This document shows positions 1-64,000 of a DNA stretch of 64,000 nt, in pieces. The stretch covers positions 11,157 to 75,156 of the forward strand of contig JAGASS010000025.1 of the NCBI GenBank assembly GCA_017621655.1, written 5' to 3'. Under the pieces are notes generated by a model that saw only the letters and a list, made by a program, of their open reading frames with translations, was not told the origin of the DNA and made no database searches. How positions within the stretch are numbered: position 1 is the stretch's first letter; each line of letters opens with the position of its first letter. The stretch is from Clostridia bacterium (lineage in GTDB: Bacteria; Bacillota; Clostridia; Oscillospirales; CAG-272). The position numbers and the translations under genes are program-made.

Positions 1-855
1 GACCGAAAACGGCTTCGGCATAAGCTTGAAGCCGACGTCCTTAAGGTAATAATAGGTATCACGCGCGCTGTGACCGATAGCGAGAATGACGGTCGAGCAT
101 GGGATCTCGCCGTTCTGCGTTCTTACCGCAGTCGCGCGTCCGTTTTTCATGATTATTTCGTCAAGACGGGTATTATATCTTATTTCACCGCCAAGCTCCT
201 GTATGCGTGCGGCGACGTTATTAACAACGCCGAGAAGCTTGTCGGTACCGATATGCGGCTTCGCGTGAAGAAGCACCTCCTTCGGCGCACCGAAGGAATA
301 GAGCCGGGAGAGAACGTATCCGACGCGCGCGTCGTTTATTCTCGTTACGAGCTTGCCGTCGGAAAACGTGCCTGCGCCGCCTGCGCCGAACTGAATATTT
401 GACTCGGTGTCAAGAATTCCGTCGCGGAAGAATCTTCCGACCTTTTGAGTGCGTGAAAGCACGTTGTCACCGCGCTCGATAACTATCGGACGGTAGCCCG
501 ATTCCGCGAGCATAAGTGCGGCAAACATTCCGCATGGACCGAAGCCGACAACGACGGGGCGCTCGGTCATAATTTCGTCACCCTCTAAAATGCCGTCAAG
601 CGGATCGCTCTCAAGCATTTCGACAGCGTCGATCTTGTTTAGCTCACTTTCCGAAAGGGAACGGGCAATTTCAAGCGTGACCGACCAGACGAAGGTTATC
701 TCTTTTCGCCTTGTGTCGACGGAACGGCGGAAAATATGCTTATTTATAATGTCCTCTTTGAGCGTGAACGGAGCAAGCCGAGATGCGGCCTGCTCCATTA
801 CCTCGCCTTCCGTTACCGAGATCGGCGTACGGATGTTACGTATAATTATTTTCAT
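1..855 (-). CDS. FAD-dependent oxidoreductase, COG2509-like (first 285 codons; C-terminus lies beyond window start)
   Basis: Absent from the ORF track because it runs off the window edge. Minus-strand ATG at 855-853. Hand translation MKIIIRNIRTPISVTEGE...ERPVVVGFGPCGMFAALMLAESGYRPIVIERG (GxGxxG fold)...FGAGGAGTFSDGKL...GFKLMPKPFSV stays open to base 1. Confidence 0.75.
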   Translation of the reverse strand, partial: MKIIIRNIRTPISVTEGEVMEQAASRLAPFTLKEDIINKHIFRRSVDTRRKEITFVWSVTLEIARSLSESELNKIDAVEMLESDPLDGILEGDEIMTERPVVVGFGPCGMFAALMLAESGYRPIVIERGDNVLSRTQKVGRFFRDGILDTESNIQFGAGGAGTFSDGKLVTRINDARVGYVLSRLYSFGAPKEVLLHAKPHIGTDKLLGVVNNVAARIQELGGEIRYNTRLDEIIMKNGRATAVRTQNGEIPCSTVILAIGHSARDTYYYLKDVGFKLMPKPFSV

Positions 856-857
856 TT

Positions 858-2105
858 TTAACGTGTGGCTTTCGCGATGCTAACCGTATACGGCTCGCCC
901 TCGGAATATATCTCGTAGACCTTGCCGGAAAATTCACCGAGAAATTCAAATTCAACGACGCCCGTGTTTTCACCCTCGGCGGCGTTGACGGTCGCCTTGA
1001 CGCTTGATGAGGTAAGGCGTGACATAACGGAGCTTTCACCGCGGAAACGCACCTTGATGCTCGTTACTCTTGTGCCGCTTGTGTCGAAGACCGAAACGGT
1101 AAGCTCCTTTTCGGAATAATTCTTCAGCGTGACGGTGACGTTTATGGAGTTGACACCGTCAACATTCTGAACGCCCGTCGGAAGACCGACGACGCAGTTT
1201 ACGGGAATACCGCTTTTGAGCGTTTTCTCGTCGATTATGCAGTTTACGGTCAGATTTTTAATCGTTCCGATCTCACCGTATACGTTAAGGGTCTCGGTGC
1301 TGAGACTTACAGTCGCATTTTCGGGCTTCTGTATTCCGTGCTTGAAGACCACGGATACGGGTACCGTCGCATTTCCGTAAAGAGAGACGGTGACCGATGC
1401 AGTATCGGAGGAAAGACGGAGATAACGGCGGTCTGCCTCGGGGATCTCCGAGCCGTCCTCACCGATAAGGATGAGCTTTCCGCTGTATTTTCTGCCGCTT
1501 GTGATGGATTCGCCGTTAAGGTCAACGGGAAGCTCTGCGCGAGCGACCTTGTTTACTATCTGCTCTGGTCCTGTTATTACGATGTCGGGAATTTTGCTGA
1601 TATTAAGGGTGTATTCGCTTGACATCGAATAGTTGAATGGCTTTGCCTCGACGGAAACGCTCTTTGACGCCTTGTTGTCAAGGTAGACTGTGACTGCGCC
1701 GACGCTCGTTTTTTCGAGAGTTACGCCACTCGGAAGCTTAAACTGAATATCGAAAAGCTTTTCGCCTGCTTCAGTTACGTTTGAAACGTCAACGTAAGCG
1801 CGTATGTCGGAATTTTTGAGCTTTTGGACTGCGCCTCTGTTGCCCGAAACGGTAACGTCGACGGTGATCCCATCGCCAGAAAGGACCGCGTATTCGCCCT
1901 TGTTTACGATCTCGACGGGGATCTCGGCAAATTCCTCCTCGTAATTTACGGTATCAACGCTTACCGCGTAGTACCAGAGGAAAAACGCGAGAAGCAGACA
2001 TATTATTTTTGCAATAAAGTCGATTGTCTTGTTTTTCTTGACGGTAATATTGCCCTCTGCTTGCTCTATTTCGGGGCGAAGCTCGTTTTTAACTTCATTA
2101 TCCAT
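858..2105 (-). CDS. cdaR: YbbR-domain protein, CdaA regulator CdaR-like
   Basis: 415-aa ORF with an N-terminal TM helix followed by repeated beta-rich YbbR-like segments. Its start overlaps the cdaA stop by 8 nt, the canonical cdaA-cdaR arrangement. Confidence 0.75.
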   Translation of the reverse strand: MDNEVKNELRPEIEQAEGNITVKKNKTIDFIAKIICLLLAFFLWYYAVSVDTVNYEEEFAEIPVEIVNKGEYAVLSGDGITVDVTVSGNRGAVQKLKNSDIRAYVDVSNVTEAGEKLFDIQFKLPSGVTLEKTSVGAVTVYLDNKASKSVSVEAKPFNYSMSSEYTLNISKIPDIVITGPEQIVNKVARAELPVDLNGESITSGRKYSGKLILIGEDGSEIPEADRRYLRLSSDTASVTVSLYGNATVPVSVVFKHGIQKPENATVSLSTETLNVYGEIGTIKNLTVNCIIDEKTLKSGIPVNCVVGLPTGVQNVDGVNSINVTVTLKNYSEKELTVSVFDTSGTRVTSIKVRFRGESSVMSRLTSSSVKATVNAAEGENTGVVEFEFLGEFSGKVYEIYSEGEPYTVSIAKATR

Positions 2106-2979
2106 TTTCTTCGCCCTCCTTTTTGCCGTTATTCCTGTCTTTTTTGTGAGTAAATATCTTCGGAACTACCGTTTTTTCCTGTTCAGTCAGGAACAGCTCC
2201 TCAAGCTCCTTTTTGAGCGAATTGTGAGTGTATCCGCGCTTGAGCTGACCGTTCATGGCAACCGAGATCGTGCCCGTTTCCTCAGATACGATGATAACGA
2301 CTGCGTCGCTCTCCTCGCTGATACCGATTCCTGCGCGGTGACGCGTTCCGAGGTCCTTGATTATTTCCTCGTTTGACGAGAGGGGGAGGAAGCAACCTGC
2401 CGAATCAATGCGCCAATCGCGGATTATTACCGCACCGTCGTGAAGAGGTGCGCCCTCGTAGAATACGTTGCGAAGCATGAAGGAGGAAATGTCCGCGTTT
2501 ACGGTAACGCCGCTTTTCGTAATGTCACCGAGCTTCGTTGTGCGCTCGATAACGATAAGCGCGCCTGTACGGGAGCGTCCAAGCTGGGAGACGGCAGTCG
2601 ATATTTCGCTGATGCCTGCGGCAACGCCCTCGTTCTGATCCTTGTTTTCGGATTTCGGAATGAAGCCCTTGAAGCGTTCGCCGCCCATTTTTTCAAGCGC
2701 GGCGCGAAGCTCGGGCTGGAAGACGATAACGAGCGCAACGAAGCCGACCTGGAAGAGGTTCGTCATGAGGAACGACACCGTGCGGAGTCCGATCAAGCTT
2801 CCGAAGAGCATTATGGCAATAAGTACCGCAACGCCGACTGCAAGCTTACCTGCACGTCTGTCGCGGATAAATGCGTAGACGAAGTACATCATTATGGCGA
2901 TGAGCAATATGTCTATAACGTCAAGAATATTCATATTCAAGAGCTGATACTTGAATGCCTCCCATGAAAATACGCCCAT
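2098..2979 (-). CDS. cdaA: diadenylate cyclase CdaA (DisA_N domain, three N-terminal TM helices)
   Basis: Motifs GALIVIER, DGAVIIRD and RHRAGIGISEESDAVVIIVSEETGTISVA are typical of the DAC domain. RBS GAAGGTGGA lies upstream. Confidence 0.9.
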   Translation of the reverse strand: MGVFSWEAFKYQLLNMNILDVIDILLIAIMMYFVYAFIRDRRAGKLAVGVAVLIAIMLFGSLIGLRTVSFLMTNLFQVGFVALVIVFQPELRAALEKMGGERFKGFIPKSENKDQNEGVAAGISEISTAVSQLGRSRTGALIVIERTTKLGDITKSGVTVNADISSFMLRNVFYEGAPLHDGAVIIRDWRIDSAGCFLPLSSNEEIIKDLGTRHRAGIGISEESDAVVIIVSEETGTISVAMNGQLKRGYTHNSLKKELEELFLTEQEKTVVPKIFTHKKDRNNGKKEGEENG

Positions 2980-3134
2980 ATTGTTTCCACCTTCTTCTGA
3001 AAAATTGAAATTTATCTATCGGATCGGTCAAAACCGTCCTCTGAAAATCAGATTATTATACTCCATTTTCTATTGTATCATAAAAGAAACGATATTGCAA
3101 TTATTATTTTATTAAATAATATAAAAATATATAT

Positions 3135-3657
3135 GTTTTTCGCGGGCGAGCAATGCTCGCCCCTACAAAGGTATATTGAACGTGAATTCGTAGGGACAGG
3201 CAACCTCGGGAACCCCCAAAACTCGCGTTCGCTCGTTTCGGGGAACCCCTCACCTCGACTGTCCGCACGGGAACAATGTAACATCGTTTTTGCGCGGGGC
3301 GTCGAGGACGTCGCCCCCTACAAAGATGTGGCGAAAATTCGCTACGTTGTCTCGCCTTCCCCAGCGGGGGAAGGGGGACCGCAGACGCTGCGTCTGCGGT
3401 GGATGAGGTGTTCGGGAAAGATGTAACATTGTTTTTGTAACGGCGGGAGCAAGCCCCCGCCCTACGAAAACGTGACGAAACATCAGAACGTTGTCTTGCC
3501 TTCTCCAGTGGGAGGAAGGTAAGAGGTAAACAAGAGGCAGTGCCTCGGATGAGGTGTTCGGGAAAGATGTAACATTGTTTTTATGCGGGCGAGCAATGCT
3601 CGCCCCTACAAGAGAGTTTCAAGCGTTCCCGTAGGGGCGACCTGTGGTCGCCCGCCT
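3135..3657. repeat. REP/BIME-like composite repeat cluster R1 (about 2.5 tandem units of ~146 bp plus flanking hairpins)
   Basis: Six GC hairpins each abut CTAC or GTAG: GGGCGAGCAATGCTCGCCC-CTAC (twice), GTAG-GGACAGG...CTGTCC, GGGGCGTCGAGGACGTCGCCCC-CTAC, GGCGGGAGCAAGCCCCCGCC-CTAC and GTAG-GGGCGACCTGTGGTCGCCC. The conserved ATGTAACATYGTTTTT motif recurs at 3276, 3421 and 3567. Confidence 0.85.
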
Positions 3658-3712
3658 GTTCGTGATGCAATTTCGCGGGCGAGCGTGACGCAACAACATT
3701 ACCGCACACAAT

Positions 3713-3745
3713 CAAAAAAGCAAGAGCAATTTGCCCTTGCTTTTT
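3713..3745 (-). terminator. rho-independent terminator downstream of spo0A
   Basis: On the minus strand, AAGCAAGGGC-AAATT-GCTCTTGCTT hairpin followed by TTTTTTG. Confidence 0.7.
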
Positions 3746-3747
3746 CT

Positions 3748-4515
3748 TTACGACAGCTTGTTCGACAATCTGAGATTATCGGCTATCATGGCGATAAATT
3801 CGCTGTTCGTCGGCTTGCCGCGGTTGTTCTGAATGGTATAACCGAAATACGAATTGAGCGTTTCGACGTCACCTCTGTCCCACGCGACCTCGATCGCGTG
3901 ACGGATCGCGCGCTCGACGCGAGAGGAGGTCGTCGCGTACTTCTTCGCGACCGACGGATAAAGGATCTTCGTCACCGAATTTATAATATCGGAATCCTCG
4001 ACGGTCATCATAATGGCGGTGCGGAGGTACTGATAGCCCTTTATGTGCGCGGGAACGCCGATCTGATGGATAACTTTTGTGACCTGCGTCTCAATATCAA
4101 CGTCCTGACGGTGAACTGTGCCGGGCTTTCTGCGCGAGGAGGAAAGACGCTGAATGCGCTCGTGAAGCTGCTTGTAATCAAAGGGGCGAAGCATGCAGTA
4201 ATCAGCACCTGCCTCGGTCGCCTCGGCGAACATCGCACCGTTGTTGACGACCGAATAAACGATGAACGACGGCGCGGTGTCTGCTCCGAAATCGAGAAGC
4301 GACGCACCGCGAATGACCTGCGTGCAGTCGAGCTTTGAGAGCCACACGTCGGTCAGCACCACGTCGGGATGAAATTTGTCGATCTTGTAGAGCGCGTCCT
4401 CACCGTTTGACGCCTCCTCTATTCGCTTGTAGCCAAGCCCGATCAGATTTGAACGGCAGCTCCTTCTGAAATCACTGTTTTCGTCTGCAATAAGTATTTT
4501 GATGCTTTGTTCCAT
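3748..4515 (-). CDS. spo0A: sporulation master regulator Spo0A
   Basis: N-terminal receiver domain (ILIADEN...DVVLTDVWL). C-terminal Spo0A_C signature [16 protein letters not shown]...[15 protein letters not shown]...[22 protein letters not shown] lies upstream. Confidence 0.95.
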
Positions 4516-4699
4516 TATTTGTCACTCTCCGTAATTTTGATATTTGATTTACAAAATTATGATACCATAAATTACCAAATAATGCAATATATGGAAATTC
4601 AAAAATTTCGCCAAAGTTTGTATGGAAAAATTTACCAAATTGCACAAAGGGCTGTAGAATAAGGTCGAAACGGTGAGTTTGAGGGATGTGAAAACGCGA

Positions 4700-5014
4700 C
4701 CCTAGGGTGCGACGGCCACGTGAACCCCCAAAGCTCATTACATTCGCTTCGGGGAACCCCTACCTCGACGCCCCGTTATGAAAGAAAAGAAACATCGTTT
4801 ATTTTCGAGAGGGGAAACCCCTCCCCTACGAAAGAGACGCGCCACGTCGTCTTGCCTTCCCCAGCGGGGGAATGGTGCAAGAGGCGTTGCCTCGGTCGGT
4901 TGAGGTGTTCGGGAACAATGTAACATTGGTTTTATGCGGCGGGAGCAAGCCCCCACCCTACGAAAACGTGGCGAAGCTTCGCCGCGTTGTCTTACCTTCT
5001 CCCGCTGGAGAAGG
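4700..5014. repeat. REP/BIME-like composite repeat cluster R2
   Basis: Contains GAGGGGAAACCCCTCCCC-CTAC, GGCGGGAGCAAGCCCCCACC-CTAC, CCTTCCCCAGCGGGGGAA, GAGGCGTTGCCTC, TTGAGGTGTTCGGGAACAATGTAACAT and GTGGCGAAGCTTCGCCGCGTTGTCTTACCTTCTCCCGCTGGAGAAGG. Confidence 0.85.
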
Positions 5015-5036
5015 TATATCATCGTGTCAAAGTTAT

Positions 5037-6080
5037 TTAACCTTCTTGATCCTCAATCGTTTCGATAATTACCCCGGTGTAATAGTGAAGAAGAATCTCA
5101 TCATACGTCTTTCCGTTTTTTGCCATCTCGTTTGCACCGTACTGACTCATTCCGACGCCGTGACCGTAGCCGTGGACGGTGAAGCGCCAGCCGCCGTCGA
5201 TCTCCTCAAACTCAAAATTCGTCGATTTGAAGCCGAACTGACTTCGTAAGAGCTTCGCCTTGACTGCAAGTCCGCTTAGACATATATAATCGGCTCTTCC
5301 ACTGTCTGTCTCGGTTATGTAAATGCCTTTTTTGCTTCCCGAATTGACCTTTACCGCACTGTCGGAGGCGAAAAGAGATGCAATATCGCTGTCGGTAAGA
5401 GTTACCGTCGAAACACGGTCGCTTTCGGGGGTGCTGACGGACGTAAGATACGGCACGTTACCGCCCCAGATGTTCTTCGACGACTCGGTCATCCTGTAGG
5501 AGCTTGAATGGAAGACCGCGAGCGCCGGCTTGCCGTTCCAGGTTATTATCTGCCCTGCCGTTTGCTTGACCGCGTTTTTGACCTTCGTCATTATGCTTTC
5601 GGTCGTCGTTTTTCCGTAACGGGACACAAGCTCGTCTTGCGAGACGTAGGACTGACAGTGGGAATAATCGGTGCAGACGTCGGCGCCGTCCTTGTGTGAG
5701 CCGCTTCCGAGCTTGTTCAGACAGTAGGAACGAGCCGCCACCGCCTGCGCCTTGAGCGCCTCGGTGTGAAAGGTATATGGCATTTCGGCGGCAACGACGC
5801 AGACTATGTAATCCTCGAGCGACATTTCGACCGTCTTGTCCTCCTTGTGGAGATAAACAAGTAATCGGTCGGTCGGCTTTTCGGAATCGGGAGTTGTCGT
5901 TGACGGCTCGGTCTCGGGTGTCGGATCGGTTTCCGAGCCGATCGGCTCAGTTGTTTGAGGTGGAATAAAAGGTTCTTCTTCTGTCTCGGTAGCAGTCGCG
6001 ACGGACACGAGTGGAACGGTCACCGTAAATATGCAAATCACAATAAGCGCTATTGCGGTCAGCTTTCGTCTCAGATTCAT
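5037..6080 (-). CDS. spoIID: stage II sporulation protein D (SpoIID/LytB lytic transglycosylase domain)
   Basis: N-terminal signal/TM segment, a T/E/P-rich linker, then VVAAEMPYTFHTEALKAQAVAARSY and later motifs typical of SpoIID. Confidence 0.9.
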   Translation of the reverse strand: MNLRRKLTAIALIVICIFTVTVPLVSVATATETEEEPFIPPQTTEPIGSETDPTPETEPSTTTPDSEKPTDRLLVYLHKEDKTVEMSLEDYIVCVVAAEMPYTFHTEALKAQAVAARSYCLNKLGSGSHKDGADVCTDYSHCQSYVSQDELVSRYGKTTTESIMTKVKNAVKQTAGQIITWNGKPALAVFHSSSYRMTESSKNIWGGNVPYLTSVSTPESDRVSTVTLTDSDIASLFASDSAVKVNSGSKKGIYITETDSGRADYICLSGLAVKAKLLRSQFGFKSTNFEFEEIDGGWRFTVHGYGHGVGMSQYGANEMAKNGKTYDEILLHYYTGVIIETIEDQEG

Positions 6081-6102
6081 ATCTTATTTCTCCTTTTTTT
6101 CA

Positions 6103-6132
6103 ATACTTATGAAAAAATCCCGAAATATATGC
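6103..6132 (-). promoter_or_regulatory. possible sigma-E-type promoter for spoIID
   Basis: The minus strand reads GCATATATTTCGGGATTTTTTCATAAGTAT. This loosely fits the B. subtilis sigma-E pattern (ATA, about 16 nt, CATAcanT), about 25 nt upstream of the RBS. Confidence 0.3.
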
Positions 6133-6136
6133 GACC

Positions 6137-6165
6137 TTGATTTTCTTCACGCCCCGTGATATAAT
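6137..6165 (+). promoter_or_regulatory. sigma-A-type promoter for the 6189 ORF
   Basis: TTGATT, 17 nt spacer, TGaTATAAT (extended -10). Confidence 0.55.
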
Positions 6166-6188
6166 GAGAAAAAAACGGAGGTGAAACG

Positions 6189-6914
6189 ATGCTTGAAGCA
6201 GTCTTTTGGGAAGCCGAAAAATACTCCTTTCCGATAATAATAACCGACGGTAAGAGTGTCACGCGCAATTCGGAAGCAAAGAGAATAAGATCGCTTTCGC
6301 GCGTTTCGCCGATGTCGTGCCTGACGAAAAAGACGAAAGAAAACCTCCTTCTTATGAGCAAAAATTCGGCTGTAGCGGTCAAAACCAAAAGAGGGCCGTC
6401 GCTCGTTTACCGCATATATGACTACTTGATATTTATGTATCTGCCGATGCTCTATAATATCGGAAATATACCGAACGATATTTTTGACCTTAACGTGTCG
6501 GGAAACGGTCTGCCCGAAGCGTTATCAAATCTATCGCAAAAGCTTTTCCCGAAGGGAGAAATAACGGCTTCGTCATTTATTAGAGTCACGTCCCTTTCGG
6601 CAACGCTCGCCTTTTCGGAGGATACTGTCAAGGGTGATATAGACGGCGACGGTATGATAGACGCAAAAGAGGCGTTTTTCGCACTCGGACGCGCAATAGA
6701 AGACCTTGATATAAAGATGACAGAACTGCGTGAGCCGCCGATCACGGTAGCGTTTTCGGACGGTGAAACGTCGGTCTCCCTTTACGGCGAGAAGATATGG
6801 AGCGCAAGCTCGGTGGTTCTGACTGCGGTCTCACCCTATTCCTTTACCGAAAAGGAATATTCTGCCGCGTTTGCGGCTGCGACCGTGATTTCAATATTCA
6901 AATCGCGCAAATGA
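6189..6914 (+). CDS. hypothetical protein with one dockerin/EF-hand-like Ca-binding motif
   Basis: RBS GGAGGTG lies 5 nt before the ATG. The motif DIDGDGMIDAKEA is present. No family recognised. Confidence 0.45.
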   Translation: MLEAVFWEAEKYSFPIIITDGKSVTRNSEAKRIRSLSRVSPMSCLTKKTKENLLLMSKNSAVAVKTKRGPSLVYRIYDYLIFMYLPMLYNIGNIPNDIFDLNVSGNGLPEALSNLSQKLFPKGEITASSFIRVTSLSATLAFSEDTVKGDIDGDGMIDAKEAFFALGRAIEDLDIKMTELREPPITVAFSDGETSVSLYGEKIWSASSVVLTAVSPYSFTEKEYSAAFAAATVISIFKSRK

Positions 6915-6970
6915 GGTAGACAGTCTCACTTTTGCGTGATATACTAAAGAAAACAACGGAGGAAAAAGCT

Positions 6971-7825
6971 ATGCCATACCGATTCATGAGATTTCCCGAG
7001 GGGAAAACGAAGGCAGTGACCTTCAGCTACGACGACGGCGTCCGCACCGATATGCGACTTGCCGAAATTTGCGACAAATACGATCTTAAGGCGACCTTCA
7101 ATATCTGCAGTACGCTTATCGCGGAGAACGACGGCGAATGGCGCCTTACGAAAAATGAGTTAAGAGAGCTTGTTAGCCGCGGACACGAGATCGCGGTCCA
7201 CGGTCACGAGCATAAATCCCCCGCGGTTTCGACCGATATGGAGATAATAAAAGAGGTGCTTACCTGCCGTGAGAAGCTCGAAGAGGTACTCGGAACGGTG
7301 GTCACGGGAATGGCTTATCCCGACTGCGAGATCGCGCGTGCAGGCGCGCGTAGGTATGAGGAGATAAGAACGCTCTTAAGCTCTCTCGGAATCTCCTATT
7401 CGAGAACGCTCGGGGGTGATAATAACGGCTTCGCGCTTCCCGACGATTGGCTTGCTTGGATGCCGACTATCCATCACGACAATCCGAGCTCCATCGAATA
7501 CGCGCAGCAGTTCGTCGACATGAAGGTCGATGACCTCTACGTTTCAAGACATAATCCGCGCCTTTTCTACGTCTGGGGACATAGCTACGAGTTCGACAGT
7601 AATAACAATTGGGAACATTTCGAGGAGCTTTGTCAGATCCTTTCGGGTAAAGAGGACACATGGTACGCGACGAATATCGAAATTTACAGATATTCGAAGG
7701 CGTTTGATTCGCTTGTATTCAATACCGCAAATACCTGTGTGTATAACCCGACCGCGTTTGATATTTGGTTTTCATGTAAAGGCAAAACGCACTGCGTAAA
7801 AGCAGGACAAACGCTGAATTATTAA
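6971..7825 (+). CDS. polysaccharide deacetylase family protein (CE4-like)
   Basis: The track ORF begins at TTG 6932. I prefer ATG 6971, which is preceded by GGAGGAAAAAGCT. The sequence AVTFSYDDG...HGHEH is typical of the NodB/polysaccharide deacetylase fold. Confidence 0.85.
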   Translation: MPYRFMRFPEGKTKAVTFSYDDGVRTDMRLAEICDKYDLKATFNICSTLIAENDGEWRLTKNELRELVSRGHEIAVHGHEHKSPAVSTDMEIIKEVLTCREKLEEVLGTVVTGMAYPDCEIARAGARRYEEIRTLLSSLGISYSRTLGGDNNGFALPDDWLAWMPTIHHDNPSSIEYAQQFVDMKVDDLYVSRHNPRLFYVWGHSYEFDSNNNWEHFEELCQILSGKEDTWYATNIEIYRYSKAFDSLVFNTANTCVYNPTAFDIWFSCKGKTHCVKAGQTLNY

Positions 7826-7828
7826 AAG

Positions 7829-7858
7829 AAAAACAGACGGGAAACCGTCTGTTTTTTG
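7829..7858 (+). terminator. rho-independent terminator
   Basis: AACAGACGG-GAAA-CCGTCTGTT followed by TTTTTG. Confidence 0.75.
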
Positions 7859-7871
7859 TGTTTTTTAATTG

Positions 7872-8286
7872 ATGTAACATTGTTTTCGCACGGGAGGGGA
7901 GACCCCTCCCCTACAAAGGTATATTGAACGTGAATTTGTAGGGCGGGGGCTTGCTCCCGCCGTTCCAAAGAAAAGTAACATCGTTCCCACGCGGGCGAGC
8001 AATGCTCGCCCCTACAAGAAAATTCCAAACGCCCTTGTAGGGGCGACCATTGGTCGCCCGTTTTACGAGAGGGGAAACCCCTCCCCTACCGAGGGTAGAT
8101 CGAACGTCGATTTGTAGGGGGCGACGTCCTCGACGCCCCGTTTGGTCGTAAAGTAACACCGTTTTTGCGCGGCGGGAGCAAGCCCCCGCCCTACAAACAC
8201 GTGCCGAGGCATCGCCGCGTTGTTTGTCTTCCCCTCAGGGGAATGGTGCAAGGTGGCAGAGCAACGGACGGATAGGTGTTCGGATG
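7872..8286. repeat. REP/BIME-like composite repeat cluster R3
   Basis: Seven GTAG/CTAC-abutted hairpins, including two head-to-head pairs (hairpin-CTAC, 23-24 nt, GTAG-hairpin). The cluster ends with GTGCCGAGGCATCGCCGCGTTGT...CTTCCCCTCAGGGGAA...GGATAGGTGTTCGG. Confidence 0.85.
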
Positions 8287-8294
8287 ATGGCGCA

Positions 8295-9368
8295 TTAATC
8301 CTTATCCCTTACCGCGTCAACTACGCTTTTTACGATTATCGCGCCGATCGGAAAGACGAAAAGCCCCGAAAAACCGATGAGCTTGAAGCCGATATACATC
8401 GACAAAAGGGTGATAAGAGGCGACACTCCGACGCTTTCGCCGACTATCTTCGGCTCACTCACCTGACGGACGAGCCAGATTATTCCGAAAATGATAAGAA
8501 GCCCTGTCGCCAAGTAGCTGTTGCCCATCATATAAAGCACGATCGCCCACGGCACCAGCACCGTTCCGACACCGAGAACGGGCAAAATATCGATCAGCGC
8601 GATAAGCACAGACAAGGTCAGCGCGTAGGGAATTTTTAATATCATAAATCCGATAAAAAGCTGAACGCCCGTGATGAGGAGAATTATCGCGTACGCCTTT
8701 ACGTATTTTCTGATTGCCTTCATCAGCTTTTCCTTGATCTTGAAAACGCGGTGACGCTTTTCGGTAGGCACGAATTTGACGGCGAGGCGGTTGAGCGACG
8801 CGATGTCGGCGGCGAGGTAAAAGGTCGCAACGACAAGTGTTATCAGGAATAGCAGTATCCCGGGAAGCGAGGAAACGAAGCCCATTATCGCGTCGGGAAT
8901 CTTTGCCGAAAATGATGAAAGCGCACTTTCAAGCATGTTGGCAGTTGCCTGCTTGACGATCTCGAGCGCCTTTTGATTATCGATCTTCGATAATATCGGG
9001 ATCTTTTTCATAACGCCGTCGCTCGAACGGATCATGTTCTCGATAAAATCCGCGCCGCCGTCGGTAAGACCCTTCGTCATATCGGTCAGCTCCGACGCCA
9101 TACGCCCGAAAAAGACCCACGAAACGGCAAAAATGACGGTGAAAACGAATCCAACCGCCCCGAATGCCGCGACCTTTCTCGAAATTCGCGTGCGTTTGCA
9201 TATCTTATCGACGGTCGGCCTAAGAAAAAGCGCGACCGTGTATGCGATGATGAACGGCAGAAGCGGTGCGAGCAGGTATTTTATAAAAACGCAAACGCCA
9301 AGCACAGCGACAGCGGCGTATGCGATCAAAACGAGATTTCTTCTATAGCCCTTTGGCGGCAGATCCAT
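8295..9368 (-). CDS. AI-2E family transporter / sporulation membrane protein YtvI-like
   Basis: Multi-TM protein with the layout of the AI-2E/UPF0118 family. The start is moved to ATG 9368, which has GAGGTG 5 nt upstream. The track start at 9398 has no RBS. Confidence 0.75.
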   Translation of the reverse strand: MDLPPKGYRRNLVLIAYAAVAVLGVCVFIKYLLAPLLPFIIAYTVALFLRPTVDKICKRTRISRKVAAFGAVGFVFTVIFAVSWVFFGRMASELTDMTKGLTDGGADFIENMIRSSDGVMKKIPILSKIDNQKALEIVKQATANMLESALSSFSAKIPDAIMGFVSSLPGILLFLITLVVATFYLAADIASLNRLAVKFVPTEKRHRVFKIKEKLMKAIRKYVKAYAIILLITGVQLFIGFMILKIPYALTLSVLIALIDILPVLGVGTVLVPWAIVLYMMGNSYLATGLLIIFGIIWLVRQVSEPKIVGESVGVSPLITLLSMYIGFKLIGFSGLFVFPIGAIIVKSVVDAVRDKD

Positions 9369-9436
9369 AATGCACCTCAAAAATATCTTTATTTTCATTA
9401 TACACCGCTAAAGAAGAGTAAATTCACTTTCGGTAA

Positions 9437-9465
9437 TTGATTTTTCTTTTATACTGTGGTAAAAT
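9437..9465 (+). promoter_or_regulatory. sigma-A-type promoter for the cyclophilin gene
   Basis: TTGATT, 17 nt spacer, TGgTAAAAT. Confidence 0.55.
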
Positions 9466-9493
9466 AGCGTTACTACGTTATTAAGAGGTAATT

Positions 9494-10144
9494 ATGAAAA
9501 AACTGATTCTTATAATTTTGGCGGCAATTCTTTCCGTATCCTTCGTTTCTTGCAGTAAGAAGGATTACAACGTGATCGAGATCGACGGTTATATCGTTGA
9601 GGAAAGCAAGGCACCGACGAATTACGTTCGTATCGTTATGAAAAACGGCGACGCGATGCTTCTTGAGCTTTATCCTGACGAAGCACCGATAACGGTTGCA
9701 AATTTCAAAAAGCTCGTTTCTGAAAAGTATTACGACGGAATAATATTCCACCGCGTAATTTCCGGCTTTATGATCCAGGGCGGAGACCCCGACGGTGACG
9801 GATATTCGAACAACGACCGTCCGAATATCAAGGGTGAATTTAATGCAAACGGCGTCATAAACAGGATAAAGCACGAGCGCGGCGTTATTTCGATGGCCCG
9901 TTCTTCAAATCCCGACAGTGCGTCGACGCAGTTCTTTATCGTTCATCAAACGTCGGTAATTAACAGCGAGTCTCTGAACGGACAGTATGCGGCATTCGGT
10001 AAGCTTCTTGCCGGCTACGGTACGCTTGACAAGATAGCGTCCGTCAAGACGGGAAAGAACGATAAACCGAAATCCAAGCAGCAAATGGCAGAGGTAAGAT
10101 TCGTTAATATCGTATCGACACCAACAACACCCGACACAGAGTAA
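9494..10144 (+). CDS. peptidylprolyl isomerase, cyclophilin type, lipoprotein
   Basis: Lipobox LSVSFVSC. The cyclophilin core FHRVISGFMIQGGDP...MARS...STQFFI is present. Confidence 0.9.
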   Translation: MKKLILIILAAILSVSFVSCSKKDYNVIEIDGYIVEESKAPTNYVRIVMKNGDAMLLELYPDEAPITVANFKKLVSEKYYDGIIFHRVISGFMIQGGDPDGDGYSNNDRPNIKGEFNANGVINRIKHERGVISMARSSNPDSASTQFFIVHQTSVINSESLNGQYAAFGKLLAGYGTLDKIASVKTGKNDKPKSKQQMAEVRFVNIVSTPTTPDTE

Positions 10145-10172
10145 AAAAGGGCGGATATCCGCCCTTTTTTGT
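10144..10172 (+). terminator. rho-independent terminator
   Basis: AAGGGCGGA-TAT-CCGCCCTT followed by TTTTG. Confidence 0.75.
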
Positions 10173-10179
10173 TTATTAG

Positions 10180-10487
10180 CATTGTTCCCAAGCGGACAGT
10201 CGAGGTAGGGGTTCCCCGAAACGAGCGAACGCGAGTTTTGGGGGTTCCCGAGGTTGCCTGTCCCTACAAAGACGTGCCGAAGCATTGGGGCGTTATCTTA
10301 CCTTCTCCAGCGGGAGAAGGGTGTCTAAGAGGTAAACCTCAGACGGATGAGGTGTTCTGAATGGAAGCTAACTAATTTGAACTATAATCAGCTTTTTCAT
10401 CTGACACCTCATCCGCCTCGTTACACTCGGCACCTTCTCCCGCTGGAGAAGGTAAAATAATGCGGCGAAGCATTGCCGCGTTTCGCC
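10180..10487. repeat. REP/BIME-like composite repeat cluster R4
   Basis: A long GGACAG...CTGTCC-CTAC hairpin carries the nested GGGGTTCCCC insert. It is followed by an inverted pair GGATGAGGTGT ... ACACCTCATCC, each flanked by CCTTCTCC..GGAGAAGG hairpins. Confidence 0.85.
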
Positions 10488-10510
10488 CTTCACTTATTAC
10501 TTCTTCCCTC

Positions 10511-10556
10511 AAAAAAGCACCCTAACGGAAATGGATTCCGCAGGGTGCTTTTCAAT
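10511..10556 (-). terminator. long-stem terminator, copy 1 of a duplicated sequence
   Basis: AAAAAAGCACCCTAACGGAAATGGATTCCGCAGGGTGCTTTT. About 90% identical to 11116-11164 by hand alignment. Confidence 0.6.
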
Positions 10557-10572
10557 ATGCTCGCTCTTTTTC

Positions 10573-10812
10573 TCATCCAAAATCGTGCCTTGTTCCGCCG
10601 CCGCTTCCTATTTCTTCAAATAAGCATACGATTTTTTCGATTTTCTCAAAGCATTCTTTGTCGTCCAAGGTTTCATCATTTAATATTGCCTTTATCCATT
10701 CTAATACTATGTAACATTCTTTTTCAAAAAGCAATTCCACATCTGCCCCTGTAATTATTTCCTTGTTATACTTTTTTGATACATTATCAAGAATTGCTTG
10801 CCACAATTTCAA
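10573..10812 (-). CDS. hypothetical small acidic protein (79 aa)
   Basis: TTG start preceded by GAGGGAG. No family recognised. Confidence 0.45.
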   Translation of the reverse strand: MKLWQAILDNVSKKYNKEIITGADVELLFEKECYIVLEWIKAILNDETLDDKECFEKIEKIVCLFEEIGSGGGTRHDFG

Positions 10813-10907
10813 AAAACTCCCTCACTTTCGTTTATGGGGATTATATCCCCTTAATAATTTAGATTATAACCCCCATAATAATAAATGTCAAGTATGGAGG
10901 TTGTATA

Positions 10908-11105
10908 ATGATCGTATTCGATAAGCTTTGGAAAACAATGAAAGAAAAAGGTGTATCTACCTATAAGCTTCGTGAGGAGTGCGGAATTGACAGTAAAACG
11001 GTTCGCCGTCTTAAAGCCAATGAGAATATTGAGACCAAGACGCTTGACAAGCTTTGCGCTGCACTTAATTGCAAGATCGAAGATATAATGGAATATAAGC
11101 CGTAA
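10908..11105 (+). CDS. XRE/Cro-type helix-turn-helix protein (65 aa)
   Basis: RBS GGAGG 8 nt upstream. The sequence GVSTYKLREECGIDSKTVRRLKANENIETKTLDKLCAALNCKIEDIMEY is a typical short HTH protein. Confidence 0.8.
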   Translation: MIVFDKLWKTMKEKGVSTYKLREECGIDSKTVRRLKANENIETKTLDKLCAALNCKIEDIMEYKP

Positions 11106-11115
11106 TTTCATAAAC

Positions 11116-11164
11116 AAAAAAAGCACCCCAAGCGGAAATGGATTCCGCCGGGTGCTTTTTCAAT
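11116..11164. terminator. long-stem bidirectional terminator, copy 2 of the duplicated sequence
   Basis: AAAAAAAGCACCCCAAGCGGAAATGGATTCCGCCGGGTGCTTTTT, lying between convergent genes. Confidence 0.6.
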
Positions 11165-12268
11165 TTATTCTTCCTCTTTAGAGGCAAAAATATTGCAAAT
11201 ATCGGTAATTCTCGGGCTGTACTTGACGGAGTCGAAGGACTGAAGCGGCATGACCTCGTTCATGAAGATGTCGCGTAGCGGCGTCTTCTTGTTTTTCTGA
11301 GGGATCTGAAGCTGGGTCTTACTAAATCTCATGCCCTTGACGAGGGGAGAGGTATGGGGAAGGACCTTCGGGAGATTGTCAAACTCGTTTGCGGTCTTCG
11401 CGCAGTCGGAGAGACAGTCGAGCGCCTCCTCGGGACGGTCGAGCGACATAAGAAGCACAGCCATATCCTTAAGGAGCATCATGTGCGTGTATGCACCCTC
11501 GAAAATGTCGCCGTCGGGATAGACCGACTCGCGGATCCCGCGTGCAACCGTCAGAAGCTCAAGCTTGTCCTTCGCCTTAAGGTCGGTAGAATTATCAACG
11601 TATTCCATTATTGCGCTGATGAGGTGCGAGGTGTAGGAGGAAATATTCTCCTTGATAGCGGCGATCTTGCTCTCGCCCTCCGAGATTATCGGAAGCATAT
11701 CCTCGCGGCAGATCTTTCTGCCGGGAAGCGACATTGCAATTTCTCTTGCGCTGTCGGTATCGCGCAGGTCCTCGTAGTAGTGCAGGCAAAGAAGACGCTT
11801 CGCTTCAAGGCGGACAGCGTCGTCTGTGCAGTTGCCGAGTATCTCCTCGCCGATCGAAAGAAGCTCGCCCGAATAGTGCTTGACCATCGCAGGACGGTCA
11901 CAGCTTAGGTAAAGACCGTACATTAGAAGGCACTTGAGACGGTATTCCTCGGGGAAGTACATTACACCCTCGCGGATAGCGTCAAGAGCTTCCTTTATGT
12001 TGCCCGATGCTACTCTTTCCTGGAAGAGGTCGGCATATTCCTTGATCTTGTCCTCGTTATCGAACTCGTCCATGCACATAAGCTCGTCGGTCGAAACTCC
12101 GAAATAGCTTGCGAGTACGGGAATAAGCTCGATCGGGGGATAAGCTTCGCCCTCCTCCCAAGCGATGATGTCCTTGCAGTTTACGTTAAGATACTGCGCG
12201 AGAGCGTCCTGGGTTATCTCTTTTTTTAGACGGTAAACGCGTATCTTTGCGCCCATATTTATAAACAT
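11165..12268 (-). CDS. XRE-family HTH regulator with a long helical (TPR-like) C-terminal domain
   Basis: RBS AAGGAG 7 nt before ATG 12268. The N-terminus LKKEITQDALAQYLNVNCKDIIAWEEG...LASYFGVSTDELM is an HTH_3 domain. The remaining ~290 aa are helix-rich. Confidence 0.75.
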   Translation of the reverse strand: MFINMGAKIRVYRLKKEITQDALAQYLNVNCKDIIAWEEGEAYPPIELIPVLASYFGVSTDELMCMDEFDNEDKIKEYADLFQERVASGNIKEALDAIREGVMYFPEEYRLKCLLMYGLYLSCDRPAMVKHYSGELLSIGEEILGNCTDDAVRLEAKRLLCLHYYEDLRDTDSAREIAMSLPGRKICREDMLPIISEGESKIAAIKENISSYTSHLISAIMEYVDNSTDLKAKDKLELLTVARGIRESVYPDGDIFEGAYTHMMLLKDMAVLLMSLDRPEEALDCLSDCAKTANEFDNLPKVLPHTSPLVKGMRFSKTQLQIPQKNKKTPLRDIFMNEVMPLQSFDSVKYSPRITDICNIFASKEEE

Positions 12269-12279
12269 ATCTATTCTCC

Positions 12280-12618
12280 TTATTTTGCCACTGTAAGGGC
12301 AATTATTTTTTTAATATCGTCGGGCTGATCCTTCGCCTCGGTGCACGCCTTGTTACGCCGAATCGCGCCGCATTTCACGCATTTATGCGTGATAATATAT
12401 CCCTTTTTCGGATCGGGTACAGCCGAGATCGGCTCAAGCTCTCCGCCGCAGTCGCTTGCGCGGTCGCCGGGATTTATATCAAGATGACGCGACCAAAGGC
12501 AGAAAGGGCAGTGGTTGCGAGAGGTGTATTTAAGGGGACGGACCTCTTTTCCGCAGTGGACGCAGATAAATCCGTCGTCGTTTTTTGAAAAACGCTTTAC
12601 TTCAAGGGTGTCACTCAT
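12280..12618 (-). CDS. RNHCP domain protein (zinc-ribbon-like)
   Basis: Literal RNHCPFCLWSRH motif plus flanking CxxC pairs (CVHCG, CVKCG). Confidence 0.75.
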   Translation of the reverse strand: MSDTLEVKRFSKNDDGFICVHCGKEVRPLKYTSRNHCPFCLWSRHLDINPGDRASDCGGELEPISAVPDPKKGYIITHKCVKCGAIRRNKACTEAKDQPDDIKKIIALTVAK

Positions 12619-13433
12619 TTGTTTGATCCTTTAATTTCGCAGTAGGCGTCGAAATATCTTTCGCCGAGCGTGACGAGAGCGTCGCGGCAGAAGTGAATAT
12701 CGTCGCCGTTGCCGATTACCTGATTATTGGATTTGAGATCGCGCGCCATGACGAGCTTGCCGTTTCCGAGCTTTTCGCAAACGTCGGCAGTCGCGGAAAG
12801 GACCGCATCACAGGCACGGGCGTTTTCCTCCTTGAATCTCCATTCCGAAACGAATTCGGCGGCGATAAAGGGAAGATCATTGCTTCCGACACGTTGTCTT
12901 ACGTCGTTAACGGTCGCGGAAAGATGGTCAAAATAGAAATCGTGACGGCGGTCAAAATCAAAGTCGGCGTTTTCAAAGGCGTCGTGCTCACCCTGATGCC
13001 AAAGAAATGCAACTACGCGGTCGTTTTCGCCGATAGCTGCTTCCATCATCTCGGTTAGACGTCTGTGAAGAAAGTTGCCAACGCCCCACTGGTGGCTTGA
13101 AAATCCCGTTCCGCCTGCAGAGGAGTCGATGATAAGAAGCTTTCTGCCCTCGTCAAGCAGTCCTGATTCAACATATTTCTTGGCAAAAGTGAGAGCGAAC
13201 ATTCCGCAAATGCGCTCACCGTCAACTCTTTCCTTGGCAATGTCGGTCACAAACGTGAACGGCTCGGTAATGATAAATTTCATAGAACCGTCCTCTTGCT
13301 GCTCGTAGCCGTATTTGCCGCCGTCGCGCATAATTAGTATTCTTTCATCGGGAATATACGGACGGTCTGTCGGACCGAGACCGTTTCCCTCGGCGTTTGA
13401 CTGTCCGCCGAGAATTATTATATCGTAAGGCAT
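12615..13433 (-). CDS. SASA/DUF303-family carbohydrate esterase (sialate O-acetylesterase-like)
   Basis: N-terminal IIILGGQSNAEGNG and WHQGEHD motifs. There is a 4-nt ATGA overlap with the downstream RNHCP gene. Confidence 0.8.
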   Translation of the reverse strand: MPYDIIILGGQSNAEGNGLGPTDRPYIPDERILIMRDGGKYGYEQQEDGSMKFIITEPFTFVTDIAKERVDGERICGMFALTFAKKYVESGLLDEGRKLLIIDSSAGGTGFSSHQWGVGNFLHRRLTEMMEAAIGENDRVVAFLWHQGEHDAFENADFDFDRRHDFYFDHLSATVNDVRQRVGSNDLPFIAAEFVSEWRFKEENARACDAVLSATADVCEKLGNGKLVMARDLKSNNQVIGNGDDIHFCRDALVTLGERYFDAYCEIKGSNK

Positions 13434-13484
13434 GGAAATTTCTCACCTTTCTTGCATTTGAATGTATACGGGCGATGCGATTAT

Positions 13485-13619
13485 GCGCCACGTTCATTAC
13501 CTTCTCCTGAGGGAGAAGGGGGACCGCAGGCGGAACGCCTGTGGTGGATGAGGAGTAAGTTCACTTATTCGACACCTCATCCGAGGTTTACCTCTTACCT
13601 TCACCCCGCTGGGGAAGGT
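13485..13619. repeat. palindromic composite repeat R5
   Basis: CCTTCTCCTGAGGGAGAAGG, CCGCAGGCGGAACGCCTGTGG, GGATGAGGAG, an 18-nt centre, ACACCTCATCC, GAGGTTTACCTC and CCTTCACCCCGCTGGGGAAGG. Confidence 0.8.
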
Positions 13620-13701
13620 ATTATGTGTTAGCTCTCTTTGCCTTGCTTTTCCCATTATACAATGCTTTTCTGCTTTTTTCAAGGGCGATTTGTCAAAACT
13701 A

Positions 13702-13730
13702 TCGACAAACGCTTGTTTTTGTTATATAAT
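13702..13730 (+). promoter_or_regulatory. sigma-A-type promoter for alaX-manA
   Basis: TCGACA, 17 nt spacer, TATAAT. Confidence 0.5.
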
Positions 13731-13759
13731 TAACCTATAAACAGGTTTTGGAGCAGGTT

Positions 13760-14935
13760 ATGACCGAAAGAAAGATCAAAAATACCGATAGAATATACGA
13801 AAAGGACTCGTCTGTTTCGTTTTTTGAAGCGACGGTCTTGTCGTGCGACGGCGGAGAGGGCGAATATAAGACCGTTCTTGACCGCACCGCGTTTTTTCCA
13901 ACGGGCGGCGGACAGAGCTGTGACCTTGGCACGCTGAACGGAATCGAGGTAAAAGATGTCCATATTGAAAACGGCGAGATAATTCACGTTACGCAGTCAC
14001 CTCTTGCAGTTGGCGAAAAGGTGCGCGGCATCCTTAACTTTTCCGAGCGCGAGGAAAAGATGCGCTCGCATACGGCGGAGCATATCTTATCGAGCATTTT
14101 GAATACAAAATACGGTCTATCTAACGTCGGCTTTCACCTTGGAACGGTCGATACGACCTGCGACTTCGACGGAGTTCTGACGCTAAAACAACTAAATGAA
14201 GCCGAGGACGAGGTCAACAGGATAATTCGCGAAAATCACCCCGTTTACCCCGTTTTTCCGACCGAAAACGAGCTTAAAACGCTTGAATACAGAAGCAAAT
14301 TAGATCTGACCGAGGACGTTCGCATCGTAATGATAGGCGAAAACGGCTCGGTCGATAAATGCGCCTGCTGTGCGCCACACGTTAAGAAAACGGGCAACAT
14401 CGGCTATTTCAAGATAGTTGATTTCTATAAATACAAGGGCGGCACGCGCGTGCATATCCTGACGGGAATTAAGGCGCTCGAACGGGCGCGCGACGATTTT
14501 GAGGGCATAAAGACACTGTCGGCGCTTCTCTCTTCACCTCGGAACGCACAGAGCGTGAGCGAGGCGGCGGAGCGCATTTGTGAGGAAAACGAGGCGCTTG
14601 AACGCGAAATATCCGCGCTGAACGAGCGCATAAACGGATATATAGTGAAGGAGCTTCCCGATACCGACCTCGCGGTCGTGTTTGATGAGAGAAAAAACAG
14701 TCAGACGCTTCGCTCGCTCTGTCTCTCGGCTGCCGAAAAGGTGAAAACCGCGGCGGTTTTCGGAGGTGAAAATGGCAGATTCACCTTCGTTGTCGCAGGA
14801 GAAGCTGCGCAGAATATTTTTGCAAAAATGAAAAACTCGCTCAACGTCCGCGGCGGCGGTAAAGAGGTCATTTGCGGCACTGCTTTTGCCTCCGAGAGCG
14901 AGATCAAGGCACTTTTTGATGGAGAAAATATATGA
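13760..14935 (+). CDS. alaX: alanyl-tRNA editing protein, AlaX-L type (tRNA_SAD + DHHA1-like C-terminus)
   Basis: HTAEHIL and CCAPHV zinc motifs. ATG 13760 with GGAG 7 nt upstream is preferred over the track's TTG 13748. Confidence 0.85.
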   Translation: MTERKIKNTDRIYEKDSSVSFFEATVLSCDGGEGEYKTVLDRTAFFPTGGGQSCDLGTLNGIEVKDVHIENGEIIHVTQSPLAVGEKVRGILNFSEREEKMRSHTAEHILSSILNTKYGLSNVGFHLGTVDTTCDFDGVLTLKQLNEAEDEVNRIIRENHPVYPVFPTENELKTLEYRSKLDLTEDVRIVMIGENGSVDKCACCAPHVKKTGNIGYFKIVDFYKYKGGTRVHILTGIKALERARDDFEGIKTLSALLSSPRNAQSVSEAAERICEENEALEREISALNERINGYIVKELPDTDLAVVFDERKNSQTLRSLCLSAAEKVKTAAVFGGENGRFTFVVAGEAAQNIFAKMKNSLNVRGGGKEVICGTAFASESEIKALFDGENI

Positions 14936-15786
14936 ATCCGATACTTTTAACACCGATTCTAAAGAATTATATCTGGGGCGGAACGCGCCTCAAAACCGAA
15001 TATGGCTTCATAAGCGACGAGGATAAGGTCGCTGAGGCGTGGATGCTGTCAAGCCATAAGGACGGCAGAAATATTGATGGCGAAATGCCGATACTCGTAA
15101 AGCTCATCGACGCGCGCGACAAGCTCTCGGTCCAGGTCCACCCGAATGACGAATACGCTTATCGCGTGGAGGGTGAGCCGGGCAAGACCGAAATGTGGTA
15201 TATAGTAGACTGCGAGGAGGGCGCGCGACTGATTTACGGCTTCAAAAAGGAGCTTTCAAAGGAAGAATTTGAGCGCCGCATCCGCGATAATACGCTTGAC
15301 GAGGTGATGAATTACGTTCCTGTTCACCGTGGCGACGTTTTCTTCATTCCGTCGGGAACACTCCATGCGATCGGCGCGGGAATACTTATCGCCGAGATCC
15401 AGCAAAGCTCAAATACTACCTATCGCGTGTCCGATTACGGACGGCTCGGCGCTGACGGAAAGCCGCGTCAGCTCCACGTCGAAAAGGCGCTCGACGTAAC
15501 GGAGACCGTGCCGCCGACAGTCCCGTACGGTCAGGTCGGTGAAATTACCGAATATTCATTCGGTAAGGTCAGAATGCTCACGGAATGTCTGTATTTTTCC
15601 GTATACGAGATCGACCTAGACGGAAATTTTGAGACAACCCCGACGAATTTCCTGCATTTTCTCGTCATCGACGGCGAAATCACCGTCGGTAACGTGAAAG
15701 CAACCAAGGGCGGAAGTATATACGTCCCGAAAGACTGCAAAATCGCAGTTAATGGAAAGGCAAAATTTCTTGTAAGTACGGTTTGA
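14932..15786 (+). CDS. manA: class I mannose-6-phosphate isomerase
   Basis: Motifs NYIWGG, LSVQVHPND and HAIGAGILIAEIQQSSNTTYRVSDYGR. ATGA overlap with alaX. Confidence 0.9.
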   Translation: MNPILLTPILKNYIWGGTRLKTEYGFISDEDKVAEAWMLSSHKDGRNIDGEMPILVKLIDARDKLSVQVHPNDEYAYRVEGEPGKTEMWYIVDCEEGARLIYGFKKELSKEEFERRIRDNTLDEVMNYVPVHRGDVFFIPSGTLHAIGAGILIAEIQQSSNTTYRVSDYGRLGADGKPRQLHVEKALDVTETVPPTVPYGQVGEITEYSFGKVRMLTECLYFSVYEIDLDGNFETTPTNFLHFLVIDGEITVGNVKATKGGSIYVPKDCKIAVNGKAKFLVSTV

Positions 15787-15799
15787 AATGTTGCTTTTG

Positions 15800-16030
15800 G
15801 GACGCCTCATCCGCCACCTTCGGTGGTCTCCCTCTCAGTCGGCTTCGCCGCCAGCTCCCCCAAAGGGGGAGCCTCAAGAACGCCCCGATGCTTCGCCACG
15901 TTTTCGTAGGGCGGGGGCTTGCTCCCGCCGCATAAAAACAATGTTACATTGTTTTGTAACACCTCATCCGTCAACCTGCGGTTGACACCTTCTCCCACTG
16001 GAGAAGGTAAGACAACGTGGCGAAGCTTCC
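15800..16030. repeat. REP/BIME-like composite repeat cluster R6
   Basis: GCCTCATCC-CCACCTTCGGTGG, GCTCCCCCAAAGGGGGAGC, GTAG-GGCGGGGGCTTGCTCCCGCC, AAAAACAATGTTACAT, ACACCTCATCC-GTCAACCTGCGGTTGAC, CCTTCTCCCACTGGAGAAGG and GTGGCGAAGCTTC. Confidence 0.85.
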
Positions 16031-16167
16031 TTGAATCGAAAGGGGATTCCAAAGGGGAAAACGTATAAAAAACGCGAATGCGTTTTTTGTCGGTTTGCCC
16101 CTTGGTGTGCTTTCTTTGCGAGCGTTTCTTTGCACAAGCAAAGAAATGCGAAAAAAACAACACAAAC

Positions 16168-16212
16168 AAAAAAGCACCCGCGGAAAGAATTTCCGCTTCG
16201 GGTGCTTTTTTG
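16168..16212 (-). terminator. terminator downstream of the ferredoxin gene
   Basis: GCACCCGCGGAAAGAATTTCCGCTTCGGGTGC stem, flanked by an A-run and a T-run. Confidence 0.65.
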
Positions 16213-16226
16213 CTAAGTAACTTTAA

Positions 16227-16397
16227 TTATTCCTGCTCGGGAGCTCCAACGGGGCATGCGCCTGCACAAGCGCCGCACTCGATGCACTCGTCTGCATTGA
16301 TTTCGTACTTGTCGTCTCCCTCGGAGATGCAACCTACGGGACACTCGTCAGCGCAAGCGCCGCAAGCGATGCAATCGTCATTGATCTTGAATGCCAT
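16227..16397 (-). CDS. fdx: 2x[4Fe-4S] clostridial-type ferredoxin (56 aa)
   Basis: Below the ORF-track length cut-off. Hand translation MAFKINDDCIACGACADECPVGCISEGDDKYEINADECIECGACAGACPVGAPEQE has two CxxCxxCxxxCP motifs. RBS AAAGGACGG lies upstream. Confidence 0.88.
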   Translation of the reverse strand: MAFKINDDCIACGACADECPVGCISEGDDKYEINADECIECGACAGACPVGAPEQE

Positions 16398-16491
16398 CAG
16401 TATATCCGTCCTTTCTTGGAATTAATCCGATTTTATAAAAGCATTATAGCACAACGCTCTTATAAAATCAACCTTTATTTTTATTTCCGAC

Positions 16492-17862
16492 TTATTTTTT
16501 GTCGGCTTTTTCGGGCTTTTTTGTATTCGCATCGGCATTTTTCTGCTTCTGCGCGTCATCGCGGGCATTTTTGCCGACTGTTTTGTGCTTGCCCTTTGCG
16601 TGACCGACTACGTTCAGATCGTCGCGGCGGTAGAGGCGGAAGGTGCTCGGATCCTTGTCGAGAGCGACCTTCACCATTCCCTTGAGAGGCATCGACTCAA
16701 CTACGACACCCTCGCCGTCGGGAGTCTCAACGATAGCGTCGATCTTCGGCGTTATCGCACTTTCGGCAAGATAAGTATCGTATTCGTAGCGCAGACAGCA
16801 CATGAGACGTCCGCAGGCGCCCGAAATTTTAGCGGAATTGAGCGAGAGATTCTGCTCCTTCGCCATCTTTATTGACACCTGAACGAAGTCGGGTAAGAAG
16901 CTGTTACAGCAGAAGGGTCTGCCGCAGATTCCAAGACCGCCCAGCAGCTTTGCCTCGTCTCTTATACCGATCTGACGAAGCTCGATCCTCGTACGGAAGA
17001 CCGACGCAAGATCCTTTACGAGATCGCGAAAGTCAACGCGTCCTTCGGAGGTGAAGTAGAAGAGAAGCTTCGAATTGTCAAATGCGTATTCGACCTCGAC
17101 GAGCTTCATGTCAAGGCGATGCTCCTCGATCTTGGAAAGGCACATATTGTACGCCTCGACCTCTTTTTCAAGATTCTCCTCGTGTCGGCGCTCGTCGTTG
17201 TCGGTCGCGATACGGACGAGCTTGCGGAGAGGCAGAACGACCTCATTTCCCGATACGGTGCGCTTCGGCATTACGACGGTCGCATATTCAAGACCGCGCG
17301 CGGTCTCGACTATAACGTGTGAATTTTCGCCGCAATCGATATTGTTCGGCTCAAAGTAGTACATCTTTCCGCCTTCTCTGAAGCGAACGCCGACTACCTC
17401 GTAAAAGGGCTTCTTGGGTTCTTTGGGGCAACCCTCACCCTCTTCGCAGGGGGTGCTCGACGGCTCTTCTTCGAAGAATTCTTCCTCGCTTGCCGCCTCT
17501 TCCTCGATCATTTCCTGCACTTCGGCTTCGGTCTCGGCTTCATCAAGCTCAAGCTCGGTCTCGTCAAGCTCAAGCTTGTTTGCGACCGCCTCGTTCTGCG
17601 CTTTATCATCGCGCTTCGGGCGGTTGTTTTTGTAGAACCTGCGGCGGTTGCGGTTGTGCTTTTTGCCGCGGTTATTGTTGTTACCGTTATTATTTTCGTT
17701 TGGCACTTTATTTTCCGTTTCTCCGACATTTGTTATTTCCGCTTCTCCGTCGGTAAAGAAGCGGCACGCAAAATCCCTTGGTGTCATAAACCGCCGTCGG
17801 GAATCGGCGGAGTTTTTGCGGTGGTGTTGGGCGGAACGGTCAGAACTGTTCGCTTTGTTCAT
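16492..17862 (-). CDS. ricT: PSP1-domain protein RicT/YaaT-like with a long low-complexity N-terminal extension
   Basis: The PSP1 core runs VVGVRFREGGKMYYFEPNN...GRPFCCNSFL...CGRLMCCLRYE. The track start (GTG 17922) lies inside repeat R7. ATG 17862 or ATG 17787 are more plausible, so the start is uncertain. Confidence 0.8.
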   Translation of the reverse strand: MNKANSSDRSAQHHRKNSADSRRRFMTPRDFACRFFTDGEAEITNVGETENKVPNENNNGNNNNRGKKHNRNRRRFYKNNRPKRDDKAQNEAVANKLELDETELELDEAETEAEVQEMIEEEAASEEEFFEEEPSSTPCEEGEGCPKEPKKPFYEVVGVRFREGGKMYYFEPNNIDCGENSHVIVETARGLEYATVVMPKRTVSGNEVVLPLRKLVRIATDNDERRHEENLEKEVEAYNMCLSKIEEHRLDMKLVEVEYAFDNSKLLFYFTSEGRVDFRDLVKDLASVFRTRIELRQIGIRDEAKLLGGLGICGRPFCCNSFLPDFVQVSIKMAKEQNLSLNSAKISGACGRLMCCLRYEYDTYLAESAITPKIDAIVETPDGEGVVVESMPLKGMVKVALDKDPSTFRLYRRDDLNVVGHAKGKHKTVGKNARDDAQKQKNADANTKKPEKADKK

Positions 17863-17878
17863 ATGACGCGTTACTTTG

Positions 17879-18080
17879 TTGTAGGGGGCGACAACCTCGG
17901 GAACCCCAAAAACTCGCTTCACTCGTTTTAGGGAACCCCTAACCTAGACGCCCCGTTTCAAACGTAATGTATCTTGTTTGATAGAGACATTTCAAACTTT
18001 CAATAGAGAAGTACGTTCAAGAAAAATATAAACGTTTATTTCGGGGCGCCGAGGACGTCGCCCCCTACAATGACGTGGTA
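17879..18080. repeat. REP pair R7, heads outward, bracketing ~85 bp of AT-rich DNA
   Basis: GTAG-GGGGCGAC...(nested ~55 nt insert)...GACGCCCC at 17881-17954, and GGGGCGCCGAGGACGTCGCCCC-CTAC at about 18042-18069. Confidence 0.8.
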
Positions 18081-18113
18081 AAATTTATATACGTGATTGG
18101 ATATTTCTTTTTC

Positions 18114-19127
18114 TCACATCACGTCCGTTAATCTGCCCGACGCAACGACTGCGGCGGTGCGGACGTTGATATTCGTCTGCGTGACCTCGTAATAGAGGGT
18201 GTCAAGTACGTCAGTCAGACGAACTATGGTGCTTATCGGGAATTTTCCCGAAAGCTCAGCAGCATAAGTGCGGTCGGAATAGAATATCATATCGTTTTCG
18301 CCGCCCTTTTTGATCATGGCAAGATCGCGAAGCGCGTTCTGCACAAGGGAGAGGACCGACGAATAGTTTTCTCTGTCCGAGCTTTCGTCAAGAAGCGCAA
18401 GCATAAGATGCGCGCCGTCCTTCTCGGAGAGGAGCGATACGATATTTTCCGCCTTCTTTATAAGCTGAGGCGTTTTTCTGTTTTTGCCCTCGAGAATGTC
18501 GAGCGCCTTGCCGTAGCTTCCGCCCGATGCGCTGACGATCTTTTTAAGCGCTTGCTCGTCCTTTGCATAAAGGTCGGCGGCTTTTTTTACGTTTTGGGTC
18601 AGAAGCTCGGTCAGCTTTTTGTCGTTAAAGACCTCTGTCTTTATCTCGGGCGCGCGTGAACGTACCGTCGGAAGAAGCTGTGAGGGTGCTGAGGTGAGCA
18701 GTATGAAATAAACGCTCTTCGGTCCTTCCTCGAAGATCTTGAGAAGCGCGTTCTGCGCCTGGGTGGTCAGCTTTTCGGCGTCATTTATAATATATATCTT
18801 CACGTCGAGGTCGTTCGGAAGAATGTAGGCGGAATCGGTAATTTCTCTTACGCTTTCAATACCTATCGTTTTTCTGTCCTTGACAAGTCCGACTGTTATA
18901 ACGTCGGGCGAGATCCCCTCGGAAATTTTGCGGCAGCTTTCGCATTTACCGCAGGGGCGATCTGATCCCTTGCAGGAAATAGCCATAGCGAAAAGGAGCG
19001 CGGCGGTGCTTTTACCGCTGCCCTCGGGGCCGCTTATCATAAACGCGTTCGGGAACGCTCTCTTACCCGCGAAGCCGCGAAGCGTGCTTTTAAGCGCTTC
19101 GTTGCCGAAAAGAACGTCGAGATCCAT
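18114..19127 (-). CDS. holB: DNA polymerase III subunit delta prime
   Basis: Walker A GPEGSGKST, zinc module CGKCESCRKI, and a position downstream of darA as in Bacillus. Confidence 0.9.
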   Translation of the reverse strand: MDLDVLFGNEALKSTLRGFAGKRAFPNAFMISGPEGSGKSTAALLFAMAISCKGSDRPCGKCESCRKISEGISPDVITVGLVKDRKTIGIESVREITDSAYILPNDLDVKIYIINDAEKLTTQAQNALLKIFEEGPKSVYFILLTSAPSQLLPTVRSRAPEIKTEVFNDKKLTELLTQNVKKAADLYAKDEQALKKIVSASGGSYGKALDILEGKNRKTPQLIKKAENIVSLLSEKDGAHLMLALLDESSDRENYSSVLSLVQNALRDLAMIKKGGENDMIFYSDRTYAAELSGKFPISTIVRLTDVLDTLYYEVTQTNINVRTAAVVASGRLTDVM

Positions 19128-19453
19128 TACAGGTGCTCAAATTCCTCAACGTTGAGTACGAATACAGTCGCGCCGCCGACGGTGACCTTCGTCATATCGC
19201 GCGAGAGAGCGGAAGGATCGCCCTTGACGATGCTGTTCGGAACGACCTGCTCGCGCTTTTTGCAGTTCTGCGCGATGATCTCCTTTGCGCGATTGGCATC
19301 TGCGTCCTCAACGCCGATAAGGAACGTCGAGTTTCCGCTCATAAGAAATCCGCCGGTCGACGAAATTTTCGTCACCGAAAAGCCCTCGCGGCTGAGCGAG
19401 GTGCTGACGGAATGCGCGTCGTCGTTATTTACAATTGCAAGCAGCAGCTTCAT
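19127..19453 (-). CDS. darA: PII-like cyclic-di-AMP receptor DarA/YaaQ (DUF970)
   Basis: 108 aa. MKLLLAIVNNDDAHSVSTSLSREGFSVTKISSTGGFL resembles YaaQ. TAATG stop/start overlap with holB. Confidence 0.8.
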   Translation of the reverse strand: MKLLLAIVNNDDAHSVSTSLSREGFSVTKISSTGGFLMSGNSTFLIGVEDADANRAKEIIAQNCKKREQVVPNSIVKGDPSALSRDMTKVTVGGATVFVLNVEEFEHL

Positions 19454-19568
19454 AATATGATCTCCTTGCGGTTAAAAAACAGTGTTTCGGGGAAACATAA
19501 CCCCAAATTATTATAACAAATAAAAACGCACTTGTAAAGAGCAAAAGAATGGAGAAAAAGGGCATAAT

Positions 19569-20348
19569 ATGAAATTTTTTACCAAAAAGGACCTGGCTTA
19601 TCTTCTCGTTATCGCGATCTTGGCGCTAACGTCGGTATTTTTTGCCTTCAAGGGAATGATCTCCGAAGAAAAATATGAAAACTACCGAGCAAGAATACTG
19701 AATCGCGCGCTTGAGAGTTCGATACAGCTTTTGGGCGAATATATAGAGACGGAGGAGGTGCATTTGTCGGCATTTTTATCGTCGCGCCTGAATGAACTTC
19801 CGCTTTCGGGCGAGGAGCGCGAGGCGGTGATAATGTTCTGCACCGACGTAGCGAGGTCGGAGGAGGATCCCGATAGCAAGCGCCGGTCGCTTCTCTACGC
19901 AAAGGAGCTGATGACGACCCTGATCGACAACCGAGACGAGATCAAGCGCGGCGATACTTCGTCAATCCCCCTTTACGAAGGCGAGATCCCGACCTTGTCA
20001 CAACCCGTGGATAAGCCGTATTTTTCCGATGCGAAAAAGATACTCGGCGTAAACGAACTGCGTTCCTATACGAGGGGAAACGTGATCGGCTACCGCACAG
20101 CGAGTGCGTATGCGGAGTTTGAAGAGGGCGTTTTCATCCGTTACCTCTGCCGCCGAGACGGAAAGGAAAAAATTTCTCTCGATGATGGTAGAAAAGACGC
20201 CGAAAAATTCGCAAAGCTCTATTGCGGCGGCGGGAAAGCGATCTCCGAAAGCAACGAGGACGGCTATTTCCGCTTCGTTTTCGACGGATTTTATATCGAC
20301 GTCTCGGCTTTTGGCGGAGTTATGCGTTACGAAAGAACGAAAATTTGA
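19569..20348 (+). CDS. hypothetical membrane-anchored protein
   Basis: N-terminal TM helix, and an RBS GGAGAAAAAGGG upstream. No family recognised. Confidence 0.55.
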   Translation: MKFFTKKDLAYLLVIAILALTSVFFAFKGMISEEKYENYRARILNRALESSIQLLGEYIETEEVHLSAFLSSRLNELPLSGEEREAVIMFCTDVARSEEDPDSKRRSLLYAKELMTTLIDNRDEIKRGDTSSIPLYEGEIPTLSQPVDKPYFSDAKKILGVNELRSYTRGNVIGYRTASAYAEFEEGVFIRYLCRRDGKEKISLDDGRKDAEKFAKLYCGGGKAISESNEDGYFRFVFDGFYIDVSAFGGVMRYERTKI

Positions 20349-20414
20349 TTTACCCCTTTATTTTTCGGTTATTATGTGTTATAATTATCAAAAATCAACT
20401 GTTAAGGTGAAAAA

Positions 20415-20813
20415 ATGGCGAATTACAGAGTCGGAAGAGTAAACGAAGAGCTTATGAAGGCGCTTTGTGAGATTATAAGAACGGTAAAGGACCCAAGAGT
20501 TTCGGGTGCGTTTGTCAGCATTACGGCTGTCGATTGCACGCCCGACCTAAAAAATGCGAAGGTCTATTTCTCGGTCATGGGCGAGCGCCGCAAGGGCGAC
20601 ACGCAAAAGGGACTTGAGAACGCGACCGGTTATATAAGAACACAGATCGCAAAAATGCTCAATCTCCGTATAACCCCCGAGCTTCGCTTCATTTCGGATG
20701 AGTCGATGAAGCACGGAGCACATATCAGTGCTCTCATGAAGCAGGTCGAGGAGGAGCTTCGCGAGGCAGATAAAAAAGCCGCAGAGGAAGCGGAAAAGGA
20801 AAACGAAGACTAA
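20415..20813 (+). CDS. rbfA: ribosome-binding factor A
   Basis: RVGRVNEELMKALCEII...DPRVS..FVSITAVDCTPDLKNAKVYFSV matches the RbfA pattern. Confidence 0.9.
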   Translation: MANYRVGRVNEELMKALCEIIRTVKDPRVSGAFVSITAVDCTPDLKNAKVYFSVMGERRKGDTQKGLENATGYIRTQIAKMLNLRITPELRFISDESMKHGAHISALMKQVEEELREADKKAAEEAEKENED

Positions 20814-20815
20814 AA

Positions 20816-20844
20816 GTAGGCGGATTTATCCGCCTGCTTTTTTG
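20816..20844 (+). terminator. rho-independent terminator after rbfA
   Basis: AGGCGGA-TTT-ATCCGCCT followed by GCTTTTTTG. Confidence 0.75.
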
Positions 20845-20869
20845 TTGGGCTTTAGCTATACCGTTGTGC

Positions 20870-21095
20870 GAAGCAAAGCTTTCAATGGCTCCAACTCCGG
20901 AGTAGTTTGCTGCGCAACCTACGGGAGCTGTCACCGAAGGTGACTGAAGGAGCCGTCGGGCAAGAAACGTTCAATGACAAATATTTAGGGAGCCGCCTCG
21001 GATGAGACGGGCAACTCCCAATAATTATTTTAATCGCGTGCTCCTTTCGTCTCGCATTCGCTCGACACCTCCCTCCCGGAGGGAGGCAAAGCGAA
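20870..21095. repeat. degenerate member of the repeat family (R8)
   Basis: Shares the 31-nt block GGGAGCTGTCACCGAAGGTGACTGAAGGAGC with 44150-44180. It also has CCTCGGATGAGACGGG and ACACCTCCCTCCCGGAGGGAGG modules. Confidence 0.55.
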
Positions 21096-21116
21096 TGTCC
21101 TCTTGTCTTTCCTTAA

Positions 21117-21146
21117 TAAAAAGCACCCTTTTCGGGTGCTTTTGTT
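21117..21146 (-). terminator. terminator downstream of the SDR gene
   Basis: On the minus strand, GCACCCGAAAAGGGTGC followed by TTTTTATT. Confidence 0.7.
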
Positions 21147-21156
21147 TTCATTCGTA

Positions 21157-22002
21157 TTATACTCCCGAATACGCGGAGAATCCTGCGTCGATGGGGAGAA
21201 CGATTCCTGTGATAGCGGAAGCGGAACGGTCATCGCAGAGCATGAGGGTCGCGCCGAGAAGCTCGTCGCTTTCGACGAAGCGTCCCATCGGAGTGCCGTT
21301 CAGGATCTTCTTGCTTCTTGCGGTGGGGTTGCCCTCCTCGTCAAAGAGGAGCGAACGGTTCTGCGCGGAGAGGAGGAAGCCGGGAGCGATAGCGTTGCAA
21401 CGGATTCCCGTGCCTGCAAAGTGAGTTGCGAGCCACTGCGTGAAGTTCGAGATACCTGCCTTAGCCGCAGAGTATGCGGGGATCTTTGTAAGCGGAATAT
21501 AGGCGTTCATCGACGAAATGTTGAGGATCGCGCCCTTGCCCTTCTTTACCATGTCGGTCGCAAATACCTGAGTTGGAAGAAGAGTTCCCTGGAAGTTGAG
21601 CTTGAATACGAAGTCGATTCCGTCCTGAGTGAGGTCGAAGAAGGACTTTTTGCCCTCGACTGCCTCGTGCTGATACTCATTGTCGGTCGTTGCTGCAGGG
21701 TTGTTTCCGCCTGCGCCGTTGACGAGAACGTCACATTCGCCGAGCTTAGCGAGAACTGCCTCGTGAGCCGCCTTAAGTGACTCGGGTTCAAGAACGTTTG
21801 CTTCAAACGCTTCGCAGATGAAGCCCTCACTTTTCAGCTCGTTTGCGAGCTTTTCTACGTTTGCGAGGTTGCGGTCAAGAGCCGCTACCTTTGCGCCCGA
21901 CTGCGCGAATGCGCGCGCCATTGCGGAGCAGATAAGTCCACCTGCGCCGGTTACTACTACCACCTTGCCGGTGTAATCAATGTTAAGAGGAAGATTGATC
22001 AT
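21157..22002 (-). CDS. SDR-family oxidoreductase, D-mannonate oxidoreductase-like
   Basis: VVVVTGAGGLICSAMARAF Rossmann motif and a YSAAK catalytic motif. It lies directly downstream of uxuA. Confidence 0.8.
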   Translation of the reverse strand: MINLPLNIDYTGKVVVVTGAGGLICSAMARAFAQSGAKVAALDRNLANVEKLANELKSEGFICEAFEANVLEPESLKAAHEAVLAKLGECDVLVNGAGGNNPAATTDNEYQHEAVEGKKSFFDLTQDGIDFVFKLNFQGTLLPTQVFATDMVKKGKGAILNISSMNAYIPLTKIPAYSAAKAGISNFTQWLATHFAGTGIRCNAIAPGFLLSAQNRSLLFDEEGNPTARSKKILNGTPMGRFVESDELLGATLMLCDDRSASAITGIVLPIDAGFSAYSGV

Positions 22003-22059
22003 GATTTTTCTCCTTTGGGGGATTTATGGGTACATTCACCTTATGTGAATGTTTGAATA

Positions 22060-22262
22060 CGTTGTTTGCCTTCTCCTGAGGGAGAAGGGGGACCACGAAG
22101 TGGTGGATGAGGAGTAATCTCACGATATAGACACAAAAGGAATCGTTAAAGCTCATTACATTTGCTTTTATATACTCTTTGACACCTCATCCGAGGCACT
22201 GCCTCTTGTTTACCTCTTACCTTCATCTCGCTGGAGAAGGCAAAGTAAAATGCCGAAGCTTT
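22060..22262. repeat. palindromic composite repeat R9, located between uxuA and the SDR gene
   Basis: CCTTCTCCTGAGGGAGAAGG, CCACGAAGTGGTGG, GGATGAGGAG, a ~65-nt centre, ACACCTCATCC, GAGGCACTGCCTC and CCTTCATCTCGCTGGAGAAGG. Confidence 0.8.
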
Positions 22263-22291
22263 TGATTGTCCGCAATAGAGCGAACGTTGTA

Positions 22292-23344
22292 TTACAGCAG
22301 GTCCAATTTTCCGCCGTTTGCTTCGATAAGACCGTTTATATATGCACTTCCGAGCGCGCGGTCATATAGACCGTAACCGGGCTTTCCGGTCTCGCCCCAG
22401 ATCATTCTGCCGTGGTCGGGACGGAAATATCCGTCGAAGCCGTTTTCTACAAGCGCCTTGACGACCTCGTTCATATCGACGCTTCCGTAAGCGGAAAGGT
22501 GTCCCGATTCCTCGAAGCTCGTGTCGGGGAGGATCTTTACGTTACGCAGGTGCATGAATGCGATGCGGTCTGCCTTCGCGTACTTCTTCGTAAGAGCGAC
22601 CATGTCGTTCTTCGGTGAACAGCCGAGCGAGCCGATACAGAGGCAGAGAGAGTTTGCAGGGCTGTCAACGATTGAGAGCATTCTGTCGATGTTCTTTTCG
22701 TCTGTGATTATTCTCGGAATTCCGAAAATGGGATAAGGCGGATCGTCGGGGTGGATCGCCATTCGAACACCGCATTCCTCGGCAACGGGAATGATCTTTT
22801 TAAGGAATCTTTCAAGATTCTTCCAAAGTCCCTCTTCGCCAAGCTCGCCGTATGCGACGATAAGCTCGCGGATCTTCTCTCTCGTGTAGCTTGCGTCCCA
22901 ACCGGGCAGGCAAATGTCGTCCTTGAGAGGATCAAGTCCCTTCATCTGATCCCAGTACATGACGAGCGAGGTCGAGCCGTCGGGCGCTTCCTTGTCGAGC
23001 TGGGTTCTCGTCCAGTCGAAAACGGGCATAAAGTTGTAGGTTATGCACTTGATGCCGTATTTTGCACAGCGGCGAATGTTCTCACAGTAGTTTTCAATGT
23101 GACGGTCACCCTCGGGTAGACCTAACTTGATCTCCTCCGTTACGGGGATCGACTCAACGATGTCGAAAACGAGACCGTTTTCTTTACAAAGATTGCAAAG
23201 ACGCTCGATGCTCTCCTCAGGCCATACCTCGCCGGGCTTAACGTCGTAAACTGCCGAAACGACGGAACGCATGCCGGGTATCTGCGAGATGTATTTTAGC
23301 GATACGGGATCGCTCTCGCCGTACCAACGAAATGAACTTTTCAT
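22292..23344 (-). CDS. uxuA: mannonate dehydratase
   Basis: The N-terminus MKSSFRWYGESDPVSLKYISQIPG and the overall length match UxuA. Confidence 0.9.
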   Translation of the reverse strand: MKSSFRWYGESDPVSLKYISQIPGMRSVVSAVYDVKPGEVWPEESIERLCNLCKENGLVFDIVESIPVTEEIKLGLPEGDRHIENYCENIRRCAKYGIKCITYNFMPVFDWTRTQLDKEAPDGSTSLVMYWDQMKGLDPLKDDICLPGWDASYTREKIRELIVAYGELGEEGLWKNLERFLKKIIPVAEECGVRMAIHPDDPPYPIFGIPRIITDEKNIDRMLSIVDSPANSLCLCIGSLGCSPKNDMVALTKKYAKADRIAFMHLRNVKILPDTSFEESGHLSAYGSVDMNEVVKALVENGFDGYFRPDHGRMIWGETGKPGYGLYDRALGSAYINGLIEANGGKLDLL

Positions 23345-23465
23345 TTTGTCCTCCGAAAAATGTCGATTTCTGTTTCAATGAATGTAGTCCAAAAAGCAGA
23401 GAGCTTTTTGGTGGCTGATATATCAGCCGCGAAAATGCTTTTTGCCTTTTCGACATCCTATGTTC

Positions 23466-23494
23466 ATTATAATCCCGAAAGTTTATTTTGTCAA
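23466..23494 (-). promoter_or_regulatory. sigma-A-type promoter for uxuA
   Basis: The minus strand reads TTGACA, 17 nt spacer, TATAAT, about 120 nt upstream of the start codon. Confidence 0.65.
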
Positions 23495-23523
23495 CTTTTT
23501 TGATAAAATTATTTAATACATTG

Positions 23524-23549
23524 CAAAAGGGCTCATAAATTGAGCCCTA
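23524..23549 (-). terminator. terminator downstream of the TIM-barrel gene
   Basis: On the minus strand, GGGCTCA-ATTTA-TGAGCCC followed by TTTTG. Confidence 0.65.
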
Positions 23550-23569
23550 GATAGAGTTTATTTGCAATA

Positions 23570-24484
23570 TTACGCGTTTTCGTAGATGTCGGAAAGGTAT
23601 CTACCGACTGCCGCAAGGTAATCCATACCTGCAGGAACGATCTCCTTCGGACCGGGAATAACGACCTCAAAGTTGAGCACGCCCTTGTAGCCGATCTCCT
23701 TGAGCGCCTTCATGAGCGCGGTCCAGTCCATAGCGAGGGGCTTCCAAACCATTCCCTCGGGTGCCTGACGGTGTGCGAAGGGGATAGTGTGAAGGTCGCA
23801 AAGACCGTCGTTGTCGTGGACGTGGAGACAAACGAGCTTGTCGCCGCAGATGCGAACCATCTCAACGGGATCGTCTTGAGTAAGAAGTCCGTGTCCGACG
23901 TCAACGCAGATCTTGAAGCGGTCGCCGAGAAGCTCGCACGCCTTTACCATTTCCTTTGCGCGTGAGAAGATGGTCGGGCAGATGTGACCGAAAACGGTGT
24001 CAACGTTCCACATGTTCTCGATACAGCAGTAAACGTCGTATTCCTCAAGGCAGGGAATGAGCTTCTTGTAGAGATCAATAACCGCAGGGAAGGTCTCCTC
24101 CTCCATAACGTCGTACTTTCTGCGGACGTCAATGATCGGGTGAGTAACGCAGTGCTGGGAGCCGAGATAGTGGCACGCCTTGATGGAGCACTCGATCCTC
24201 TTGATGATCTCCTCCTCGCTCGAATAGTAACGGGGGTGACCGTCGAAGGCGGAATGTATCTGGAAGATCTTGATTCCGACGGAATCGGCTTTTTCCTTAA
24301 GGTCGGTGAAGTAGTCCTTTATTGCCTCGTCGGTCCAGTTGTCGATGCCGCCGAGAAAGTCGGAGCCGCGGTCAAAAAACGGTTCCATCGAAAGGTCGAT
24401 TCCGTCAAAGCCCGATGCCTTTAACTGCTTAAACATTGCAAATTCGTCACCGAGGCAACGCTGTCTGATCATTGAAAGCTTCAT
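23570..24484 (-). CDS. sugar phosphate isomerase/epimerase (xylose isomerase-like TIM barrel)
   Basis: 304 aa with the typical AP_endonuc_2 layout (GFDGIDL..., HVHDNDG...). Confidence 0.8.
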   Translation of the reverse strand: MKLSMIRQRCLGDEFAMFKQLKASGFDGIDLSMEPFFDRGSDFLGGIDNWTDEAIKDYFTDLKEKADSVGIKIFQIHSAFDGHPRYYSSEEEIIKRIECSIKACHYLGSQHCVTHPIIDVRRKYDVMEEETFPAVIDLYKKLIPCLEEYDVYCCIENMWNVDTVFGHICPTIFSRAKEMVKACELLGDRFKICVDVGHGLLTQDDPVEMVRICGDKLVCLHVHDNDGLCDLHTIPFAHRQAPEGMVWKPLAMDWTALMKALKEIGYKGVLNFEVVIPGPKEIVPAGMDYLAAVGRYLSDIYENA

Positions 24485-24521
24485 ATTTGTTCTCCTTTAA
24501 GAAAGGGTTTTGTTTTATATA

Positions 24522-24550
24522 ATTATAGTTTAGGCGGGCAAAAAAGTCAA
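24522..24550 (-). promoter_or_regulatory. sigma-A-type promoter for the TIM-barrel gene
   Basis: The minus strand reads TTGACT, 17 nt spacer, TATAAT. Confidence 0.6.
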
Positions 24551-24639
24551 CGGTTTGGCGGTAAAAGACTAAAAATGACCCATACGCATCATAATAATAT
24601 AGGAAAACGGCACGAAAATTTCTTTTTTTGAAAAAAGTG

Positions 24640-24668
24640 TTGACAAATGGATTTTCGTATGGTATAAT
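24640..24668 (+). promoter_or_regulatory. sigma-A-type promoter for the tRNA pair
   Basis: TTGACA, 17 nt spacer, TGgTATAAT (extended -10), 36 nt before the tRNA 5' end. Confidence 0.75.
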
Positions 24669-24703
24669 CTTTAAGCGCTTTCGGTGGAAAGCAAAATAAA
24701 TAT

Positions 24704-24780
24704 GGCGGAGTAGCTCAGTTGGCTAGAGCAACCGGTTCATACCCGGTAGGTCATGGGTTCAAGTCCAATCTCCGCTACCA
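24704..24780 (+). tRNA. tRNA-Met (anticodon CAT; could alternatively be a lysidine-modified Ile2)
   Basis: Folded by hand: acceptor GGCGGAG/CTCCGCT, D arm GCTC..GAGC, anticodon stem ACCGG/CCGGT with loop TTCATAC, a TTCAAGT T-loop and an encoded CCA. There is one G-A mismatch in the T stem. Confidence 0.85.
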
Positions 24781-24855
24781 GGCCCGTTGGTCAAGCGGCT
24801 AAGACACCGCCCTTTCACGGCGGTAACACGAGTTCGATTCTCGTACGGGTCACCA
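24781..24855 (+). tRNA. tRNA-Glu (anticodon TTC)
   Basis: Acceptor GGCCCGT/ACGGGTC, anticodon stem CCGCC/GGCGG with loop CTTTCAC, a TTCGATT T-loop and an encoded CCA. It starts on the base immediately after the CCA of tRNA-Met. Confidence 0.9.
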
Positions 24856-24858
24856 AAA

Positions 24859-24896
24859 TGAAAAGAGGGATGCAAAGCATCCCTCTTTTCATTTTG
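24859..24896 (+). terminator. rho-independent terminator after the tRNA pair
   Basis: GAAAAGAGGGATGC-AAA-GCATCCCTCTTTTC followed by ATTTTG. Confidence 0.8.
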
Positions 24897-24949
24897 ACGC
24901 CTCGTCGAAACGACGAGGCGCGAAAGCGTAACGAGTTCGCATTTGAGCC

Positions 24950-25132
24950 GAAAGCACGACGTCGTGTTCGGGAACAATGTAACATCGTTTTTGCGCGGGG
25001 CGTCGAGGACGTCGCCCCCTACAAAGATGTGGCGAAAATTCGCCACGTTGTCTCGCCTTCCCCTCAGGGGGGAAGGTAAGAGGTAAACAAGAGGCAGTGC
25101 CTCGGATGAGGTGTTCGGGAACAATGTAACAT
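24950..25132. repeat. REP/BIME-like composite repeat R10 (one full unit)
   Basis: Near-identical to parts of two different R1 units. See the finding at 24950-25132. Confidence 0.9.
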
Positions 25133-25157
25133 CCTTTCCAAACGGACCGTCTCAATT

Positions 25158-25192
25158 AAATTAAAAAGAGGAACGGATTTTCCGTTCCTCTT
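25158..25192 (-). terminator. terminator downstream of the capA-like gene
   Basis: On the minus strand, AGAGGAACGG-AAAAT-CCGTTCCTCT followed by TTTTTAATTT. Confidence 0.75.
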
Positions 25193-25224
25193 CGTGCCGT
25201 TTTATTAGGCGCAAAAATCTCAAA

Positions 25225-26304
25225 TTATTTGGATTTAGGGAATATCTTGTTCATAGTGCGCTTGTACGCTTCACTGTCTACCGTGTAAGGAGTGGGCTGG
25301 AAATCGTTGTAGCTTGTTTTTGAGCTTACTCGGCAGGGTATCACAGTTAGCTCTCCGAGCTTAAACTTACCGTCGGGAGTCTCGATGACAGTCTGACTGA
25401 ATACGGCGGTGTCCTTATCGGGAGGGTTGTGGTTGCCTCCAAAGGAGAAGTTTGCGGTGCTGTAGTAGATAATACCGCCGTTGTATTCTTCAACCGGCTG
25501 CAATACGTGTGGGTGATGTCCCCATACAATATCTACACCTGCATCAATAAGCTTGTGCCCAATGGAAATTTGCTCGGAATTTTGTGTATATGACTTTTCA
25601 ATACCCCAGTGGACTGCGGCTACAATGATCTCTGCGCCCGCATCCTTGAGCAACGCAATATCTTTTTTCATATCACTTTCGTCAAGATCGAAATTGATAC
25701 CGTACATGCCGATGGTCAAGCCGCTTTCCGTAGTATATAAAGCGTAGCCGTTCTTTTCAATGTACGTGACGTTATTTGCCTGCAAGGTGTCAATCGTCGA
25801 TTTGTAACCGGGCGCTCCGAAATCATAAGTATGATTATTTGCGAGGTTTGCAACCTCAACGGAAGAGCCCGTCATGATATTCACGAAATCCACAGGTCCG
25901 CGGAACGTGAACTTTTTATCCTCGGGCTTGCCGGAATTTGCAAGCACGCTTTCAAGATTGATAAACGTGCAATCGTCGTTTCTGAAGTATTCAGATACGG
26001 AAGCAAAGGGGTATTCGTAATTATTGTTTTTTACGAGATTTATAAAGCATTTGCTGTAAGACATCTTTGACGGCGCTGTACCGAGTGTGCAGTCACCTAC
26101 AAAGGTCAAAGTGTACACTTTGTCCTCGGGCGGCTCGGTTTCAGCAAGGGTCGTCACGGGTGGCTCCGTCGTTTCTGTCGCAGTGGTATCTGCGACCGTT
26201 GTCGTTGGCGTAGTTTCTCCCGACGTGCTTTTCTCATCCTCTTTGCAAGCGGAAAGCGATACCAGCGTAACGGCGGCAATAAGCAACGCTAATATTTTCT
26301 TCAT
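25225..26304 (-). CDS. CapA-family metallophosphatase-like lipoprotein (PGA_cap)
   Basis: Start trimmed to ATG 26304 (RBS GGAGGAAAAC). Lipobox LVSLSAC. Motifs FVGDCTLG, NLESV, NLANNHTYDFG, VHWGIE and GHHPHVLQP. Confidence 0.85.
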   Translation of the reverse strand: MKKILALLIAAVTLVSLSACKEDEKSTSGETTPTTTVADTTATETTEPPVTTLAETEPPEDKVYTLTFVGDCTLGTAPSKMSYSKCFINLVKNNNYEYPFASVSEYFRNDDCTFINLESVLANSGKPEDKKFTFRGPVDFVNIMTGSSVEVANLANNHTYDFGAPGYKSTIDTLQANNVTYIEKNGYALYTTESGLTIGMYGINFDLDESDMKKDIALLKDAGAEIIVAAVHWGIEKSYTQNSEQISIGHKLIDAGVDIVWGHHPHVLQPVEEYNGGIIYYSTANFSFGGNHNPPDKDTAVFSQTVIETPDGKFKLGELTVIPCRVSSKTSYNDFQPTPYTVDSEAYKRTMNKIFPKSK

Positions 26305-26406
26305 CTTGTTTTCCTCCAATGCTTGCTCAAAACGAGCTTCAAAACGTGTTACGCACATTATACCACGTGGGAAAAGAGTTTGCAATACCTATTCTCTGTC
26401 AAGGAG

Positions 26407-27372
26407 TTAGCGATCGTTCGCCGTTTTCAATATTTCCTCACAAAGCTGTGGAAAACCTACCCCCGCCGTTTTTGCGGCAAGCGGAAGCAAGCTCGTTTCG
26501 GTCATTCCCGGTAGAGCATTTACTTCAAGGCAGAAAAAGATCCCGCCCGAGAGGATAAAGTCGACGCGGCAAAGCGAGGTCGTTCCGAGCGCTTCTGCGG
26601 CGGCAAGAGCTGAACGGCGGAGCCGCATTGCTTCTGCGTCGGTCAGCGGAGCAGGGCAAATTTCCTCAGTCGCGCCGAGGGTGTATTTGTTTTTGTAATC
26701 ATAAAAACCGACCTTCGGTATGATCTCTACGGCAGGCAACGCTCGACCGCCGACTATCCCGACGGTCAGCTCGCGTCCGACGAGCTTTTCCTCAATTATG
26801 ACCTTGTCGGTCGCGGAAAAAGCCGTTTCGAGCGCAATTTCAAGCTCGCTTTCGTTGTCTGCAAATGCAACGCCGACCGATGAACCGCCGCCATTCGGCT
26901 TTATCACGCAGGGGAACTTGACCTCGCTTCGCTTGATAGGGTCGCCCTTTGTCAGTACAGTTCCGCGCGGAACGGTCACGCCCGACAGGCGCATAAGCGT
27001 CTTTGACAGCTGCTTATCCATGGCAATGGCGCAGGAAAGATAATCCGCCCCCGCGCATCTGATTCCGAAAAGATCAAGCGCGGCGCGGAAGCGTCCGTCC
27101 TCACCGACACCGCCGTGCAGGGCGGGAAAAACGACGTCGGCACGCGAGCAAAGCTCGATAATTCCGTGCCCGATCTCGCGTCCCGAAAGCTCGTGCCTCG
27201 CCTTCGGTACAAAGTCGTTTCCGAACGGAATGTCTATCGGAATATCGTTGCACAGATCGACAAGCGCGACCTCGTGACCGTGTCCCTTGAGCGCCTCGGC
27301 AACCATTTTTCCCGACGCAAGCGACACCTCGCGCTCAGGTGAAAGTCCACCGCAAATAACTGCAATTTTCAT
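26407..27372 (-). CDS. ddl: D-alanine--D-alanine ligase
   Basis: MKIAVICGGLSPEREVSLASG at the trimmed start 27372, followed by an ATP-grasp body. The track's 33-codon extension runs toward repeat R11. Confidence 0.9.
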   Translation of the reverse strand: MKIAVICGGLSPEREVSLASGKMVAEALKGHGHEVALVDLCNDIPIDIPFGNDFVPKARHELSGREIGHGIIELCSRADVVFPALHGGVGEDGRFRAALDLFGIRCAGADYLSCAIAMDKQLSKTLMRLSGVTVPRGTVLTKGDPIKRSEVKFPCVIKPNGGGSSVGVAFADNESELEIALETAFSATDKVIIEEKLVGRELTVGIVGGRALPAVEIIPKVGFYDYKNKYTLGATEEICPAPLTDAEAMRLRRSALAAAEALGTTSLCRVDFILSGGIFFCLEVNALPGMTETSLLPLAAKTAGVGFPQLCEEILKTANDR

Positions 27373-27453
27373 AATAAAAAGAAGTCCTTTCGATAATATC
27401 TTTGGACTTCTTTTTTTGTGATCTTGTTTATTGTGCTCTTGGAAACTTCTTTT

Positions 27454-27488
27454 GTTGTACGGCGGGAGCAAGCCCCCGCCCTACGGTT
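27454..27488. repeat. single REP unit R11
   Basis: GGCGGGAGCAAGCCCCCGCC-CTAC. Confidence 0.8.
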
Positions 27489-27505
27489 AAGCGTCGAATA
27501 TTTCG

Positions 27506-28741
27506 TTATCTTCTGATAATATCCCCGACTCCGACCTCGAACGGTATCTTGAGCGAGAATTTCATAAGCGGATGAGGTGCGGAGTCAATATCGCAGCCCT
27601 TTTCGTCCTTCATTTCCTCACAGACGAACGCGCGTCCGATCTTTCCGGGTGAAATTACCTCAACGGTCTCGCCCGAAACCACCTTGTTCCTCTGAATAAC
27701 GGTTGCGCGTCCCGATTCGGGATCATAACCTGAAACGACTCCGACGTATGCCTTTTCGCGCACGTAACCGCCCGTCGTCACCGTTTTGGAATCAGTCATC
27801 GCGTCGGCGAAATAATAACCCGTATCGTATTCGCGGTGGCTGACGCTTTCAAGCTCGGTAAGAAGCGCAGGGTCGTAAACGTAATTTTCGGGATCGCTTA
27901 GGTACTTGTCGATCGCCATTCTGTAGGTGTTCGCGCAGACCGCCGTATAGTAGGCGCTCTTCATTCTGCCCTCGATCTTGAAGCTGTCGATACCGCTGTC
28001 CATAAGCTCGGGAATATGCTCTATCATGCACATATCCTTGCTCGACATAATGAAGGTTCCTCGCTCGGTCTCGGCGATCGGAAGCGGCATATCAAGACGC
28101 TTTTCCTCTGCGATCTCATACATATTGTAATTCCAACGGCAGGGCTGAGCACACTGACCGCGGTTGGCGTCACGACCGGTAAAATGATTCGAGAGCAGAC
28201 ATCTTCCGCTGTAGGAGATGCACATCGAGCCGTGAATGAACGCTTCAAGCTCAAGCTCACGCGAGGTATCGCGGCGGATCGCCTTGATCTCGTTCAGGGT
28301 AAGCTCGCGCGCCAAAACGACACGCTTACAGCCGAGACGCAGATACTGCTCTGCGGCAGGGGCGGAAACGATGCTCGCCTGAGTTGAAACGTGAATGTCG
28401 ATATTGGGAAGAAGCTCCTTTACCGTCGCAATAACACCGAGGTCGGCAGCGATTATCGCGTCGATTCCGGTATCGGAAAGTGCGAAAAGGAATGCACGAA
28501 GTTCGCCGTACTCATAGCCGTGAGGCATTACGTTTACGGTAAGATACGCCTTCGCGCCCTGCTTGTGAGCGAGGGAAGCACCCTCGCATATCTCTTCCAT
28601 TGTAAAATTGTCAGCCGCCGAGCGCATACCGAATGCCTTGCCCGCAAAATATACGGCGTCAGCGCCGAATCGGAGCGCGGCGGCGAGCTTTTCGGGATTG
28701 CCCGCAGGGAGCAGAAGCTCGGGCTTATTTTTTGTCGTCAT
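27506..28741 (-). CDS. peptidase U32 family protein
   Basis: PELLLPAGNPEKLAAALRFGADAVYFAG and the C-rich motif GRDANRGQCAQPCRW are typical of the U32 family. Confidence 0.85.
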   Translation of the reverse strand: MTTKNKPELLLPAGNPEKLAAALRFGADAVYFAGKAFGMRSAADNFTMEEICEGASLAHKQGAKAYLTVNVMPHGYEYGELRAFLFALSDTGIDAIIAADLGVIATVKELLPNIDIHVSTQASIVSAPAAEQYLRLGCKRVVLARELTLNEIKAIRRDTSRELELEAFIHGSMCISYSGRCLLSNHFTGRDANRGQCAQPCRWNYNMYEIAEEKRLDMPLPIAETERGTFIMSSKDMCMIEHIPELMDSGIDSFKIEGRMKSAYYTAVCANTYRMAIDKYLSDPENYVYDPALLTELESVSHREYDTGYYFADAMTDSKTVTTGGYVREKAYVGVVSGYDPESGRATVIQRNKVVSGETVEVISPGKIGRAFVCEEMKDEKGCDIDSAPHPLMKFSLKIPFEVGVGDIIRR

Positions 28742-28768
28742 TTTTTCTATACCTTTATTGTATGCGTT

Positions 28769-29638
28769 TTACGGCATTTTGTCAGCGGACGGGCAGGTCT
28801 GGGAGGAGTATCCGTATTTTTTTGCCGCTTCGGATGCTTTTGAGCCGGACGGAGAATAGATCGTCAGAACCGAGCATCCGAGGAAGGAATTTTCGCCGAG
28901 TGCGGTCGATTTCGGCACGAATATTGCGCCAAGAGACGTGCAATCCGCGAAGGAGTAGTCGCTGAGCATCTTGACGCCGTCGGTAATTACTACTTTTTGA
29001 AGCGCCGTGCAGCCGGAAAAGGCATATTCGGCAACTCTTTCGATCCTCGGACAAAATTCGACCTTGGTTAGCTGCTCGCAGCCGTAGAATGCGTATTTAG
29101 AGACGGATGAAAGATTTGACGGAAGCTTGATCTCCGCTATGCGCGTGCGGTAAAACGCGTAGCGCTCGATCTCGGCTACCGAGTCGGGAAGATTTATCTT
29201 TTCAAGAGAGGAATCGCGGAATGCCGCCTGCGAGATCAGCTCAAGATTGTTTCCAAGAACGACCTCCGTCAGCGCGGAGCAGCCCTGAAAGGCACTCTTG
29301 CCGATGACGAGAAGAGAATCGGGGAGCGTTACCGAGGTTAGTGTTTCGTTTTCAAAAAACGCGTATTCGCCGATAAGCTTCACGGGAATTCCCATAAACG
29401 CGTCGGGGACGGTAACGACCGCCTCCTTGCCCTTGTACTCGGCAATTTCGGCATAGCTTGTATAAAGCTTTACGACGAAGCCGTCAGCTTCGTAGCTTGT
29501 CGTAAGCTTTTCGTTTTCGGGTAGACCTGTAGTCGAAACGGGAGGAAGCGGTTTTACGGTTTCCTCATCGCCGCCGCAGGAGACAAGTCCGATAAGGCAA
29601 ATAAGCGCAAGAAATATTGAAATGATCTTTTTTGACAT
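28769..29638 (-). CDS. leucine-rich-repeat (BspA-like) lipoprotein
   Basis: Start trimmed to ATG 29638. Lipobox LIGLVSCGG. Repeated units of about 23 aa of the form ..IG..AF..C..L..V.LP. The track's 75-codon extension is read through repeat R12. Confidence 0.8.
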   Translation of the reverse strand: MSKKIISIFLALICLIGLVSCGGDEETVKPLPPVSTTGLPENEKLTTSYEADGFVVKLYTSYAEIAEYKGKEAVVTVPDAFMGIPVKLIGEYAFFENETLTSVTLPDSLLVIGKSAFQGCSALTEVVLGNNLELISQAAFRDSSLEKINLPDSVAEIERYAFYRTRIAEIKLPSNLSSVSKYAFYGCEQLTKVEFCPRIERVAEYAFSGCTALQKVVITDGVKMLSDYSFADCTSLGAIFVPKSTALGENSFLGCSVLTIYSPSGSKASEAAKKYGYSSQTCPSADKMP

Positions 29639-29728
29639 TTTAATTATCCTTTGTTTTTGTATATAAAAACAGTATAACACATTGTCGGGAAAATAGCAAT
29701 GTTTAATTTTTGCGAGCAAGGTGACATG

Positions 29729-29890
29729 GTTTTTATACGAGAGGCATATTGAACGTAAATATGTAGGGACAGGCGTCCTCGACTGTCCGTACGGAAATAA
29801 TGCAACATTGTTTTTATACGGGCGAACGCAGTTCGCCCCTACGGAAACGCTTGATGTTTTCACGGTAGGGGCGAAGCATTGAGGCGTTCT
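29729..29890. repeat. REP/BIME-like composite repeat cluster R12
   Basis: GGCATATTGAACGTAAATAT linker, GTAG-GGACAGGCGTCCTCGACTGTCC, ATGCAACATTGTTTTT, GGGCGAACGCAGTTCGCCC-CTAC and a degenerate GTAG-GGGCGAAGC. Confidence 0.8.
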
Positions 29891-29944
29891 CTTTCCCTCC
29901 GCAAAAAATGCCCCACCGCGTTGCGGTGGGGCGTAAATCTCAAA

Positions 29945-30904
29945 TCAGTTCTTGTTATCGGAGCCGAGAACGTTAACGATCTTGTGAGCGACCATCTTCT
30001 TGACCTCTTCGCGGCCGACCTTGAGGTATTCTCTGGGGTCGAATGCGGAGGGATTCTCGGTGAATACGCGTCTGATACCTGCGGTCATTGCAAGACGGAT
30101 GTCGGAGTCGATATTGATCTTACAAACAGCCATCTTCGCTGCCTTGCGGAGCTGCTCCTCGGGAATACCGATAGCATCAGGCATCTTACCGCCGCGTGCG
30201 TTGATCTCTGCTACGCACTCCTGAGCGACGGAGGAAGCACCGTGAAGAACGATCGGGAAGCCGGGAAGACGCTTTTCAACCTCTTCGAGAATATCGAAGC
30301 GAAGCGGAGGGGGAACGAGGATTCCCTGCTCGTTTCTCGTGCACTGCTTGGGGGTGAACTTATATGCGCCGTGAGAGGTACCGATAGAGATAGCGAGCGA
30401 GTCAACGCCGGTTCTCGTTACGAAATCTTCAACCTCTTCGGGACGGGTGTAGGAGGACTTCTCTGCAACAACTTCGTCCTCAACGCCTGCAAGAACTCCA
30501 AGCTCGCCCTCTACGACGACGCCGTGAGCGTGAGCGTATTCAACTACCTTCTTGGTAAGAGCGATATTGTCCTCGTATGCGTGATGAGAGCCGTCGATCA
30601 TAACGGAGGTGAAGCCGCCGTCGATGCACGCCTTACAGATCTCGAAATCTGCGCCGTGGTCGAGGTGGAGAGCAACGTCGATACCGGTGTCCTCAACTGC
30701 CGCGCGAGCGAGAGCCATGAGGTAAGCGTGCTTAGCGTACTTTCTTGCGCCTGCAGATACCTGAAGAACGACGGGGGAGTTAAGCTCGCTTGCAGCTTCG
30801 GTGATCGCCTGAACGATCTCCATGTTGTTGATATTGAACGCGCCGACAGCATAGCCGCCCTTGTAAGCGTTCTCAAACATTTTCTTTGTTGTTACAAGTG
30901 CCAT
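29945..30904 (-). CDS. fba: class II fructose-1,6-bisphosphate aldolase
   Basis: MALVTTKKMFENAYKGGYAVGAFNINNMEIVQAI...HLDHG...SHGAYKF is a classic class II FBA sequence. Confidence 0.92.
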   Translation of the reverse strand: MALVTTKKMFENAYKGGYAVGAFNINNMEIVQAITEAASELNSPVVLQVSAGARKYAKHAYLMALARAAVEDTGIDVALHLDHGADFEICKACIDGGFTSVMIDGSHHAYEDNIALTKKVVEYAHAHGVVVEGELGVLAGVEDEVVAEKSSYTRPEEVEDFVTRTGVDSLAISIGTSHGAYKFTPKQCTRNEQGILVPPPLRFDILEEVEKRLPGFPIVLHGASSVAQECVAEINARGGKMPDAIGIPEEQLRKAAKMAVCKINIDSDIRLAMTAGIRRVFTENPSAFDPREYLKVGREEVKKMVAHKIVNVLGSDNKN

Positions 30905-31113
30905 TTTTATATGTCCTTTCGAATTGTTATAACATTAAATTCCAATAATAATATACACTTTTTTTACCGAAAAATCAAGCCCTTATTTCAAAGAAAGAGA
31001 CGAAAAATCACTTTTTCTCCTTTTTGCCCTATGACTTGTGCTTTTTTACGGTTTTTTCGTTAGTTATTGCGCGTTTTGCGAGGGTGCTTGCGGCTTGTGG
31101 CTGTGATTGTCTG

Positions 31114-31142
31114 TTGACATTTTGAAAACTACAATATATAAT
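31114..31142 (+). promoter_or_regulatory. sigma-A-type promoter for the esterase/acyltransferase operon
   Basis: TTGACA, 17 nt spacer, TATAAT. Confidence 0.65.
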
Positions 31143-31176
31143 ATTTAGTATAAAGAGGCGGAAAAGAGGCAACGAA

Positions 31177-31863
31177 ATGAAGAAGATCCCAATACCGAAG
31201 AGCTTTGCGATATTCGGCGACTCGATAGGAAGGGGCGTTATGTACGACCCGAATAACGACAGCTACGAGACAAACCGTGGCTTTGTCTCAATGCTTGAAA
31301 AGCGTTGGGGCATACGCGCAATAAACTGCACGCGCTTCGGTCAGACGGTAAGCAAGGGACTGAAAATGCTCGAAAGAAAGCTCGAGAGCATCCGCGCCTG
31401 CGATTTCGTTTTTCTCGAGTTCGGCGGTAACGACAGCGATTACGATTGGAAGGCGATAGCCGCCGACCCCGATGCCTCCTACTCGCCGAAGACCGTTCTT
31501 TCGGAATTTGTTGCCATATATAAAAAGCTTATAGCTACGGTACGCGAGGCAGGACTTACGCCTATCGTTCTGAATCTCCCTCCGATCGAGCATAATATGT
31601 ATTTTGACCGCGTCCGTCACGGCTGTAACGGAGACAACATCCTTAAATGGCTCAAGGGTGACAAGACCGAAATTTCGCGCTGGCACGGTAGCTACAGCGA
31701 TGAGATAAAAAATATCTGCCGCGAGAGCGAAGTGAAAATGATAGATATACGCTCCGCCTTTGAGGGACGTGACCTTACGCAGCTCGTCTGCCCCGACGGT
31801 ATACACCCGAACGAAAAGGGTCACGAGCTGATATATGAGAAGATCCTTACGGAGTTTTGCTGA
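31177..31863 (+). CDS. SGNH/GDSL hydrolase family protein
   Basis: Block I FGDSIGRG, block III GGND, and block V DGIHPN. Confidence 0.8.
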   Translation: MKKIPIPKSFAIFGDSIGRGVMYDPNNDSYETNRGFVSMLEKRWGIRAINCTRFGQTVSKGLKMLERKLESIRACDFVFLEFGGNDSDYDWKAIAADPDASYSPKTVLSEFVAIYKKLIATVREAGLTPIVLNLPPIEHNMYFDRVRHGCNGDNILKWLKGDKTEISRWHGSYSDEIKNICRESEVKMIDIRSAFEGRDLTQLVCPDGIHPNEKGHELIYEKILTEFC

Positions 31864-31884
31864 TAATATCCGCAGAAAAGAAAA

Positions 31885-32757
31885 ATGACTACTGAATCTG
31901 CAAGAAAAAAGCTTGAAAAACTGAAGCCGATGCTCAATTCCTGCTCGATAAAGACTGCTCGCGTGGGGCAGGATATGCTTGGCGTAATATCGTCCGTCGG
32001 TAAAAAGGAAAGCTGTGAAAAGCTTGAATTTCCGAACTTTACCTGCGGCGTAATAACGCCCGAGACAGTGAAGGATAAAAATTCCGCACTGATCTATATA
32101 CACGGCGGCGGATACGTCGCGGGCGGCTTCGGATACGCAAAGGCGTATGCTATGTACCTGAGCGAAAAAACGGGGCTGAAAACCTTTTTCCCCGCCTATC
32201 GGCTCGCGCCCGAAAACAAGTGTCCCGACGCGGTCAAGGATTGCGTCAAGGCGTATAAATATATTGTGGAAAGCTTGGAGTATGACCCGAAAAGGATAAT
32301 ACTCATCGGCGAAAGCGCAGGCGGAGGACTAATTTATTCTCTCTGCGCGGCGCTGAAGAAGCTGTCGCTGCCGTTGCCTTTGGGACTTATTGCGATCTCG
32401 CCCTGGACCGACCTTACGATGTCGGGGCAGTCGTATAAGGAAAACGCCGAAATTGATCCGTCAATGTCGATGGAGCGGTTGAAGTTTTTTGCCGAGAATT
32501 ACACGGTAGATCCGAAAGATCCGCTTGCGTCGCCATTATTTGGAGACTTATCCGAGCTTCCGCCGTCGCTTATCGTTTCGGGCGGAGACGAGATAATGCT
32601 TTCCGACGCGGTATCGCTTCACGAAAAGCTGATAAAGGTCGGATCGCCGTCGCGCCATCATATAGAAAAGGGGCTTTGGCACGCCTATCCGCTTTATCAC
32701 CTGACCGACGTTTCAGACGCGGTGATCACCGATTTTATAAAGGAGCTTCTGCAATGA
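31885..32757 (+). CDS. alpha/beta hydrolase (HSL-type esterase/lipase, Abhydrolase_3)
   Basis: Oxyanion motif IHGGGY and nucleophile elbow GESAGG. Confidence 0.85.
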   Translation: MTTESARKKLEKLKPMLNSCSIKTARVGQDMLGVISSVGKKESCEKLEFPNFTCGVITPETVKDKNSALIYIHGGGYVAGGFGYAKAYAMYLSEKTGLKTFFPAYRLAPENKCPDAVKDCVKAYKYIVESLEYDPKRIILIGESAGGGLIYSLCAALKKLSLPLPLGLIAISPWTDLTMSGQSYKENAEIDPSMSMERLKFFAENYTVDPKDPLASPLFGDLSELPPSLIVSGGDEIMLSDAVSLHEKLIKVGSPSRHHIEKGLWHAYPLYHLTDVSDAVITDFIKELLQ

Positions 32758-34037
32758 GGAAAGACCTTCGCTGGATGAGACTTGACAACGCGGCGAAAAT
32801 ATATCCTGCCGCGCGCAGCCGCGATTGGACGAACGTCTTTCGCCTTTCGGTCACCTATCACGATCCCGTCGATCCCGAGGTGCTGAAAAAGGCGCTTACC
32901 CGCGTAATTAAGCGGTTTCCGTCGGTTGCGGCACGTATTCGCACGGGCTTTTTCTGGTACTATATTGAGGAGCTCGGACAGGCACCCGAGATACTTCGCG
33001 AGGAGGACCGTCCTCTTAACAGAATACCGTTTCGCGATATAAAAAAATGCGCGTTCCGCGTTCTTTACTATAAGAACAGAATGTCGGTAGAAATATTCCA
33101 CGGGATAACAGACGGCAGCGGAGGAATAATCTTCGTCAAGACCCTTGCCGCAGAATACGTGCGTCAAAAATACGGCGAGCACGTGCCGTGCGAGGAGGGA
33201 ATACTCGATATAAACGACGAGCCGAGCCGCGAGGAGCTTGAGGACAGCTTCGGTCGGTACGTTTCAGACGTCAACCCCGGCTGGAAGGAGCCGAACGCTT
33301 ACGCGATAAAGGGAACTTTAGAGAATGACGGATTTATTCACGTCGTAACGGGAATAATGGATTCCGAAAAGATAAGGGATCTGGCGAAGAGCTACGGAGT
33401 GACGGTCACCACGTTTCTGTCTGCGGTAATGATGAAAAGCATCTACGATCATCAGAAGGAAAGGGTCAAAAACCCGAAGCATCTGAAGCCGGTCAGAGTG
33501 CTGATACCCGTAAATCTGCGCTCGTTTTTGCCGAGTAAAACGATGCGAAACTTCGCTCAGTATATTACTCCCGATATCGATCCGCGCCTCGGAGAATACA
33601 GCTTTGAGGAAATGGTTAAAGCCGTACATCATAAAATGGGGCTTGACCTTAACGCAAAGTATCTGGCGGCAAAATTCACGCCAAACGTGCGGTCCGAGAG
33701 GGTGAAGATTCTTCGCGTGATGCCGCTTTTTATAAAGAATATCGCCATGAAGCTTGCATACTCTATCGTCGGCGAGAGAAAGGCGAGCATATGTTTGTCA
33801 AACCTCGGTGTGTTTAAGATTCCCGACAGTATGGTGAAGCATATCGAGAGGGTCGATTTCGTTCTCGGTCTCCAGGCGACATCGCCCGTCAACTGCGGAA
33901 TTCTTTCCTATAACGGAAAGCTTATCGTCAACTTCGTCCGCGGTATCAAGGAATCCGATCTTGAAAGAAACTTTTTTACGACCCTGCGAAAAATGGGCGT
34001 ACACGTTCTCGTTGAAAGCAACGGGACGGGGGAGTGA
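32754..34037 (+). CDS. condensation-domain-like acyltransferase (alcohol acetyltransferase/PapA5-like superfamily)
   Basis: Start set at ATG 32754, which overlaps the upstream stop as ATGA. The sequence MRLDNAAKIYPA followed by an HGITDG motif resembles the HHxxxDG catalytic motif. Confidence 0.7.
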   Translation: MRKDLRWMRLDNAAKIYPAARSRDWTNVFRLSVTYHDPVDPEVLKKALTRVIKRFPSVAARIRTGFFWYYIEELGQAPEILREEDRPLNRIPFRDIKKCAFRVLYYKNRMSVEIFHGITDGSGGIIFVKTLAAEYVRQKYGEHVPCEEGILDINDEPSREELEDSFGRYVSDVNPGWKEPNAYAIKGTLENDGFIHVVTGIMDSEKIRDLAKSYGVTVTTFLSAVMMKSIYDHQKERVKNPKHLKPVRVLIPVNLRSFLPSKTMRNFAQYITPDIDPRLGEYSFEEMVKAVHHKMGLDLNAKYLAAKFTPNVRSERVKILRVMPLFIKNIAMKLAYSIVGERKASICLSNLGVFKIPDSMVKHIERVDFVLGLQATSPVNCGILSYNGKLIVNFVRGIKESDLERNFFTTLRKMGVHVLVESNGTGE

Positions 34038-34065
34038 ACCGACAGTTTTGGCTTTTGATCACGCC

Positions 34066-34208
34066 TTGTAGGGGGCGACGTCCTCGACGCCCCGTTACAT
34101 AGGCAATGATTCTTTCCAACAAAAACTCGAAGATTCGTGATAGAAATATGCGTTTTTATAGAACCCAAAGGTGGCATTGCGGGGCGTCGAGGACGTCGCC
34201 CCCTACTG
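34066..34208. repeat. REP pair R13, heads outward, same stem in both arms
   Basis: GTAG-GGGGCGACGTCCTCGACGCCCC, about 85 bp of AT-rich DNA, then GGGGCGTCGAGGACGTCGCCCC-CTAC. Confidence 0.85.
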
Positions 34209-34302
34209 CGGAACATCGGAAGGTGCCTGACAGAGCGATCGTGTTCAAATTCCCTGCAACAACATCTACCAGCCATTGCCCTGCGGGGCTGAAAGGAAAA
34301 AT

Positions 34303-35004
34303 ATGTACTGTGTAAAATGCGGCGTTGAACTCGCCGATAGCGAAAAAAATTGTCCGCTTTGCGGAACGGCGGTCATCTGCCCCGACGGGATCGTCAGGTC
34401 GGAAAAGGAATCACCGTATCCGCCGCACCCCGGAAAGATAACCGAGGGAATAAGCAAGATCGGCGTGCTGTTTATTGTGAGCTTGGCGGCGGTCATAATG
34501 CTTGTGATCTGCCTGATCGCGGATATTAATATAAACGGTCAGCTGAGCTGGGCGGGATACGTTGGCTTCTCGCTTTTGTTTTTGTATACGTCGACCGTTC
34601 TGCCGTCGTGGTTTAATAAGCCGAATCCCGTCATCTTCGTGCCGTGCGGCTTCGTTTCGGCAGCTATACTGCTTTTATATATCTGCGAAAAGACGGACGG
34701 AACGTGGTTTTTGCCCTTCGCGTTTCCGACGCTCGGAATAACTGCGCTTATCGTGACCGCCGTCGTCACGCTGACGCGATACGTAAGAGGCGGCGCGCCG
34801 TACATATACGGAGGCGCGGCAGTCGCATTCGGTGCATTGGCGATACTTATGGAGCATCTGATATGCGTTTCCTTCGGGGTCGAAAAGATGTGGCAGTGGT
34901 CACCGTACCCTGCGATCTCGCTGTTCATTATAGGCGGATTCCTCATTTTCGTCGGAATCTGTAAGCCGCTTCGCCGCGCGCTTCGCAAAAAGCTTTTCTT
35001 CTGA
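34303..35004 (+). CDS. zinc-ribbon membrane protein
   Basis: MYCVKCGVELADSEKNCPLCGT followed by about 5 TM helices. ATG 34303 has AAAGGAAAAAT upstream. Confidence 0.65.
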   Translation: MYCVKCGVELADSEKNCPLCGTAVICPDGIVRSEKESPYPPHPGKITEGISKIGVLFIVSLAAVIMLVICLIADININGQLSWAGYVGFSLLFLYTSTVLPSWFNKPNPVIFVPCGFVSAAILLLYICEKTDGTWFLPFAFPTLGITALIVTAVVTLTRYVRGGAPYIYGGAAVAFGALAILMEHLICVSFGVEKMWQWSPYPAISLFIIGGFLIFVGICKPLRRALRKKLFF

Positions 35005-35015
35005 AAGCAAGCAAC

Positions 35016-35045
35016 AAAAAAACCGCCCATCGGGCGGTTTTTTAT
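35016..35045. terminator. bidirectional terminator between convergent genes
   Basis: AAAAAAACCGCCC-ATCG-GGCGGTTTTTTAT. Confidence 0.8.
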
Positions 35046-35938
35046 CTGATCTTTTTGAAATTTCCGTAAGTTTCATTCACGGTTTCGCAATATGAGAAGG
35101 TATTGTCGTACTTTGAGAGAATGTTTTTGAAATCGACCATCTGGTGCTTATTTACGACGCAGAGAAGAACCGTATTTTCGGTATTCCCGTAGGAACCGAC
35201 CGCACTGACACGTGTCGTTCCGTGGCGAAGCTTATCGAAGATCTCGGCGGTTATTTCATCCGGATGCGTCGTTATCACCGTAAACTTATATGCTTGCTTC
35301 GTGCCCGTGATTATATAGTTGCCTACAAAGGTTGCAAGGAAGCAGTAGAGTACGCAGAGACATATCGGCTCGTAATTATATACGATCCTTCCGCTTTCAT
35401 CAGGCACGGCGTATACGAAAAATGATACGACTGCAACGACAGCGTTAAGAATAAAGGTGACGTAGAAAAAGTTTAGCTCGGGCTTGACTTTGCTTATATA
35501 TCTTGAAATTATATCGGTGCCGCCCGTCGACGAGCTTACTTTGAAGCAAAAGGCGTTGACCGCTCCGCTGATAACTCCGCTGAGTATTACCGGAAAGATC
35601 GTATTGTGACCGTCTGCATTGTACTGAAATGCCGTAAAGCCGATCTTCTGAAAAAGCATAAACGAAAAGGAATAGACGAGGCAGAAGAATAACGACCGTT
35701 TTGCAAAAACTCGGTCAATGAAAAAATACGCAAGGATACAAAGCGGAATATTTATCAACAGCGACATATAGCCGATGCTTATTCCCGTTTTATACTGTAT
35801 CATTGTAGTAATTCCGCCTACACCTGCCGGGGCGAAGTTGTTTTTGACGATGAAAAGGTAATAATTAAGCGCCAAAATGATACCGAGGAAGAATATCAGG
35901 ATATACTCTGATACCGTTAAAATCTTTCTGGCTTTCAT
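35042..35938 (-). CDS. YitT-family membrane protein (DUF2179 C-terminal domain)
   Basis: The SSTGGTDIISRYI motif. Start trimmed to ATG 35938, just after the NUDIX stop. Confidence 0.8.
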   Translation of the reverse strand: MKARKILTVSEYILIFFLGIILALNYYLFIVKNNFAPAGVGGITTMIQYKTGISIGYMSLLINIPLCILAYFFIDRVFAKRSLFFCLVYSFSFMLFQKIGFTAFQYNADGHNTIFPVILSGVISGAVNAFCFKVSSSTGGTDIISRYISKVKPELNFFYVTFILNAVVAVVSFFVYAVPDESGRIVYNYEPICLCVLYCFLATFVGNYIITGTKQAYKFTVITTHPDEITAEIFDKLRHGTTRVSAVGSYGNTENTVLLCVVNKHQMVDFKNILSKYDNTFSYCETVNETYGNFKKIR

Positions 35939-35946
35939 AAACACAT

Positions 35947-36471
35947 CTACCCCTTTTGTCCTCGGCTTTTGAGCCACTTGTCATATTCTTCGAGCGCGGC
36001 GGCATCGCGCGCCTGAATGTATTTTTTCTGAGCCGTCTCGGGATTTGATTCCGTTATTTTTTTGACGAGCGTTTCGTAAGGTACCCAAAGGAGCTTGACG
36101 TTAACGGCGCGTTCCTTCGGTGTCAGACGGTTTTTCTCGATGTGCTTTTCCGCCTTGACTGCAAAGTAGAAGGATTTTTGAGTAAAATTGTGACACGCGC
36201 GGTTCTCGTAAACGTAGCCAAGAACGCGTATTTTATCGCACGAGCAGCCCGTTTCCTCAAAAATCTCGCGCTTGAGCGCATCGATAAGTCCCTCGCCCTT
36301 TTCAACTCCGCCGCCGGGTAGAGAATAGAGGTCGAATTTCTCGGTGTACATAAGCGCGTATTTTCCGTCACGGCGCCGAAGAACGGCACGCGCGGCGAGA
36401 CGCGGAGTGTGGTTTGAAAGTCCTTCTTCGCCAAGGAGGACCGAGTCGTTCAGATCTTTGAGCTTTTTCAT
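35947..36471 (-). CDS. NUDIX hydrolase
   Basis: Nudix box GGGVEKGEGLIDALKREIFEETG. Confidence 0.85.
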   Translation of the reverse strand: MKKLKDLNDSVLLGEEGLSNHTPRLAARAVLRRRDGKYALMYTEKFDLYSLPGGGVEKGEGLIDALKREIFEETGCSCDKIRVLGYVYENRACHNFTQKSFYFAVKAEKHIEKNRLTPKERAVNVKLLWVPYETLVKKITESNPETAQKKYIQARDAAALEEYDKWLKSRGQKG

Positions 36472-36502
36472 TTGTCGGTCTCCTTTCGGAAGATTTGATG
36501 CG

Positions 36503-37306
36503 TTACTTTATCGGCTGACCCGCCTTGCGGTGATGTCTTGCCTTGTAGGATGCAGGGAGAAACGCCGCGATGACGGGCTTTAGCGTCATCAGCTTATACT
36601 TGAACGGCGCGTTCGTTTCCTTATAATATTTAAGATAGACCTTGCGAATACCGAGCGCCGCCTTGACGGTGCGTTTTTTGTAATCGGAAATACTTTCCTG
36701 ATAGAGATAAAGCGGATCGGGAAGATTCACGCCCTTGTATCCTGCGATCGCAAAGCGGAACCACAGGTCAAGATCCTCGCATCTCATCGTCTCGGGGGAA
36801 ACTCGGTAACCGCCGAGCGCGTCAAGGACGCTTTTGCGCATCATTATCGTCGGATGAGCAAAGGGTGAAGACGTAAGGAAAACGCTTTTTATCGGATCGC
36901 ATTCGTAAATGCGGTTGTAGAGAAGCTTGTCCCCGTCTTTTATGGTAAGGGAGGTGCCGAGGAGGTCAATTTCCTGATGAGCGTCAAGAAAAGCGACCTG
37001 CTTTTCAAAGCGCTCGGGGCAGGAAAGATCGTCGGCGTCCATTCTCGCGATATATTCGCCCTCCGCAACAGATAGACAGTGATTGAGCGAATACGCAAGG
37101 CGCATGTTTTTCTCGTTTTTCAGCACCTTAATATTAGAGTGCTTCTCGGCATAAGCAAGCGCGAGCGCGTAAGTGCCGTCAGTTGAGCCGTCGTCACACA
37201 TTATAAGCTCATAGTCGGTGTAGGTCTGCGCGAGGATCGACTCGATAGCCGCGCCGAGCGTCGCTTCACAGTTATATATACCCATTATAACCGAGATCTT
37301 ACTCAT
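36503..37306 (-). CDS. family 2 glycosyltransferase
   Basis: MSKISVIMGIYNCEATLGAAIESILAQTYTDYELIMCDDGSTDGT at the trimmed start 37306. The track extension runs into repeat R14. Confidence 0.85.
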   Translation of the reverse strand: MSKISVIMGIYNCEATLGAAIESILAQTYTDYELIMCDDGSTDGTYALALAYAEKHSNIKVLKNEKNMRLAYSLNHCLSVAEGEYIARMDADDLSCPERFEKQVAFLDAHQEIDLLGTSLTIKDGDKLLYNRIYECDPIKSVFLTSSPFAHPTIMMRKSVLDALGGYRVSPETMRCEDLDLWFRFAIAGYKGVNLPDPLYLYQESISDYKKRTVKAALGIRKVYLKYYKETNAPFKYKLMTLKPVIAAFLPASYKARHHRKAGQPIK

Positions 37307-37402
37307 TTCCCCACGCCTTTCAAATAATAATAAATATATAATAACAGAATAAGGATGAAAAGTCAATGTTTTTGTTGTGTTATGCGTTGCGGTCAGGCGT
37401 TC

Positions 37403-37785
37403 CCGTAGGGGCGCCCCTACGAGGACGTTCAAAATTCTCTTGTAGGGGCGAGCATTGCTCGCCCGTTCGGTCGTAAAGTAACATCGTTTTTTGCGGGGCG
37501 TCGAGGACGTCGCCCCCTACAATAACGTGGCGAAGCTTCTAGACGCTGTCTTGCCTTCCCCAGCGGGGGAAGGTGTCGGCGAAGCCGACGGATGAGGTGT
37601 TCGGGTGTGATGTAACATTGTTTTTGTAACGGCGGGAGCGCGTGGGGTTCCCCGATGCGAATGAAATGAGCTTTGGGGGTTCCGAGCATACCCCCGCCCT
37701 ACGGTGCGTCGAGGACGTCGCACCCTACAAAGACGCGGCGAAGCTTCGACATGCTATTTTGCCCTCTCCAAGGGGAAGGCAAGAC
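37403..37785. repeat. REP/BIME-like composite repeat cluster R14
   Basis: GTAGGGGCGCCCCTAC, GTAG-GGGCGAGCATTGCTCGCCC, GGGGCGTCGAGGACGTCGCCCC-CTAC, the scaffold with GTCGGCGAAGCCGAC, GGCGGG..(nested insert)..CCCGCC-CTAC and GGTGCGTCGAGGACGTCGCACC-CTAC. Confidence 0.85.
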
Positions 37786-37845
37786 AACGCCCCTGCTCAC
37801 CCGCCAATTATTCATTATTCATTCTTTCATTATTCATCATTCATT

Positions 37846-37878
37846 AAAAAAGCACCCGCCAAAGCGGATGCTCTTTTC
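37846..37878 (-). terminator. terminator downstream of the 297-aa gene
   Basis: On the minus strand, GAGCATCCGC-TTTG-GCGGGTGCT followed by TTTTTTA. Confidence 0.6.
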
Positions 37879-37887
37879 TTGACTATT

Positions 37888-38781
37888 TTATGGCTGATAT
37901 GCCGTAGACCAGATACGCGCCTTATAGAAGCGTCCGCCCGTTGTCGAAACGGTCTTAAGGGTGCGTGTCTTTCCGTCGATATAATACACTAAGGTGGTGT
38001 TCCAGCCGCCGGTACCGTTCCAATTATCGGGAAGTCCGTCGTGCTCGGTATAGAAGAAGTCTCCGTTCTCAAAATAGCCGACCGATCTGATCCACTTGGC
38101 TTTAGCTCCTTCAACGTCCGCATACGCTTCGGTAAAGGTCTTCTTTACCTTATCGAAGCAATAAACGTGATTCGCGGTCGTGATGAGGAGAACGTCGTCG
38201 TTACCCGTACACGGCTGAAGGTCGTGCAGACCTCCGTCGGGAGTCGTGACGCTCAATTCTTCGTTCTTAACGAGCGTTACCGTACCGTCAGCGTTAAGCG
38301 TCACTTCATAAGCGTAGAGCATATTACTGCCCGCGCACCAGAGGACGTCGTTTTTCGGGTCCCAAAGAACGCCGTGTGCATCGGTATGATCAATCGTCAG
38401 CTTCGGCTCGTCGGGGTTGTCGGAGTTAATATCGAAAAATGCGACCGCATTGCCCGATGAACCTGCAACCGCAACTATACCGTTTTGAAGAAGCTCAATG
38501 CTGTGAGCGTTACTTGGAGCGTTGCCCGTTCTCCAGATGACCTCCTTGGTATCGTAAGACACCATTTCGGCGCACGGTCCGCCAACCATAAGCACTACGT
38601 CGCCGTAGGGGGCTATATTGCGGACCTTGAATCCGCTTATCGTATTGCAGAACTCAGTCGTACAGCTCCAGATGGGGTCGTTCATTTCGCCTTTTGCTAT
38701 GTCGTAAAGCGCGACCTTTTTCTCGGGACGCTGAATTCCAAGCCCGATCAGCCGTTTTTCTTTTCCGTTATTTCCGCACAT
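37888..38781 (-). CDS. uncharacterised beta-propeller-like protein, paralog of the C-terminal domain of the 1077-aa protein
   Basis: Aligns by eye along its whole length with residues ~790-1077 of the 39281-42514 product (shared VYDIA.G.MN.PIW, APYGDVVL, EMVSYDTKE.IWRT, DAHGVLWDP, GG.HDLQP, GRFYK.R.W...YQP). No signal peptide. It may belong to a DUF family, but this was not verified. Confidence 0.7.
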   Translation of the reverse strand: MCGNNGKEKRLIGLGIQRPEKKVALYDIAKGEMNDPIWSCTTEFCNTISGFKVRNIAPYGDVVLMVGGPCAEMVSYDTKEVIWRTGNAPSNAHSIELLQNGIVAVAGSSGNAVAFFDINSDNPDEPKLTIDHTDAHGVLWDPKNDVLWCAGSNMLYAYEVTLNADGTVTLVKNEELSVTTPDGGLHDLQPCTGNDDVLLITTANHVYCFDKVKKTFTEAYADVEGAKAKWIRSVGYFENGDFFYTEHDGLPDNWNGTGGWNTTLVYYIDGKTRTLKTVSTTGGRFYKARIWSTAYQP

Positions 38782-38825
38782 AAATTTCTCCGTTAAAATG
38801 TTGATTGGATAAAAACCGTACCATT

Positions 38826-38855
38826 ATTATACTCTCACGGCGCAAAAAATGTCAA
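38826..38855 (-). promoter_or_regulatory. sigma-A-type promoter for the 297-aa gene
   Basis: The minus strand reads TTGACA, 18 nt spacer, TATAAT. Confidence 0.55.
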
Positions 38856-39091
38856 GCGTTTTATGCCGCGTTTAACTAAAATCTCCAAGCTTGGGAAAAC
38901 GGGCTTGGTCTTACCGAATTATAAAATGAAGGAGGTCGGCTTTAACGTCGTAGGAATCGCAGAATTTGCATTGAAGAGAATGAAGCTGAAAGAGGGCGAA
39001 TGCGAGAATGTCCTTTCGGGTTAAAGCTTCAAGGAAAAGACCGTTTTCACCCCCTGCGAGCTTCAATTTTTGAGAAAGATCCGATTAAACG

Positions 39092-39126
39092 ACAAAAAGC
39101 TCCACCCGAAGGTGGAGCTTTTCTCT
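39092..39126 (-). terminator. terminator after the small peptide gene
   Basis: On the minus strand, AAGCTCCACC-TTCG-GGTGGAGCTT followed by TTTGTCG. Confidence 0.75.
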
Positions 39127-39134
39127 TTTAATTA

Positions 39135-39266
39135 TTACTCGCCGAAGGGATTGAAGCCCGGGAATGCGAAATTACCGAGAGCAAAGTCAAGTCCGGAGGT
39201 AGTAATAACGTCTTCGTTTTCAAATACTACTACGTTCATAGTAGGCATTTCAAATTTCTTTTCCAT
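39135..39266 (-). CDS. 43-aa small peptide, candidate secreted or modified peptide
   Basis: Hidden inside the 97-aa track ORF 39135..39428. ATG 39266 has GGAG 8 nt upstream, and that RBS sits right after the stop of the 1077-aa gene. Product: MEKKFEMPTMNVVVFENEDVITTSGLDFALGNFAFPGFNPFGE. Confidence 0.55.
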   Translation of the reverse strand: MEKKFEMPTMNVVVFENEDVITTSGLDFALGNFAFPGFNPFGE

Positions 39267-39280
39267 TATTATAACTCCTT

Positions 39281-42200
39281 TCACGGCTGATAATCTGTGT
39301 ACCATACGCGGCACTTGTAGAAGCGTCCCTGATCCGAAGGAACAGTGGTAAGCTCGCCGTCGGCGGGAACGTAGGTGAGATACGTAGTATTCCAACCGCC
39401 GCCGCTGTTGTCGTTTACACCGTCCCAATACATATAGATCATGTCGCCGTTTTTGAAGAAGCCGACTCCCTTAACGTGACCTTCTTCGATGATAGGCGTA
39501 CAGGTACCGTTGGTCTTATCGACAATGTAAACGTGAGCCGCAGCCGAAACGATGAGCTTATTCACGTCTCCCGTAACGGGCTGAAGATCGTGTGCTCCGC
39601 CTTCGGGAAGCACTACGCTGAGTTCTTCATCCTTGGTAACGGTAACCGTACCGTCGTCGTTAAGAACCACCTTATATGCGGAAAGCAGATTATCACCTGC
39701 TGCCCAGAGAACCTCATAAGTAGGATCCCAGAGAACTCCGTGTGCGTCGTTGAAGTACATTTCATATATGCACTCGGAGGGATTCTCGCCGTGGAGATTG
39801 AAGAAGGTAAGCGTACATCCGGGCGCGGTAGCGTGACTGGGGGAGTTGGTGCCGCCCGTTACGATGATGCCGTTAGAAAGGATATCGATAGAGTGAGTGT
39901 TACCCGACGAATCCGTCGTTCTCCAGATAAGCTCCTTGGTGTCGTAAGATACCATTTCAGCGATCTTTCCTGCCGCGGTAAGAACTACGTCGCCGTAAGG
40001 AGCGTAGTTACGGAACTTGAAGCCGCTGATCGTGGTAGCGGTGGTCTTATACGTCCAAATAGGAGTATTCATATTGCCCGTCGCAATATCGTAAACCTCG
40101 ATCTGGTTCTTACTCTGGTTAGCCATACCGACGAGAAGCTGCTTATCCTCTCTTGCCTCTTCGTTGAGATCGTAGAGAGACTTAAGAAGAGTAAGCTGTT
40201 TGTCGGAGAGCTGACCTACGTTACCTTCATCAAGAGCTATCTTGATGTAGGAGTAGAGAGATACGTTGTAGGTCTCTTCCTTATCGCCGCTTACTACCTT
40301 GATAGCGTCGGCAACGTGATACTTGCCCGCTACGGGAGTAACGTCGAAGTAGTAGATGTTAGTATTTGCTACGTTATTAAGCGTAAGCTCAGTGCCGTTA
40401 AGGTAAACCTTAGCGTTGTTCTCGATGATAAAATGATGACGGAGGAACATATTTCCGTTTGCGTCAAAGTCGATATTGAAGAGCTTGTATTCAGCACCTT
40501 CAATAACGTTGCCCGTAACGCCGTAATCGTCGAGATCGCCTGCCTGAGGTCCGACTACGGTAACGATCTTATCCTCGTAATCGGCGTTATCCTTGTTCAG
40601 ATAGTTATCAAGCGCATTACCATTATTGGTTTCAGCGTTTTCAAGAGCAGTATTATCGTATCCGCACTTGTCGCAGACGTTGTCGTCACCGTAGGTACAA
40701 GCTTCTTCGGCTATATCCGTGTCGTCGCAGCAGATACGGTTAAATCTGTGAGTTCCCTTGCCCGTATTGACGTAAACGCCTTCCGAAGCATGGTTGTTCT
40801 TGTCTACATCACCGAAGGTCATCTTACAGTTAGTACAGGTCTCGGGAGTGTTACAGGTTGCAGTCGTACGGTTGGTATGAGTACACTCATAATCGCAGAT
40901 AGCGCATACGCCGTCGTTCTTCGACCAGTCGTGTACTGCATAGCTGAGCTTTTCGTCACAACCGTGGTTACATGCGTACCAGTGACCGACCTCATCGGCA
41001 GTCCACTCGGTAGCGGGAGCGTGAGCGTTCTCGTCAAGAGGGATCACGACGTCGGTGTTGAACAGTACGGAGGTTGCATCTGCATTAGCGTAAAGCACGC
41101 CGCAGGAGCACTTCCAATGCTCCAGGTTGCCGGGTTTTCCGTTAACGCAGTCAGGAGCAGTATAAGGAACCTTGGTAAGAGTTTCAGCGGAGCAGGGGTG
41201 ATCACTCTTGCAATTTACTTCGAGGTATTCTATTCTGGCACCGCAATAATCCGCGTCGTAGGAGTTTGCGTTCGCATTGACTCTGGTCATAAGGTAAATG
41301 GATTCGCCTGCCTCGAGGTGCACCGAGGTTTTAAGTGCAAAATCGAATGTAAGACCGTGTCTCGTTGTCGTAGCGGAGGGATTGTAGGTAGTACTTTCAT
41401 TAAGTACTTCCATTTTGCTGTTCAAGAGCAGGAAATCGTTGGAGAATATTTTTCCGGTGTTAGCATTATAATCCCATTCCTTATAGAACTTGGCATCAAA
41501 GAGATACTCTCCTGCGATAGGCGCAGTAAACTCGATTACCGATGAGTAATCATAACCTGCGTTCATAGGAAGCATTCTGACTTTTTCGCCCGCGAGCCAG
41601 AAGAACTTACTCGTAGAAGCAGTAATGCCGGTTACAGTTGCCGCACCGTTTGCATAATTAAGATTATCGAGGAACTCTCCGGTTACATGGTTGTATCCTC
41701 TAAGAGTAAATGCGTTGTTGGTTCCGCATACAGCGCCCGTAAGGTCGGACGAGAACTCGTACGTTACGAAATCTTCCTCGTCAAGCTTCGCGATAACGAG
41801 CTCGTCTATACCTGCGCCACAAAGCTTATTATCCGCTTGGGCAAGAGTCATAGTTCCGTACGCATTAGCGGTAAAGTAAAGGACGTCGCCCTTTTTAAGC
41901 GCAACAAGGCCCTTGAGGGTTCCCTCAAAATCCTCGGTCAGCTCGGGAGCAGTAGCGTTGATCTCGACAGTGCCCTTCTTTACCTTGAATATAACCTGCT
42001 TTGTTCCGGATCCGTCCGCGTTATATCCGAGAGAGTGCACGACCTCCTTGTACGAATAAATACCGTCCTCAGGAGCAGTAAAGGCAACAGCCAATTCCGT
42101 AGCTTTGGTAGGCTTGCTGATGTCCTGGTTCGCATCGGAAAAATTGAAGGGGTTCACTCGAAGGTCAGAGCCTTCGCTCTTGTCATAGTAAAAGTGTTTG

Positions 42201-42514
42201 TAAGAAGCCCATGCGTTCTGTTTACTCCACTTTTCAGCGCTTGCACCGGCGACAATATTCGCTGCGCCCCAAGCGATCTGGTTCCATGCAGGCGCCCAAG
42301 CGGAGACGTTTCTAAAAGCGCCACCAGAATTGCCGAAATCACCGATTTGGAAAGGACCGTCGGTACCGTTTCCGGTGTAGAACGCACCGGGATCCATGAT
42401 CCACTCGGTTTCATCGGCTTCCACTGCGTGTACGTCGATAATCGGACGGGAGATTATGAACGTCGACGCAACCATGAAACACGCGAGTAGAAATGAAAGT
42501 ATGCGTTTTTTCAT
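39281..42514 (-). CDS. large secreted multidomain protein (signal peptide, two beta-rich regions, Cys/His-rich block, C-terminal propeller-like domain)
   Basis: 1077-aa ORF with signal peptide MKKRILSFLLACFMVASTFIISRPIIDVHA. It contains a Cys-rich block of about 180 aa and a C-terminal domain paralogous to the 37888-38781 product. Confidence 0.85.
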   Translation of the reverse strand: MKKRILSFLLACFMVASTFIISRPIIDVHAVEADETEWIMDPGAFYTGNGTDGPFQIGDFGNSGGAFRNVSAWAPAWNQIAWGAANIVAGASAEKWSKQNAWASYKHFYYDKSEGSDLRVNPFNFSDANQDISKPTKATELAVAFTAPEDGIYSYKEVVHSLGYNADGSGTKQVIFKVKKGTVEINATAPELTEDFEGTLKGLVALKKGDVLYFTANAYGTMTLAQADNKLCGAGIDELVIAKLDEEDFVTYEFSSDLTGAVCGTNNAFTLRGYNHVTGEFLDNLNYANGAATVTGITASTSKFFWLAGEKVRMLPMNAGYDYSSVIEFTAPIAGEYLFDAKFYKEWDYNANTGKIFSNDFLLLNSKMEVLNESTTYNPSATTTRHGLTFDFALKTSVHLEAGESIYLMTRVNANANSYDADYCGARIEYLEVNCKSDHPCSAETLTKVPYTAPDCVNGKPGNLEHWKCSCGVLYANADATSVLFNTDVVIPLDENAHAPATEWTADEVGHWYACNHGCDEKLSYAVHDWSKNDGVCAICDYECTHTNRTTATCNTPETCTNCKMTFGDVDKNNHASEGVYVNTGKGTHRFNRICCDDTDIAEEACTYGDDNVCDKCGYDNTALENAETNNGNALDNYLNKDNADYEDKIVTVVGPQAGDLDDYGVTGNVIEGAEYKLFNIDFDANGNMFLRHHFIIENNAKVYLNGTELTLNNVANTNIYYFDVTPVAGKYHVADAIKVVSGDKEETYNVSLYSYIKIALDEGNVGQLSDKQLTLLKSLYDLNEEAREDKQLLVGMANQSKNQIEVYDIATGNMNTPIWTYKTTATTISGFKFRNYAPYGDVVLTAAGKIAEMVSYDTKELIWRTTDSSGNTHSIDILSNGIIVTGGTNSPSHATAPGCTLTFFNLHGENPSECIYEMYFNDAHGVLWDPTYEVLWAAGDNLLSAYKVVLNDDGTVTVTKDEELSVVLPEGGAHDLQPVTGDVNKLIVSAAAHVYIVDKTNGTCTPIIEEGHVKGVGFFKNGDMIYMYWDGVNDNSGGGWNTTYLTYVPADGELTTVPSDQGRFYKCRVWYTDYQP

Positions 42515-42643
42515 AAAATTTTCCTCCTTTAAGGTTTTTTAATTTTTCATTAAAAATTCTATAATATTCCGTTTTTTGCTCAAAGAATCCCCTTATTCTT
42601 CGATTGAAAAACAGAGTTATAGCGGAGAGTATACCTATTTTAG

Positions 42644-42673
42644 ATTATACATTATTTAGCGCGAAGTTGTCAA
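42644..42673 (-). promoter_or_regulatory. sigma-A-type promoter for the 1077-aa gene
   Basis: The minus strand reads TTGACA, 18 nt spacer, TATAAT, about 130 nt upstream of the start. Confidence 0.55.
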
Positions 42674-42791
42674 CCGTTTTGCCAAGCTTCGTTTTAGAAT
42701 TTTCAGCTTATTATTTGGCAAAAATGACTATTTTGTCCCGTCAATTTGATAATTTCTCCCAAAATTTTCAGAACAAATGTTTGCTTTTGTA

Positions 42792-42821
42792 TTGACAAAG
42801 AACATCTGTTCGTGTTATAAT
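42792..42821 (+). promoter_or_regulatory. sigma-A-type promoter for dinB
   Basis: TTGACA, 18 nt spacer, TATAAT. Confidence 0.65.
42799..42813 (+). promoter_or_regulatory. LexA (Cheo/SOS) box overlapping the dinB promoter spacer
   Basis: AGAACATCTGTTCGT matches the Gram-positive consensus GAAC-N4-GTTC. Confidence 0.7.
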
Positions 42822-42847
42822 CAGCTTGACGAGGGGGGGGTGATAGC

Positions 42848-44092
42848 TTGATAAGAACTATCCTGCACTGTGACATGAACAATTTTTTCGCGTCCGTCGA
42901 GTGTCGTAAGGACCCTCGGCTTTTTTCGCTGCCTCTCGCCGTCTGCGGAAGTATTGAGGAGCGCCACGGCATCGTTCTTGCCAAAAATTACGTTGCGAAA
43001 AAATACGGCATCGTAACAGGCGAGCCGGTCGTTCGTGCGAAGCAGAAATGCCCCGATCTCATAATCGCCGAGCCGCATTACGACGAGTATATGTATTTTT
43101 CGCGCTTAGCGAAGGAGATATATCTTTCATATACCGACCTCGTTGAGCCGTTCGGCGCCGACGAATGTTGGCTCGACGTGACGGGAAGCCGCGCCCTTTT
43201 CGGCGACGGAGAGACCATTGCAAACACCCTGCGCGAGCGCATAAAAAATGAGCTTGGGCTTACCATTTCGGTCGGAGTTTCCTTCAACAAAATGTTCGCA
43301 AAGCTCGGCTCGGATATGAAAAAGCCCGACGCTGTGACCGTCATTCCCTATGAATCGTTCAGGGAAAAGATATGGCATCTGCCCGCCTCCGACCTTATGG
43401 GCGTCGGTCCTGCGACGTGCGCAACGCTTGCGCGGTTCGGCATTCACACTATTGGTCAGATTGCAAACGCCTATCCGCCGATGCTGAAAAGCGCGCTCGG
43501 AAAAAACGGGCTTTCGCTTATCGAAACCGCGAATGGCAGGGACGTCTCGCCCGTCGTTTCCGAGGAAAACGCCGAGCCGATAAAGAGCATGAGTCACGGC
43601 ACGACGACCGCCCGCGATCTCACGACTCGTGAGGAGATAAAGGCCGTTATGCTCGCCCTTTGCGAGGAGCTTGGGCATCGGCTTCTTGCGCTGAAGAGAA
43701 AGGCGTGCTCGGTCAGCGTTGCGCTCCGTGACTGCAACCTGCAGACGTGTCAGTATCAGTGTCACCTCGATATGCCGACAGACAGCTATTCGGTGATCGC
43801 CAAGCGCGCCTTTGCGCTCACGCTCGAAAAGCATCATTTTTCCGCGCCGCTTCGCTCTGTCACTGTCGGCGTGAACCACTTGATCCCGTCATCCTCTCCC
43901 TGCCAGATCGACCTCTTTACCGATCCATCCGATACCGTTCGGCGCGAAACGCTCGATTCAGTTATGGATAGGATCAATGTCCGTTTCGGCAGGGACAAGA
44001 TCAGATATGGGCTTCTTTATTCATCTTCCCTTTCCGACGTCAGCGAGGGCTTCGGATTCGGAAAGATAAACAATATGATGGCGGCGACGTGA
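42848..44092 (+). CDS. dinB: DNA polymerase IV (Y-family)
   Basis: ILHCDMNNFFASVE and SIDEAWLDV-like (GADECWLDVTG) motifs. TTG start preceded by GAGGGGGGGG. Confidence 0.9.
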   Translation: MIRTILHCDMNNFFASVECRKDPRLFSLPLAVCGSIEERHGIVLAKNYVAKKYGIVTGEPVVRAKQKCPDLIIAEPHYDEYMYFSRLAKEIYLSYTDLVEPFGADECWLDVTGSRALFGDGETIANTLRERIKNELGLTISVGVSFNKMFAKLGSDMKKPDAVTVIPYESFREKIWHLPASDLMGVGPATCATLARFGIHTIGQIANAYPPMLKSALGKNGLSLIETANGRDVSPVVSEENAEPIKSMSHGTTTARDLTTREEIKAVMLALCEELGHRLLALKRKACSVSVALRDCNLQTCQYQCHLDMPTDSYSVIAKRAFALTLEKHHFSAPLRSVTVGVNHLIPSSSPCQIDLFTDPSDTVRRETLDSVMDRINVRFGRDKIRYGLLYSSSLSDVSEGFGFGKINNMMAAT

Positions 44093-44109
44093 CGGGAAGG
44101 CGAGGGGGC

Positions 44110-44335
44110 GCGGCAAAGCTTCGGAATGTTGCTATGGCTCCCTCCGGGAGGGAGCTGTCACCGAAGGTGACTGAAGGAGCACGCGCGGGAACGATGTTAC
44201 TTTTCTTTGGAACGGCGGGAGCAAGCCCCCGCCCTACACGGCGGCGTTGCCGCCTACACCTCATCCGTCAACCTGCGGTTGACACCTTCCCCCGCTGGGG
44301 AAGGTAGACAACGTGGCAAAGCTTTTCGTCGCCTT
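44110..44335. repeat. REP/BIME-like composite repeat cluster R15
   Basis: CTCCCTCCGGGAGGGAG, the shared 31-nt GTCACCGAAGGTGAC block, GGCGGGAGCAAGCCCCCGCC-CTAC, ACACCTCATCC-GTCAACCTGCGGTTGAC, CCTTCCCCCGCTGGGGAAGG and GTGGCAAAGCTTT. Confidence 0.85.
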
Positions 44336-44383
44336 TGCAGGAAACGACGCTTCGTCTCAAGCAAAATCACCAGTTAAAACATA

Positions 44384-44412
44384 AAAACCGATACGGCTAA
44401 CCGTATCGGTTT
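44384..44412 (-). terminator. terminator downstream of the 287-aa gene
   Basis: ACCGATACGG-CTAA-CCGTATCGGT, with an A-run and a T-run on either side. Confidence 0.75.
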
Positions 44413-44415
44413 AAT

Positions 44416-45279
44416 TTATTTATGGTCGGCAAGAGCCATTATTTCTTCCTCCGTCATTTCTGAAAGAAGAAAACGGGCTCCGTCGAATCTGCAGATTTTT
44501 TCCTTTGGTATAAGCTCCAGAAACTCGGAATATTCAACATCGCAAACGACCTTTCCGTCGGCAGCGATAATTACCGACCACTTTTTGCATTCGATCGGTC
44601 TTCCCGTTGAATAATCAATAGCTCCAAGCGGAACGGTAGGTTTGTTCGGAAAAATGGCAACGAGATCGCTCATCAGCATATATTTTCCGCATATTCCGCC
44701 TTCTTCATAATAAAAACGAGGGCTTTCGAAGCACGCATCAACGGTCTGATTTTTATGCAACCACCACGCGTAATATTCGGGGTCGCCCAAGAAGCGTCTT
44801 GCTTCCTCCATCCCCATAGTGAGAGGCCACATAGCGGAATATAGCACAAGGTCCCCGTGCTCCCCGTTAATAACACCGGAGGAAATTTGATTCAGTATGT
44901 CGTTATTGACCTCGACCCTCCGTTCAAGATCGGAAAGAAAATCGGACAAGCTCACTTTACTGCCGTCGACAGTCAAGCTTCCGCCCCAGTGATTCACCAT
45001 TCTTTCGACAGCGGAATAAAAATCCTTTATTTCATATTTCGTCGACGGTATCGGAAGCCGAAGCGCGATCTCCTTCGTTTCGTCGGGCTTCCAGCTCACG
45101 CTGAATCCCCTTCCGACACAGTATGGATTATACGCAATGAATTCTCCGCCGCCCAGCTTACCCGTTTCAAGCCGTTCTCCTTCGTAGATCCCGTATTGCA
45201 GATCGTCACCCAAAATTACCCTGAGGGGCATGCTTTTGTTGCCAAACAGTTTTTGCTTTATTATTACGTCAATAGCCAT
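44416..45279 (-). CDS. hypothetical protein (287 aa)
   Basis: Long ORF with normal composition and no overlapping alternative. Family not recognised with confidence. Confidence 0.65.
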   Translation of the reverse strand: MAIDVIIKQKLFGNKSMPLRVILGDDLQYGIYEGERLETGKLGGGEFIAYNPYCVGRGFSVSWKPDETKEIALRLPIPSTKYEIKDFYSAVERMVNHWGGSLTVDGSKVSLSDFLSDLERRVEVNNDILNQISSGVINGEHGDLVLYSAMWPLTMGMEEARRFLGDPEYYAWWLHKNQTVDACFESPRFYYEEGGICGKYMLMSDLVAIFPNKPTVPLGAIDYSTGRPIECKKWSVIIAADGKVVCDVEYSEFLELIPKEKICRFDGARFLLSEMTEEEIMALADHK

Positions 45280-45338
45280 ATGGATACCTCCACGGATCAG
45301 TTTTAACGAAGGCGTATAAGCGATAATATCGGTTTTAA

Positions 45339-45710
45339 TTATTCGTGAAATTCTATCGGAAGCCCGTCGGGGTCCTTTACGAAGAAAAGGCGGTAGGGCG
45401 TTCCGGGATGGAGGCGGATCTCTTCCGGCTCGTAGCCGAGCGCTCTTACTCTTTCATGCTCCTTTTCAAGCTCCGTCGCATGGAAGCAAAGGTGACGAAG
45501 TCCCATCGCCTCGGGATCGCTTACTCTCGGCGGACACGTCGGATCAATGAAAATTTCAAGCATTATCCCGTGTGCGCACATAAATATCATTCTGTCGTTC
45601 GGTCTTACGACCTCGCTCTCAATTTCAAAGCCGAGAACGTCGCGGTAAAACGCGACAGTGCGCTCACGCTCCGATGCGTTTATCGCTATATGATGCTGTC
45701 CTTTTATCAT
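45339..45710 (-). CDS. VOC/glyoxalase-family protein
   Basis: HHIAINASERERTVAFYRDVLGFEI and a C-terminal DPDGLPIEFHE. Confidence 0.85.
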   Translation of the reverse strand: MIKGQHHIAINASERERTVAFYRDVLGFEIESEVVRPNDRMIFMCAHGIMLEIFIDPTCPPRVSDPEAMGLRHLCFHATELEKEHERVRALGYEPEEIRLHPGTPYRLFFVKDPDGLPIEFHE

Positions 45711-45722
45711 TTTCGATCCTCT

Positions 45723-46118
45723 TTACTTGTTATTCAAATCGGTTTTGATCTGCGTCGTGCTTATTTCCGGCGTTCTCGGCAGATATACCACCTCGACGCC
45801 CTCTTCCTTAAGAAAGTCGAACTTGCCTTCCCAGTCGTCTCCCATAACGAAGGTATCAATATGATACTCGTGTACGTCCGTCTTCTTCTGCTCCCAGCAG
45901 GTCTCGGGAATTACGAGGTCAACGTAGCGTATCGCTTCGACGAGCGTTTTTCTTTGCTCGTACGAGAAATAGCACTTTTTGCGCTTCTCGTTCCAGTTGA
46001 ATTCGTCCGTCGAGACGACCACTATCAGGTAATCTCCAAGCGCCTTTGCACGCTTTAGCAGATTTATGTGACCGTAGTGAAGCAGGTCAAAGGTTCCGTA
46101 TGTTATTACTCGTTTCAT
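45723..46118 (-). CDS. tagD: glycerol-3-phosphate cytidylyltransferase (copy 1)
   Basis: [41 protein letters not shown] carries the HxGH cytidylyltransferase signature. Confidence 0.9.
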
Positions 46119-47263
46119 TTTGTCACTCCGTTTGAAGCCAGCTTGTCCTTTATAAAGTCAACTATCAGCTTGCTCGATTCGCGCGCCTCAATGCCGTAAG
46201 CGGCTGTGAGCGCACGCCTTTTTTCAAGATATTCGTCATCGCCCGACGCGACCTTTCTTATAAAGTCGGTCATCTCGTCGCAGTTATCGATCAGATGCCC
46301 CGGCAACGACTTGCGAACATCGTCGTACCAAAGCCCCCATTCTGCTCCGTATTCCTCGGCATCCTCGAAGTTCAGCCCTATCGGGCGTTCGGTCAGAAGA
46401 TAATCGTAATAGACCGACGAGTAGTCGGTTATAAGTGCCGAGGATAGGGAAAGAAATTCGTACAGATTCATGCCGACCGAGCTTAAATATGCGTCGTCAG
46501 CTATTCCAATATTGCCGTCGCCCTCGACCTTGAAGACCGAGAGGTCCTGCGCGGGATGAGGACGGATAAAGAGCTTTATTCCGCATTCGTTCAGACACTT
46601 CTTCAGCGTCTCAAGCTCGGACTGCGACTTTATCGCGGGAACTCCGAGCGGAAATTTATTTTCCATTCGGACTTCCTTTTTTATATTGTGCTGTCTGAAG
46701 GTCGGCATCCATACAATATAGCGTTCCGGCGCCGTCTTACCGCCGACAAGAACCTCGTTACGAGGAAATCCGAGAGGAATCAGAGGACTGCTTATAACAG
46801 TGCCGTAACGCGCGTGAAATCCCTCTCCCATCGTCAGATATCCGTCGCATTCGCCGACGGTCCTAAGATAATTCAGCACCTTTTTGATGCCCATTCCGTG
46901 TCCGAGATGAACGCGCACCTGAGCGTATTTCGTCTTCTGAACGCATCGGTTACAGTCGATTATAACCGCCGCCGAATACTCATAATACACGCGTCTGATC
47001 TTCTTGAGCATAGATTCCCCGACATTATCGACGCATGTGATCCTCGCTCCGCAAAGCTCCTTGCGACGTTTCTCATAGTCGGCTACGAACCAGACGAGCT
47101 TATACCCGTCAAACGCTCCGTTTTCGACTATGTACTTGAATAGCCAATATGTGTTGTCCGAAAAATCCGGGTTCGATTCAAAAATTATCAGCTTGCGTAT
47201 CGGAGTAAGCGCCTTTAATATTCTTTTAAGGAAAAGACGTAGTTTGTTGATCATGAAAGTCAA
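46115..47263 (-). CDS. CDP-glycerol glycerophosphotransferase family protein (TagB/TagF-like)
   Basis: The C-terminal motif [19 protein letters not shown] is typical of Glyphos_transf. There is a 4-nt overlap with tagD. Confidence 0.85.
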
Positions 47264-47272
47264 AGTGTTAAC

Positions 47273-48457
47273 TTAATATTTTCTCCACACCATTTTATTT
47301 ACAACGCCGGTGTAGGACTGTATTATTTTTACGACCTTTGTAGATACATTTTCGTCGGTATAGGTCGGAACTGGAGTTCCGTTATCGGCGTTTTCGTTCA
47401 TCGAAACGGCGGTATCGACTGCCTGGAGCAGTCCGTTTTCGTCGATTCCCGCGAGGATAAAGCACGCCTTATCGAGCGCCTCGGGGCGCTCGGTCGAGGT
47501 TCTTATGCAGACCGCCGGGAAGGGATGTCCGACGCTCGTGAAGAAGCTCGATTCCTCGGGAAGCGTTCCGCTGTCCGAAACGACCGCAAATGCGTTCATC
47601 TGCAGACAATTGTAGTCGTGGAAGCCGAGCGGCTGATTCATTCTTACGCGGCTGTCGAGCTTGAAGCCGCTTGCCTCAAGACGCTTTTTGGAGCGCGGAT
47701 GGCAGGAATAAAGTATCGGCATATCGTACTTTTCAGCCAGCTTATTTATTGCCGTAAATAGACTTACGAAGTTCTTTTCGGTATCTATATTTTCCTCTCT
47801 GTGTGCCGAAAGAAGAATATACTTGCCCTTTTCAAGACCGAGGCGCTCATGAACGTCGCTCTTTTCGATCTCGGCAAGATTCTCATGAAGCACCTCTGCC
47901 ATAGGCGAACCTGTTACGTAGGTTCTTTCCTTAGGCAGTCCACACTCGTGCAGATAGGTTCTCGCCTGCTCGCTGTATGCGAGGTTTACGTCGGAAATTA
48001 TATCAACTATACGGCGGTTCGTTTCCTCGGGAAGGCACTCGTCCTTACATCTGTTGCCTGCCTCCATATGGAATATCGGTATATGCAGACGCTTCGCCGC
48101 GATAGCGGAAAGGCAGGAGTTCGTATCACCGAGAATGAGAAGCGCGTCGGGCTTTATCTCGTTCATCAGCTTATACGAGCAATTTATGATATTTCCGACA
48201 GTCGCGCCGAGGTCGTCACCGACCGCGTCCATATACACCTCGGGATCGGCAAGCTTTAAGTCCTTAAAGAACACGCCGTTCAAGTTATAATCGTAATTCT
48301 GTCCCGTATGCGCAAGGATCGTATCGAAATACTTTCGGCACTTATTTATCACCGCCGCAAGACGGATTATCTCGGGACGCGTGCCGACGATAATAAGCAG
48401 CTTTAGTTTGCCATTGTTCTTGAATTTTACGTCAGAATAATCAAGCTTTATATCCAT
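47273..48457 (-). CDS. fnlC: UDP-N-acetylglucosamine 2-epimerase, FnlC/CapG-like
   Basis: KLKLLIIVGTRPEIIRLAAVI, followed by an Epimerase_2 body. It is third in an fnlA-fnlB-fnlC-ordered trio. Confidence 0.85.
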   Translation of the reverse strand: MDIKLDYSDVKFKNNGKLKLLIIVGTRPEIIRLAAVINKCRKYFDTILAHTGQNYDYNLNGVFFKDLKLADPEVYMDAVGDDLGATVGNIINCSYKLMNEIKPDALLILGDTNSCLSAIAAKRLHIPIFHMEAGNRCKDECLPEETNRRIVDIISDVNLAYSEQARTYLHECGLPKERTYVTGSPMAEVLHENLAEIEKSDVHERLGLEKGKYILLSAHREENIDTEKNFVSLFTAINKLAEKYDMPILYSCHPRSKKRLEASGFKLDSRVRMNQPLGFHDYNCLQMNAFAVVSDSGTLPEESSFFTSVGHPFPAVCIRTSTERPEALDKACFILAGIDENGLLQAVDTAVSMNENADNGTPVPTYTDENVSTKVVKIIQSYTGVVNKMVWRKY

Positions 48458-49653
48458 TATTCAACCACCTCAAAAAACGTATCGGGACAGCTCACGTCAA
48501 ACTGCTCGTTTGCCCATATTACCGTGACAAGATCGTCCGTATCCGAAAGATTTATTATGTTATGAGTATACCCGGGAAGCATATGCACCGCCTCGATCTT
48601 ATCGCCCGAGACCTCGAAGTTCAGCACCTCGTCAGTGCCTATCTTTCTCTGCTGTATCAGCCCCTTGCCCGACACGACTATGAAAAATTCCCATTTCGTG
48701 TTGTGCCAATGCTGACCCTTAGTTATTCCCGGCTTCGAGATATTCACCGAGATCTGTCCGCATTTTTCGGTCTTGAGAAGCTCGGTAAAGGAACCGCGGT
48801 CGTCGCAATTCATCTTCAGAGGAAACGACACCTTTTCCTTCGGCAGATAGCTGAGATAAGTGCTGTACAGCTTTTTTGCAAAGGAATTTTCAGGTATCTC
48901 CGGCATAATAAGCGTGCGGCTCTGATCCTTGAAGCAGTAAAGCAGATCGACTATCTCTCCGAGCGTAACTCTGTGCGTTATCGGCGCGGCGCAATATTCG
49001 CCGTCTCCAAGGACGGTCTTTATACCGTCGAAGGTACAATGATGCTCCTTGCCCTCAAGCGCGTCGAGCATCTCGGTCACGAGGTCGTCAATATACAGAA
49101 GCTCAAGCTCCACCGAACGGTCGTTCACCGTGATCGGCAAGTCGTTCGCTATATTATTACAGAAGGTTGCAACTGCCGAATTGTAATTCGGACGGCACCA
49201 TTTTCCAAAAAGATTCGGGAATCTGTAAACGAGCACCTTAGCGCCCGTTTTTCTTCCGTACTGAAAGACTAGCTCCTCGCCTGCCTTCTTGCTCCTTCCG
49301 TAGTCGCCATCGTAGCGGCCGATGCAGGTCGCCTGGATCGACGACGAGATCATAACAGGGCAGGTGTTCCCCTGCGCCTTTAAGGTGTCGAGCAAGGTCG
49401 ACGCGAAGCCGAAATTGCCCTTCATAAACTCGTCCGTGTTCTGCGGACGGTTTACCCCCGCGAGATTAAAAACAAAATCGCACTCGGCGCAGTATTCAGT
49501 TAAAAGCTTCGGATCTGTGTCGATATCGTATTCAAATATCTCATCGATCTTCAAGCTCGGTCTTGTTCGGTCCTTGCCGTCGCGCAAATTTCTAAGCGAC
49601 GCGCAAAGATTCTTGCCGACAAATCCGCCGGCGCCGGTTACGAGAATTTTCAT
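48457..49653 (-). CDS. fnlB: FnlB/CapF-like reductase (NAD-dependent epimerase domain + C-terminal cupin)
   Basis: MKILVTGAGGFVGKNL at the N-terminus, and a C-terminal KGQHWHNTKWEFFIVVSG cupin-like segment. Confidence 0.85.
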   Translation of the reverse strand: MKILVTGAGGFVGKNLCASLRNLRDGKDRTRPSLKIDEIFEYDIDTDPKLLTEYCAECDFVFNLAGVNRPQNTDEFMKGNFGFASTLLDTLKAQGNTCPVMISSSIQATCIGRYDGDYGRSKKAGEELVFQYGRKTGAKVLVYRFPNLFGKWCRPNYNSAVATFCNNIANDLPITVNDRSVELELLYIDDLVTEMLDALEGKEHHCTFDGIKTVLGDGEYCAAPITHRVTLGEIVDLLYCFKDQSRTLIMPEIPENSFAKKLYSTYLSYLPKEKVSFPLKMNCDDRGSFTELLKTEKCGQISVNISKPGITKGQHWHNTKWEFFIVVSGKGLIQQRKIGTDEVLNFEVSGDKIEAVHMLPGYTHNIINLSDTDDLVTVIWANEQFDVSCPDTFFEVVE

Positions 49654-50694
49654 TTATTTTGCGTCCTTCTTCAGCTCTTCCTGAATGTAAGCAAGCACGG
49701 CGATCTTCGCCTTCGTCTGCTCGACGTTCAGAAGCTCTGTATTATTAGAGTTGAACTCGGTGAGCTTGTTTCTCTCCTTGTCACCCTCGCTAAAGTATTT
49801 GTCGTAATTGAGTCCGCGCTTGTCGCATGGAACACGGTAGAAGTTGCCCATGTCGATCGCGTGCGCGCATTCCTCGTTCGTGAGAAGCGTCTCGTACATC
49901 TTTTCGCCGTGGCGGATTCCGATGACCTTGATATTCTCCTTGTCGCCGCCGAAAAGCTCGCAGACCGCTTCCGCCTGCGTCTGGATCGTGCATGCGGGCG
50001 CCTTCTGAACCAGAATGTCGCCGCTTTCGCCGTGCTCAAACGCGAAGAGCACGAGGTCGACCGCCTCGTCGAGCGACATGATGAATCTCGTCATCGTCGG
50101 CTCGGTAATCGTTATCGGGTTGCCTGCGCGTATCTGGTCTATCCACAAAGGAATTACCGAGCCGCGCGAGCACATTACGTTTCCGTAACGCGTGCAGCAG
50201 ATCTTCGTTTCCTTTGTCGTGCGCGACTTCGCAACGATGACCTTTTCCATCATCGCCTTCGAGGTTCCCATAGCGTTTACCGGGTACGCCGCCTTGTCCG
50301 TCGATAGACAAACAACGTTCTTTACCCCCGCCTCGATCGCCGCAGTCAGCACGTTTTCGGTGCCAAGCACGTTCGTCTTCACCGCCTCGATCGGGAAAAA
50401 CTCGCAGGACGGGACCTGCTTGAGCGCCGCTGCGTGGAAAATGTAATCGACGCCGTGCATCGCGTTCTTGACGGAAGCGAGATCGCGCACGTCTCCGATG
50501 TAAAAGCTTATTTTTTCAGCATATTCCGGCATCTTCGCCTGGAATTCGTGCCTCATATCGTCCTGCTTCTTCTCGTCGCGCGAGAAAATGCGGATCTCAC
50601 CGATGTCGGTCTTCAAAAAGCGGTTAAGCACCGCGTTTCCGAACGACCCCGTTCCGCCGGTTATAAGCAGGGTTTTGTTTGTGAAAAGTCCCAT
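49654..50694 (-). CDS. fnlA: UDP-GlcNAc 4,6-dehydratase/5-epimerase, FnlA/CapE-like
   Basis: KTLLITGGTGSFGNAVLNRFLKTDIGEIRIFSRDEKKQDDMRHEF closely matches the CapE/FnlA N-terminus. Confidence 0.9.
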   Translation of the reverse strand: MGLFTNKTLLITGGTGSFGNAVLNRFLKTDIGEIRIFSRDEKKQDDMRHEFQAKMPEYAEKISFYIGDVRDLASVKNAMHGVDYIFHAAALKQVPSCEFFPIEAVKTNVLGTENVLTAAIEAGVKNVVCLSTDKAAYPVNAMGTSKAMMEKVIVAKSRTTKETKICCTRYGNVMCSRGSVIPLWIDQIRAGNPITITEPTMTRFIMSLDEAVDLVLFAFEHGESGDILVQKAPACTIQTQAEAVCELFGGDKENIKVIGIRHGEKMYETLLTNEECAHAIDMGNFYRVPCDKRGLNYDKYFSEGDKERNKLTEFNSNNTELLNVEQTKAKIAVLAYIQEELKKDAK

Positions 50695-50696
50695 TA

Positions 50697-51788
50697 TCAG
50701 CCCTCCAGAATATCAGCAATTCTCTTGCAGGCAAAGCCATCTCCGTAGGGATTGCTCGCCTTTGACATTGCGTCGTATGCCGATCTATCATCAAGCAAGA
50801 GCTTGAAATTTTCATAAATAACCTGTTCGTCAGTTCCGACAAGCTTAAGCGTTCCTGCCTTTATGCCCTCGGGGCGCTCCGTCGTATCTCTCATAACAAG
50901 AACCGGCTTGCCGAGCGAAGGAGCTTCCTCCTGTATACCGCCGCTATCGGTCAATATCATATAGCTGCGTGCAAGGAAGTTGTGAAAATCGAGAACCTCA
51001 AGCGGCTCGATTATGTGTATGCGGTCACAGCCGCCGAGCTCCTCGTCTGCCGCCTTGCGGACAACGGGGTTCATGTGTATCGGATAGATTGCCTTGACGT
51101 CAGGATTTTCGTCCATTACGCGACGGATCGCGCGGAACATATTGTGCATTGGCTCACCGAGGTTTTCACGTCGATGCGCCGTGATCATAATAAGTCGGCT
51201 GTCCGACGCCCATTCTAGCTCGGGATGTGTATAATCTTCGCGGACAGTTGTCTTAAGGGCATCTATTGCCGTATTACCCGTAATATAGATGCTGTTTTCA
51301 TCCTTGCCTTCTCTGACGAGATTTGCTTTCGAAAGCTCCGTCGGCGCAAAATTATATTTCGAAATTATCGACACCGCCTGACGGTTGAACTCCTCAGGAT
51401 ACGGGCTATAAATATTGTAGGTGCGCAGTCCCGCCTCGACATGACCGATCGCTATCTGCTTATAGAAGCAAGCGAGCGCGGTAACAAACGTGGTAGATGT
51501 GTCGCCGTGTACAAGCACAACGTCGGGCTTGACCTCGTCAAGCACTTCTCCGATCTTATTGAGTATATTCGTCGTTATATCAAACAGCGTCTGTCCCGCT
51601 TTCATTATCGAAAGATCGTAATCGGGCACAACCTTGAAGGTATCAAGAACCATATCGAGCATCTGGCGATGCTGACCGGTTACGCAAACGACTGTTTTTA
51701 TACCCTCTCTCGTTTTAAGTTCGTTTACGAGGGGACACATTTTTATTGCTTCCGGTCTTGTACCGAAGACGAGCATTACTGTTTTCAT
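50697..51788 (-). CDS. wecB: UDP-N-acetylglucosamine 2-epimerase (non-hydrolysing)
   Basis: MKTVMLVFGTRPEAIKMCPLV...HVEAGLRT... Confidence 0.9.
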   Translation of the reverse strand: MKTVMLVFGTRPEAIKMCPLVNELKTREGIKTVVCVTGQHRQMLDMVLDTFKVVPDYDLSIMKAGQTLFDITTNILNKIGEVLDEVKPDVVLVHGDTSTTFVTALACFYKQIAIGHVEAGLRTYNIYSPYPEEFNRQAVSIISKYNFAPTELSKANLVREGKDENSIYITGNTAIDALKTTVREDYTHPELEWASDSRLIMITAHRRENLGEPMHNMFRAIRRVMDENPDVKAIYPIHMNPVVRKAADEELGGCDRIHIIEPLEVLDFHNFLARSYMILTDSGGIQEEAPSLGKPVLVMRDTTERPEGIKAGTLKLVGTDEQVIYENFKLLLDDRSAYDAMSKASNPYGDGFACKRIADILEG

Positions 51789-51789
51789 A

Positions 51790-53256
51790 TTATTTTCCTT
51801 TTTTTGAAGATTTTAAGATACTGGCAATTACGTTTACGCATTTATCCTTAATATAAATAAACTCTTTATTTTTTGTCACAAGCGATAGCGTCACGTACAC
51901 AACAATACCAACAACTATTTGCAACATCAATGTAAGTGCATTGCCCAAGGGAAGAAGCTGCACAGCATACGCGCAAATAAACATGATAACCGCCATGCCT
52001 ACATTGGGCATAATATCAGCCATTTGCTCCTTAACACTATACTTCAACAATTTTGATGTTGGATATGCGTTAACGACAACGAAGAACGTTGCGGTTAAAG
52101 CCATAGCCGCCACGATTGCCTCCACGCTTATCCACATAACAATAACTAACACCACAAGCTCTATAGCTTTTTTCACCAATTCCAAGCGCAAGTACACATC
52201 GCCTCTTCCTATTGCTTTTATTGCTTGCATATTTGCACCATGTATGGGTTGAAACAAGTGCATCACGCATATCATTTGCAAGAACGGAACACAGGGAAGC
52301 CATTTGTCTGTCAAGACTAAGCTCACAAATGGCGTTGCAACCGCAGCAAAGCCAAGCATGACAGGAGCCATTACATAAGAAGAAAAGCGAACTGAATTTT
52401 TTATCGTCCGTTTCACACTGGAAATGTCATTTTGCTCATTTGCCATTTTGGGGTATAGCACAGCTCCAATAGAAACGGTAATATTTGTCATAATCAAATC
52501 AGGGAAGCGCTTGCCCTTATCATAATACGCCAAATCCGCCGATGAGTACAACTTGCCGATTATCAATGCACGAGCTTCTTGATATCCGGTACACAAAAGA
52601 TTCACGCCCAAAACTCGTGCGCCAAATGGAAATAGTCTGCGCAGCGATTCAAAAGAAAAAAGCAGTCGCGGCATTTTTTTCAATGTCAAGATAAGCACAA
52701 ATGTGCTGATAAGCGTGCTTGACAAATATTGTGCGACCAAAGCCCATACACCAAATCCGCTATATGCCATCGCAACGCCAATAATTCCTGATATAATAGT
52801 TCCGCTCAGTGTCGACAAGAAAAATTTACGGAACATCATTTTCTTTGAAACATATGCCTGCTGAATGGAATTAACGGCGGCGAGCGGTATTCTCAATGAC
52901 AATACGCGCAAAGCGGGGACAAGGATACCATAACCATAACCGCAAAATTTTGCTATACAAGGTGCAGCAAAAAACAAGAGTACGTATAATGCGGCAGAAA
53001 ACGCCAAATTAAAGTACAAAACAGAACAGTAATCCAAAGCACTCGCATCTTTTTTTTGTATCAACGCGCTCCCAAAGCCGTCACTAACAAACACGTTTGC
53101 AATGGTGATAAAAACCATAACAATAGCAACCACGCCATAATCTTCGGGGGATAGTAAACGCGCTAATACAATAGACACAACAAGGGAAACAAATTGCGCA
53201 GATATTCTCTCGGCAAATTTCCAAAACAAATTATTGAGTAGGCCGTTTTTTTGCAA
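51790..53256 (-). CDS. wzx: Wzx-type oligosaccharide flippase (MOP superfamily)
   Basis: About 12-14 TM helices. Start trimmed to TTG 53256, which has AAGGGGG 7 nt upstream. The track start at 53349 has no RBS. Confidence 0.8.
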   Translation of the reverse strand: MQKNGLLNNLFWKFAERISAQFVSLVVSIVLARLLSPEDYGVVAIVMVFITIANVFVSDGFGSALIQKKDASALDYCSVLYFNLAFSAALYVLLFFAAPCIAKFCGYGYGILVPALRVLSLRIPLAAVNSIQQAYVSKKMMFRKFFLSTLSGTIISGIIGVAMAYSGFGVWALVAQYLSSTLISTFVLILTLKKMPRLLFSFESLRRLFPFGARVLGVNLLCTGYQEARALIIGKLYSSADLAYYDKGKRFPDLIMTNITVSIGAVLYPKMANEQNDISSVKRTIKNSVRFSSYVMAPVMLGFAAVATPFVSLVLTDKWLPCVPFLQMICVMHLFQPIHGANMQAIKAIGRGDVYLRLELVKKAIELVVLVIVMWISVEAIVAAMALTATFFVVVNAYPTSKLLKYSVKEQMADIMPNVGMAVIMFICAYAVQLLPLGNALTLMLQIVVGIVVYVTLSLVTKNKEFIYIKDKCVNVIASILKSSKKGK

Positions 53257-53385
53257 AACCACACCCCCTTTTGCGTATTTAAGTAGTAATTCAGATTCAA
53301 AGCAACACCGAGCGTAACGCCCAACAATTTGAACCGTCTCTAACCCCAAGCTGCCGATCTATTCCAACAGCCATTGGAAGCGGAA

Positions 53386-54606
53386 TCACAGACGATACGT
53401 TCCCGGCAGATCGCAACATTTGCGCGTATCGAACACGATCTTGCCCTGAAGCTTGTCCATATTCTCCTTGAGGTGATTATGGTTAACCATAATTACAACA
53501 AGGTCTGTGTCCTCAAGGAACTTTTCGAAATCGTGATACTGATTCGGGACGATGTCCTTTTCAAAGAAAGGATCGTACGACTTTATTGGAGGCGCCAAAT
53601 GTCTTTCCTGGCTTTCGAGAAGCTGAATAGTCGGCGATTCACGGGGGTCGTCAACGTTTTCCTTATAGGAAAGTCCGTAAAGACCGACTCTTGAGATATC
53701 GGTGATTCCGTTTTCCTTCATTATCTCGTATATACGGTTGAGAACGAAATCAGGCATACCGTCATTCGTCTTCATCGACTCATCAATGACCTTCGCGAGA
53801 CTCGGATAGTCACCAACCAAAAACCAAGGGTCAACCGATATGCAATGTCCGCCAACGCCGGGTCCGGGCTGAAGAATATTTACTCTCGGGTGCATATTGC
53901 ATATCTTTATGATCTCGTAAACATCCATATTATCATGACGGCAGATCTTCGCGAGTTCGTTTGCAAATGCGATATTTACCGCGCGGAAGGTGTTTTCAAC
54001 AACCTTTGTCATCTCCGCCGTTCTGATGTCGGTAACAACGATCTCACCCTCGCAGAAGGAAGCGTAAAGTGCCTTGATCTTCTCGCCGACTGCCTTGTCG
54101 TCTGCACCAATGGTGCGGTTATTGTGAAGAAGCTCATACACCATATTTCCGGGAATAATGCGCTCCGGCGCGTGAACGAGGTTGATGTCTTTACCAATAA
54201 CAAAGCCGTTCTCCTCAATAACAGGACGAACGTACTTGTCAATAGTTCCGGGGGATACCGTAGATTCAATTACAACGGTCGCGCCCTTAGGGCAAACGCC
54301 CATGATAGTTTTAACGGCAGATACGACGTAACAAGCATCAACCTTTTTGCTGAACTTATCGTAAGGGGTCGGCACCGATACGATATAGGTGTCCGTCACC
54401 TGATATTCAGTTGTAAATTTGATACCCGACTTTACCGCCGCATCAAACAGCTCGTCAAGACCGTCCTCCTTAAAGGTTGTCTTTCCTGCGTTCAGCGTTG
54501 CAACAAGCTCCTTGTTGTAATCAGTTCCAACAACCTCTACTCCGTGCGACGCCATCATCAGCGCTGTCGGAAGACCTATATATCCAAGTCCTATTACGTT
54601 AATCAT
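53386..54606 (-). CDS. wecC: UDP-N-acetyl-D-mannosamine dehydrogenase
   Basis: MINVIGLGYIGLPTALMMASHG is an NAD fold with a UDPG/MGDP dehydrogenase layout. It pairs with wecB. Confidence 0.9.
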   Translation of the reverse strand: MINVIGLGYIGLPTALMMASHGVEVVGTDYNKELVATLNAGKTTFKEDGLDELFDAAVKSGIKFTTEYQVTDTYIVSVPTPYDKFSKKVDACYVVSAVKTIMGVCPKGATVVIESTVSPGTIDKYVRPVIEENGFVIGKDINLVHAPERIIPGNMVYELLHNNRTIGADDKAVGEKIKALYASFCEGEIVVTDIRTAEMTKVVENTFRAVNIAFANELAKICRHDNMDVYEIIKICNMHPRVNILQPGPGVGGHCISVDPWFLVGDYPSLAKVIDESMKTNDGMPDFVLNRIYEIMKENGITDISRVGLYGLSYKENVDDPRESPTIQLLESQERHLAPPIKSYDPFFEKDIVPNQYHDFEKFLEDTDLVVIMVNHNHLKENMDKLQGKIVFDTRKCCDLPGTYRL

Positions 54607-54731
54607 TCTATATTCCTCACAATTGTTATTTCGATTTCAAACGGCGTTTAGTCAATTCGTTCCGAATTAAAAGAATCAACCAACGCCTCAACGCCATCAT
54701 GCTATTTGATGGCAAACGCTATTTTGTTAAC

Positions 54732-55856
54732 TTAAAATCGTTTAACAAATTCCACCCAGCTTTTTGCCCATACGTCTTGCGAAAAGCTATGTTCAACAGT
54801 CTCTCGCGCTTTAGAAGCAAGGCGTTTTGACTTGTCCGGATTTTCAATTAAGCTGCACATAGCGTCATATAACTGTTGTTCATTGCCCGCATCCACTATA
54901 AGGCCGTTGTATCCGTTCAAAACAATATTTGTCATTCCGCCAACGTTCGTGCATATCACTGCGCAATTTGACGCCATTGCCTCAAGCAGAGACAGAGATG
55001 TACCTTCCGAACCAACGGTGGGAATGACCGCAATGTGCTTGTCCGCATGTATTTTCAAGCTATCTTCGCTTGCATACTTGGTAAACAATACATTGTTGTA
55101 TGCACGCAGCTTTTCTTTCATCCACGTTTCGTCCGGACCGCTTCCCGCAATCGTTATATGTATATTTGAGTATTTGTCCAATAGCATTTTAGCTACATTA
55201 GCAAACACTTTAGTCCCTCTGTATTCATATAGTCTTCTTGCAAAAATAATGCTTGTTATGCCATCGCTTTTGTTGCACTCAAGAGACAGGGCGGTATAGT
55301 TGGGTATCACGCTGATTTCGTTTTCCACAACATCCACCTGCGTCCTATACCAATTAAGAAAATTATAGTCTACGCAAATAAGACCATCTACTTTTTTTAT
55401 TCTGTTTATTAATGATTCAGAATGATGTACCCTGGCGACAATTCTTTTAAGATTCCAGCGTTTTTTCTTCTTCGGAATATCCCAAAAAATTCCATGTTGT
55501 ATAGCAACACTTTTCGTTAGTACTTTGCGTGGTATCATTATATCCGTAGCAAAAATTGTTAACGTCTCATCAACGTTCTTTGCTGTGCGGATAGAACGAT
55601 TGTAGATTTCCTGGTATCTCTTCTTGGGACTTTTTTTGTTCACGCAAAATCCAATTACTTGGCTATTATCCGACAGATCACAAACAAAATCCGCTTTTGA
55701 AAACTGAATAACTCGAACGACCAAACCGGCGTTTTCAAACACCTTAACAAGATCGGTTATATATGTCTGCACACCACCTATGGTCCTATTCATGTTTTCA
55801 TCTAAATACCCATGATATATTATATCCACATACTTAACCACGGTTTTGTCCTCCAA
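54732..55856 (-). CDS. glycosyltransferase, GT4 (group 1)
   Basis: C-terminal EGTSLSLLEAMASNCAVICTNVGG motif (EX7E region). Confidence 0.8.
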   Translation of the reverse strand: MEDKTVVKYVDIIYHGYLDENMNRTIGGVQTYITDLVKVFENAGLVVRVIQFSKADFVCDLSDNSQVIGFCVNKKSPKKRYQEIYNRSIRTAKNVDETLTIFATDIMIPRKVLTKSVAIQHGIFWDIPKKKKRWNLKRIVARVHHSESLINRIKKVDGLICVDYNFLNWYRTQVDVVENEISVIPNYTALSLECNKSDGITSIIFARRLYEYRGTKVFANVAKMLLDKYSNIHITIAGSGPDETWMKEKLRAYNNVLFTKYASEDSLKIHADKHIAVIPTVGSEGTSLSLLEAMASNCAVICTNVGGMTNIVLNGYNGLIVDAGNEQQLYDAMCSLIENPDKSKRLASKARETVEHSFSQDVWAKSWVEFVKRF

Positions 55857-55966
55857 CTCTGTTGTTGATTCGCGTGAGCAAAACAGCTCAAAACATTCAC
55901 CACGGCGCTTTCTCAGCGCCCCACTTGACTTCGTTTTTCGCCACTTGAATCACCTTGCTTTGTTTT

Positions 55967-57025
55967 TCATTTATTTAAAACAAATTTAATCGCATCCAAA
56001 AATCCGTTCGCCATATGATCAACGGTTCTGTTTTCATCGTAGTGCTTCTTAGCGTTTTCACCCATAGAAATATAACGTTCGGGGGTTTGAGCGCACTCCT
56101 TAATGACGTTCGTTATCTCATCAAATGAGTCGAGTAAAATGCCGCTTACGCCATTTTCGATATTCAATCTTTCTCCGCCCGTGATTGCGTCCTTGTGGGT
56201 AACAAAAGGAACGCCATATCCGAAAGACTTGAGAACCGAAAGCCCCGCTTGATCGGGCGAAATGCATACGATAGCGCGCGAAAAGTATTCCGAAAGCAAC
56301 TTTTCATCATATATTGCTCCGGGCAACAGGATCTGATTTTCAAGTCCCTTTTCCGCAACCCATTTTCTAGCCGGCTCTGCGTCATCGCCATCGCCGATAA
56401 TAACCATTTGAGGCAAGTCTTCGCATTCAGAATATGCCTTTTGATAACACTCCAGCAATTCGAATATTTTTTTTGCTCTATACAACGAACCGACAAACAA
56501 AATCGTGTTTCGCTCGCATTCCGTGATAGGCAACACTCTTACTGTATTATTCGCCACAAAAAGCTTTTCTGCATGAACTCCCATTTTTGAATACTTTTCA
56601 ACGGGATACGATGAATAGAAGAGCGCCGCATCTGCACGATCAATAATGTGTTTTAATTTTTCAGCCGTTTTGGGAATCGAATCAAATCTCGTATTGTATC
56701 CCGCAGCAACTCCTATGCCCCAGAATATTACTTTGGTTTTTCCTCTTAATCCGCACAACAAATGAGTGGAAAGATATGAGCGATTAAGCATCATAATCGT
56801 AACATCGAATTTTCTCGATAAACGGACAATGCTTTTTTTGTGGACCGTAAGCTTTTTCAAAACTGTGAACACTTCGATCTTTTTAGTTTCAAACTCCGCG
56901 TCCGACGGCACGTCACCCTTATCATAAACAACAGTCAGATCGACGTGTTTAGCCAACGCATTAAATATTGGAACTCTATAATGAGGAATTACGGACTGTA
57001 TTATAAGAACCTTCTTTTTTTGCAT
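55967..57025 (-). CDS. glycosyltransferase, GT4 (group 1)
   Basis: GT-B layout with GLSVLKSFGYGVPFVTHKDAITGGE in the C-terminal half. Confidence 0.8.
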   Translation of the reverse strand: MQKKKVLIIQSVIPHYRVPIFNALAKHVDLTVVYDKGDVPSDAEFETKKIEVFTVLKKLTVHKKSIVRLSRKFDVTIMMLNRSYLSTHLLCGLRGKTKVIFWGIGVAAGYNTRFDSIPKTAEKLKHIIDRADAALFYSSYPVEKYSKMGVHAEKLFVANNTVRVLPITECERNTILFVGSLYRAKKIFELLECYQKAYSECEDLPQMVIIGDGDDAEPARKWVAEKGLENQILLPGAIYDEKLLSEYFSRAIVCISPDQAGLSVLKSFGYGVPFVTHKDAITGGERLNIENGVSGILLDSFDEITNVIKECAQTPERYISMGENAKKHYDENRTVDHMANGFLDAIKFVLNK

Positions 57026-57028
57026 TTT

Positions 57029-58252
57029 TCACTTCCCCTTGCAAATTGAATCGAACAAATCAACATATCTGTTGAAGCATTTTGTGTTGTCGAAATCTTT
57101 CGATCTTTGCAAACAAGCATTTTGGGGAAAAACATCGTCTTGCGTTATACGGATTATTTCGCGCTCCATAGCATCAACATCGTTACATTCAACAACAAAT
57201 CCGGTCATGCGGTCCGGTATTTCCGGACTTCCACCGGTATTAAAAGTGAGAACGGGCGTGCCACAAGAAATTGATTCCATATTCACGGTGGGATAATTCT
57301 CTTCTCGCGTCGGGTTCACAAGAAGATCCGCCGCAGAATACGTTTCCGCCAGTTCAATTTGATCTGCGGTACGATGAATCGAAACAATATTGCTCGGCAA
57401 TTGAGCATCAGTATTTTCATCTGTTCCAACAAGGACAATTTGGTATAGAGCGGGGTCAAGACGCTTTGAAAGTTCGACAAAAACATCAAGCCCCTTTCTG
57501 TATCCCCAGCCAAACGCAACTCCAAGCAAAATATATTTAGCTTTTATATTATGCTTTTTTCTAAACTCAGTATCGCGCGGTTTAAACACCGACAAATCTA
57601 TTCCATTGTTAATTACCAAAACATCACGATCTTTAAAAAAAGATTCTTTTGCCAAATCCGCCAACCATTCAGACGGTGTAACAATCGTTAAGTCAGGAAT
57701 ATCAGAAAACCATTTTTTCTTTTTGCGATACATCGTCTTCGACGTATCAAAATACATTTTTGGATATACTTTCGGTTGCGGACACTTTTTGCATTCAGTT
57801 TTCCACTTTTCGCAACCGCTTATCGTGAAATACGGACAATGGCCCGTAAATGCCCAACAGTCATGAAGCGTCCAAACGACCTTGACACCGGATTTCTTTA
57901 TATATTTGAACAGTACCGGCAAATTCACGCAGAAGGCGTGCAAATTGTGTAAATGTATGATATCGGGAGAAAACTTTTTCAGGCGCTTCACGAGTTGGCG
58001 AGTACCAAACCACGACAACATACCGTTTGCTCCAAACAATGATCCGGCACAACGATGAATCAATTGCTCAAAACGGCTTCCCCACCAAAAATGATCGGGA
58101 ATGTTTTCGGGTTTATTCTTTTTGCCATTGGTAAAAAGAATCGGCGAGTATGTTTGCACAGTGTATCCTGCAGCTCGCGCGGTTTCGGCAATTTGAAGCA
58201 TGATCTTTCCTGTGCTTCCCGATGTTACCATGTTTATCTCTGCGATTTTCAT
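57029..58252 (-). CDS. glycosyltransferase, GT4 (group 1)
   Basis: N-terminal MKIAEINMVTSGSTGKIM and C-terminal REENYPTVNMESISCGTPVLTFNTGGSPE. Confidence 0.8.
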   Translation of the reverse strand: MKIAEINMVTSGSTGKIMLQIAETARAAGYTVQTYSPILFTNGKKNKPENIPDHFWWGSRFEQLIHRCAGSLFGANGMLSWFGTRQLVKRLKKFSPDIIHLHNLHAFCVNLPVLFKYIKKSGVKVVWTLHDCWAFTGHCPYFTISGCEKWKTECKKCPQPKVYPKMYFDTSKTMYRKKKKWFSDIPDLTIVTPSEWLADLAKESFFKDRDVLVINNGIDLSVFKPRDTEFRKKHNIKAKYILLGVAFGWGYRKGLDVFVELSKRLDPALYQIVLVGTDENTDAQLPSNIVSIHRTADQIELAETYSAADLLVNPTREENYPTVNMESISCGTPVLTFNTGGSPEIPDRMTGFVVECNDVDAMEREIIRITQDDVFPQNACLQRSKDFDNTKCFNRYVDLFDSICKGK

Positions 58253-58329
58253 TTTTATCCTTAGAAATAAGATATTTTACGAAATATAATTGTACCGCAT
58301 TAAAATGCGAGCAAACACTGCCGCATCGT

Positions 58330-59565
58330 TCAAAACTCTCGTTCTCTTCTCAGTTTAGCCGAACCGTATAGAATTACAATGATAACCCAAAACTCTTTTA
58401 GAGTCCAAAAGCTTCCTGAGAACATCAACTGAATAAATCCGCAGGGAACCAAGCACCAGAGCACTCGAGTAATCGCTGCATCACGTTTTGAAAATAGACT
58501 CTTAAAAAGATTATATATCAAAACAATGATGATAATCGGACCAATGAACAAACCAAAGTCGCAAATCAGTTCAAGGAACAGATTATGAAGGTAGGTTGCT
58601 CCTCCCGCGCGGCCAAAGGCATAAGTAATATATCGGTCGCCGAACGCTCCGTATCCGAAGGGATTGTGTTTTATTGCCTCCACAAACATACTTGAAAGCT
58701 CGGATCTACTCCTGTCTTCAAGCAGCGATCCTTCTATAAGTCTTTCAAGGAAGCGAGACTCAATACCGATGCTATCCAGAAGGGCATCTATCCCAAACAC
58801 AATGTTGTCATAAAACAACAGCGTAATTATCAATACTACTATCGATATTCCAAGCACCGTAATTCTTGTGCCGTTATTTGTTGTGGGATTAAAGAACACG
58901 ACTCTCAATACGATGTATATCAGGAATGCCAGAACGGCGCCTCGCGCTCCGCACATAAACATTGAGATGAATCCCAAAATGCCGCAGATTAAATAACGCT
59001 TCTTTTTTTCAAGAAAAAATCCCTCAAAACAAACACATATAGACGTAAGTATCGCATAAGAGAAAACCATGTATTGCAGCGTCTCACCCGCGACGAAAAC
59101 GCATTGCCACAAGGTGATCACTCCAAGGATAACGGTGAGCACCGACCACTTCAGCATACCGGCAAACAGTTTTCCGTAATCTTGGATAGAGCTTGCAATA
59201 AACATCATCGGGATGCAAAAGAACGTAGTTACGTTTATCGGGTTATATATCAGGTCGATCGGATCGCCGTATATATCCGGACGTATCTCGGGATAGATAA
59301 TATATGATACCAGCATCAGCACCAACAATAAACCGGAAAATAACAGAAGCTTATTGTTGTTGATACAATTTCGCAGAAATCCCCAAAGACTCAAGATCAG
59401 CATAAAAACATATACTGTTTCGGTAAGTCCCGTAGTATTCATACCCATGCCCAGCTGCAGAATACTGTTAATGAAATTATTAATGCTTGGCAAAAAGATC
59501 AACGCACAAAGCGCAAAAATCTCAAACGTATTTCTTTCATCTTTTCTGTGAAGATATATACGCAT
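58330..59565 (-). CDS. wzy: Wzy-type polymerase / O-antigen ligase-like membrane protein
   Basis: About 10-11 TM helices with one larger loop. It is AT-rich and lies in a Wzx-containing locus. Confidence 0.7.
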   Translation of the reverse strand: MRIYLHRKDERNTFEIFALCALIFLPSINNFINSILQLGMGMNTTGLTETVYVFMLILSLWGFLRNCINNNKLLLFSGLLLVLMLVSYIIYPEIRPDIYGDPIDLIYNPINVTTFFCIPMMFIASSIQDYGKLFAGMLKWSVLTVILGVITLWQCVFVAGETLQYMVFSYAILTSICVCFEGFFLEKKKRYLICGILGFISMFMCGARGAVLAFLIYIVLRVVFFNPTTNNGTRITVLGISIVVLIITLLFYDNIVFGIDALLDSIGIESRFLERLIEGSLLEDRSRSELSSMFVEAIKHNPFGYGAFGDRYITYAFGRAGGATYLHNLFLELICDFGLFIGPIIIIVLIYNLFKSLFSKRDAAITRVLWCLVPCGFIQLMFSGSFWTLKEFWVIIVILYGSAKLRREREF

Positions 59566-59655
59566 CGTAACATCCCCCTGTGGATTCTCAATACAAGAAG
59601 CTGTGTTTTACGCAAATGGATCTGCCATAAACAAAGCTTTTATTTTTCTTCGTAA

Positions 59656-60933
59656 TCATTCTTCGCAAATCACAGCTTTTATAGTTTCAAGCGCGCATTT
59701 GCTTCCATGATTCTTTATTGACAAAGCCCTAGCGTTGTCAACGATCTCACTATATCGTTTCGTATCATTTATAATTACCTTCAAGCGATCGCTCAAGTTG
59801 TGATCGTCGAAAATACAAAACGCAGCTTGGTTATCTGCCAGATATTTGATCGACGCAATCTCCTCGGGGCCATACGCGATAAGGCACGTGCCGCTTGCCA
59901 AGGAATCTGCGATTTTTGTCGACACAGAATACGCAACCGCCTTGCGTGATTCTCCATCAAAAGATTCTGTATGTATCAAAAACATGCTCTCGGCCATTAC
60001 GTTTTTGACTTCATCAGAAGAAATCTCGCCGTGGAAGTTGATTCCGTTTTCCGGCTTAAGATCCCTTAAAATTTCGGGGCGTTTTTCAGAAGAATAGACA
60101 TCAATACACGCACATGGAACTTCGCTTTCAATGCTTCTCAGCGCTCTGCCCAAGGAAATGAGCTGCTTATGTCTGTTGTACCCAACGTTACCTATATACG
60201 AAATTGCCCCTGTTTTCTTTTCGCAGGAAAGCGGTCCTTCAAACGACGCGGCGGTGTGCAACGTATGACACGGGACGCCAAACATCTTGAAATAATCCTC
60301 TTTCATTTTCTCGCATATAGTAAACATTCCCGCGCTTGCGGAAACGGTTTTCTTTACCTGCTTCATGAAAGCTTTATGAGTCAATCTGCCGCCAAATCTC
60401 GACTCATTTTTATTGTTTATATAGTAATCGTCCATGCAACATACGTAAAGCGGTATGTTTTTCATCTTTGCGATCTTACGCGCAACGATGTACATAAACG
60501 CATAATCTCCCGATGCAAAAAACACGGCATCGGGGTTAAACTCGTCGATCCATTTACGAAGCTTTTTGGTGTTCCACCTACCAAGTCGCCAAATTAGGTT
60601 GCGCGCAAAATATATAAAAGGTGTTCTTTTTCTTGCTTTTTGGTATATGGCTGCCGAAAGCCCCTCGTCAGTTCTTGAGGAAACTCTGTCTTTTTGAATA
60701 TCGCTTTTTCCGAAACGGGATCCACTGCGACGAGTGAATACCGATTTTACCATTTCCTTGTCCGTTACTCGATAGTAGTTCACGCAACAGCTATCGTCCG
60801 TTGGAACCTCTGAATGAATATAAAACTGTGCAACATTATCAGTTCCCCATTGTTCGAAATATGAAAGAAGTGTTTTTCCCATACTTGAAGTCTTGCAAAA
60901 CACGTTGTGACTTACCACAAGAACCTTTTTCAT
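59656..60933 (-). CDS. uncharacterised protein, possibly a GT-B-fold glycosyltransferase
   Basis: 425-aa ORF starting MKKVLVVSHNVF.., with length and context like a glycosyltransferase. No diagnostic motif recognised. Confidence 0.55.
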   Translation of the reverse strand: MKKVLVVSHNVFCKTSSMGKTLLSYFEQWGTDNVAQFYIHSEVPTDDSCCVNYYRVTDKEMVKSVFTRRSGSRFGKSDIQKDRVSSRTDEGLSAAIYQKARKRTPFIYFARNLIWRLGRWNTKKLRKWIDEFNPDAVFFASGDYAFMYIVARKIAKMKNIPLYVCCMDDYYINNKNESRFGGRLTHKAFMKQVKKTVSASAGMFTICEKMKEDYFKMFGVPCHTLHTAASFEGPLSCEKKTGAISYIGNVGYNRHKQLISLGRALRSIESEVPCACIDVYSSEKRPEILRDLKPENGINFHGEISSDEVKNVMAESMFLIHTESFDGESRKAVAYSVSTKIADSLASGTCLIAYGPEEIASIKYLADNQAAFCIFDDHNLSDRLKVIINDTKRYSEIVDNARALSIKNHGSKCALETIKAVICEE

Positions 60934-60999
60934 ATTATCTCCTTAAAAACGCAAATGTGCCTTCGCCATTTAGCAATGAAAATCGGCCGAGTCGATTAA

Positions 61000-61398
61000 T
61001 TATTGCCTGTTTTTTAAATTATGCTTTATTTGGGTAGTACTGATTTCGGGAGTTCTCGGAAGATATACAACTTCCGCGCCCTCTTCCTTCAAAAAATCAA
61101 ATTTTCCCTTCCAATCATCGCCCATAACGAACGTGTCTATGTGATATTCATGTATATCCGTACGCTTCTGTTCCCAACAGGTTTCGGGAATCACCAAGTC
61201 AACGTAACGTATTGATTCAAGCAACGCCTTACGCTGCTCATAAGAAAAATAACACTTTTTCTGTTTTTCGTTCCAGTTAAATTCATCTGTCGACAGGACG
61301 ACAACAAGATAATCCCCTAATGCTTTTGCACGTTTAAGAAGATTAATGTGTCCATAATGCAACAAATCAAACGTTCCGTATGTAATAACTCTCTTCAC
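61000..61398 (-). CDS. tagD: glycerol-3-phosphate cytidylyltransferase (copy 2)
   Basis: GTG 61398 with AAGGAG upstream. The product [41 protein letters not shown]... is a paralog of 45723-46118. Confidence 0.88.
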   Translation of the reverse strand: MKRVITYGTFDLLHYGHINLLKRAKALGDYLVVVLSTDEFNWNEKQKKCYFSYEQRKALLESIRYVDLVIPETCWEQKRTDIHEYHIDTFVMGDDWKGKFDFLKEEGAEVVYLPRTPEISTTQIKHNLKNRQ

Positions 61399-61402
61399 CT
61401 GA

Positions 61403-62221
61403 TTACTCCTTATACGATTTGTTCGCGTCAAAATTCAAAAAGTCGTGATGGGTAACCTGTTTTTCCTTTGGCGGAAGCTGCATATAGTTGCCGTACATGA
61501 GCGTCAAATATTTATCTGCGTCATGAGGACCGTATAGCTTAAGTCCCTCAAAATCGTAAAGCACGGGCTCTCCGAATACGGATCTTTCCATAATTTCGCG
61601 TTCTCTCCACGCTCCATACATATTTCCTATATATACAGCGTCGTCAAAGCATTTTTCGCGGCACAATGCGTCTACCTTTTTATAAGCCCAACGCCAACCG
61701 CACACAAATTCCGGAATACATCTTCCGAGCACGATTGCAGCATTTTTATACAAAGCTCTCTTCGGATTAATTGCACATGTTTTCGTGCTTATGTAATTAT
61801 TATATCTTTCGATTTTTTTGAAGTGCTTAAGTGCTTCCTCTTTTGTGTTGCCCGCACCATCCAGCGGAAATATATCAATGTACGCACCGCGACGAGTCTT
61901 ATACCTAGTGTTTTCCGTCAATGTCGTTTCGGTATCGTAAAACTTGCTAAACGAATAAACAAAATCCTTGTTTTCAAGCGGCGTTTCCAATACATACTTT
62001 GAAGTGTTGCTTGCTTTCATAAGATCAATCAGTTTATCATAATCAGCCCTTGGGAGTCCGACGTCAACATCATCGTCCCACGGTATAAAACCCTGATGCC
62101 GTACAGCACCAAGACATGTGCCGCCCAAAACGTAATATCGAATGTTATTTTTACAGCAAAAATCATGGAAATAGCTCATTATCTCAACGAGCTTGCTTTG
62201 TAATTCAGTCATTAAAAACAC
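61403..62221 (-). CDS. licD: LicD-family phosphotransferase
   Basis: YYVLGGTCLGAVRHQGFIPWDDDVDVGLPRADY is the LicD signature. Confidence 0.85.
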   Translation of the reverse strand: MFLMTELQSKLVEIMSYFHDFCCKNNIRYYVLGGTCLGAVRHQGFIPWDDDVDVGLPRADYDKLIDLMKASNTSKYVLETPLENKDFVYSFSKFYDTETTLTENTRYKTRRGAYIDIFPLDGAGNTKEEALKHFKKIERYNNYISTKTCAINPKRALYKNAAIVLGRCIPEFVCGWRWAYKKVDALCREKCFDDAVYIGNMYGAWREREIMERSVFGEPVLYDFEGLKLYGPHDADKYLTLMYGNYMQLPPKEKQVTHHDFLNFDANKSYKE

Positions 62222-62314
62222 CCCTGATATATAACCGTTGCCTATCCGCTAAACAAATGTTTCGGTTTGGCATTATTGTTTCTCAAGAATCTCCGACGCG
62301 ATCACTGTGACCGT

Positions 62315-63151
62315 TTAACTTTGAGCATTTTCCCTCGCGAATTTTTTGAAGACCCAACCTCTTAGTTTGTTTGGCAACATTACCTGCACTATAAAACGCT
62401 TCGTCACGTTTACAAAATACGTACCGAATCCTATGATCTTTGAATCAAGCATGTATTTTTGCAACTTTGCTTCGCTGCGAAAATACTTTATGCCACCTCT
62501 GCGGTTATACATTTCCTTACCGACTCGAACGTTGACGAGAACCGTTCCGGTGTTTGCCATTTTACAATTATTCTGCGCCATTCGAAGCCACAGATAATAG
62601 TCCTCGTCGCAGTACCAATCTATATAGCCGCCGACGTCCTGTGCCGCCTTTTTCTTGAACATAACGGTTACCTGATTAAACGGGCACCGCTTTTTCATGT
62701 ATTCCTTTATTTCTTTGTCTTCTGTAGGCAGATTTCTGTACGCAACGATATTCTCCGCGCTGTCGACAAACTCCGAAATATTGCCTCCTACGATGTCTGC
62801 CTCTGTTTTTTCCATCAGGTCGAGCTGCTGCTCAAATCTATTCGGCAGGCAAATATCGTCTGCGTCCATTATCGCGACCAACTCGTTTGAACAGGCGTCA
62901 AGACTTGCTCGGCGAGCATTTCCGTGCCCACAGTTCTCTTTAAATCTTATGATCTTAAAGACCTCGGTCGACTCGTATTTTTTTATAACTTTATCAAGAT
63001 CCTCCGGCACCGGTCCATCGACCACCAGAACGACCTCTTGCGGCTTTACCGTTTGGTTCAAAACGCTTTCCACTGCAGTTTCGAACCAAATCGGATCATC
63101 CTTTCCGTATACACACATTGATACCGAAAAGCTCCGATTAGCCATCATCAC
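62315..63151 (-). CDS. family 2 glycosyltransferase
   Basis: FSVSMCVYGKDDPIWFETAVESVLNQTVKPQEVVLVVDGPV and a DADD motif. Confidence 0.85.
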   Translation of the reverse strand: MMMANRSFSVSMCVYGKDDPIWFETAVESVLNQTVKPQEVVLVVDGPVPEDLDKVIKKYESTEVFKIIRFKENCGHGNARRASLDACSNELVAIMDADDICLPNRFEQQLDLMEKTEADIVGGNISEFVDSAENIVAYRNLPTEDKEIKEYMKKRCPFNQVTVMFKKKAAQDVGGYIDWYCDEDYYLWLRMAQNNCKMANTGTVLVNVRVGKEMYNRRGGIKYFRSEAKLQKYMLDSKIIGFGTYFVNVTKRFIVQVMLPNKLRGWVFKKFARENAQS

Positions 63152-63843
63152 ACCCTCAACAGTTCCTTTGCTTCCTCTTGTTTAGCGTCAAAGACGTCCT
63201 CGGTCAGCTCTCCGTTTTGAAGAAGATAATCGCCGAGGTCCATCGCCGTCGCCATTCCTTCTTCACTTATGCCGTCTCTTTTGAACACCTTGCCGACCGT
63301 CATAAAGATTATCTTTACGTCTTTTATAAACGTTATTTTCTCTATGTACTCAAGATCGTATTCGAACTTCTTTTCCCACTTCATATTGTTTCGCCCGTTT
63401 ACTTGAGCAAGCCCTGTAAGTCCGGGGCGGACGGTATGACGTTCTCTCTGCTCTTCCGTCATAAAGACCATATCTCTGACGAGCTGAGGTCTCGGTCCGA
63501 CGATCGACATATCGCCCTTCAGTATATTGACAAGCTCGGGAAGCTCGTCGAGCGAGGTTGAACGCAAAAATTTTCCGTACTTATTAAGACGCTGCTCATC
63601 GGGAAGGAGATTTCCGTTTCCGTCCTTTTTATTGCTCATCGTTCGGAATTTCACGAGCTTGAAGATCTTTTCTTTTCCCGTCTTCTTGCCGATCCTTCCG
63701 GGACGCATCTGCGTAAAGAATGGGTTTCCTCTCATCGCAACAGAGCCAACGATTATCAATATAAGCAAAATCGGCGACAAAACTATCAATGCGATCAAAG
63801 ACAGCACGAAGTCCATCGCTCTTTTGAAAAATTTTGCATACAT
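63148..63843 (-). CDS. small monotopic undecaprenyl-phosphate sugar-phosphate transferase (PglC/WbaP C-terminal type)
   Basis: KRAMDFVLSLIALIVLSPILL...KFRTM...DELPELVNILKGDMSIVGPRP. Confidence 0.9.
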   Translation of the reverse strand: MYAKFFKRAMDFVLSLIALIVLSPILLILIIVGSVAMRGNPFFTQMRPGRIGKKTGKEKIFKLVKFRTMSNKKDGNGNLLPDEQRLNKYGKFLRSTSLDELPELVNILKGDMSIVGPRPQLVRDMVFMTEEQRERHTVRPGLTGLAQVNGRNNMKWEKKFEYDLEYIEKITFIKDVKIIFMTVGKVFKRDGISEEGMATAMDLGDYLLQNGELTEDVFDAKQEEAKELLRV

Positions 63844-63864
63844 AATATGTAAACCTCAAATTAC

Positions 63865-64000
63865 TTATTCGAAGCAGCTTCTGACGATCTCGATCACCTT
63901 ATTCTGCTCCTCTATCGTCATTTTGTTATCCGACGGCAAGCAGAGGCCGCGCTCAAAAATATCCGCGCCGACGTCAACGCATTCGCCACGTCCGCTTTCC
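63865..64000 (-). CDS. DegT/DnrJ/EryC1-family aminotransferase (C-terminal 44 codons; the rest lies beyond the window end)
   Basis: Not in the track because it runs off the edge. Hand translation ...ESGRGECVDVGADIFERGLCLPSDNKMTIEEQNKVIEIVRSCFE-stop. The LCLPS..L...E...V ending is typical of this family. Confidence 0.65.
   Translation of the reverse strand, partial: ESGRGECVDVGADIFERGLCLPSDNKMTIEEQNKVIEIVRSCFE

Follow-up and report, generated by a model that had tools for sequence, protein, structure and literature searches.

GTAG-Tagged REP-Type Hairpins in BIME-like Mosaics of an Oscillospirales-Type Clostridium and a Candidate RAYT-like Nuclease Family

Known GTAG REPs and Related Palindromic Elements

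GTAG REPs and BIMEs, described from Enterobacteria, Pseudomonas and Stenotrophomonas (PMC3733652, PMC2817692), are extragenic GC-rich palindromes of 19-26 nt preceded by an unpaired 5′ GTAG. Several classes coexist, their stems differing by complementary changes, and the elements form dimers in either orientation at fixed spacing as well as larger clusters that repeat dimers together with flanking DNA. E. coli REPs bear an internal mismatch, while group 3 REPs are perfect palindromes. Firmicutes are unmentioned in the text of the Di Nocera 2013 survey (PMC3733652). REPINs (Bertels and Rainey) are inverted REP pairs with fixed short spacing that could fold into a single long hairpin and persist vertically with a RAYT-type gene. 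The E. coli protein YafM/TnpAREP, known from a REP-bound structure (PDB 4ER8; PMC3479197, PMC8266576), is a Y1 HUH nuclease physically associated with its cognate REPs. IS200/IS605 transposases and palindrome-associated elements share this fold and the recognition of single-strand hairpins with a 5′ tetranucleotide.

The window analyzed here, a 64 kb stretch of DNA from an Oscillospirales-type, spore-forming Clostridium, contains hairpins with all of the GTAG REP traits listed above, in keeping with the first-pass annotation of a REP-like family. Different from the described REPs and BIMEs, apart from their host, two of the three classes feature long conserved loops, some loops hold a nested insert of ~45 nt, a 110-nt multi-hairpin linker module is present, and the linkers are lineage-specific whereas the hairpins are order-wide. 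Inverted pairs spaced like those of REPINs (21-24 nt) are often heterologous, as in the class III element at 3144-3166 with the class I element at 3190-3264; they are embedded in longer arrays. Such a system had been called poorly described in Clostridia, and the searchable literature indeed yielded no description of REP/RAYT there, the sole trace being a brief reference to Group 1 RAYTs.

GTAG-Tagged Hairpins in the Window

A curated scan of the window gave 31 clear and three short or degenerate GTAG-tagged hairpins between 3144 and 44257, spread over 14 intergenic regions, close to the initial count of about 30 in about 15. Counting every short GC-rich hairpin of the window, 22 of 128 strand-sides had GTAG as the four nucleotides 5′ of the stem, the runner-up tetranucleotide reached four, and GTAG-hairpins were absent from 20 shuffles, so that the enrichment of the tag is strong within the window. 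The cluster spans total 3,512 nt, matching the previous estimate of 3.5-4 kb in the first 45 kb. No element lies past 44.3 kb because 45.3-64 kb is a single densely packed polysaccharide-biosynthesis locus. An assembly artefact as the source of the repeats was ruled out, since the first 22 kb of the window recurs at 99.7-100% identity in six contigs among the matches listed, each from another metagenome assembly; several of these contigs terminate within REP clusters.

All the stem sequences quoted earlier were present at or near their reported places, but instead of seven unrelated stems they represent three related structural classes, in which the loops are conserved and the stems covary. 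In predicted folds the GTAG is unpaired (z = -2.5 to -5.6). Class I has the long conserved loop GCGTCCTCGA and, as in E. coli REPs, a conserved internal mismatch. Its members (strand in brackets) lie at 3190-3264 (+; stem GGACAG/CTGTCC, ~45-nt loop insert), 3296-3321 (−; GTAGGGGGCGACGTCCTCGACGCCCC), 8114-8139 (+; GGGGCG stem), 10194-10267 (−; GGACAG stem, loop insert), 24997-25022 (−; downstream of tRNA-Met/tRNA-Glu), 29763-29788 (+; GTAGGGACAGGCGTCCTCGACTGTCC) and 37495-37520 (−). Two further class I pairs have their GTAG ends outward, namely 17881-17954 (+; GGGGCG stem, loop insert) with 18043-18068 (−) across an 88-nt AT-rich spacer, and 34068-34093 (+) with 34181-34206 (−) across 87 nt. 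A degenerate class I copy with a loop insert at 4702-4774 (+), whose tag is mutated to CTAG, has an intact counterpart in the relative L011. The copy with compensatory stem changes that had been noticed near 37706 is located at 37703-37728 (−; GGTGCG/CGCACC) and reads GTAGGGTGCGACGTCCTCGACGCACC on the minus strand.

Class II, with the long conserved loop GGCTTGCT, is found at 3442-3465 (−; GTAGGGCGGGGGCTTGCTCCCGCC), 4938-4961 (−; variant GTAGGGTGGGGGCTTGCTCCCGCC with a G-T pair), 7938-7961 (+), 8171-8194 (−), 15906-15929 (+), 27461-27484 (−; a single copy), 37631-37702 (−; loop insert) and 44214-44237 (−). Class III consists of perfect palindromes like those of group 3. One member, 3144-3166 (−; GTAGGGGCGAGCATTGCTCGCCC), folds at z -5.6 with its GTAG unpaired, and the others comprise GCGAGC stems at 3587-3609 (−), 7993-8015 (−) and 37442-37464 (+), a GCGACC stem at 3631-3653 (+), GAGGGG stems at 7892-7914 (−) and, with one mismatch each, at 4807-4829 (−) and 8067-8089 (−), GTAGGGGCGACCATTGGTCGCCC at 8037-8059 (+), and a GCGAAC stem at 29820-29842 (−). 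In addition, a mini-palindrome tagged on both sides (GTAGGGGCGCCCCTAC) occupies 37405-37420 and a short GTAG-tagged hairpin (GTAGGCGGCAACGCCGCC) occupies 44240-44257 (−).

Covariation was assessed on 53 distinct class I sequences, collected by scanning with a pattern unconstrained in the stem. Stem cells were paired in 98.1% of cases versus 82.2% in shuffles, all four Watson-Crick pair types were seen at three stem positions, and double changes numbered 65 against 17.8 +/- 3.7, a value reached by 0 of 500 shuffles. G-T pairs are present in some stems.

Mosaic Architecture and Linker Modules

The hairpins are components of larger BIME-like mosaics with alternating orientation, in which GTAG-inward pairs (n = 7) are separated by 21-24 nt, GTAG-outward pairs are spaced by 30-31 nt, and the linker sequences are conserved. 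The core of the 110-nt multi-hairpin module is composed of a CCTTCYCC-N4-GGRGAAGG hairpin, a variable hairpin and then GGATGAGGTG. At 3355-3410 (+) it constitutes, with the adjoining REP, a composite tandem unit of ~145 nt, and further cores lie at 3499-3556 (+), 4855-4907 (+), 25056-25113 (+), 37554-37599 (+) and 44257-44304 (−), as well as at 15960-16007 (−), a copy common to the relative L221. Inverted pairs are formed by 10301-10354 (+) with 10405-10452 (−), 22069-22114 (+) with 22183-22240 (−), and 13500-13555 (+) with 13573-13618 (−), the last with no REP nearby. The expanding unit appears to be the ~145-nt composite rather than the bare hairpin.

Distribution and Turnover in Related Genomes

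The hairpins are not confined to the window. In genomes representing single species, the class I pattern matched at least 120 stretches, mostly from Oscillospiraceae, Acutalibacteraceae or Ruminococcaceae, and Oscillospirales-type Clostridia in general have the hairpins, among them the cultured Ruminococcus flavefaciens and Gemmiger formicilis, whereas the linkers were found only in the window's own lineage.

Comparison of orthologous intergenic regions with seven syntenic related species (SpoIID 76-92% identical) revealed presence/absence differences rather than stable orthology. Terminators and promoters are kept, and the REP content varies: the region from the AI-2E transporter gene to the deacetylase gene holds 7, 1, 2 and 0 REPs across the compared genomes, and that from spo0A to cdaA holds 6, 1, 2 and 0. 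This variation argues for turnover rather than conserved RNA function. At 15.8-16.0 kb, an extra 146-nt unit containing the class II REP at 15906-15929, with AACATT on both sides, is absent from the closest relative L221; this site, the single clean filled/empty comparison obtained, is compatible with tandem duplication as well as insertion.

RAYT-like Nuclease Family

The absence of a transposase or RAYT gene from the window, as originally reported, was borne out by phmmer searches of ORFs of at least 80 aa with E. coli TnpAREP and IS608 TnpA, and by tblastn with a Clostridial RAYT-like protein. Nor was a RAYT-like gene present in the searched pieces of the closest relatives, L001-L014 and L135-L140. 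RAYT-like ORFs were found in fetched loci of related genomes. Their protein matched Pfam Y1_Tnp and NCBIfam REP_Tyr_transpos (E 3e-18), the latter at 66 bits, under the curated RAYT cut-off of 80 bits, and the family counts 6,514 relatives. The proteins, of ~165-175 aa as in E. coli, share only ~20-27% identity with the E. coli protein and retain its catalytic and GTAG-contact residues in Y-x3-N(P) and WQ...DH..R motifs. The HUH motif, the catalytic Tyr and the following Asn are invariant, as are the equivalents of W94, Q95, H101 and R104, and the E100 position is a nearly invariant Asp (>=90%). Foldseek with an AlphaFold model (pLDDT 82) returned 4er8_A as the top PDB match (TM 0.61-0.63), followed at ranks 2-30 by IS200/IS605 transposases.

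Unexpectedly, the coding sequence of this nuclease in related genomes contains its own REP twice. In 53 of 80 RAYT-like genes two inverted REPs, always of one class per gene, lie in frame, in contrast to E. coli TnpAREP, where the cognate pair flanks the gene. They are located in two surface loops bracketing the HUH strand in the AlphaFold model, and their GTAG tag is conserved at synonymous sites. Also unlike the E. coli case, some genomes have two or more RAYT-like genes with different REP classes. Nearest-neighbour proteins bear REPs of like class in 45 of 53 cases versus ~26 by chance, and in both of two clear comparisons the intergenic REPs equal those inside or next to the RAYT-like gene of the same MAG.

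Sequences identical to window REPs of all three classes are found among the internal REPs: 3296-3321 in the L153 gene and 29763-29788 in the L122/L149, L141 and L151 genes for class I, 3442-3465 in the L188 and L199 genes for class II, and 3144-3166 and 8037-8059 as REP2 of the L180 and L190 genes, respectively, for class III, while 29820-29842 differs at one base from the REPs inside the L176 and L201 genes. These identities support the RAYT-type Y1 recognition proposed at first, which may extend to the window's hairpins. With no RAYT-like gene in the window or the searched pieces of close relatives, the link rests on REP identity with other genera, not on co-occurrence in this genome.

Origin of the Mosaics

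The hairpins are probably REP-type elements of the GTAG superfamily arranged in BIME-like mosaics, with the RAYT-like Y1 HUH family, frequent among Oscillospirales-type Clostridia, as their cognate enzyme. A RAYT-like gene presumably resides elsewhere in this genome, and its product would be the agent of REP spread. By analogy with the TnpAREP of E. coli, Stenotrophomonas and Marinomonas, the nuclease may bind the folded hairpin on single-stranded DNA and read the GTAG tag; like TnpAREP, it could then cut near the tag and rejoin strands, seeding new REP copies. Recombination or slippage between conserved linkers may make the arrays of ~145-nt composites grow and shrink. The mosaics themselves occupy the non-essential DNA from the terminator of one gene to the promoter of the next. 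This RAYT model accounts for neither the long linker module nor the loop inserts.

A less likely origin is that the mosaics are relics, once spread by a RAYT-like enzyme or inherited, in a lineage that has since lost the gene. They would now change only when the conserved linkers undergo replication slippage, recombine unequally or convert one another. REPtron loss is documented for many E. coli strains (PMC3733652), and the gene was found neither in the 64 kb nor in the ~100 kb from close relatives, although the sequence examined makes up little of the genome. Divergence is seen in many copies (60-85% across composite units), whereas distant units can be as much as 94% identical, as in 24969-25076 (108 nt) compared with 3268-3375. 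The AACATT flanking both sides of the extra 146-nt unit is what tandem duplication predicts, but identical REPs of 20-26 nt recur in many separate intergenic regions, which local slippage is unable to produce, and the REP sets differ at the same sites between species with an 8-24% SpoIID protein difference.

It could also be supposed that the hairpins are host RNA elements, such as terminators, attenuators or mRNA stabilisers, serving gene expression without any nuclease. Many of them do lie downstream of genes, their stems covary with occasional G-T pairs, and E. coli REPs affect mRNA stability and termination (PMC3733652). This interpretation is very doubtful, as the hairpins are followed by CTAC instead of a T run, are not picked by terminator calling and match no Rfam family, and real conserved terminators sit between gene and mosaic (7828-7857; the spo0A terminator). 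Moreover, a single site can hold hairpins in both orientations, orthologous positions in relatives have no hairpins or other classes, and the same sequences run in frame within a nuclease gene with the tag kept at synonymous sites.

It is hardly plausible that the hairpins, as palindrome-associated miniature elements, were left behind or are moved by an ordinary IS200/IS605 transposase instead of a RAYT, even though TnpA likewise uses a hairpin with a 5′ guide tetranucleotide (PMC8266576) and IS608-like TnpA ORFs exist in this bacterial group (two copies in L095, E 3e-22), since neither IS ends nor tnpB-type genes lie next to the window's clusters, the elements show no IS structure and no distinct left and right ends, GTAG is the signature tag of RAYTs, the motifs of the protein are likewise those of a RAYT, and genes that contain or border on these exact hairpins were found to be RAYT-like without exception.

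Hairpin content of the window

Sporulation and housekeeping proteins encoded in the window (48% G+C) include Spo0A, SpoIID, CdaA, DNA polymerase III delta' and RbfA. Intergenic reading together with a tag-plus-hairpin scan uncovered 31 clear GTAG-tagged GC hairpins (REPs) and three that are short or degenerate; they span 3144-44257 and occupy 14 intergenic regions. These 31-34 copies in 45 kb display the high-copy, dispersed and extragenic distribution of the GTAG superfamily, and the cluster spans sum to about 3.5 kb, consistent with the 3.5-4 kb estimated in the first-pass annotation. The adjacency of tag and hairpin proposed there was also borne out within the window, as GTAG lies 5' of 22 of the 128 strand-sides of short GC-rich hairpins, any other tetranucleotide occurs at no more than four, and no GTAG-hairpin appeared in 20 shuffles.

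With bodies of 19-26 nt and stems of 6-8 bp, the elements are short GC-rich palindromes of the kind that characterizes GTAG-superfamily REPs. DNA folding gave energies of -7.4 to -10.2 kcal/mol (z = -2.5 to -5.6) and left GTAG single-stranded in all of them, which corresponds to the unpaired tag directly 5' of the stem in that superfamily; the tag is invariant in 53 distinct class I sequences. Every stem quoted in the first-pass annotation is present in the window, but the stems fall into three classes rather than being seven unrelated sequences. Class I has a 22-nt body, GG-NNNN-GCGTCCTCGA-NNNN-CC, in which an internal mismatch is conserved, class II a 20-nt body, GG-NNNN-GGCTTGCT-NNNN-CC, and class III comprises 19-nt perfect palindromes with the arms GGGCGAGC, GGGCGACC, GGGCGAAC or GGGAGGGG.

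The six contigs shown, which derive from separate metagenome assemblies, match the first 22 kb of the window at 99.7-100% identity, so the sequence is no assembly artefact. Several of these contigs end within REP clusters, and the mosaics thus break short-read assemblies, which is of practical concern. All contigs carrying a window protein represent one strain (99.7-100% identity), which leaves no second strain in which presence/absence polymorphism could appear.

Mechanical open reading frames of 108-251 aa run across REP mosaics at 3073-3426, 24753-25079 and 37642-37992 (all plus strand), and another, at 3583-4338 (plus strand), leads out of a REP cluster and overlaps spo0A in antisense. REP repeats are likely to generate false gene calls in automated annotation. 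Rfam at gathering thresholds recognized two tRNAs only in the window, and a permissive scan of 3100-5100 returned sub-threshold matches only. The best of these, PrrB_RsmZ at 3476-3613 over one composite unit (25 bits against a gathering score of 44, E 0.003), is probably a chance match to repeated GGA-rich hairpins.

Stem covariation and distribution

Species-representative genomes were scanned for class I with loop and tag fixed and the variable stem positions free, and at least 120 stretches matched. In the 53 distinct class I sequences, drawn from these stretches and other fetched loci, the free stem positions are paired in 98.1% of cells (shuffles, 82.2%), all four Watson-Crick pair types occur at three positions, and 65 double changes were counted versus 17.8 +/- 3.7 expected, a number reached in none of 500 shuffles. 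Such complementary stem changes among sub-families are a further feature of the GTAG superfamily, and pairing and covariation together indicate selection on the structure and the tag, not on the stem sequence.

The hairpins occur across the order Oscillospirales and are therefore not confined to the window, as the idea of a dispersed family had required. A few class I matches lie in MAGs labelled as non-Clostridia, namely loci L031 and L114 (Bacteroides MAG), L043 and L125 (Opitutales/Opitutaceae) and L115 (Collinsella); mis-binning of contigs, chance similarity or a truly wider distribution may account for them.

Mosaic architecture

The REPs are assembled into mosaics with alternating orientation and a small set of conserved linkers whose sequences recur between loci, which is the hallmark of BIMEs, and this architecture is shared with enterobacterial BIMEs and clustered GTAG repeats elsewhere (PMC3733652). 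Seven pairs have their tags facing inward at a distance of 21-24 nt, for example CTAC-AAAGGTATATTGAACGTGAATTY-GTAG, and tag-outward pairs lie 30-31 nt apart around a conserved linker with AAGTAACATYGTTTTT. The third linker, a long module of ~110 nt, consists of the palindrome GTGGCGAAGCTTCGCCAC, a CCTTCYCC-N4-GGRGAAGG hairpin, a second hairpin that varies in sequence, and GGATGAGGTG. Its 13 full copies in the window have their cores at 3355-3410, 3499-3556, 4855-4907, 10301-10354, 10405-10452, 13500-13555, 13573-13618, 15960-16007, 22069-22114, 22183-22240, 25056-25113, 37554-37599 and 44257-44304. A REP and a long module form a unit of ~145 nt that is repeated in tandem at a spacing of 144-147 nt, and composite stretches at distant loci are up to 94% identical.

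The long module is also found as inverted pairs without a nearby REP at 10.3, 13.5 and 22.1 kb, and its purine-rich arms resemble Shine-Dalgarno sequences. In a search of the module for a conserved multi-hairpin structure, the consensus retained the CCTTCYCC/GGRGAAGG hairpin alone. The linkers and the long module were found only in the lineage of the window (six MAGs among the pattern-scan matches listed, plus the syntenic relatives). An exact 36-mer of the module had no match in the species-representative genomes, indicating that the species of the window is absent from that set.

Two smaller features accompany the mosaics. A 17-bp perfect palindrome, AACAATGTTACATTGTT, lies at 15937-15953 in the linker beside a REP and has near-copies with one to three mismatches at 3272-3288, 3417-3433, 3563-3579, 4914-4930, 24973-24989 and 25120-25136; judging from the sequence, its 8-bp half-sites look like a putative operator for a dimeric DNA-binding protein. 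In addition, an insert of ~45 nt is nested in the loops of five REPs, some belonging to class I and others to class II (3208-3249, 10208-10249 and 17899-17939, and within 4702-4774 and 37631-37702). Two direct GGGAACCCC repeats flank its variable core, the class I insert has CCTCG at both edges in the manner of a target duplication, and no significant fold of the insert itself was obtained. It may be a second small element targeting REP loops.

A RAYT-like nuclease family in Clostridia

The E. coli TnpAREP sequence, checked against PDB 4ER8, was searched against the fetched loci and retrieved open reading frames of 160-175 aa in several Clostridial MAGs. The encoded proteins match Pfam Y1_Tnp and, far better, the NCBIfam family REP_Tyr_transpos (best family, E 1e-16 to 3e-18), with NF047646 scores of 61-66 bits under the curated cut-off of 80. 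The family has 6,514 relatives, and among the 120 listed most are unnamed and a few are named 'hypothetical protein' or 'transposase'.

In alignment A1, H84, H86, Y152 and N156 of the RAYT-like protein P0001 are invariant and align with the H-x-H, Y115 and N119 of the E. coli enzyme, giving the HUH motif and the catalytic Tyr in Y-x3-N(P) that define RAYTs. W131, Q132, H138 and R141 are likewise invariant and D137 is conserved in at least 90%, corresponding to E. coli W94, Q95, H101, R104 and E100. In the 4ER8 structure, W94, Q95, E/D100, H101 and R104 of TnpAREP contact GTAG (PMC6006769). An AlphaFold model of a RAYT-like protein (pLDDT 81.8) had 4er8_A, TnpAREP with a REP hairpin, as its top PDB match (E 2.9e-7, TM 0.61/0.63, rmsd 3.2), with IS200/IS605 transposases ranking after it. 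Two adjacent IS608-like TnpA open reading frames (E ~3e-22 to the H. pylori enzyme) were found at 265-777 and 971-1483 of L095, a contig of an Acutalibacteraceae MAG on which a class I REP is present as well.

Cognate REPs inside RAYT-like genes

Internal REPs were counted in 80 RAYT-like genes, the best 80 loci of the species-representative scan. Two inverted GTAG REPs lie inside the gene in 53 of the 80 (examples being L153 3001-3498 and L188 2352-2846), one in 14 and none in 13. The first is positioned at about +110 from the start on the gene strand and the second at about +300 on the opposite strand, and both belong to one class in all 53 two-REP genes. Cognate REPs do not as a rule flank these genes in the way that is classical for RAYT genes, and typically no REP lies within 400 bp outside the gene; the classical arrangement was seen only in distant homologues, among them those of L211 (Microcoleus), L217 and L203 (Oscillospiraceae MAGs) and L196 (Anaerolineae MAG). 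Some MAGs have two genes of different REP class, either in tandem (L027/L141, L145, L182) or on separate contigs (L163/L164).

The internal REPs are translated in frame, and the loop peptides follow the REP class present. Class I is read as V-G-x-G-V-L-D-x-P (e.g. VGTGVLDCP) and, in reverse, as G-x-S-G/R-T-P-x-P-T, class II as VGRGLAPA and AGASPRPT, and class III as peptides such as VGANCVRP and VGAIHELP. Neither segment has a counterpart in E. coli TnpAREP, and the two bracket the HUH strand; in the model, one forms a loop between two strands and the other a disordered loop after the HUH strand. Amino-acid pairs across a segment covary as palindromic codons require (D/V, T with C/G/R, S/R, G/A). 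The tag Val is encoded by GTA in 53 of 55 genes (background 30%), the tag Gly by GGG in 55 of 55 (29%) and the Pro before the reverse tag by CCT in 47 of 51 (22%). This maintenance of the tag at synonymous sites points to selection on the nucleotide sequence. A 26-residue insertion lies within the first REP-encoded loop of one RAYT-like protein, P0061.

A tentative reading, possible rather than probable, is that the internal pair would be functional, serving either as a master copy that links a nuclease variant to its hairpin or as a site through which the enzyme or the hairpin RNA regulates expression of the gene itself, and that the mosaics of the window would be the progeny of several such genes. 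A descent of intergenic REP pairs from decayed RAYT genes was considered and rejected, since no central RAYT segment was found outside intact genes.

Correspondence between the window REPs and RAYT-like genes

Several REPs of the window recur unchanged inside RAYT-like genes. The class I REP GTAGGGGGCGACGTCCTCGACGCCCC is identical in the L153 gene and GTAGGGACAGGCGTCCTCGACTGTCC in the L122/L149, L141 and L151 genes, the class II REP GTAGGGCGGGGGCTTGCTCCCGCC is identical in the L188 and L199 genes, and class III REPs are identical in L180 (GCGAGC) and L190 (GCGACC). The GCGAAC-type REP of L176 and L201 is one base off that of the window, and the GAGGGG stem recurs in L198 with a different loop. 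The REPtron arrangement, a RAYT gene and REPs of the same class in one genome, was found in other genomes of the order: in two MAGs the intergenic REP is an exact match to the one located within or next to the RAYT-like gene, and the remaining MAGs compared have several REP classes side by side, which makes the comparison of intergenic and gene REPs uninformative. When the REP-encoded segments were masked, the closest protein had the same REP class 45 times out of 53, against ~26 of 53 by chance and a maximum of 38 in 2,000 shuffles. Because the internal REPs include sequences identical to those of the window, the matches in two MAGs are exact and the proteins cluster by class, these sequence comparisons suggest that the genome of the window very probably has, or had, several RAYT-like genes, one per class.

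A reading in which the REPs are a relic population without a resident nuclease is unlikely. No Y1 transposase was found in the 64-kb window, as the first-pass annotation had reported. None of the best 80 RAYT-like loci came from the lineage of the window, and the lineage-specific linkers were found on none of the fetched RAYT loci. No match was obtained when metagenomes were scanned for the WQ motif after a class II REP, with a pattern too strict for class II proteins.

Turnover in related species

The syntenic region was compared in seven related species (SpoIID 76-92% identical). Stable orthology of the elements, which would have pointed to a conserved RNA or terminator function, was not observed: REP content differs at the same intergenic sites. 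The gap between the AI-2E transporter and polysaccharide deacetylase genes spans 469 nt with seven REPs in the window, and 277 nt with one, 296 nt with two and 122 nt with none in three relatives; that between spo0A and cdaA measures 768 nt with six REPs in the window and contains zero to two in relatives. A purely RNA or terminator role is accordingly very improbable. Alignments with the relatives show conserved gene-proximal Rho-independent terminators, for instance at 7828-7857 and after spo0A, as well as conserved promoter-proximal DNA, and it is the DNA between terminator and promoter that differs. The mosaics sit in this neutral gap and act like passengers tolerated by the host, which may or may not have put them to secondary use.

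At 15.8-16.0 kb, the window exceeds the closest relative by precisely one 146-nt unit, made up of a class II REP and a long module and bordered on both sides by AACATT. This only clean filled/empty pair fits tandem duplication and insertion equally well. By analogy with characterized systems (PMC8266576, PMC3479197), the RAYT-like nuclease would bind the folded REP on single-stranded DNA and probably require GTAG; it may cut close to the REP and rejoin strands, which would provide a route to copying REP-containing segments. The arrays would then lengthen or shorten via recombination or slippage between common linkers.

Mobilization by an ordinary IS200/IS605 TnpA, another Y1 enzyme, is very unlikely, since in miniature elements of that family the left and right end hairpins differ, with guide and cleavage sequences of their own, and a related autonomous IS exists, whereas the window hairpins all carry the one tag GTAG, and no IS200/IS605 gene adjoins them in the window or the RAYT loci.

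Relation to known systems

REPs, BIMEs and RAYTs are well known. To our knowledge, work on them has been carried out almost entirely in Proteobacteria, and how REPs spread and how nuclease and hairpin stay matched are unsettled in the field. Earlier surveys mention for Clostridia 'Group 1' RAYTs alone, the long, REP-less subclass 2.1, and also mention REPs overlapping RAYT gene ends. Searches for REP/RAYT in Clostridia, Firmicutes, Bacillota and Ruminococcaceae found no relevant description in the literature reached, which agrees with the first-pass view of a poorly described system; subscription journals were little covered and a prior description is possible. New with respect to the literature searched are a multi-class GTAG-REP/BIME system in spore-forming Clostridia, the combination of Oscillospirales-wide hairpins with lineage-specific linkers, and a RAYT-like family with an internal, in-frame cognate REP pair.

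These results assign a rich REP/BIME system of several classes to gut and rumen Clostridia, abundant bacteria that are mostly uncultured; cultured hosts such as Ruminococcus flavefaciens and Gemmiger formicilis could serve for experiments. A nuclease gene physically tagged with its own substrate would make enzyme-repeat co-evolution directly testable.

Other features of the window

The remaining ~19 kb (45339-64000) is a tightly packed minus-strand locus of surface polysaccharide/teichoic-acid-type genes devoid of REPs, encoding two UDP-GlcNAc 2-epimerases, glycosyltransferases, a Wzy-like polymerase, a flippase, LicD and a CDP-glycerol glycerophosphotransferase. Its cytidylyltransferase paralogues at 45723-46118 and 61000-61431 are 75% identical over 300 nt. 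The genes of two neighbouring DUF6528 proteins, at 37888-38781 (297 aa) and 39281-42514 (1077 aa), have a 117-nt stretch in common at 78% identity.

Follow-up and report, generated by a model that had tools for sequence, protein, structure and literature searches.

Bacterial intrastrand DNA triplexes of the BoxC/PIT/TMECO kind were recognised 25 years ago but have stayed sequence curiosities, with their in vivo existence and function unproven. They were described in E. coli and other Proteobacteria (Hoyne and Maher 2000; Holder et al. 2015, PMC4666352). In the ITxF definition, a class II element consists of consecutive pyrimidine-rich, purine-rich and reverse-Hoogsteen (G/A/T) blocks on one strand, the first two complementary and the third fitting the second in antiparallel orientation over 6-15 positions, a single mismatch being tolerated (PMC4666352), and the published loop limits are 1-6 nt in ITxF (PMC4666352) and 0-10 nt in Hoyne et al. 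TMECO was reported without association to phages, plasmids or transposons (PMC4666352), and its triplex went undetected by DMS footprinting in vivo. Purine-motif triplexes, moreover, reportedly do not occur in RNA (PMC4666352).

The repeat analysed here, an intergenic element of about 50 bases in a 64-kb stretch of DNA (the window), is probably a class II purine-motif intrastrand-triplex DNA repeat, namely a hairpin-loop variant of BoxC/PIT/TMECO. A BoxC-like architecture would thus extend to the gut Clostridia and their phages, a group that is far removed from the known hosts and of medical relevance. In all 13 complete copies of the window the ITxF block order was present; in copies with CCTTCTCC or CCTTCCCC the arms were Watson-Crick complementary and the tail suited an antiparallel third strand at 8/8 or 7/8 positions; loop 1 fell within the short-loop limit of ITxF, while loop 2 exceeded it. 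Since a hairpin in loop 2 lies beyond the limits of both published searches, the published triplex finders cannot see the element.

Copies of the element in the window

The 13 complete copies shared the order CCTTCNCC-loop-GGNGAAGG, variable hairpin and GGATGAGG(T/A)GT, with a loop 1 of 3-6 nt, and were accompanied by decayed copies and two sibling elements. None of these copies and siblings was expected by chance: GGATGAGGTGT at ≤1 mismatch had 15 matches in the window (0.57 expected), the full pattern CCTTCNCC-N3-6-GGNGAAGG-N4-34-GGATGAGGTGT had 8 (0 expected), and the looser pattern GAAGG-N4-34-GGATGAGGNGT had 13 (0 expected). The complete copies were located on the plus strand at 3355-3411, 3499-3557, 4855-4908, 10301-10355, 13500-13556, 22069-22115, 25056-25114 and 37554-37600, and on the minus strand at 10404-10452, 13572-13618, 15959-16007, 22182-22240 and 44256-44304. 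The sequence-only reading had claimed the pattern at 15 or more sites; the pattern proved real in these 13 copies, whereas the anchor match at 27570 was a chance match inside a gene and not an element, and the site at 15802 had no hairpin 1 of its own. The slot-2 stems that it had listed, such as GAGGCA/TGCCTC, GTCGGC/GCCGAC and GTCAACC/GGTTGAC, were all found where it had placed them.

The architecture was represented by the plus-strand copy at 3355-3411, in which the pyrimidine 5' arm of hairpin 1 (Y arm, CCTTCCCC, 3355-3362) was followed by loop 1 (AGCG, 3363-3366), the purine 3' arm (R arm, GGGGAAGG, 3367-3374) and a loop 2 of type B (3375-3400), made of the linker GGG and the variable hairpin H2, ACCGCAGACG-CTG-CGTCTGCGGT (3378-3400). 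The tail GGATGAGG(TGT) at 3401-3411, which was unpaired in the DNA fold, is the proposed reverse-Hoogsteen third strand; it mirrored the R arm at 7/8 positions, position 6 being A on G-C. The copy at 3499-3557 was the second unit in a tandem mosaic of about 146 nt, with a bulged hairpin 1 (CCTTCTCC/GGGAGGAAGG) and a loop 2 of T, AAGAGGTAAAC and the hairpin GAGGCAGTGCCTC. A degenerate copy with the R arm GGGGGAATGG and the tail GGTTGAGG was found at 4855-4908, a decayed one (CTTCCCCTCAGGGGAATGG ... GGATAGGTGT) on the plus strand at 8228-8279, and a lone hairpin 1, CCTTCTCCCGCTGGAGAAGG, at 4995-5014 (no strand assigned), which had neither loop 2 nor tail and resembled the 'scar' allele of the UxuA locus.

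Several copies were arranged as inverted, tail-to-tail pairs. The left partner at 10301-10355 was separated by a 48-nt spacer from that at 10404-10452, whose loop 2, GCC-GA-GTGTAAC-GA-GGC, belonged to the tandem G.A class and paired weakly (GCC/GGC with the tandem G.A). Across a 15-nt spacer, the type B copy at 13500-13556 (GGG-ACC..GGT, tail GGATGAGGAGT, 8/8 triplets canonical) faced the type A copy at 13572-13618 (loop 2 T-AA-GAGGTAAACCTC), and across 66 nt the type B copy at 22069-22115 (GGG-ACCAC-GAA-GTGGT) faced that at 22182-22240, whose loop 2 was of type A and whose hairpin 1 was degenerate. Further type A copies were those at 37554-37600 (loop 2 T-GTCGGC-GAA-GCCGAC), at 15959-16007 and at 44256-44304; the last two both had the loop 2 T-GTCAACC-GCA-GGTTGAC, and in that at 15959-16007 8/8 triplets were canonical. 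The copy at 25056-25114 lay downstream of tRNA-Met and tRNA-Glu.

Two elements of sibling triplex families were also present. The sibling at 15830-15872 on the minus strand (GCTCCCCC-TTT-GGGGGAGC, TGG-CGGCGAAGCCG-AC, tail TGAGAGGG) had 7/8 canonical triplets, with T on G-C at the first pair, and the site at 15802-15827, an H2-like hairpin ACCACC-GAA-GGTGG with the tail GGATGAGGCGT on the same strand, was fused to its 3' side. The other, at 44137-44179 on the plus strand (GCTCCCTC-CGG-GAGGGAGC, T-GTCACC-GAA-GGTGAC, tail TGAAGGAG), likewise had 7/8 canonical triplets. In the mosaics of the window, GTAG-tagged REP-like palindromes were interleaved with the elements as separate neighbouring modules, and hairpin modules were nested within the loops of other hairpins.

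Folding with DNA parameters predicted both hairpins, with z-scores of -3.2 to -7.0, and the tail was left unpaired in every DNA fold. As for the conserved anchor of the sequence-only reading, the 8 nt of GGATGAGG were strictly conserved, while its extension TTCGGG was specific to this lineage. Beyond a flank, this anchor would serve hairpin 1 as the third strand in a purine-motif triplex, a role that the earlier reading had missed.

Tail covariation and the variable hairpin

The purine tail was a mirror repeat of the R arm of hairpin 1, with the base order reversed but no complementation, and it followed the code of purine-motif triplexes, with G on G-C, A or T on A-T and T on C-G. The triplet T*C-G was taken as the rule for position 1 in the antiparallel motif. 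Covariation was evaluated in 51 unique two-hairpin elements that were selected with the tail ignored and with the matches of the scan pattern left out. The tail mirrored the purine arm at 318/357 positions, and in permutations (mean 252.2±6.2, maximum 276) this value was reached in 0/10000 (z = 10.7). When the tail of the same 51 elements was read as a direct repeat, z was 3.4 only, and the tail as a direct repeat or as a Watson-Crick partner of the Y arm was rejected on this difference. In total, 23 distinct combinations of arm, arm and tail co-varied. At position 1, the C-G pair was accompanied by a tail G (n=27), G-C by T (n=15) and T-A by A (n=2); triplets were canonical in 317/346 cases, to which 15 T*C-G were added. 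At positions not constrained by the scan, the 9th pair of hairpin 1 co-varied with tail base 9 within the family, from C-G with G (32/33) to G-C with T (3/3) and T-A with T (6/7) (Fisher p = 6e-13).

The tail was also predicted from the hairpin. Viral contigs were scanned with hairpin 1 of a sibling family alone (CCTCCCTT..AAGGGAGG), and the predicted tail was found at 8/8 positions in 50/60 copies with a perfect H2, GGAGGGAT being present in 48 and GGATGAGG in 0/60. Copies with CCTTCTCC had 8/8 canonical triplets and viral subfamilies had up to 9-10; those with CCTTCCCC, the most abundant subfamily, had 7/8 and kept the non-canonical triplet A*G-C at position 6. This covariation constitutes unusually strong evolutionary evidence for what would be a selected intrastrand triplex fold. 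It amounts to a natural compensatory-mutation experiment, in which both arms and the third strand change jointly in at least 23 families. Evidence of this type is what established the secondary structures of RNAs; here it opens the in vivo folding of a DNA triplex to a direct test.

In the slot of loop 2, 222 distinct sequences were found in 118 bacterial and 120 viral loci. In 215/222 variants loop 2 had the hairpin form of 12-34 nt, and in only 7/222 it was 4-8 nt long. In 195/215 long variants the slot folded into a hairpin with 4 or more Watson-Crick pairs, and the hairpin adjoined the tail in 180/215. Its triloops were GNA in 76/108 and closed by C-G in 101/108. On the element strand, G.T mismatches exceeded A.C (20 vs 3), and G.A mismatches were recurrent (44). 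The earlier proposal that a selected structure is marked by a hairpin whose position stays fixed while the sequence changes was thus supported, since more than 200 stems keep their pairing with this excess of G.T. The likeness of one H2 variant to the 3' end of 16S rRNA was judged coincidental.

A fold consistent with these data would start when the element strand becomes single-stranded. CCTTCNCC and GGNGAAGG would pair as a Watson-Crick hairpin of 8-10 bp (H1), the strand would reverse through loop 2, that is one T (or GGG) and the compact mini-hairpin H2, and the tail GGATGAGG would lie in the major groove antiparallel to the purine arm, forming the reverse-Hoogsteen triplets G*G-C, A*A-T and T*A-T. 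In this fold H2 would act as a connector only, bringing the strand back so that the tail begins at the base of H1; as nothing more is required of it, its sequence would be free provided that it is a tight hairpin, and hence the slot-specific replacement of hairpins. One identical long H2 was found in four different triplex families, which a pure 'neutral connector' model leaves unaccounted for. The triplex might form transiently on DNA that is single-stranded in replication, transcription or recombination, and selection may act on the fold through a function for host or phage or through the element's own propagation.

Distribution and competing explanations

The family was widespread in gut and rumen Clostridia and in phage contigs; one of its carriers, Pseudobutyrivibrio sp. 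OR37, is in culture. Outside the window, about 470 copies with the order CCTTCNCC ... GGNGAAGG ... GGATGAGG were found, and more than 120 phage contigs carried copies. The two loop types were combined in 10/12 tail-to-tail pairs. Some relatives had a loop 2 of only 4-5 nt, and at a few viral loci only, TMECO-like cores were found with both 3-nt and hairpin forms of loop 2. Presence or absence of the element differed between strains: the inverted pair 22069-22115 / 22182-22240 was missing from strains L121 and L122, and an inverted pair could shrink to a lone hairpin. At the UxuA locus the indel sat between two palindromic copies of hairpin 1, with no duplication. Identical 46-nt units occurred in unrelated flanks in different MAGs, and solo units of 46-50 nt were bounded exactly by CCTTC and GGTGT, with no inverted termini; the 5' flank was conserved as WWG, and in other genomes nothing was conserved 3' of GGTGT. 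The comparison of orthologous sites gave no length polymorphism at the SASA locus, the product of 36503-37432 was not on record in the look-up, and that of 44416-45279 returned a single place. In INPHARED the matches were unannotated faecal phage contigs only, a full-text literature search for the literal element sequences returned unrelated primers only, and the REP/RAYT literature contained no Clostridia and no such element.

Gene orientation in phage contigs was taken from Pfam and PHROGs matches, as raw ORFs were unreliable in viral contigs of 60% GC. The structured strand was antisense to the genes in 13/14 contigs, and on the complementary strand a ribosome-binding site and start codon lay within about 35 nt beyond the Y arm in 37/149 viral copies. 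In bacterial loci, by crude ORF calls, orientation was mixed (23 sense, 15 antisense, and convergent sites). Through this strand bias of the phage copies, the effect of the fold on replication or transcription can be approached.

The sequence-only reading had left the choice between an RNA and a single-stranded DNA element. The latter fits better: since purine-motif triplexes are reported absent in RNA, the folded form should be single-stranded DNA. A structured RNA, either a cis-regulatory or stabilising mRNA element or a small RNA, in which the complement forms two hairpins and a pyrimidine-motif triplex (U*A-U, C+*G-C), is unlikely. Such intrastrand triplexes can form in RNA, and both hairpins are conserved by covariation. 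The complement is the mRNA strand in the 13/14 phage contigs and lies just upstream of ribosome-binding sites there, so that a role of that strand as RNA may still be envisaged. However, only 287/346 triplets (83%) were canonical in the pyrimidine-motif reading, which is worse than in the purine motif; the tail T at position 4 of GGATGAGG, at position 8 and at position 1 opposite G-C becomes a non-canonical A in the complement, and a triplex dominated by C+*G-C requires acidic pH. The G.T mismatches are on the other strand, and the mixed orientation in bacteria does not suit a transcript. No Rfam family matched the element: at the gathering threshold only two tRNAs passed, and at E≤10 nothing relevant appeared. 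The best match near an element was PrrB_RsmZ (25 bits vs a threshold of 44), a weak match over 3476-3613 (E = 0.087); a CsrA/RsmZ-like sponge, having this one weak covariance-model match only, was rejected. Translation coupling, through stops in three forward frames and a Shine-Dalgarno-like GAGGTG in the tail, was rejected as well, because the stops were not conserved in the window copies; ATG was not enriched 3' of the tail.

It is also improbable that the element is a mobile repeat of the REP/RAYT, IS200/IS605-end or MITE kind, in which a transposase or nuclease binds the hairpins and purine tract and the mirror symmetry involves no triplex. The identical units in unrelated flanks, the presence and absence between strains, the mosaics with REP-like palindromes, the spread over phage contigs and the flank WWG as a possible target site would all agree with mobility, whereas the GTAG tag, terminal inverted repeats and target-site duplication are lacking, and the 23 combinations that co-vary under the triplex code are beyond what a single sequence-reading protein can account for. 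Mobility and triplex would be compatible if it is the folded triplex that the enzyme recognises. Still less credit was given to a mutational by-product, in which template switching within a strand, or gene conversion, generates and homogenises the slot palindromes in the absence of structural selection; this reading is very unlikely. Stems did expand and contract symmetrically (ACCAC-GAA-GTGGT vs ACCGCAGGCG-GAA-CGCCTGTGGT), and the nested modules and the H2 common to several families point the same way, yet the loops were strongly biased to C-GNA-G, and such a process would erase the recurrent G.A mismatches and the asymmetry of G.T over A.C. Template switching yields inverted and not mirror repeats, and thus cannot create the relation of tail and R arm; of the template switching that had been suggested earlier, at most a contribution to the turnover of H2 may remain. 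A G-quadruplex built from the G-runs of purine arm and tail in place of the triplex is highly improbable: R arm and tail do hold at least 4 GG or GGG runs, and a competing quadruplex was considered for TMECO, but NMR of TMECO indicated a triplex and not a quadruplex, and a quadruplex needs no pyrimidine arm and leaves the A/T covariation and the position-1 rule unexplained.

Within the preferred reading of a single-stranded DNA triplex, the fold could tentatively be regarded as a selected signal for dedicated machinery, such as a nuclease or transposase that is specific for the structure and copies the element, a factor in priming or replication, or a system of phage-host conflict. Dedicated machinery would explain why the fold is kept through dozens of co-varying families, its spread over Clostridia and phages, and the strict co-orientation in phages. 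If true, this would be the first DNA triple helix with biological relevance backed by evolutionary covariation. The element also explains spurious "hypothetical proteins" and the variability of assemblies and strains at intergenic sites of these genomes.

Comparison with known systems

The element shares with BoxC/PIT/TMECO the class II order of pyrimidine arm, loop, purine arm, loop and reverse-Hoogsteen G/A/T tail, with 8-10 triplets and at most 1 mismatch. Both are G/C-rich, intergenic and multi-copy, both occur as inverted tail-to-tail pairs that mix two loop-2 types (for TMECO, PMC4666352), and both are unstable at the strain level, where a pair may collapse to one hairpin; for palindromic TMECO this has been reported. 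Short-loop relatives and TMECO-like cores even occur in the same viral contigs. The main difference lies in loop 2, which here consists of T (or GGG) and a variable mini-hairpin of 9-33 nt instead of 3 nt. The core also differs, CCTTCNCC here vs CCCTCNCCC in TMECO, and the TMECO consensus CCCTCNCCC-N3-6-GGGNGAGGG-N3-GGGNGAGGG had 0 matches in the window. In contrast to the described systems, the hosts are gut and rumen Clostridia, many sibling families co-vary, and, unlike TMECO, copies are abundant in phage contigs.

Other repeats resemble the element in part. REP/BIME with RAYT are likewise short and GC-rich, lie between genes, form hairpins and occur in mosaics and inverted pairs; they share its preference for gene 3' ends and its variation between strains, but the element lacks a GTAG or GTGG tag at the hairpin foot and consists of two hairpins and a purine tail with mirror symmetry. 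It differs from MITEs in having neither terminal inverted repeats nor target-site duplication. Integron attC sites have a variable but paired central part and are read as folded single-stranded DNA. The principle of short conserved flanks around a variable, always-paired centre in folded single-stranded DNA is the same, as an analogy only, since the element has no R''/R' core sites (RYYYAAC/GTTRRRY), cassette organisation or integrase context. With H-DNA the element has in common the mirror repeat of a purine tract and the purine-motif triplet code. H-DNA, however, needs no pyrimidine arm in cis, whereas here the arm lies on the same strand and co-varies, which argues for the fold of one single strand.

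Copies of the repeat in the window and beyond

The reference copy of the repeat (window 3355-3411, + strand) consisted of hairpin 1 with its pyrimidine and purine arms (CCTTCCCC-AGCG-GGGGAAGG), GGG, a variable hairpin 2 (ACCGCAGACG-CTG-CGTCTGCGGT) and the purine tail GGATGAGGTGT. The 11-mer GGATGAGGTGT was matched 15 times in the window with at most 1 mismatch, against 0.57 expected, and the whole architecture was found 8 times in its strict form and 13 times in its loose form, against 0 expected for each. The sequence-only reading had proposed a repeat with fixed hairpin slots, and this was confirmed: the window contained 13 complete copies, together with 1 decayed copy, 1 lone hairpin 1, 1 hairpin with tail lacking hairpin 1 and 2 sibling elements, and every stem which had been named for the second slot was present. 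In folding with DNA parameters, both hairpins were predicted for every copy tested, with z-scores from -3.2 to -7.0, and the 3' tail was left unpaired.

The genome was of a spore-forming, Clostridia type, with Spo0A, SpoIID and CdaA flanking the reference copy, and the GC content of the window was about 50%. The copies were located in intergenic mosaics with GTAG-tagged REP-like palindromes and other hairpin modules. At 24704-24855, tRNA-Met (CAT) and tRNA-Glu (TTC) stood in tandem, followed 3' by a long perfect hairpin (24854-24896), a second hairpin and then a triplex element at 25056. From 52000 to 64000 the GC content fell from about 0.50 to 0.41-0.43, the GC skew was strongly negative, the long ORFs were exclusively on the minus strand and the neighbouring genes included Glyphos_transf and CTP_transf_like; this region is probably a horizontally acquired cluster for cell-envelope polysaccharide or teichoic acid.

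The hairpin-loop triplex repeat occurs widely in gut Clostridia and in their phages. At least 118 bacterial loci carrying it were detected in the scan of species-representative genomes, and at least 120 viral contigs in that of IMG/VR. Among the matches listed, the hosts were almost all gut or rumen Clostridia MAGs, labelled Oscillospiraceae, Acutalibacteraceae, Lachnospiraceae, Christensenellaceae, Ruminococcus and Eubacterium, and a few of the bacterial matches bore the label Selenomonadaceae. The edges of the unit were sharp, with the 5' flank WWG (G in 93%) and no conservation seen 3' of GGTGT in the copies compared across genomes. No matching family was found among the Rfam covariance models, and a literature search on the literal repeat sequences gave no occurrence. 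One mosaic unit (window 3476-3613) matched the PrrB/RsmZ model weakly (25 bits, E = 0.087, threshold 44), which was probably due to repeated GGA-containing hairpins and was judged not meaningful. In the comparison locus L001, a 453-bp unit was present in three tandem copies (1045-1998), each of which contained an element of the reference family together with a CCTCCCTT-family element.

Mirror tail and triple covariation

When every adjacent hairpin pair in the loci examined was listed, sibling families were revealed that had other hairpin 1 sequences in an unchanged layout. In each family the purine tail repeated the purine arm of hairpin 1 in mirror image, reversed but without complementing, as in the arms CCTCTCCC/GGGAGAGG with tail GGAGAGGG, CCTCCCTT/AAGGGAGG with GGAGGGAT, GCCCCCTT/AAGGGGGC with TGGGGGAT, and GCTCCCCT/AGGGGAGC with TGAGGGGT; the corresponding set of the reference family was CCTTCTCC/GGAGAAGG with GGATGAGG. 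Relative to the mirrored arm, A was retained or changed to T, and T answered a C of the purine arm. This relation is the code of the antiparallel purine-motif triple helix, G*G-C, A*A-T and T*A-T (PMC4666352).

For the permutation test, 51 unique elements were defined by the architecture without the tail, and the copies which the scan pattern had matched were excluded. The triplex code was obeyed at 318 of 357 positions, whereas 10000 permutations gave 252.2±6.2 and never more than 276 (z = 10.7). The alternative that the tail is a direct repeat, which could pair in Watson-Crick fashion with the pyrimidine arm, reached a z of only 3.4, against 10.7 for the mirror relation. The triplets were canonical for the purine motif in 317/346 cases, with 15 further T*C-G, and the complementary strand read as a pyrimidine motif gave 287/346. 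The T residues of the tail were systematic and position-specific, unlike random decay.

Single positions gave the same picture. Six cores occurred with both first pairs, and their tails started with G after C-G and with T after G-C; the counts at position 1 were 27 for C-G with G, 15 for G-C with T and 2 for T-A with A. At the 9th pair of the reference family, which the scan left unconstrained, C-G was answered by G in 32/33 tails, G-C by T in 3/3 and T-A by T in 6/7 (Fisher p = 6e-13 for the whole 9th-pair test). In a prospective test, viral contigs were scanned with the CCTCCCTT-family hairpin alone, and among 60 copies with a perfect hairpin 2 the predicted tail was found at 8/8 positions in 50, with GGAGGGAT itself in 48 and the reference tail GGATGAGG in none. 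In the 51-element set, 23 distinct combinations of arm, arm and tail co-varied. The earlier suggestion of a selected structure was right in spirit. No comparative evidence known to us speaks more strongly for selection on such a DNA fold than this joint covariation of the three strands; formation of the triplex in vivo is an inference.

The replaceable hairpin and neighbouring modules

Ahead of the mini-hairpin, loop 2 had a single T in type A and GGG in type B. Among the bacterial and viral matches listed, the second slot held 222 distinct sequences, 7 of them short (4-8 nt) and 215 long. As expected for a slot that stays paired while its sequence is replaced, 195 of the 215 long sequences listed formed a hairpin of 4 or more Watson-Crick pairs, and 180 had a hairpin that ran right up to the first base of the tail. 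The triloops were GNA in 76/108 and closed by C-G in 101/108 among the matches listed, and the C-GNA-G mini-hairpin is an exceptionally stable DNA loop. Internal mismatches among these matches comprised 20 G.T/T.G, 3 A.C/C.A and 44 G.A; some stems conserved non-Watson-Crick features, namely G.A at the second pair or, in one class, tandem G.A (GCC-GA-GC..GC-GA-GGC). The only task of hairpin 2 would be to bring the strand back to the base of hairpin 1, from where the tail may enter the major groove; its freedom in sequence, strict pairing, zero spacing to the tail and preference for the most compact loops would follow from its being a mere chain-return connector.

Identical hairpin 2 modules were present in different triplex families; therefore, either modules were exchanged or hairpin 2 was retained while the three triplex strands were rewritten together. 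An AT-rich 19-nt stem, CAAAAATCT(T/C)TGATTTTTG, was common to four families and was carried by L011, L104, L111, L231, L246, L250 and L283, from different genomes and phage contigs. For the variant GTCAACC-GCA-GGTTGAC (window 15971-15987 and 44268-44284), the complementary strand read AACCTGCGGTTG, which we take to be identical to 12 nt of the 16S rRNA 3' end (helix 45 region), and then a stretch resembling CACCTYC; the likeness is probably coincidental.

The GTAG-tagged palindromes (window 3141-3165, 3293-3322, 3441-3466, 3583-3612, 3622-3655, 7870-8200 and 37440-37520) were GC-rich, with one strand reading ...CCCTAC, and had many stem variants (GGGCGAGCAATGCTCGCCC, GGCGGGAGCAAGCCCCCGCC, GGGGCGTCGAGGACGTCGCCCC, GAGGGGAAACCCCTC, GGGCGACCTGTGGTCGCCC). 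They again combine a fixed tag with a hairpin that can be replaced, and were interleaved with triplex elements and the GTAACATYGTTTTT motif in tandem mosaics of about 146 nt. A hairpin module of about 50 nt, GGGGTTCCCCGA...TTTGGGGGTTCC, was nested in the loops of different REP-like palindromes, for instance GGCGGGAGC[...]CCCCGCC (window 37630-37700, 3190-3262, 10196-10262 and 17880-17950; also L125 and L129). Hairpins inserted into loops seem to be a recurring feature of these mosaics.

Strand orientation and relation to known triplex repeats

RNA is stated not to form triplexes of the purine motif (PMC4666352), and the G.T mismatches of hairpin 2 were located on the purine-tail strand. Among the matches listed, bacterial copies favoured gene 3' ends (14 convergent and 4 divergent sites, against a roughly equal background) without a clear strand preference (23 sense, 15 antisense); in the window, the solo copies between co-directional genes were antisense in 4/4. 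Of the 33 IMG/VR contigs listed with more than one copy (within L144-L263), 28 had co-oriented copies, compared with 12.9 expected. Gene direction was set by Pfam or PHROGs matches, among them tape-measure, portal and ParB-like ones, in 14 of the phage contigs listed; in 13 of these the purine-tail strand ran antisense to the structural genes, and the exception, L182, was of the CCTTCTCCCC subfamily, whose 5' flank differs. Among the phage copies listed, 37/149 lay directly upstream of the ribosome-binding site of the next gene on the other strand, and in 1/149 the element strand had such a site past the tail. Two readings are possible: the stable fold may be permitted only on the strand with less single-stranded exposure, or the complementary strand may have a role as RNA. 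In consensus copies with the common TTGA loop, TGA occurred in all three frames of the element strand and the complementary strand was open in all three; therefore, ORF callers run "hypothetical proteins" through the repeats. Copies inside ORFs were antisense in 14/18 of the matches listed.

The layout of pyrimidine arm, loop, purine arm, loop and reverse-Hoogsteen tail is that of the class II intrastrand triplex motif, known in E. coli as BoxC, PIT elements or TMECO, and the repeat is a hairpin-loop variant of these known repeats. The TMECO consensus is 5'-CCCTCNCCC N3-6 GGGNGAGGG N3 GGGNGAGGG, and its isolated strand forms a very stable triplex by CD and NMR. In the published triplex searches, the upper limit on loop length was 6 or 10 nt, and Firmicutes were not mentioned. 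Loop 2 of TMECO is N3, in contrast to the T or GGG plus mini-hairpin of this repeat. There are relatives whose loop 2 is 4-5 nt long, and TMECO-like cores in viral contigs had either a 3-nt or a hairpin loop 2, so the variant is continuous with the known class. TMECO pairs always combine the two loop types of TMECO itself (PMC4666352), and 10/12 tail-to-tail inverted pairs of this repeat joined type A and type B. At the UxuA locus, the pair was found in the window and three other strains, only a lone hairpin 1 in two strains, and different mosaic repeats in one further strain; at the Spo0A locus, both copies of the repeat were absent in some strains. This variability is of the same kind as that of TMECO, for which partial deletion leaving a hairpin and elevated local variability were reported (Holder et al., PMC4666352).
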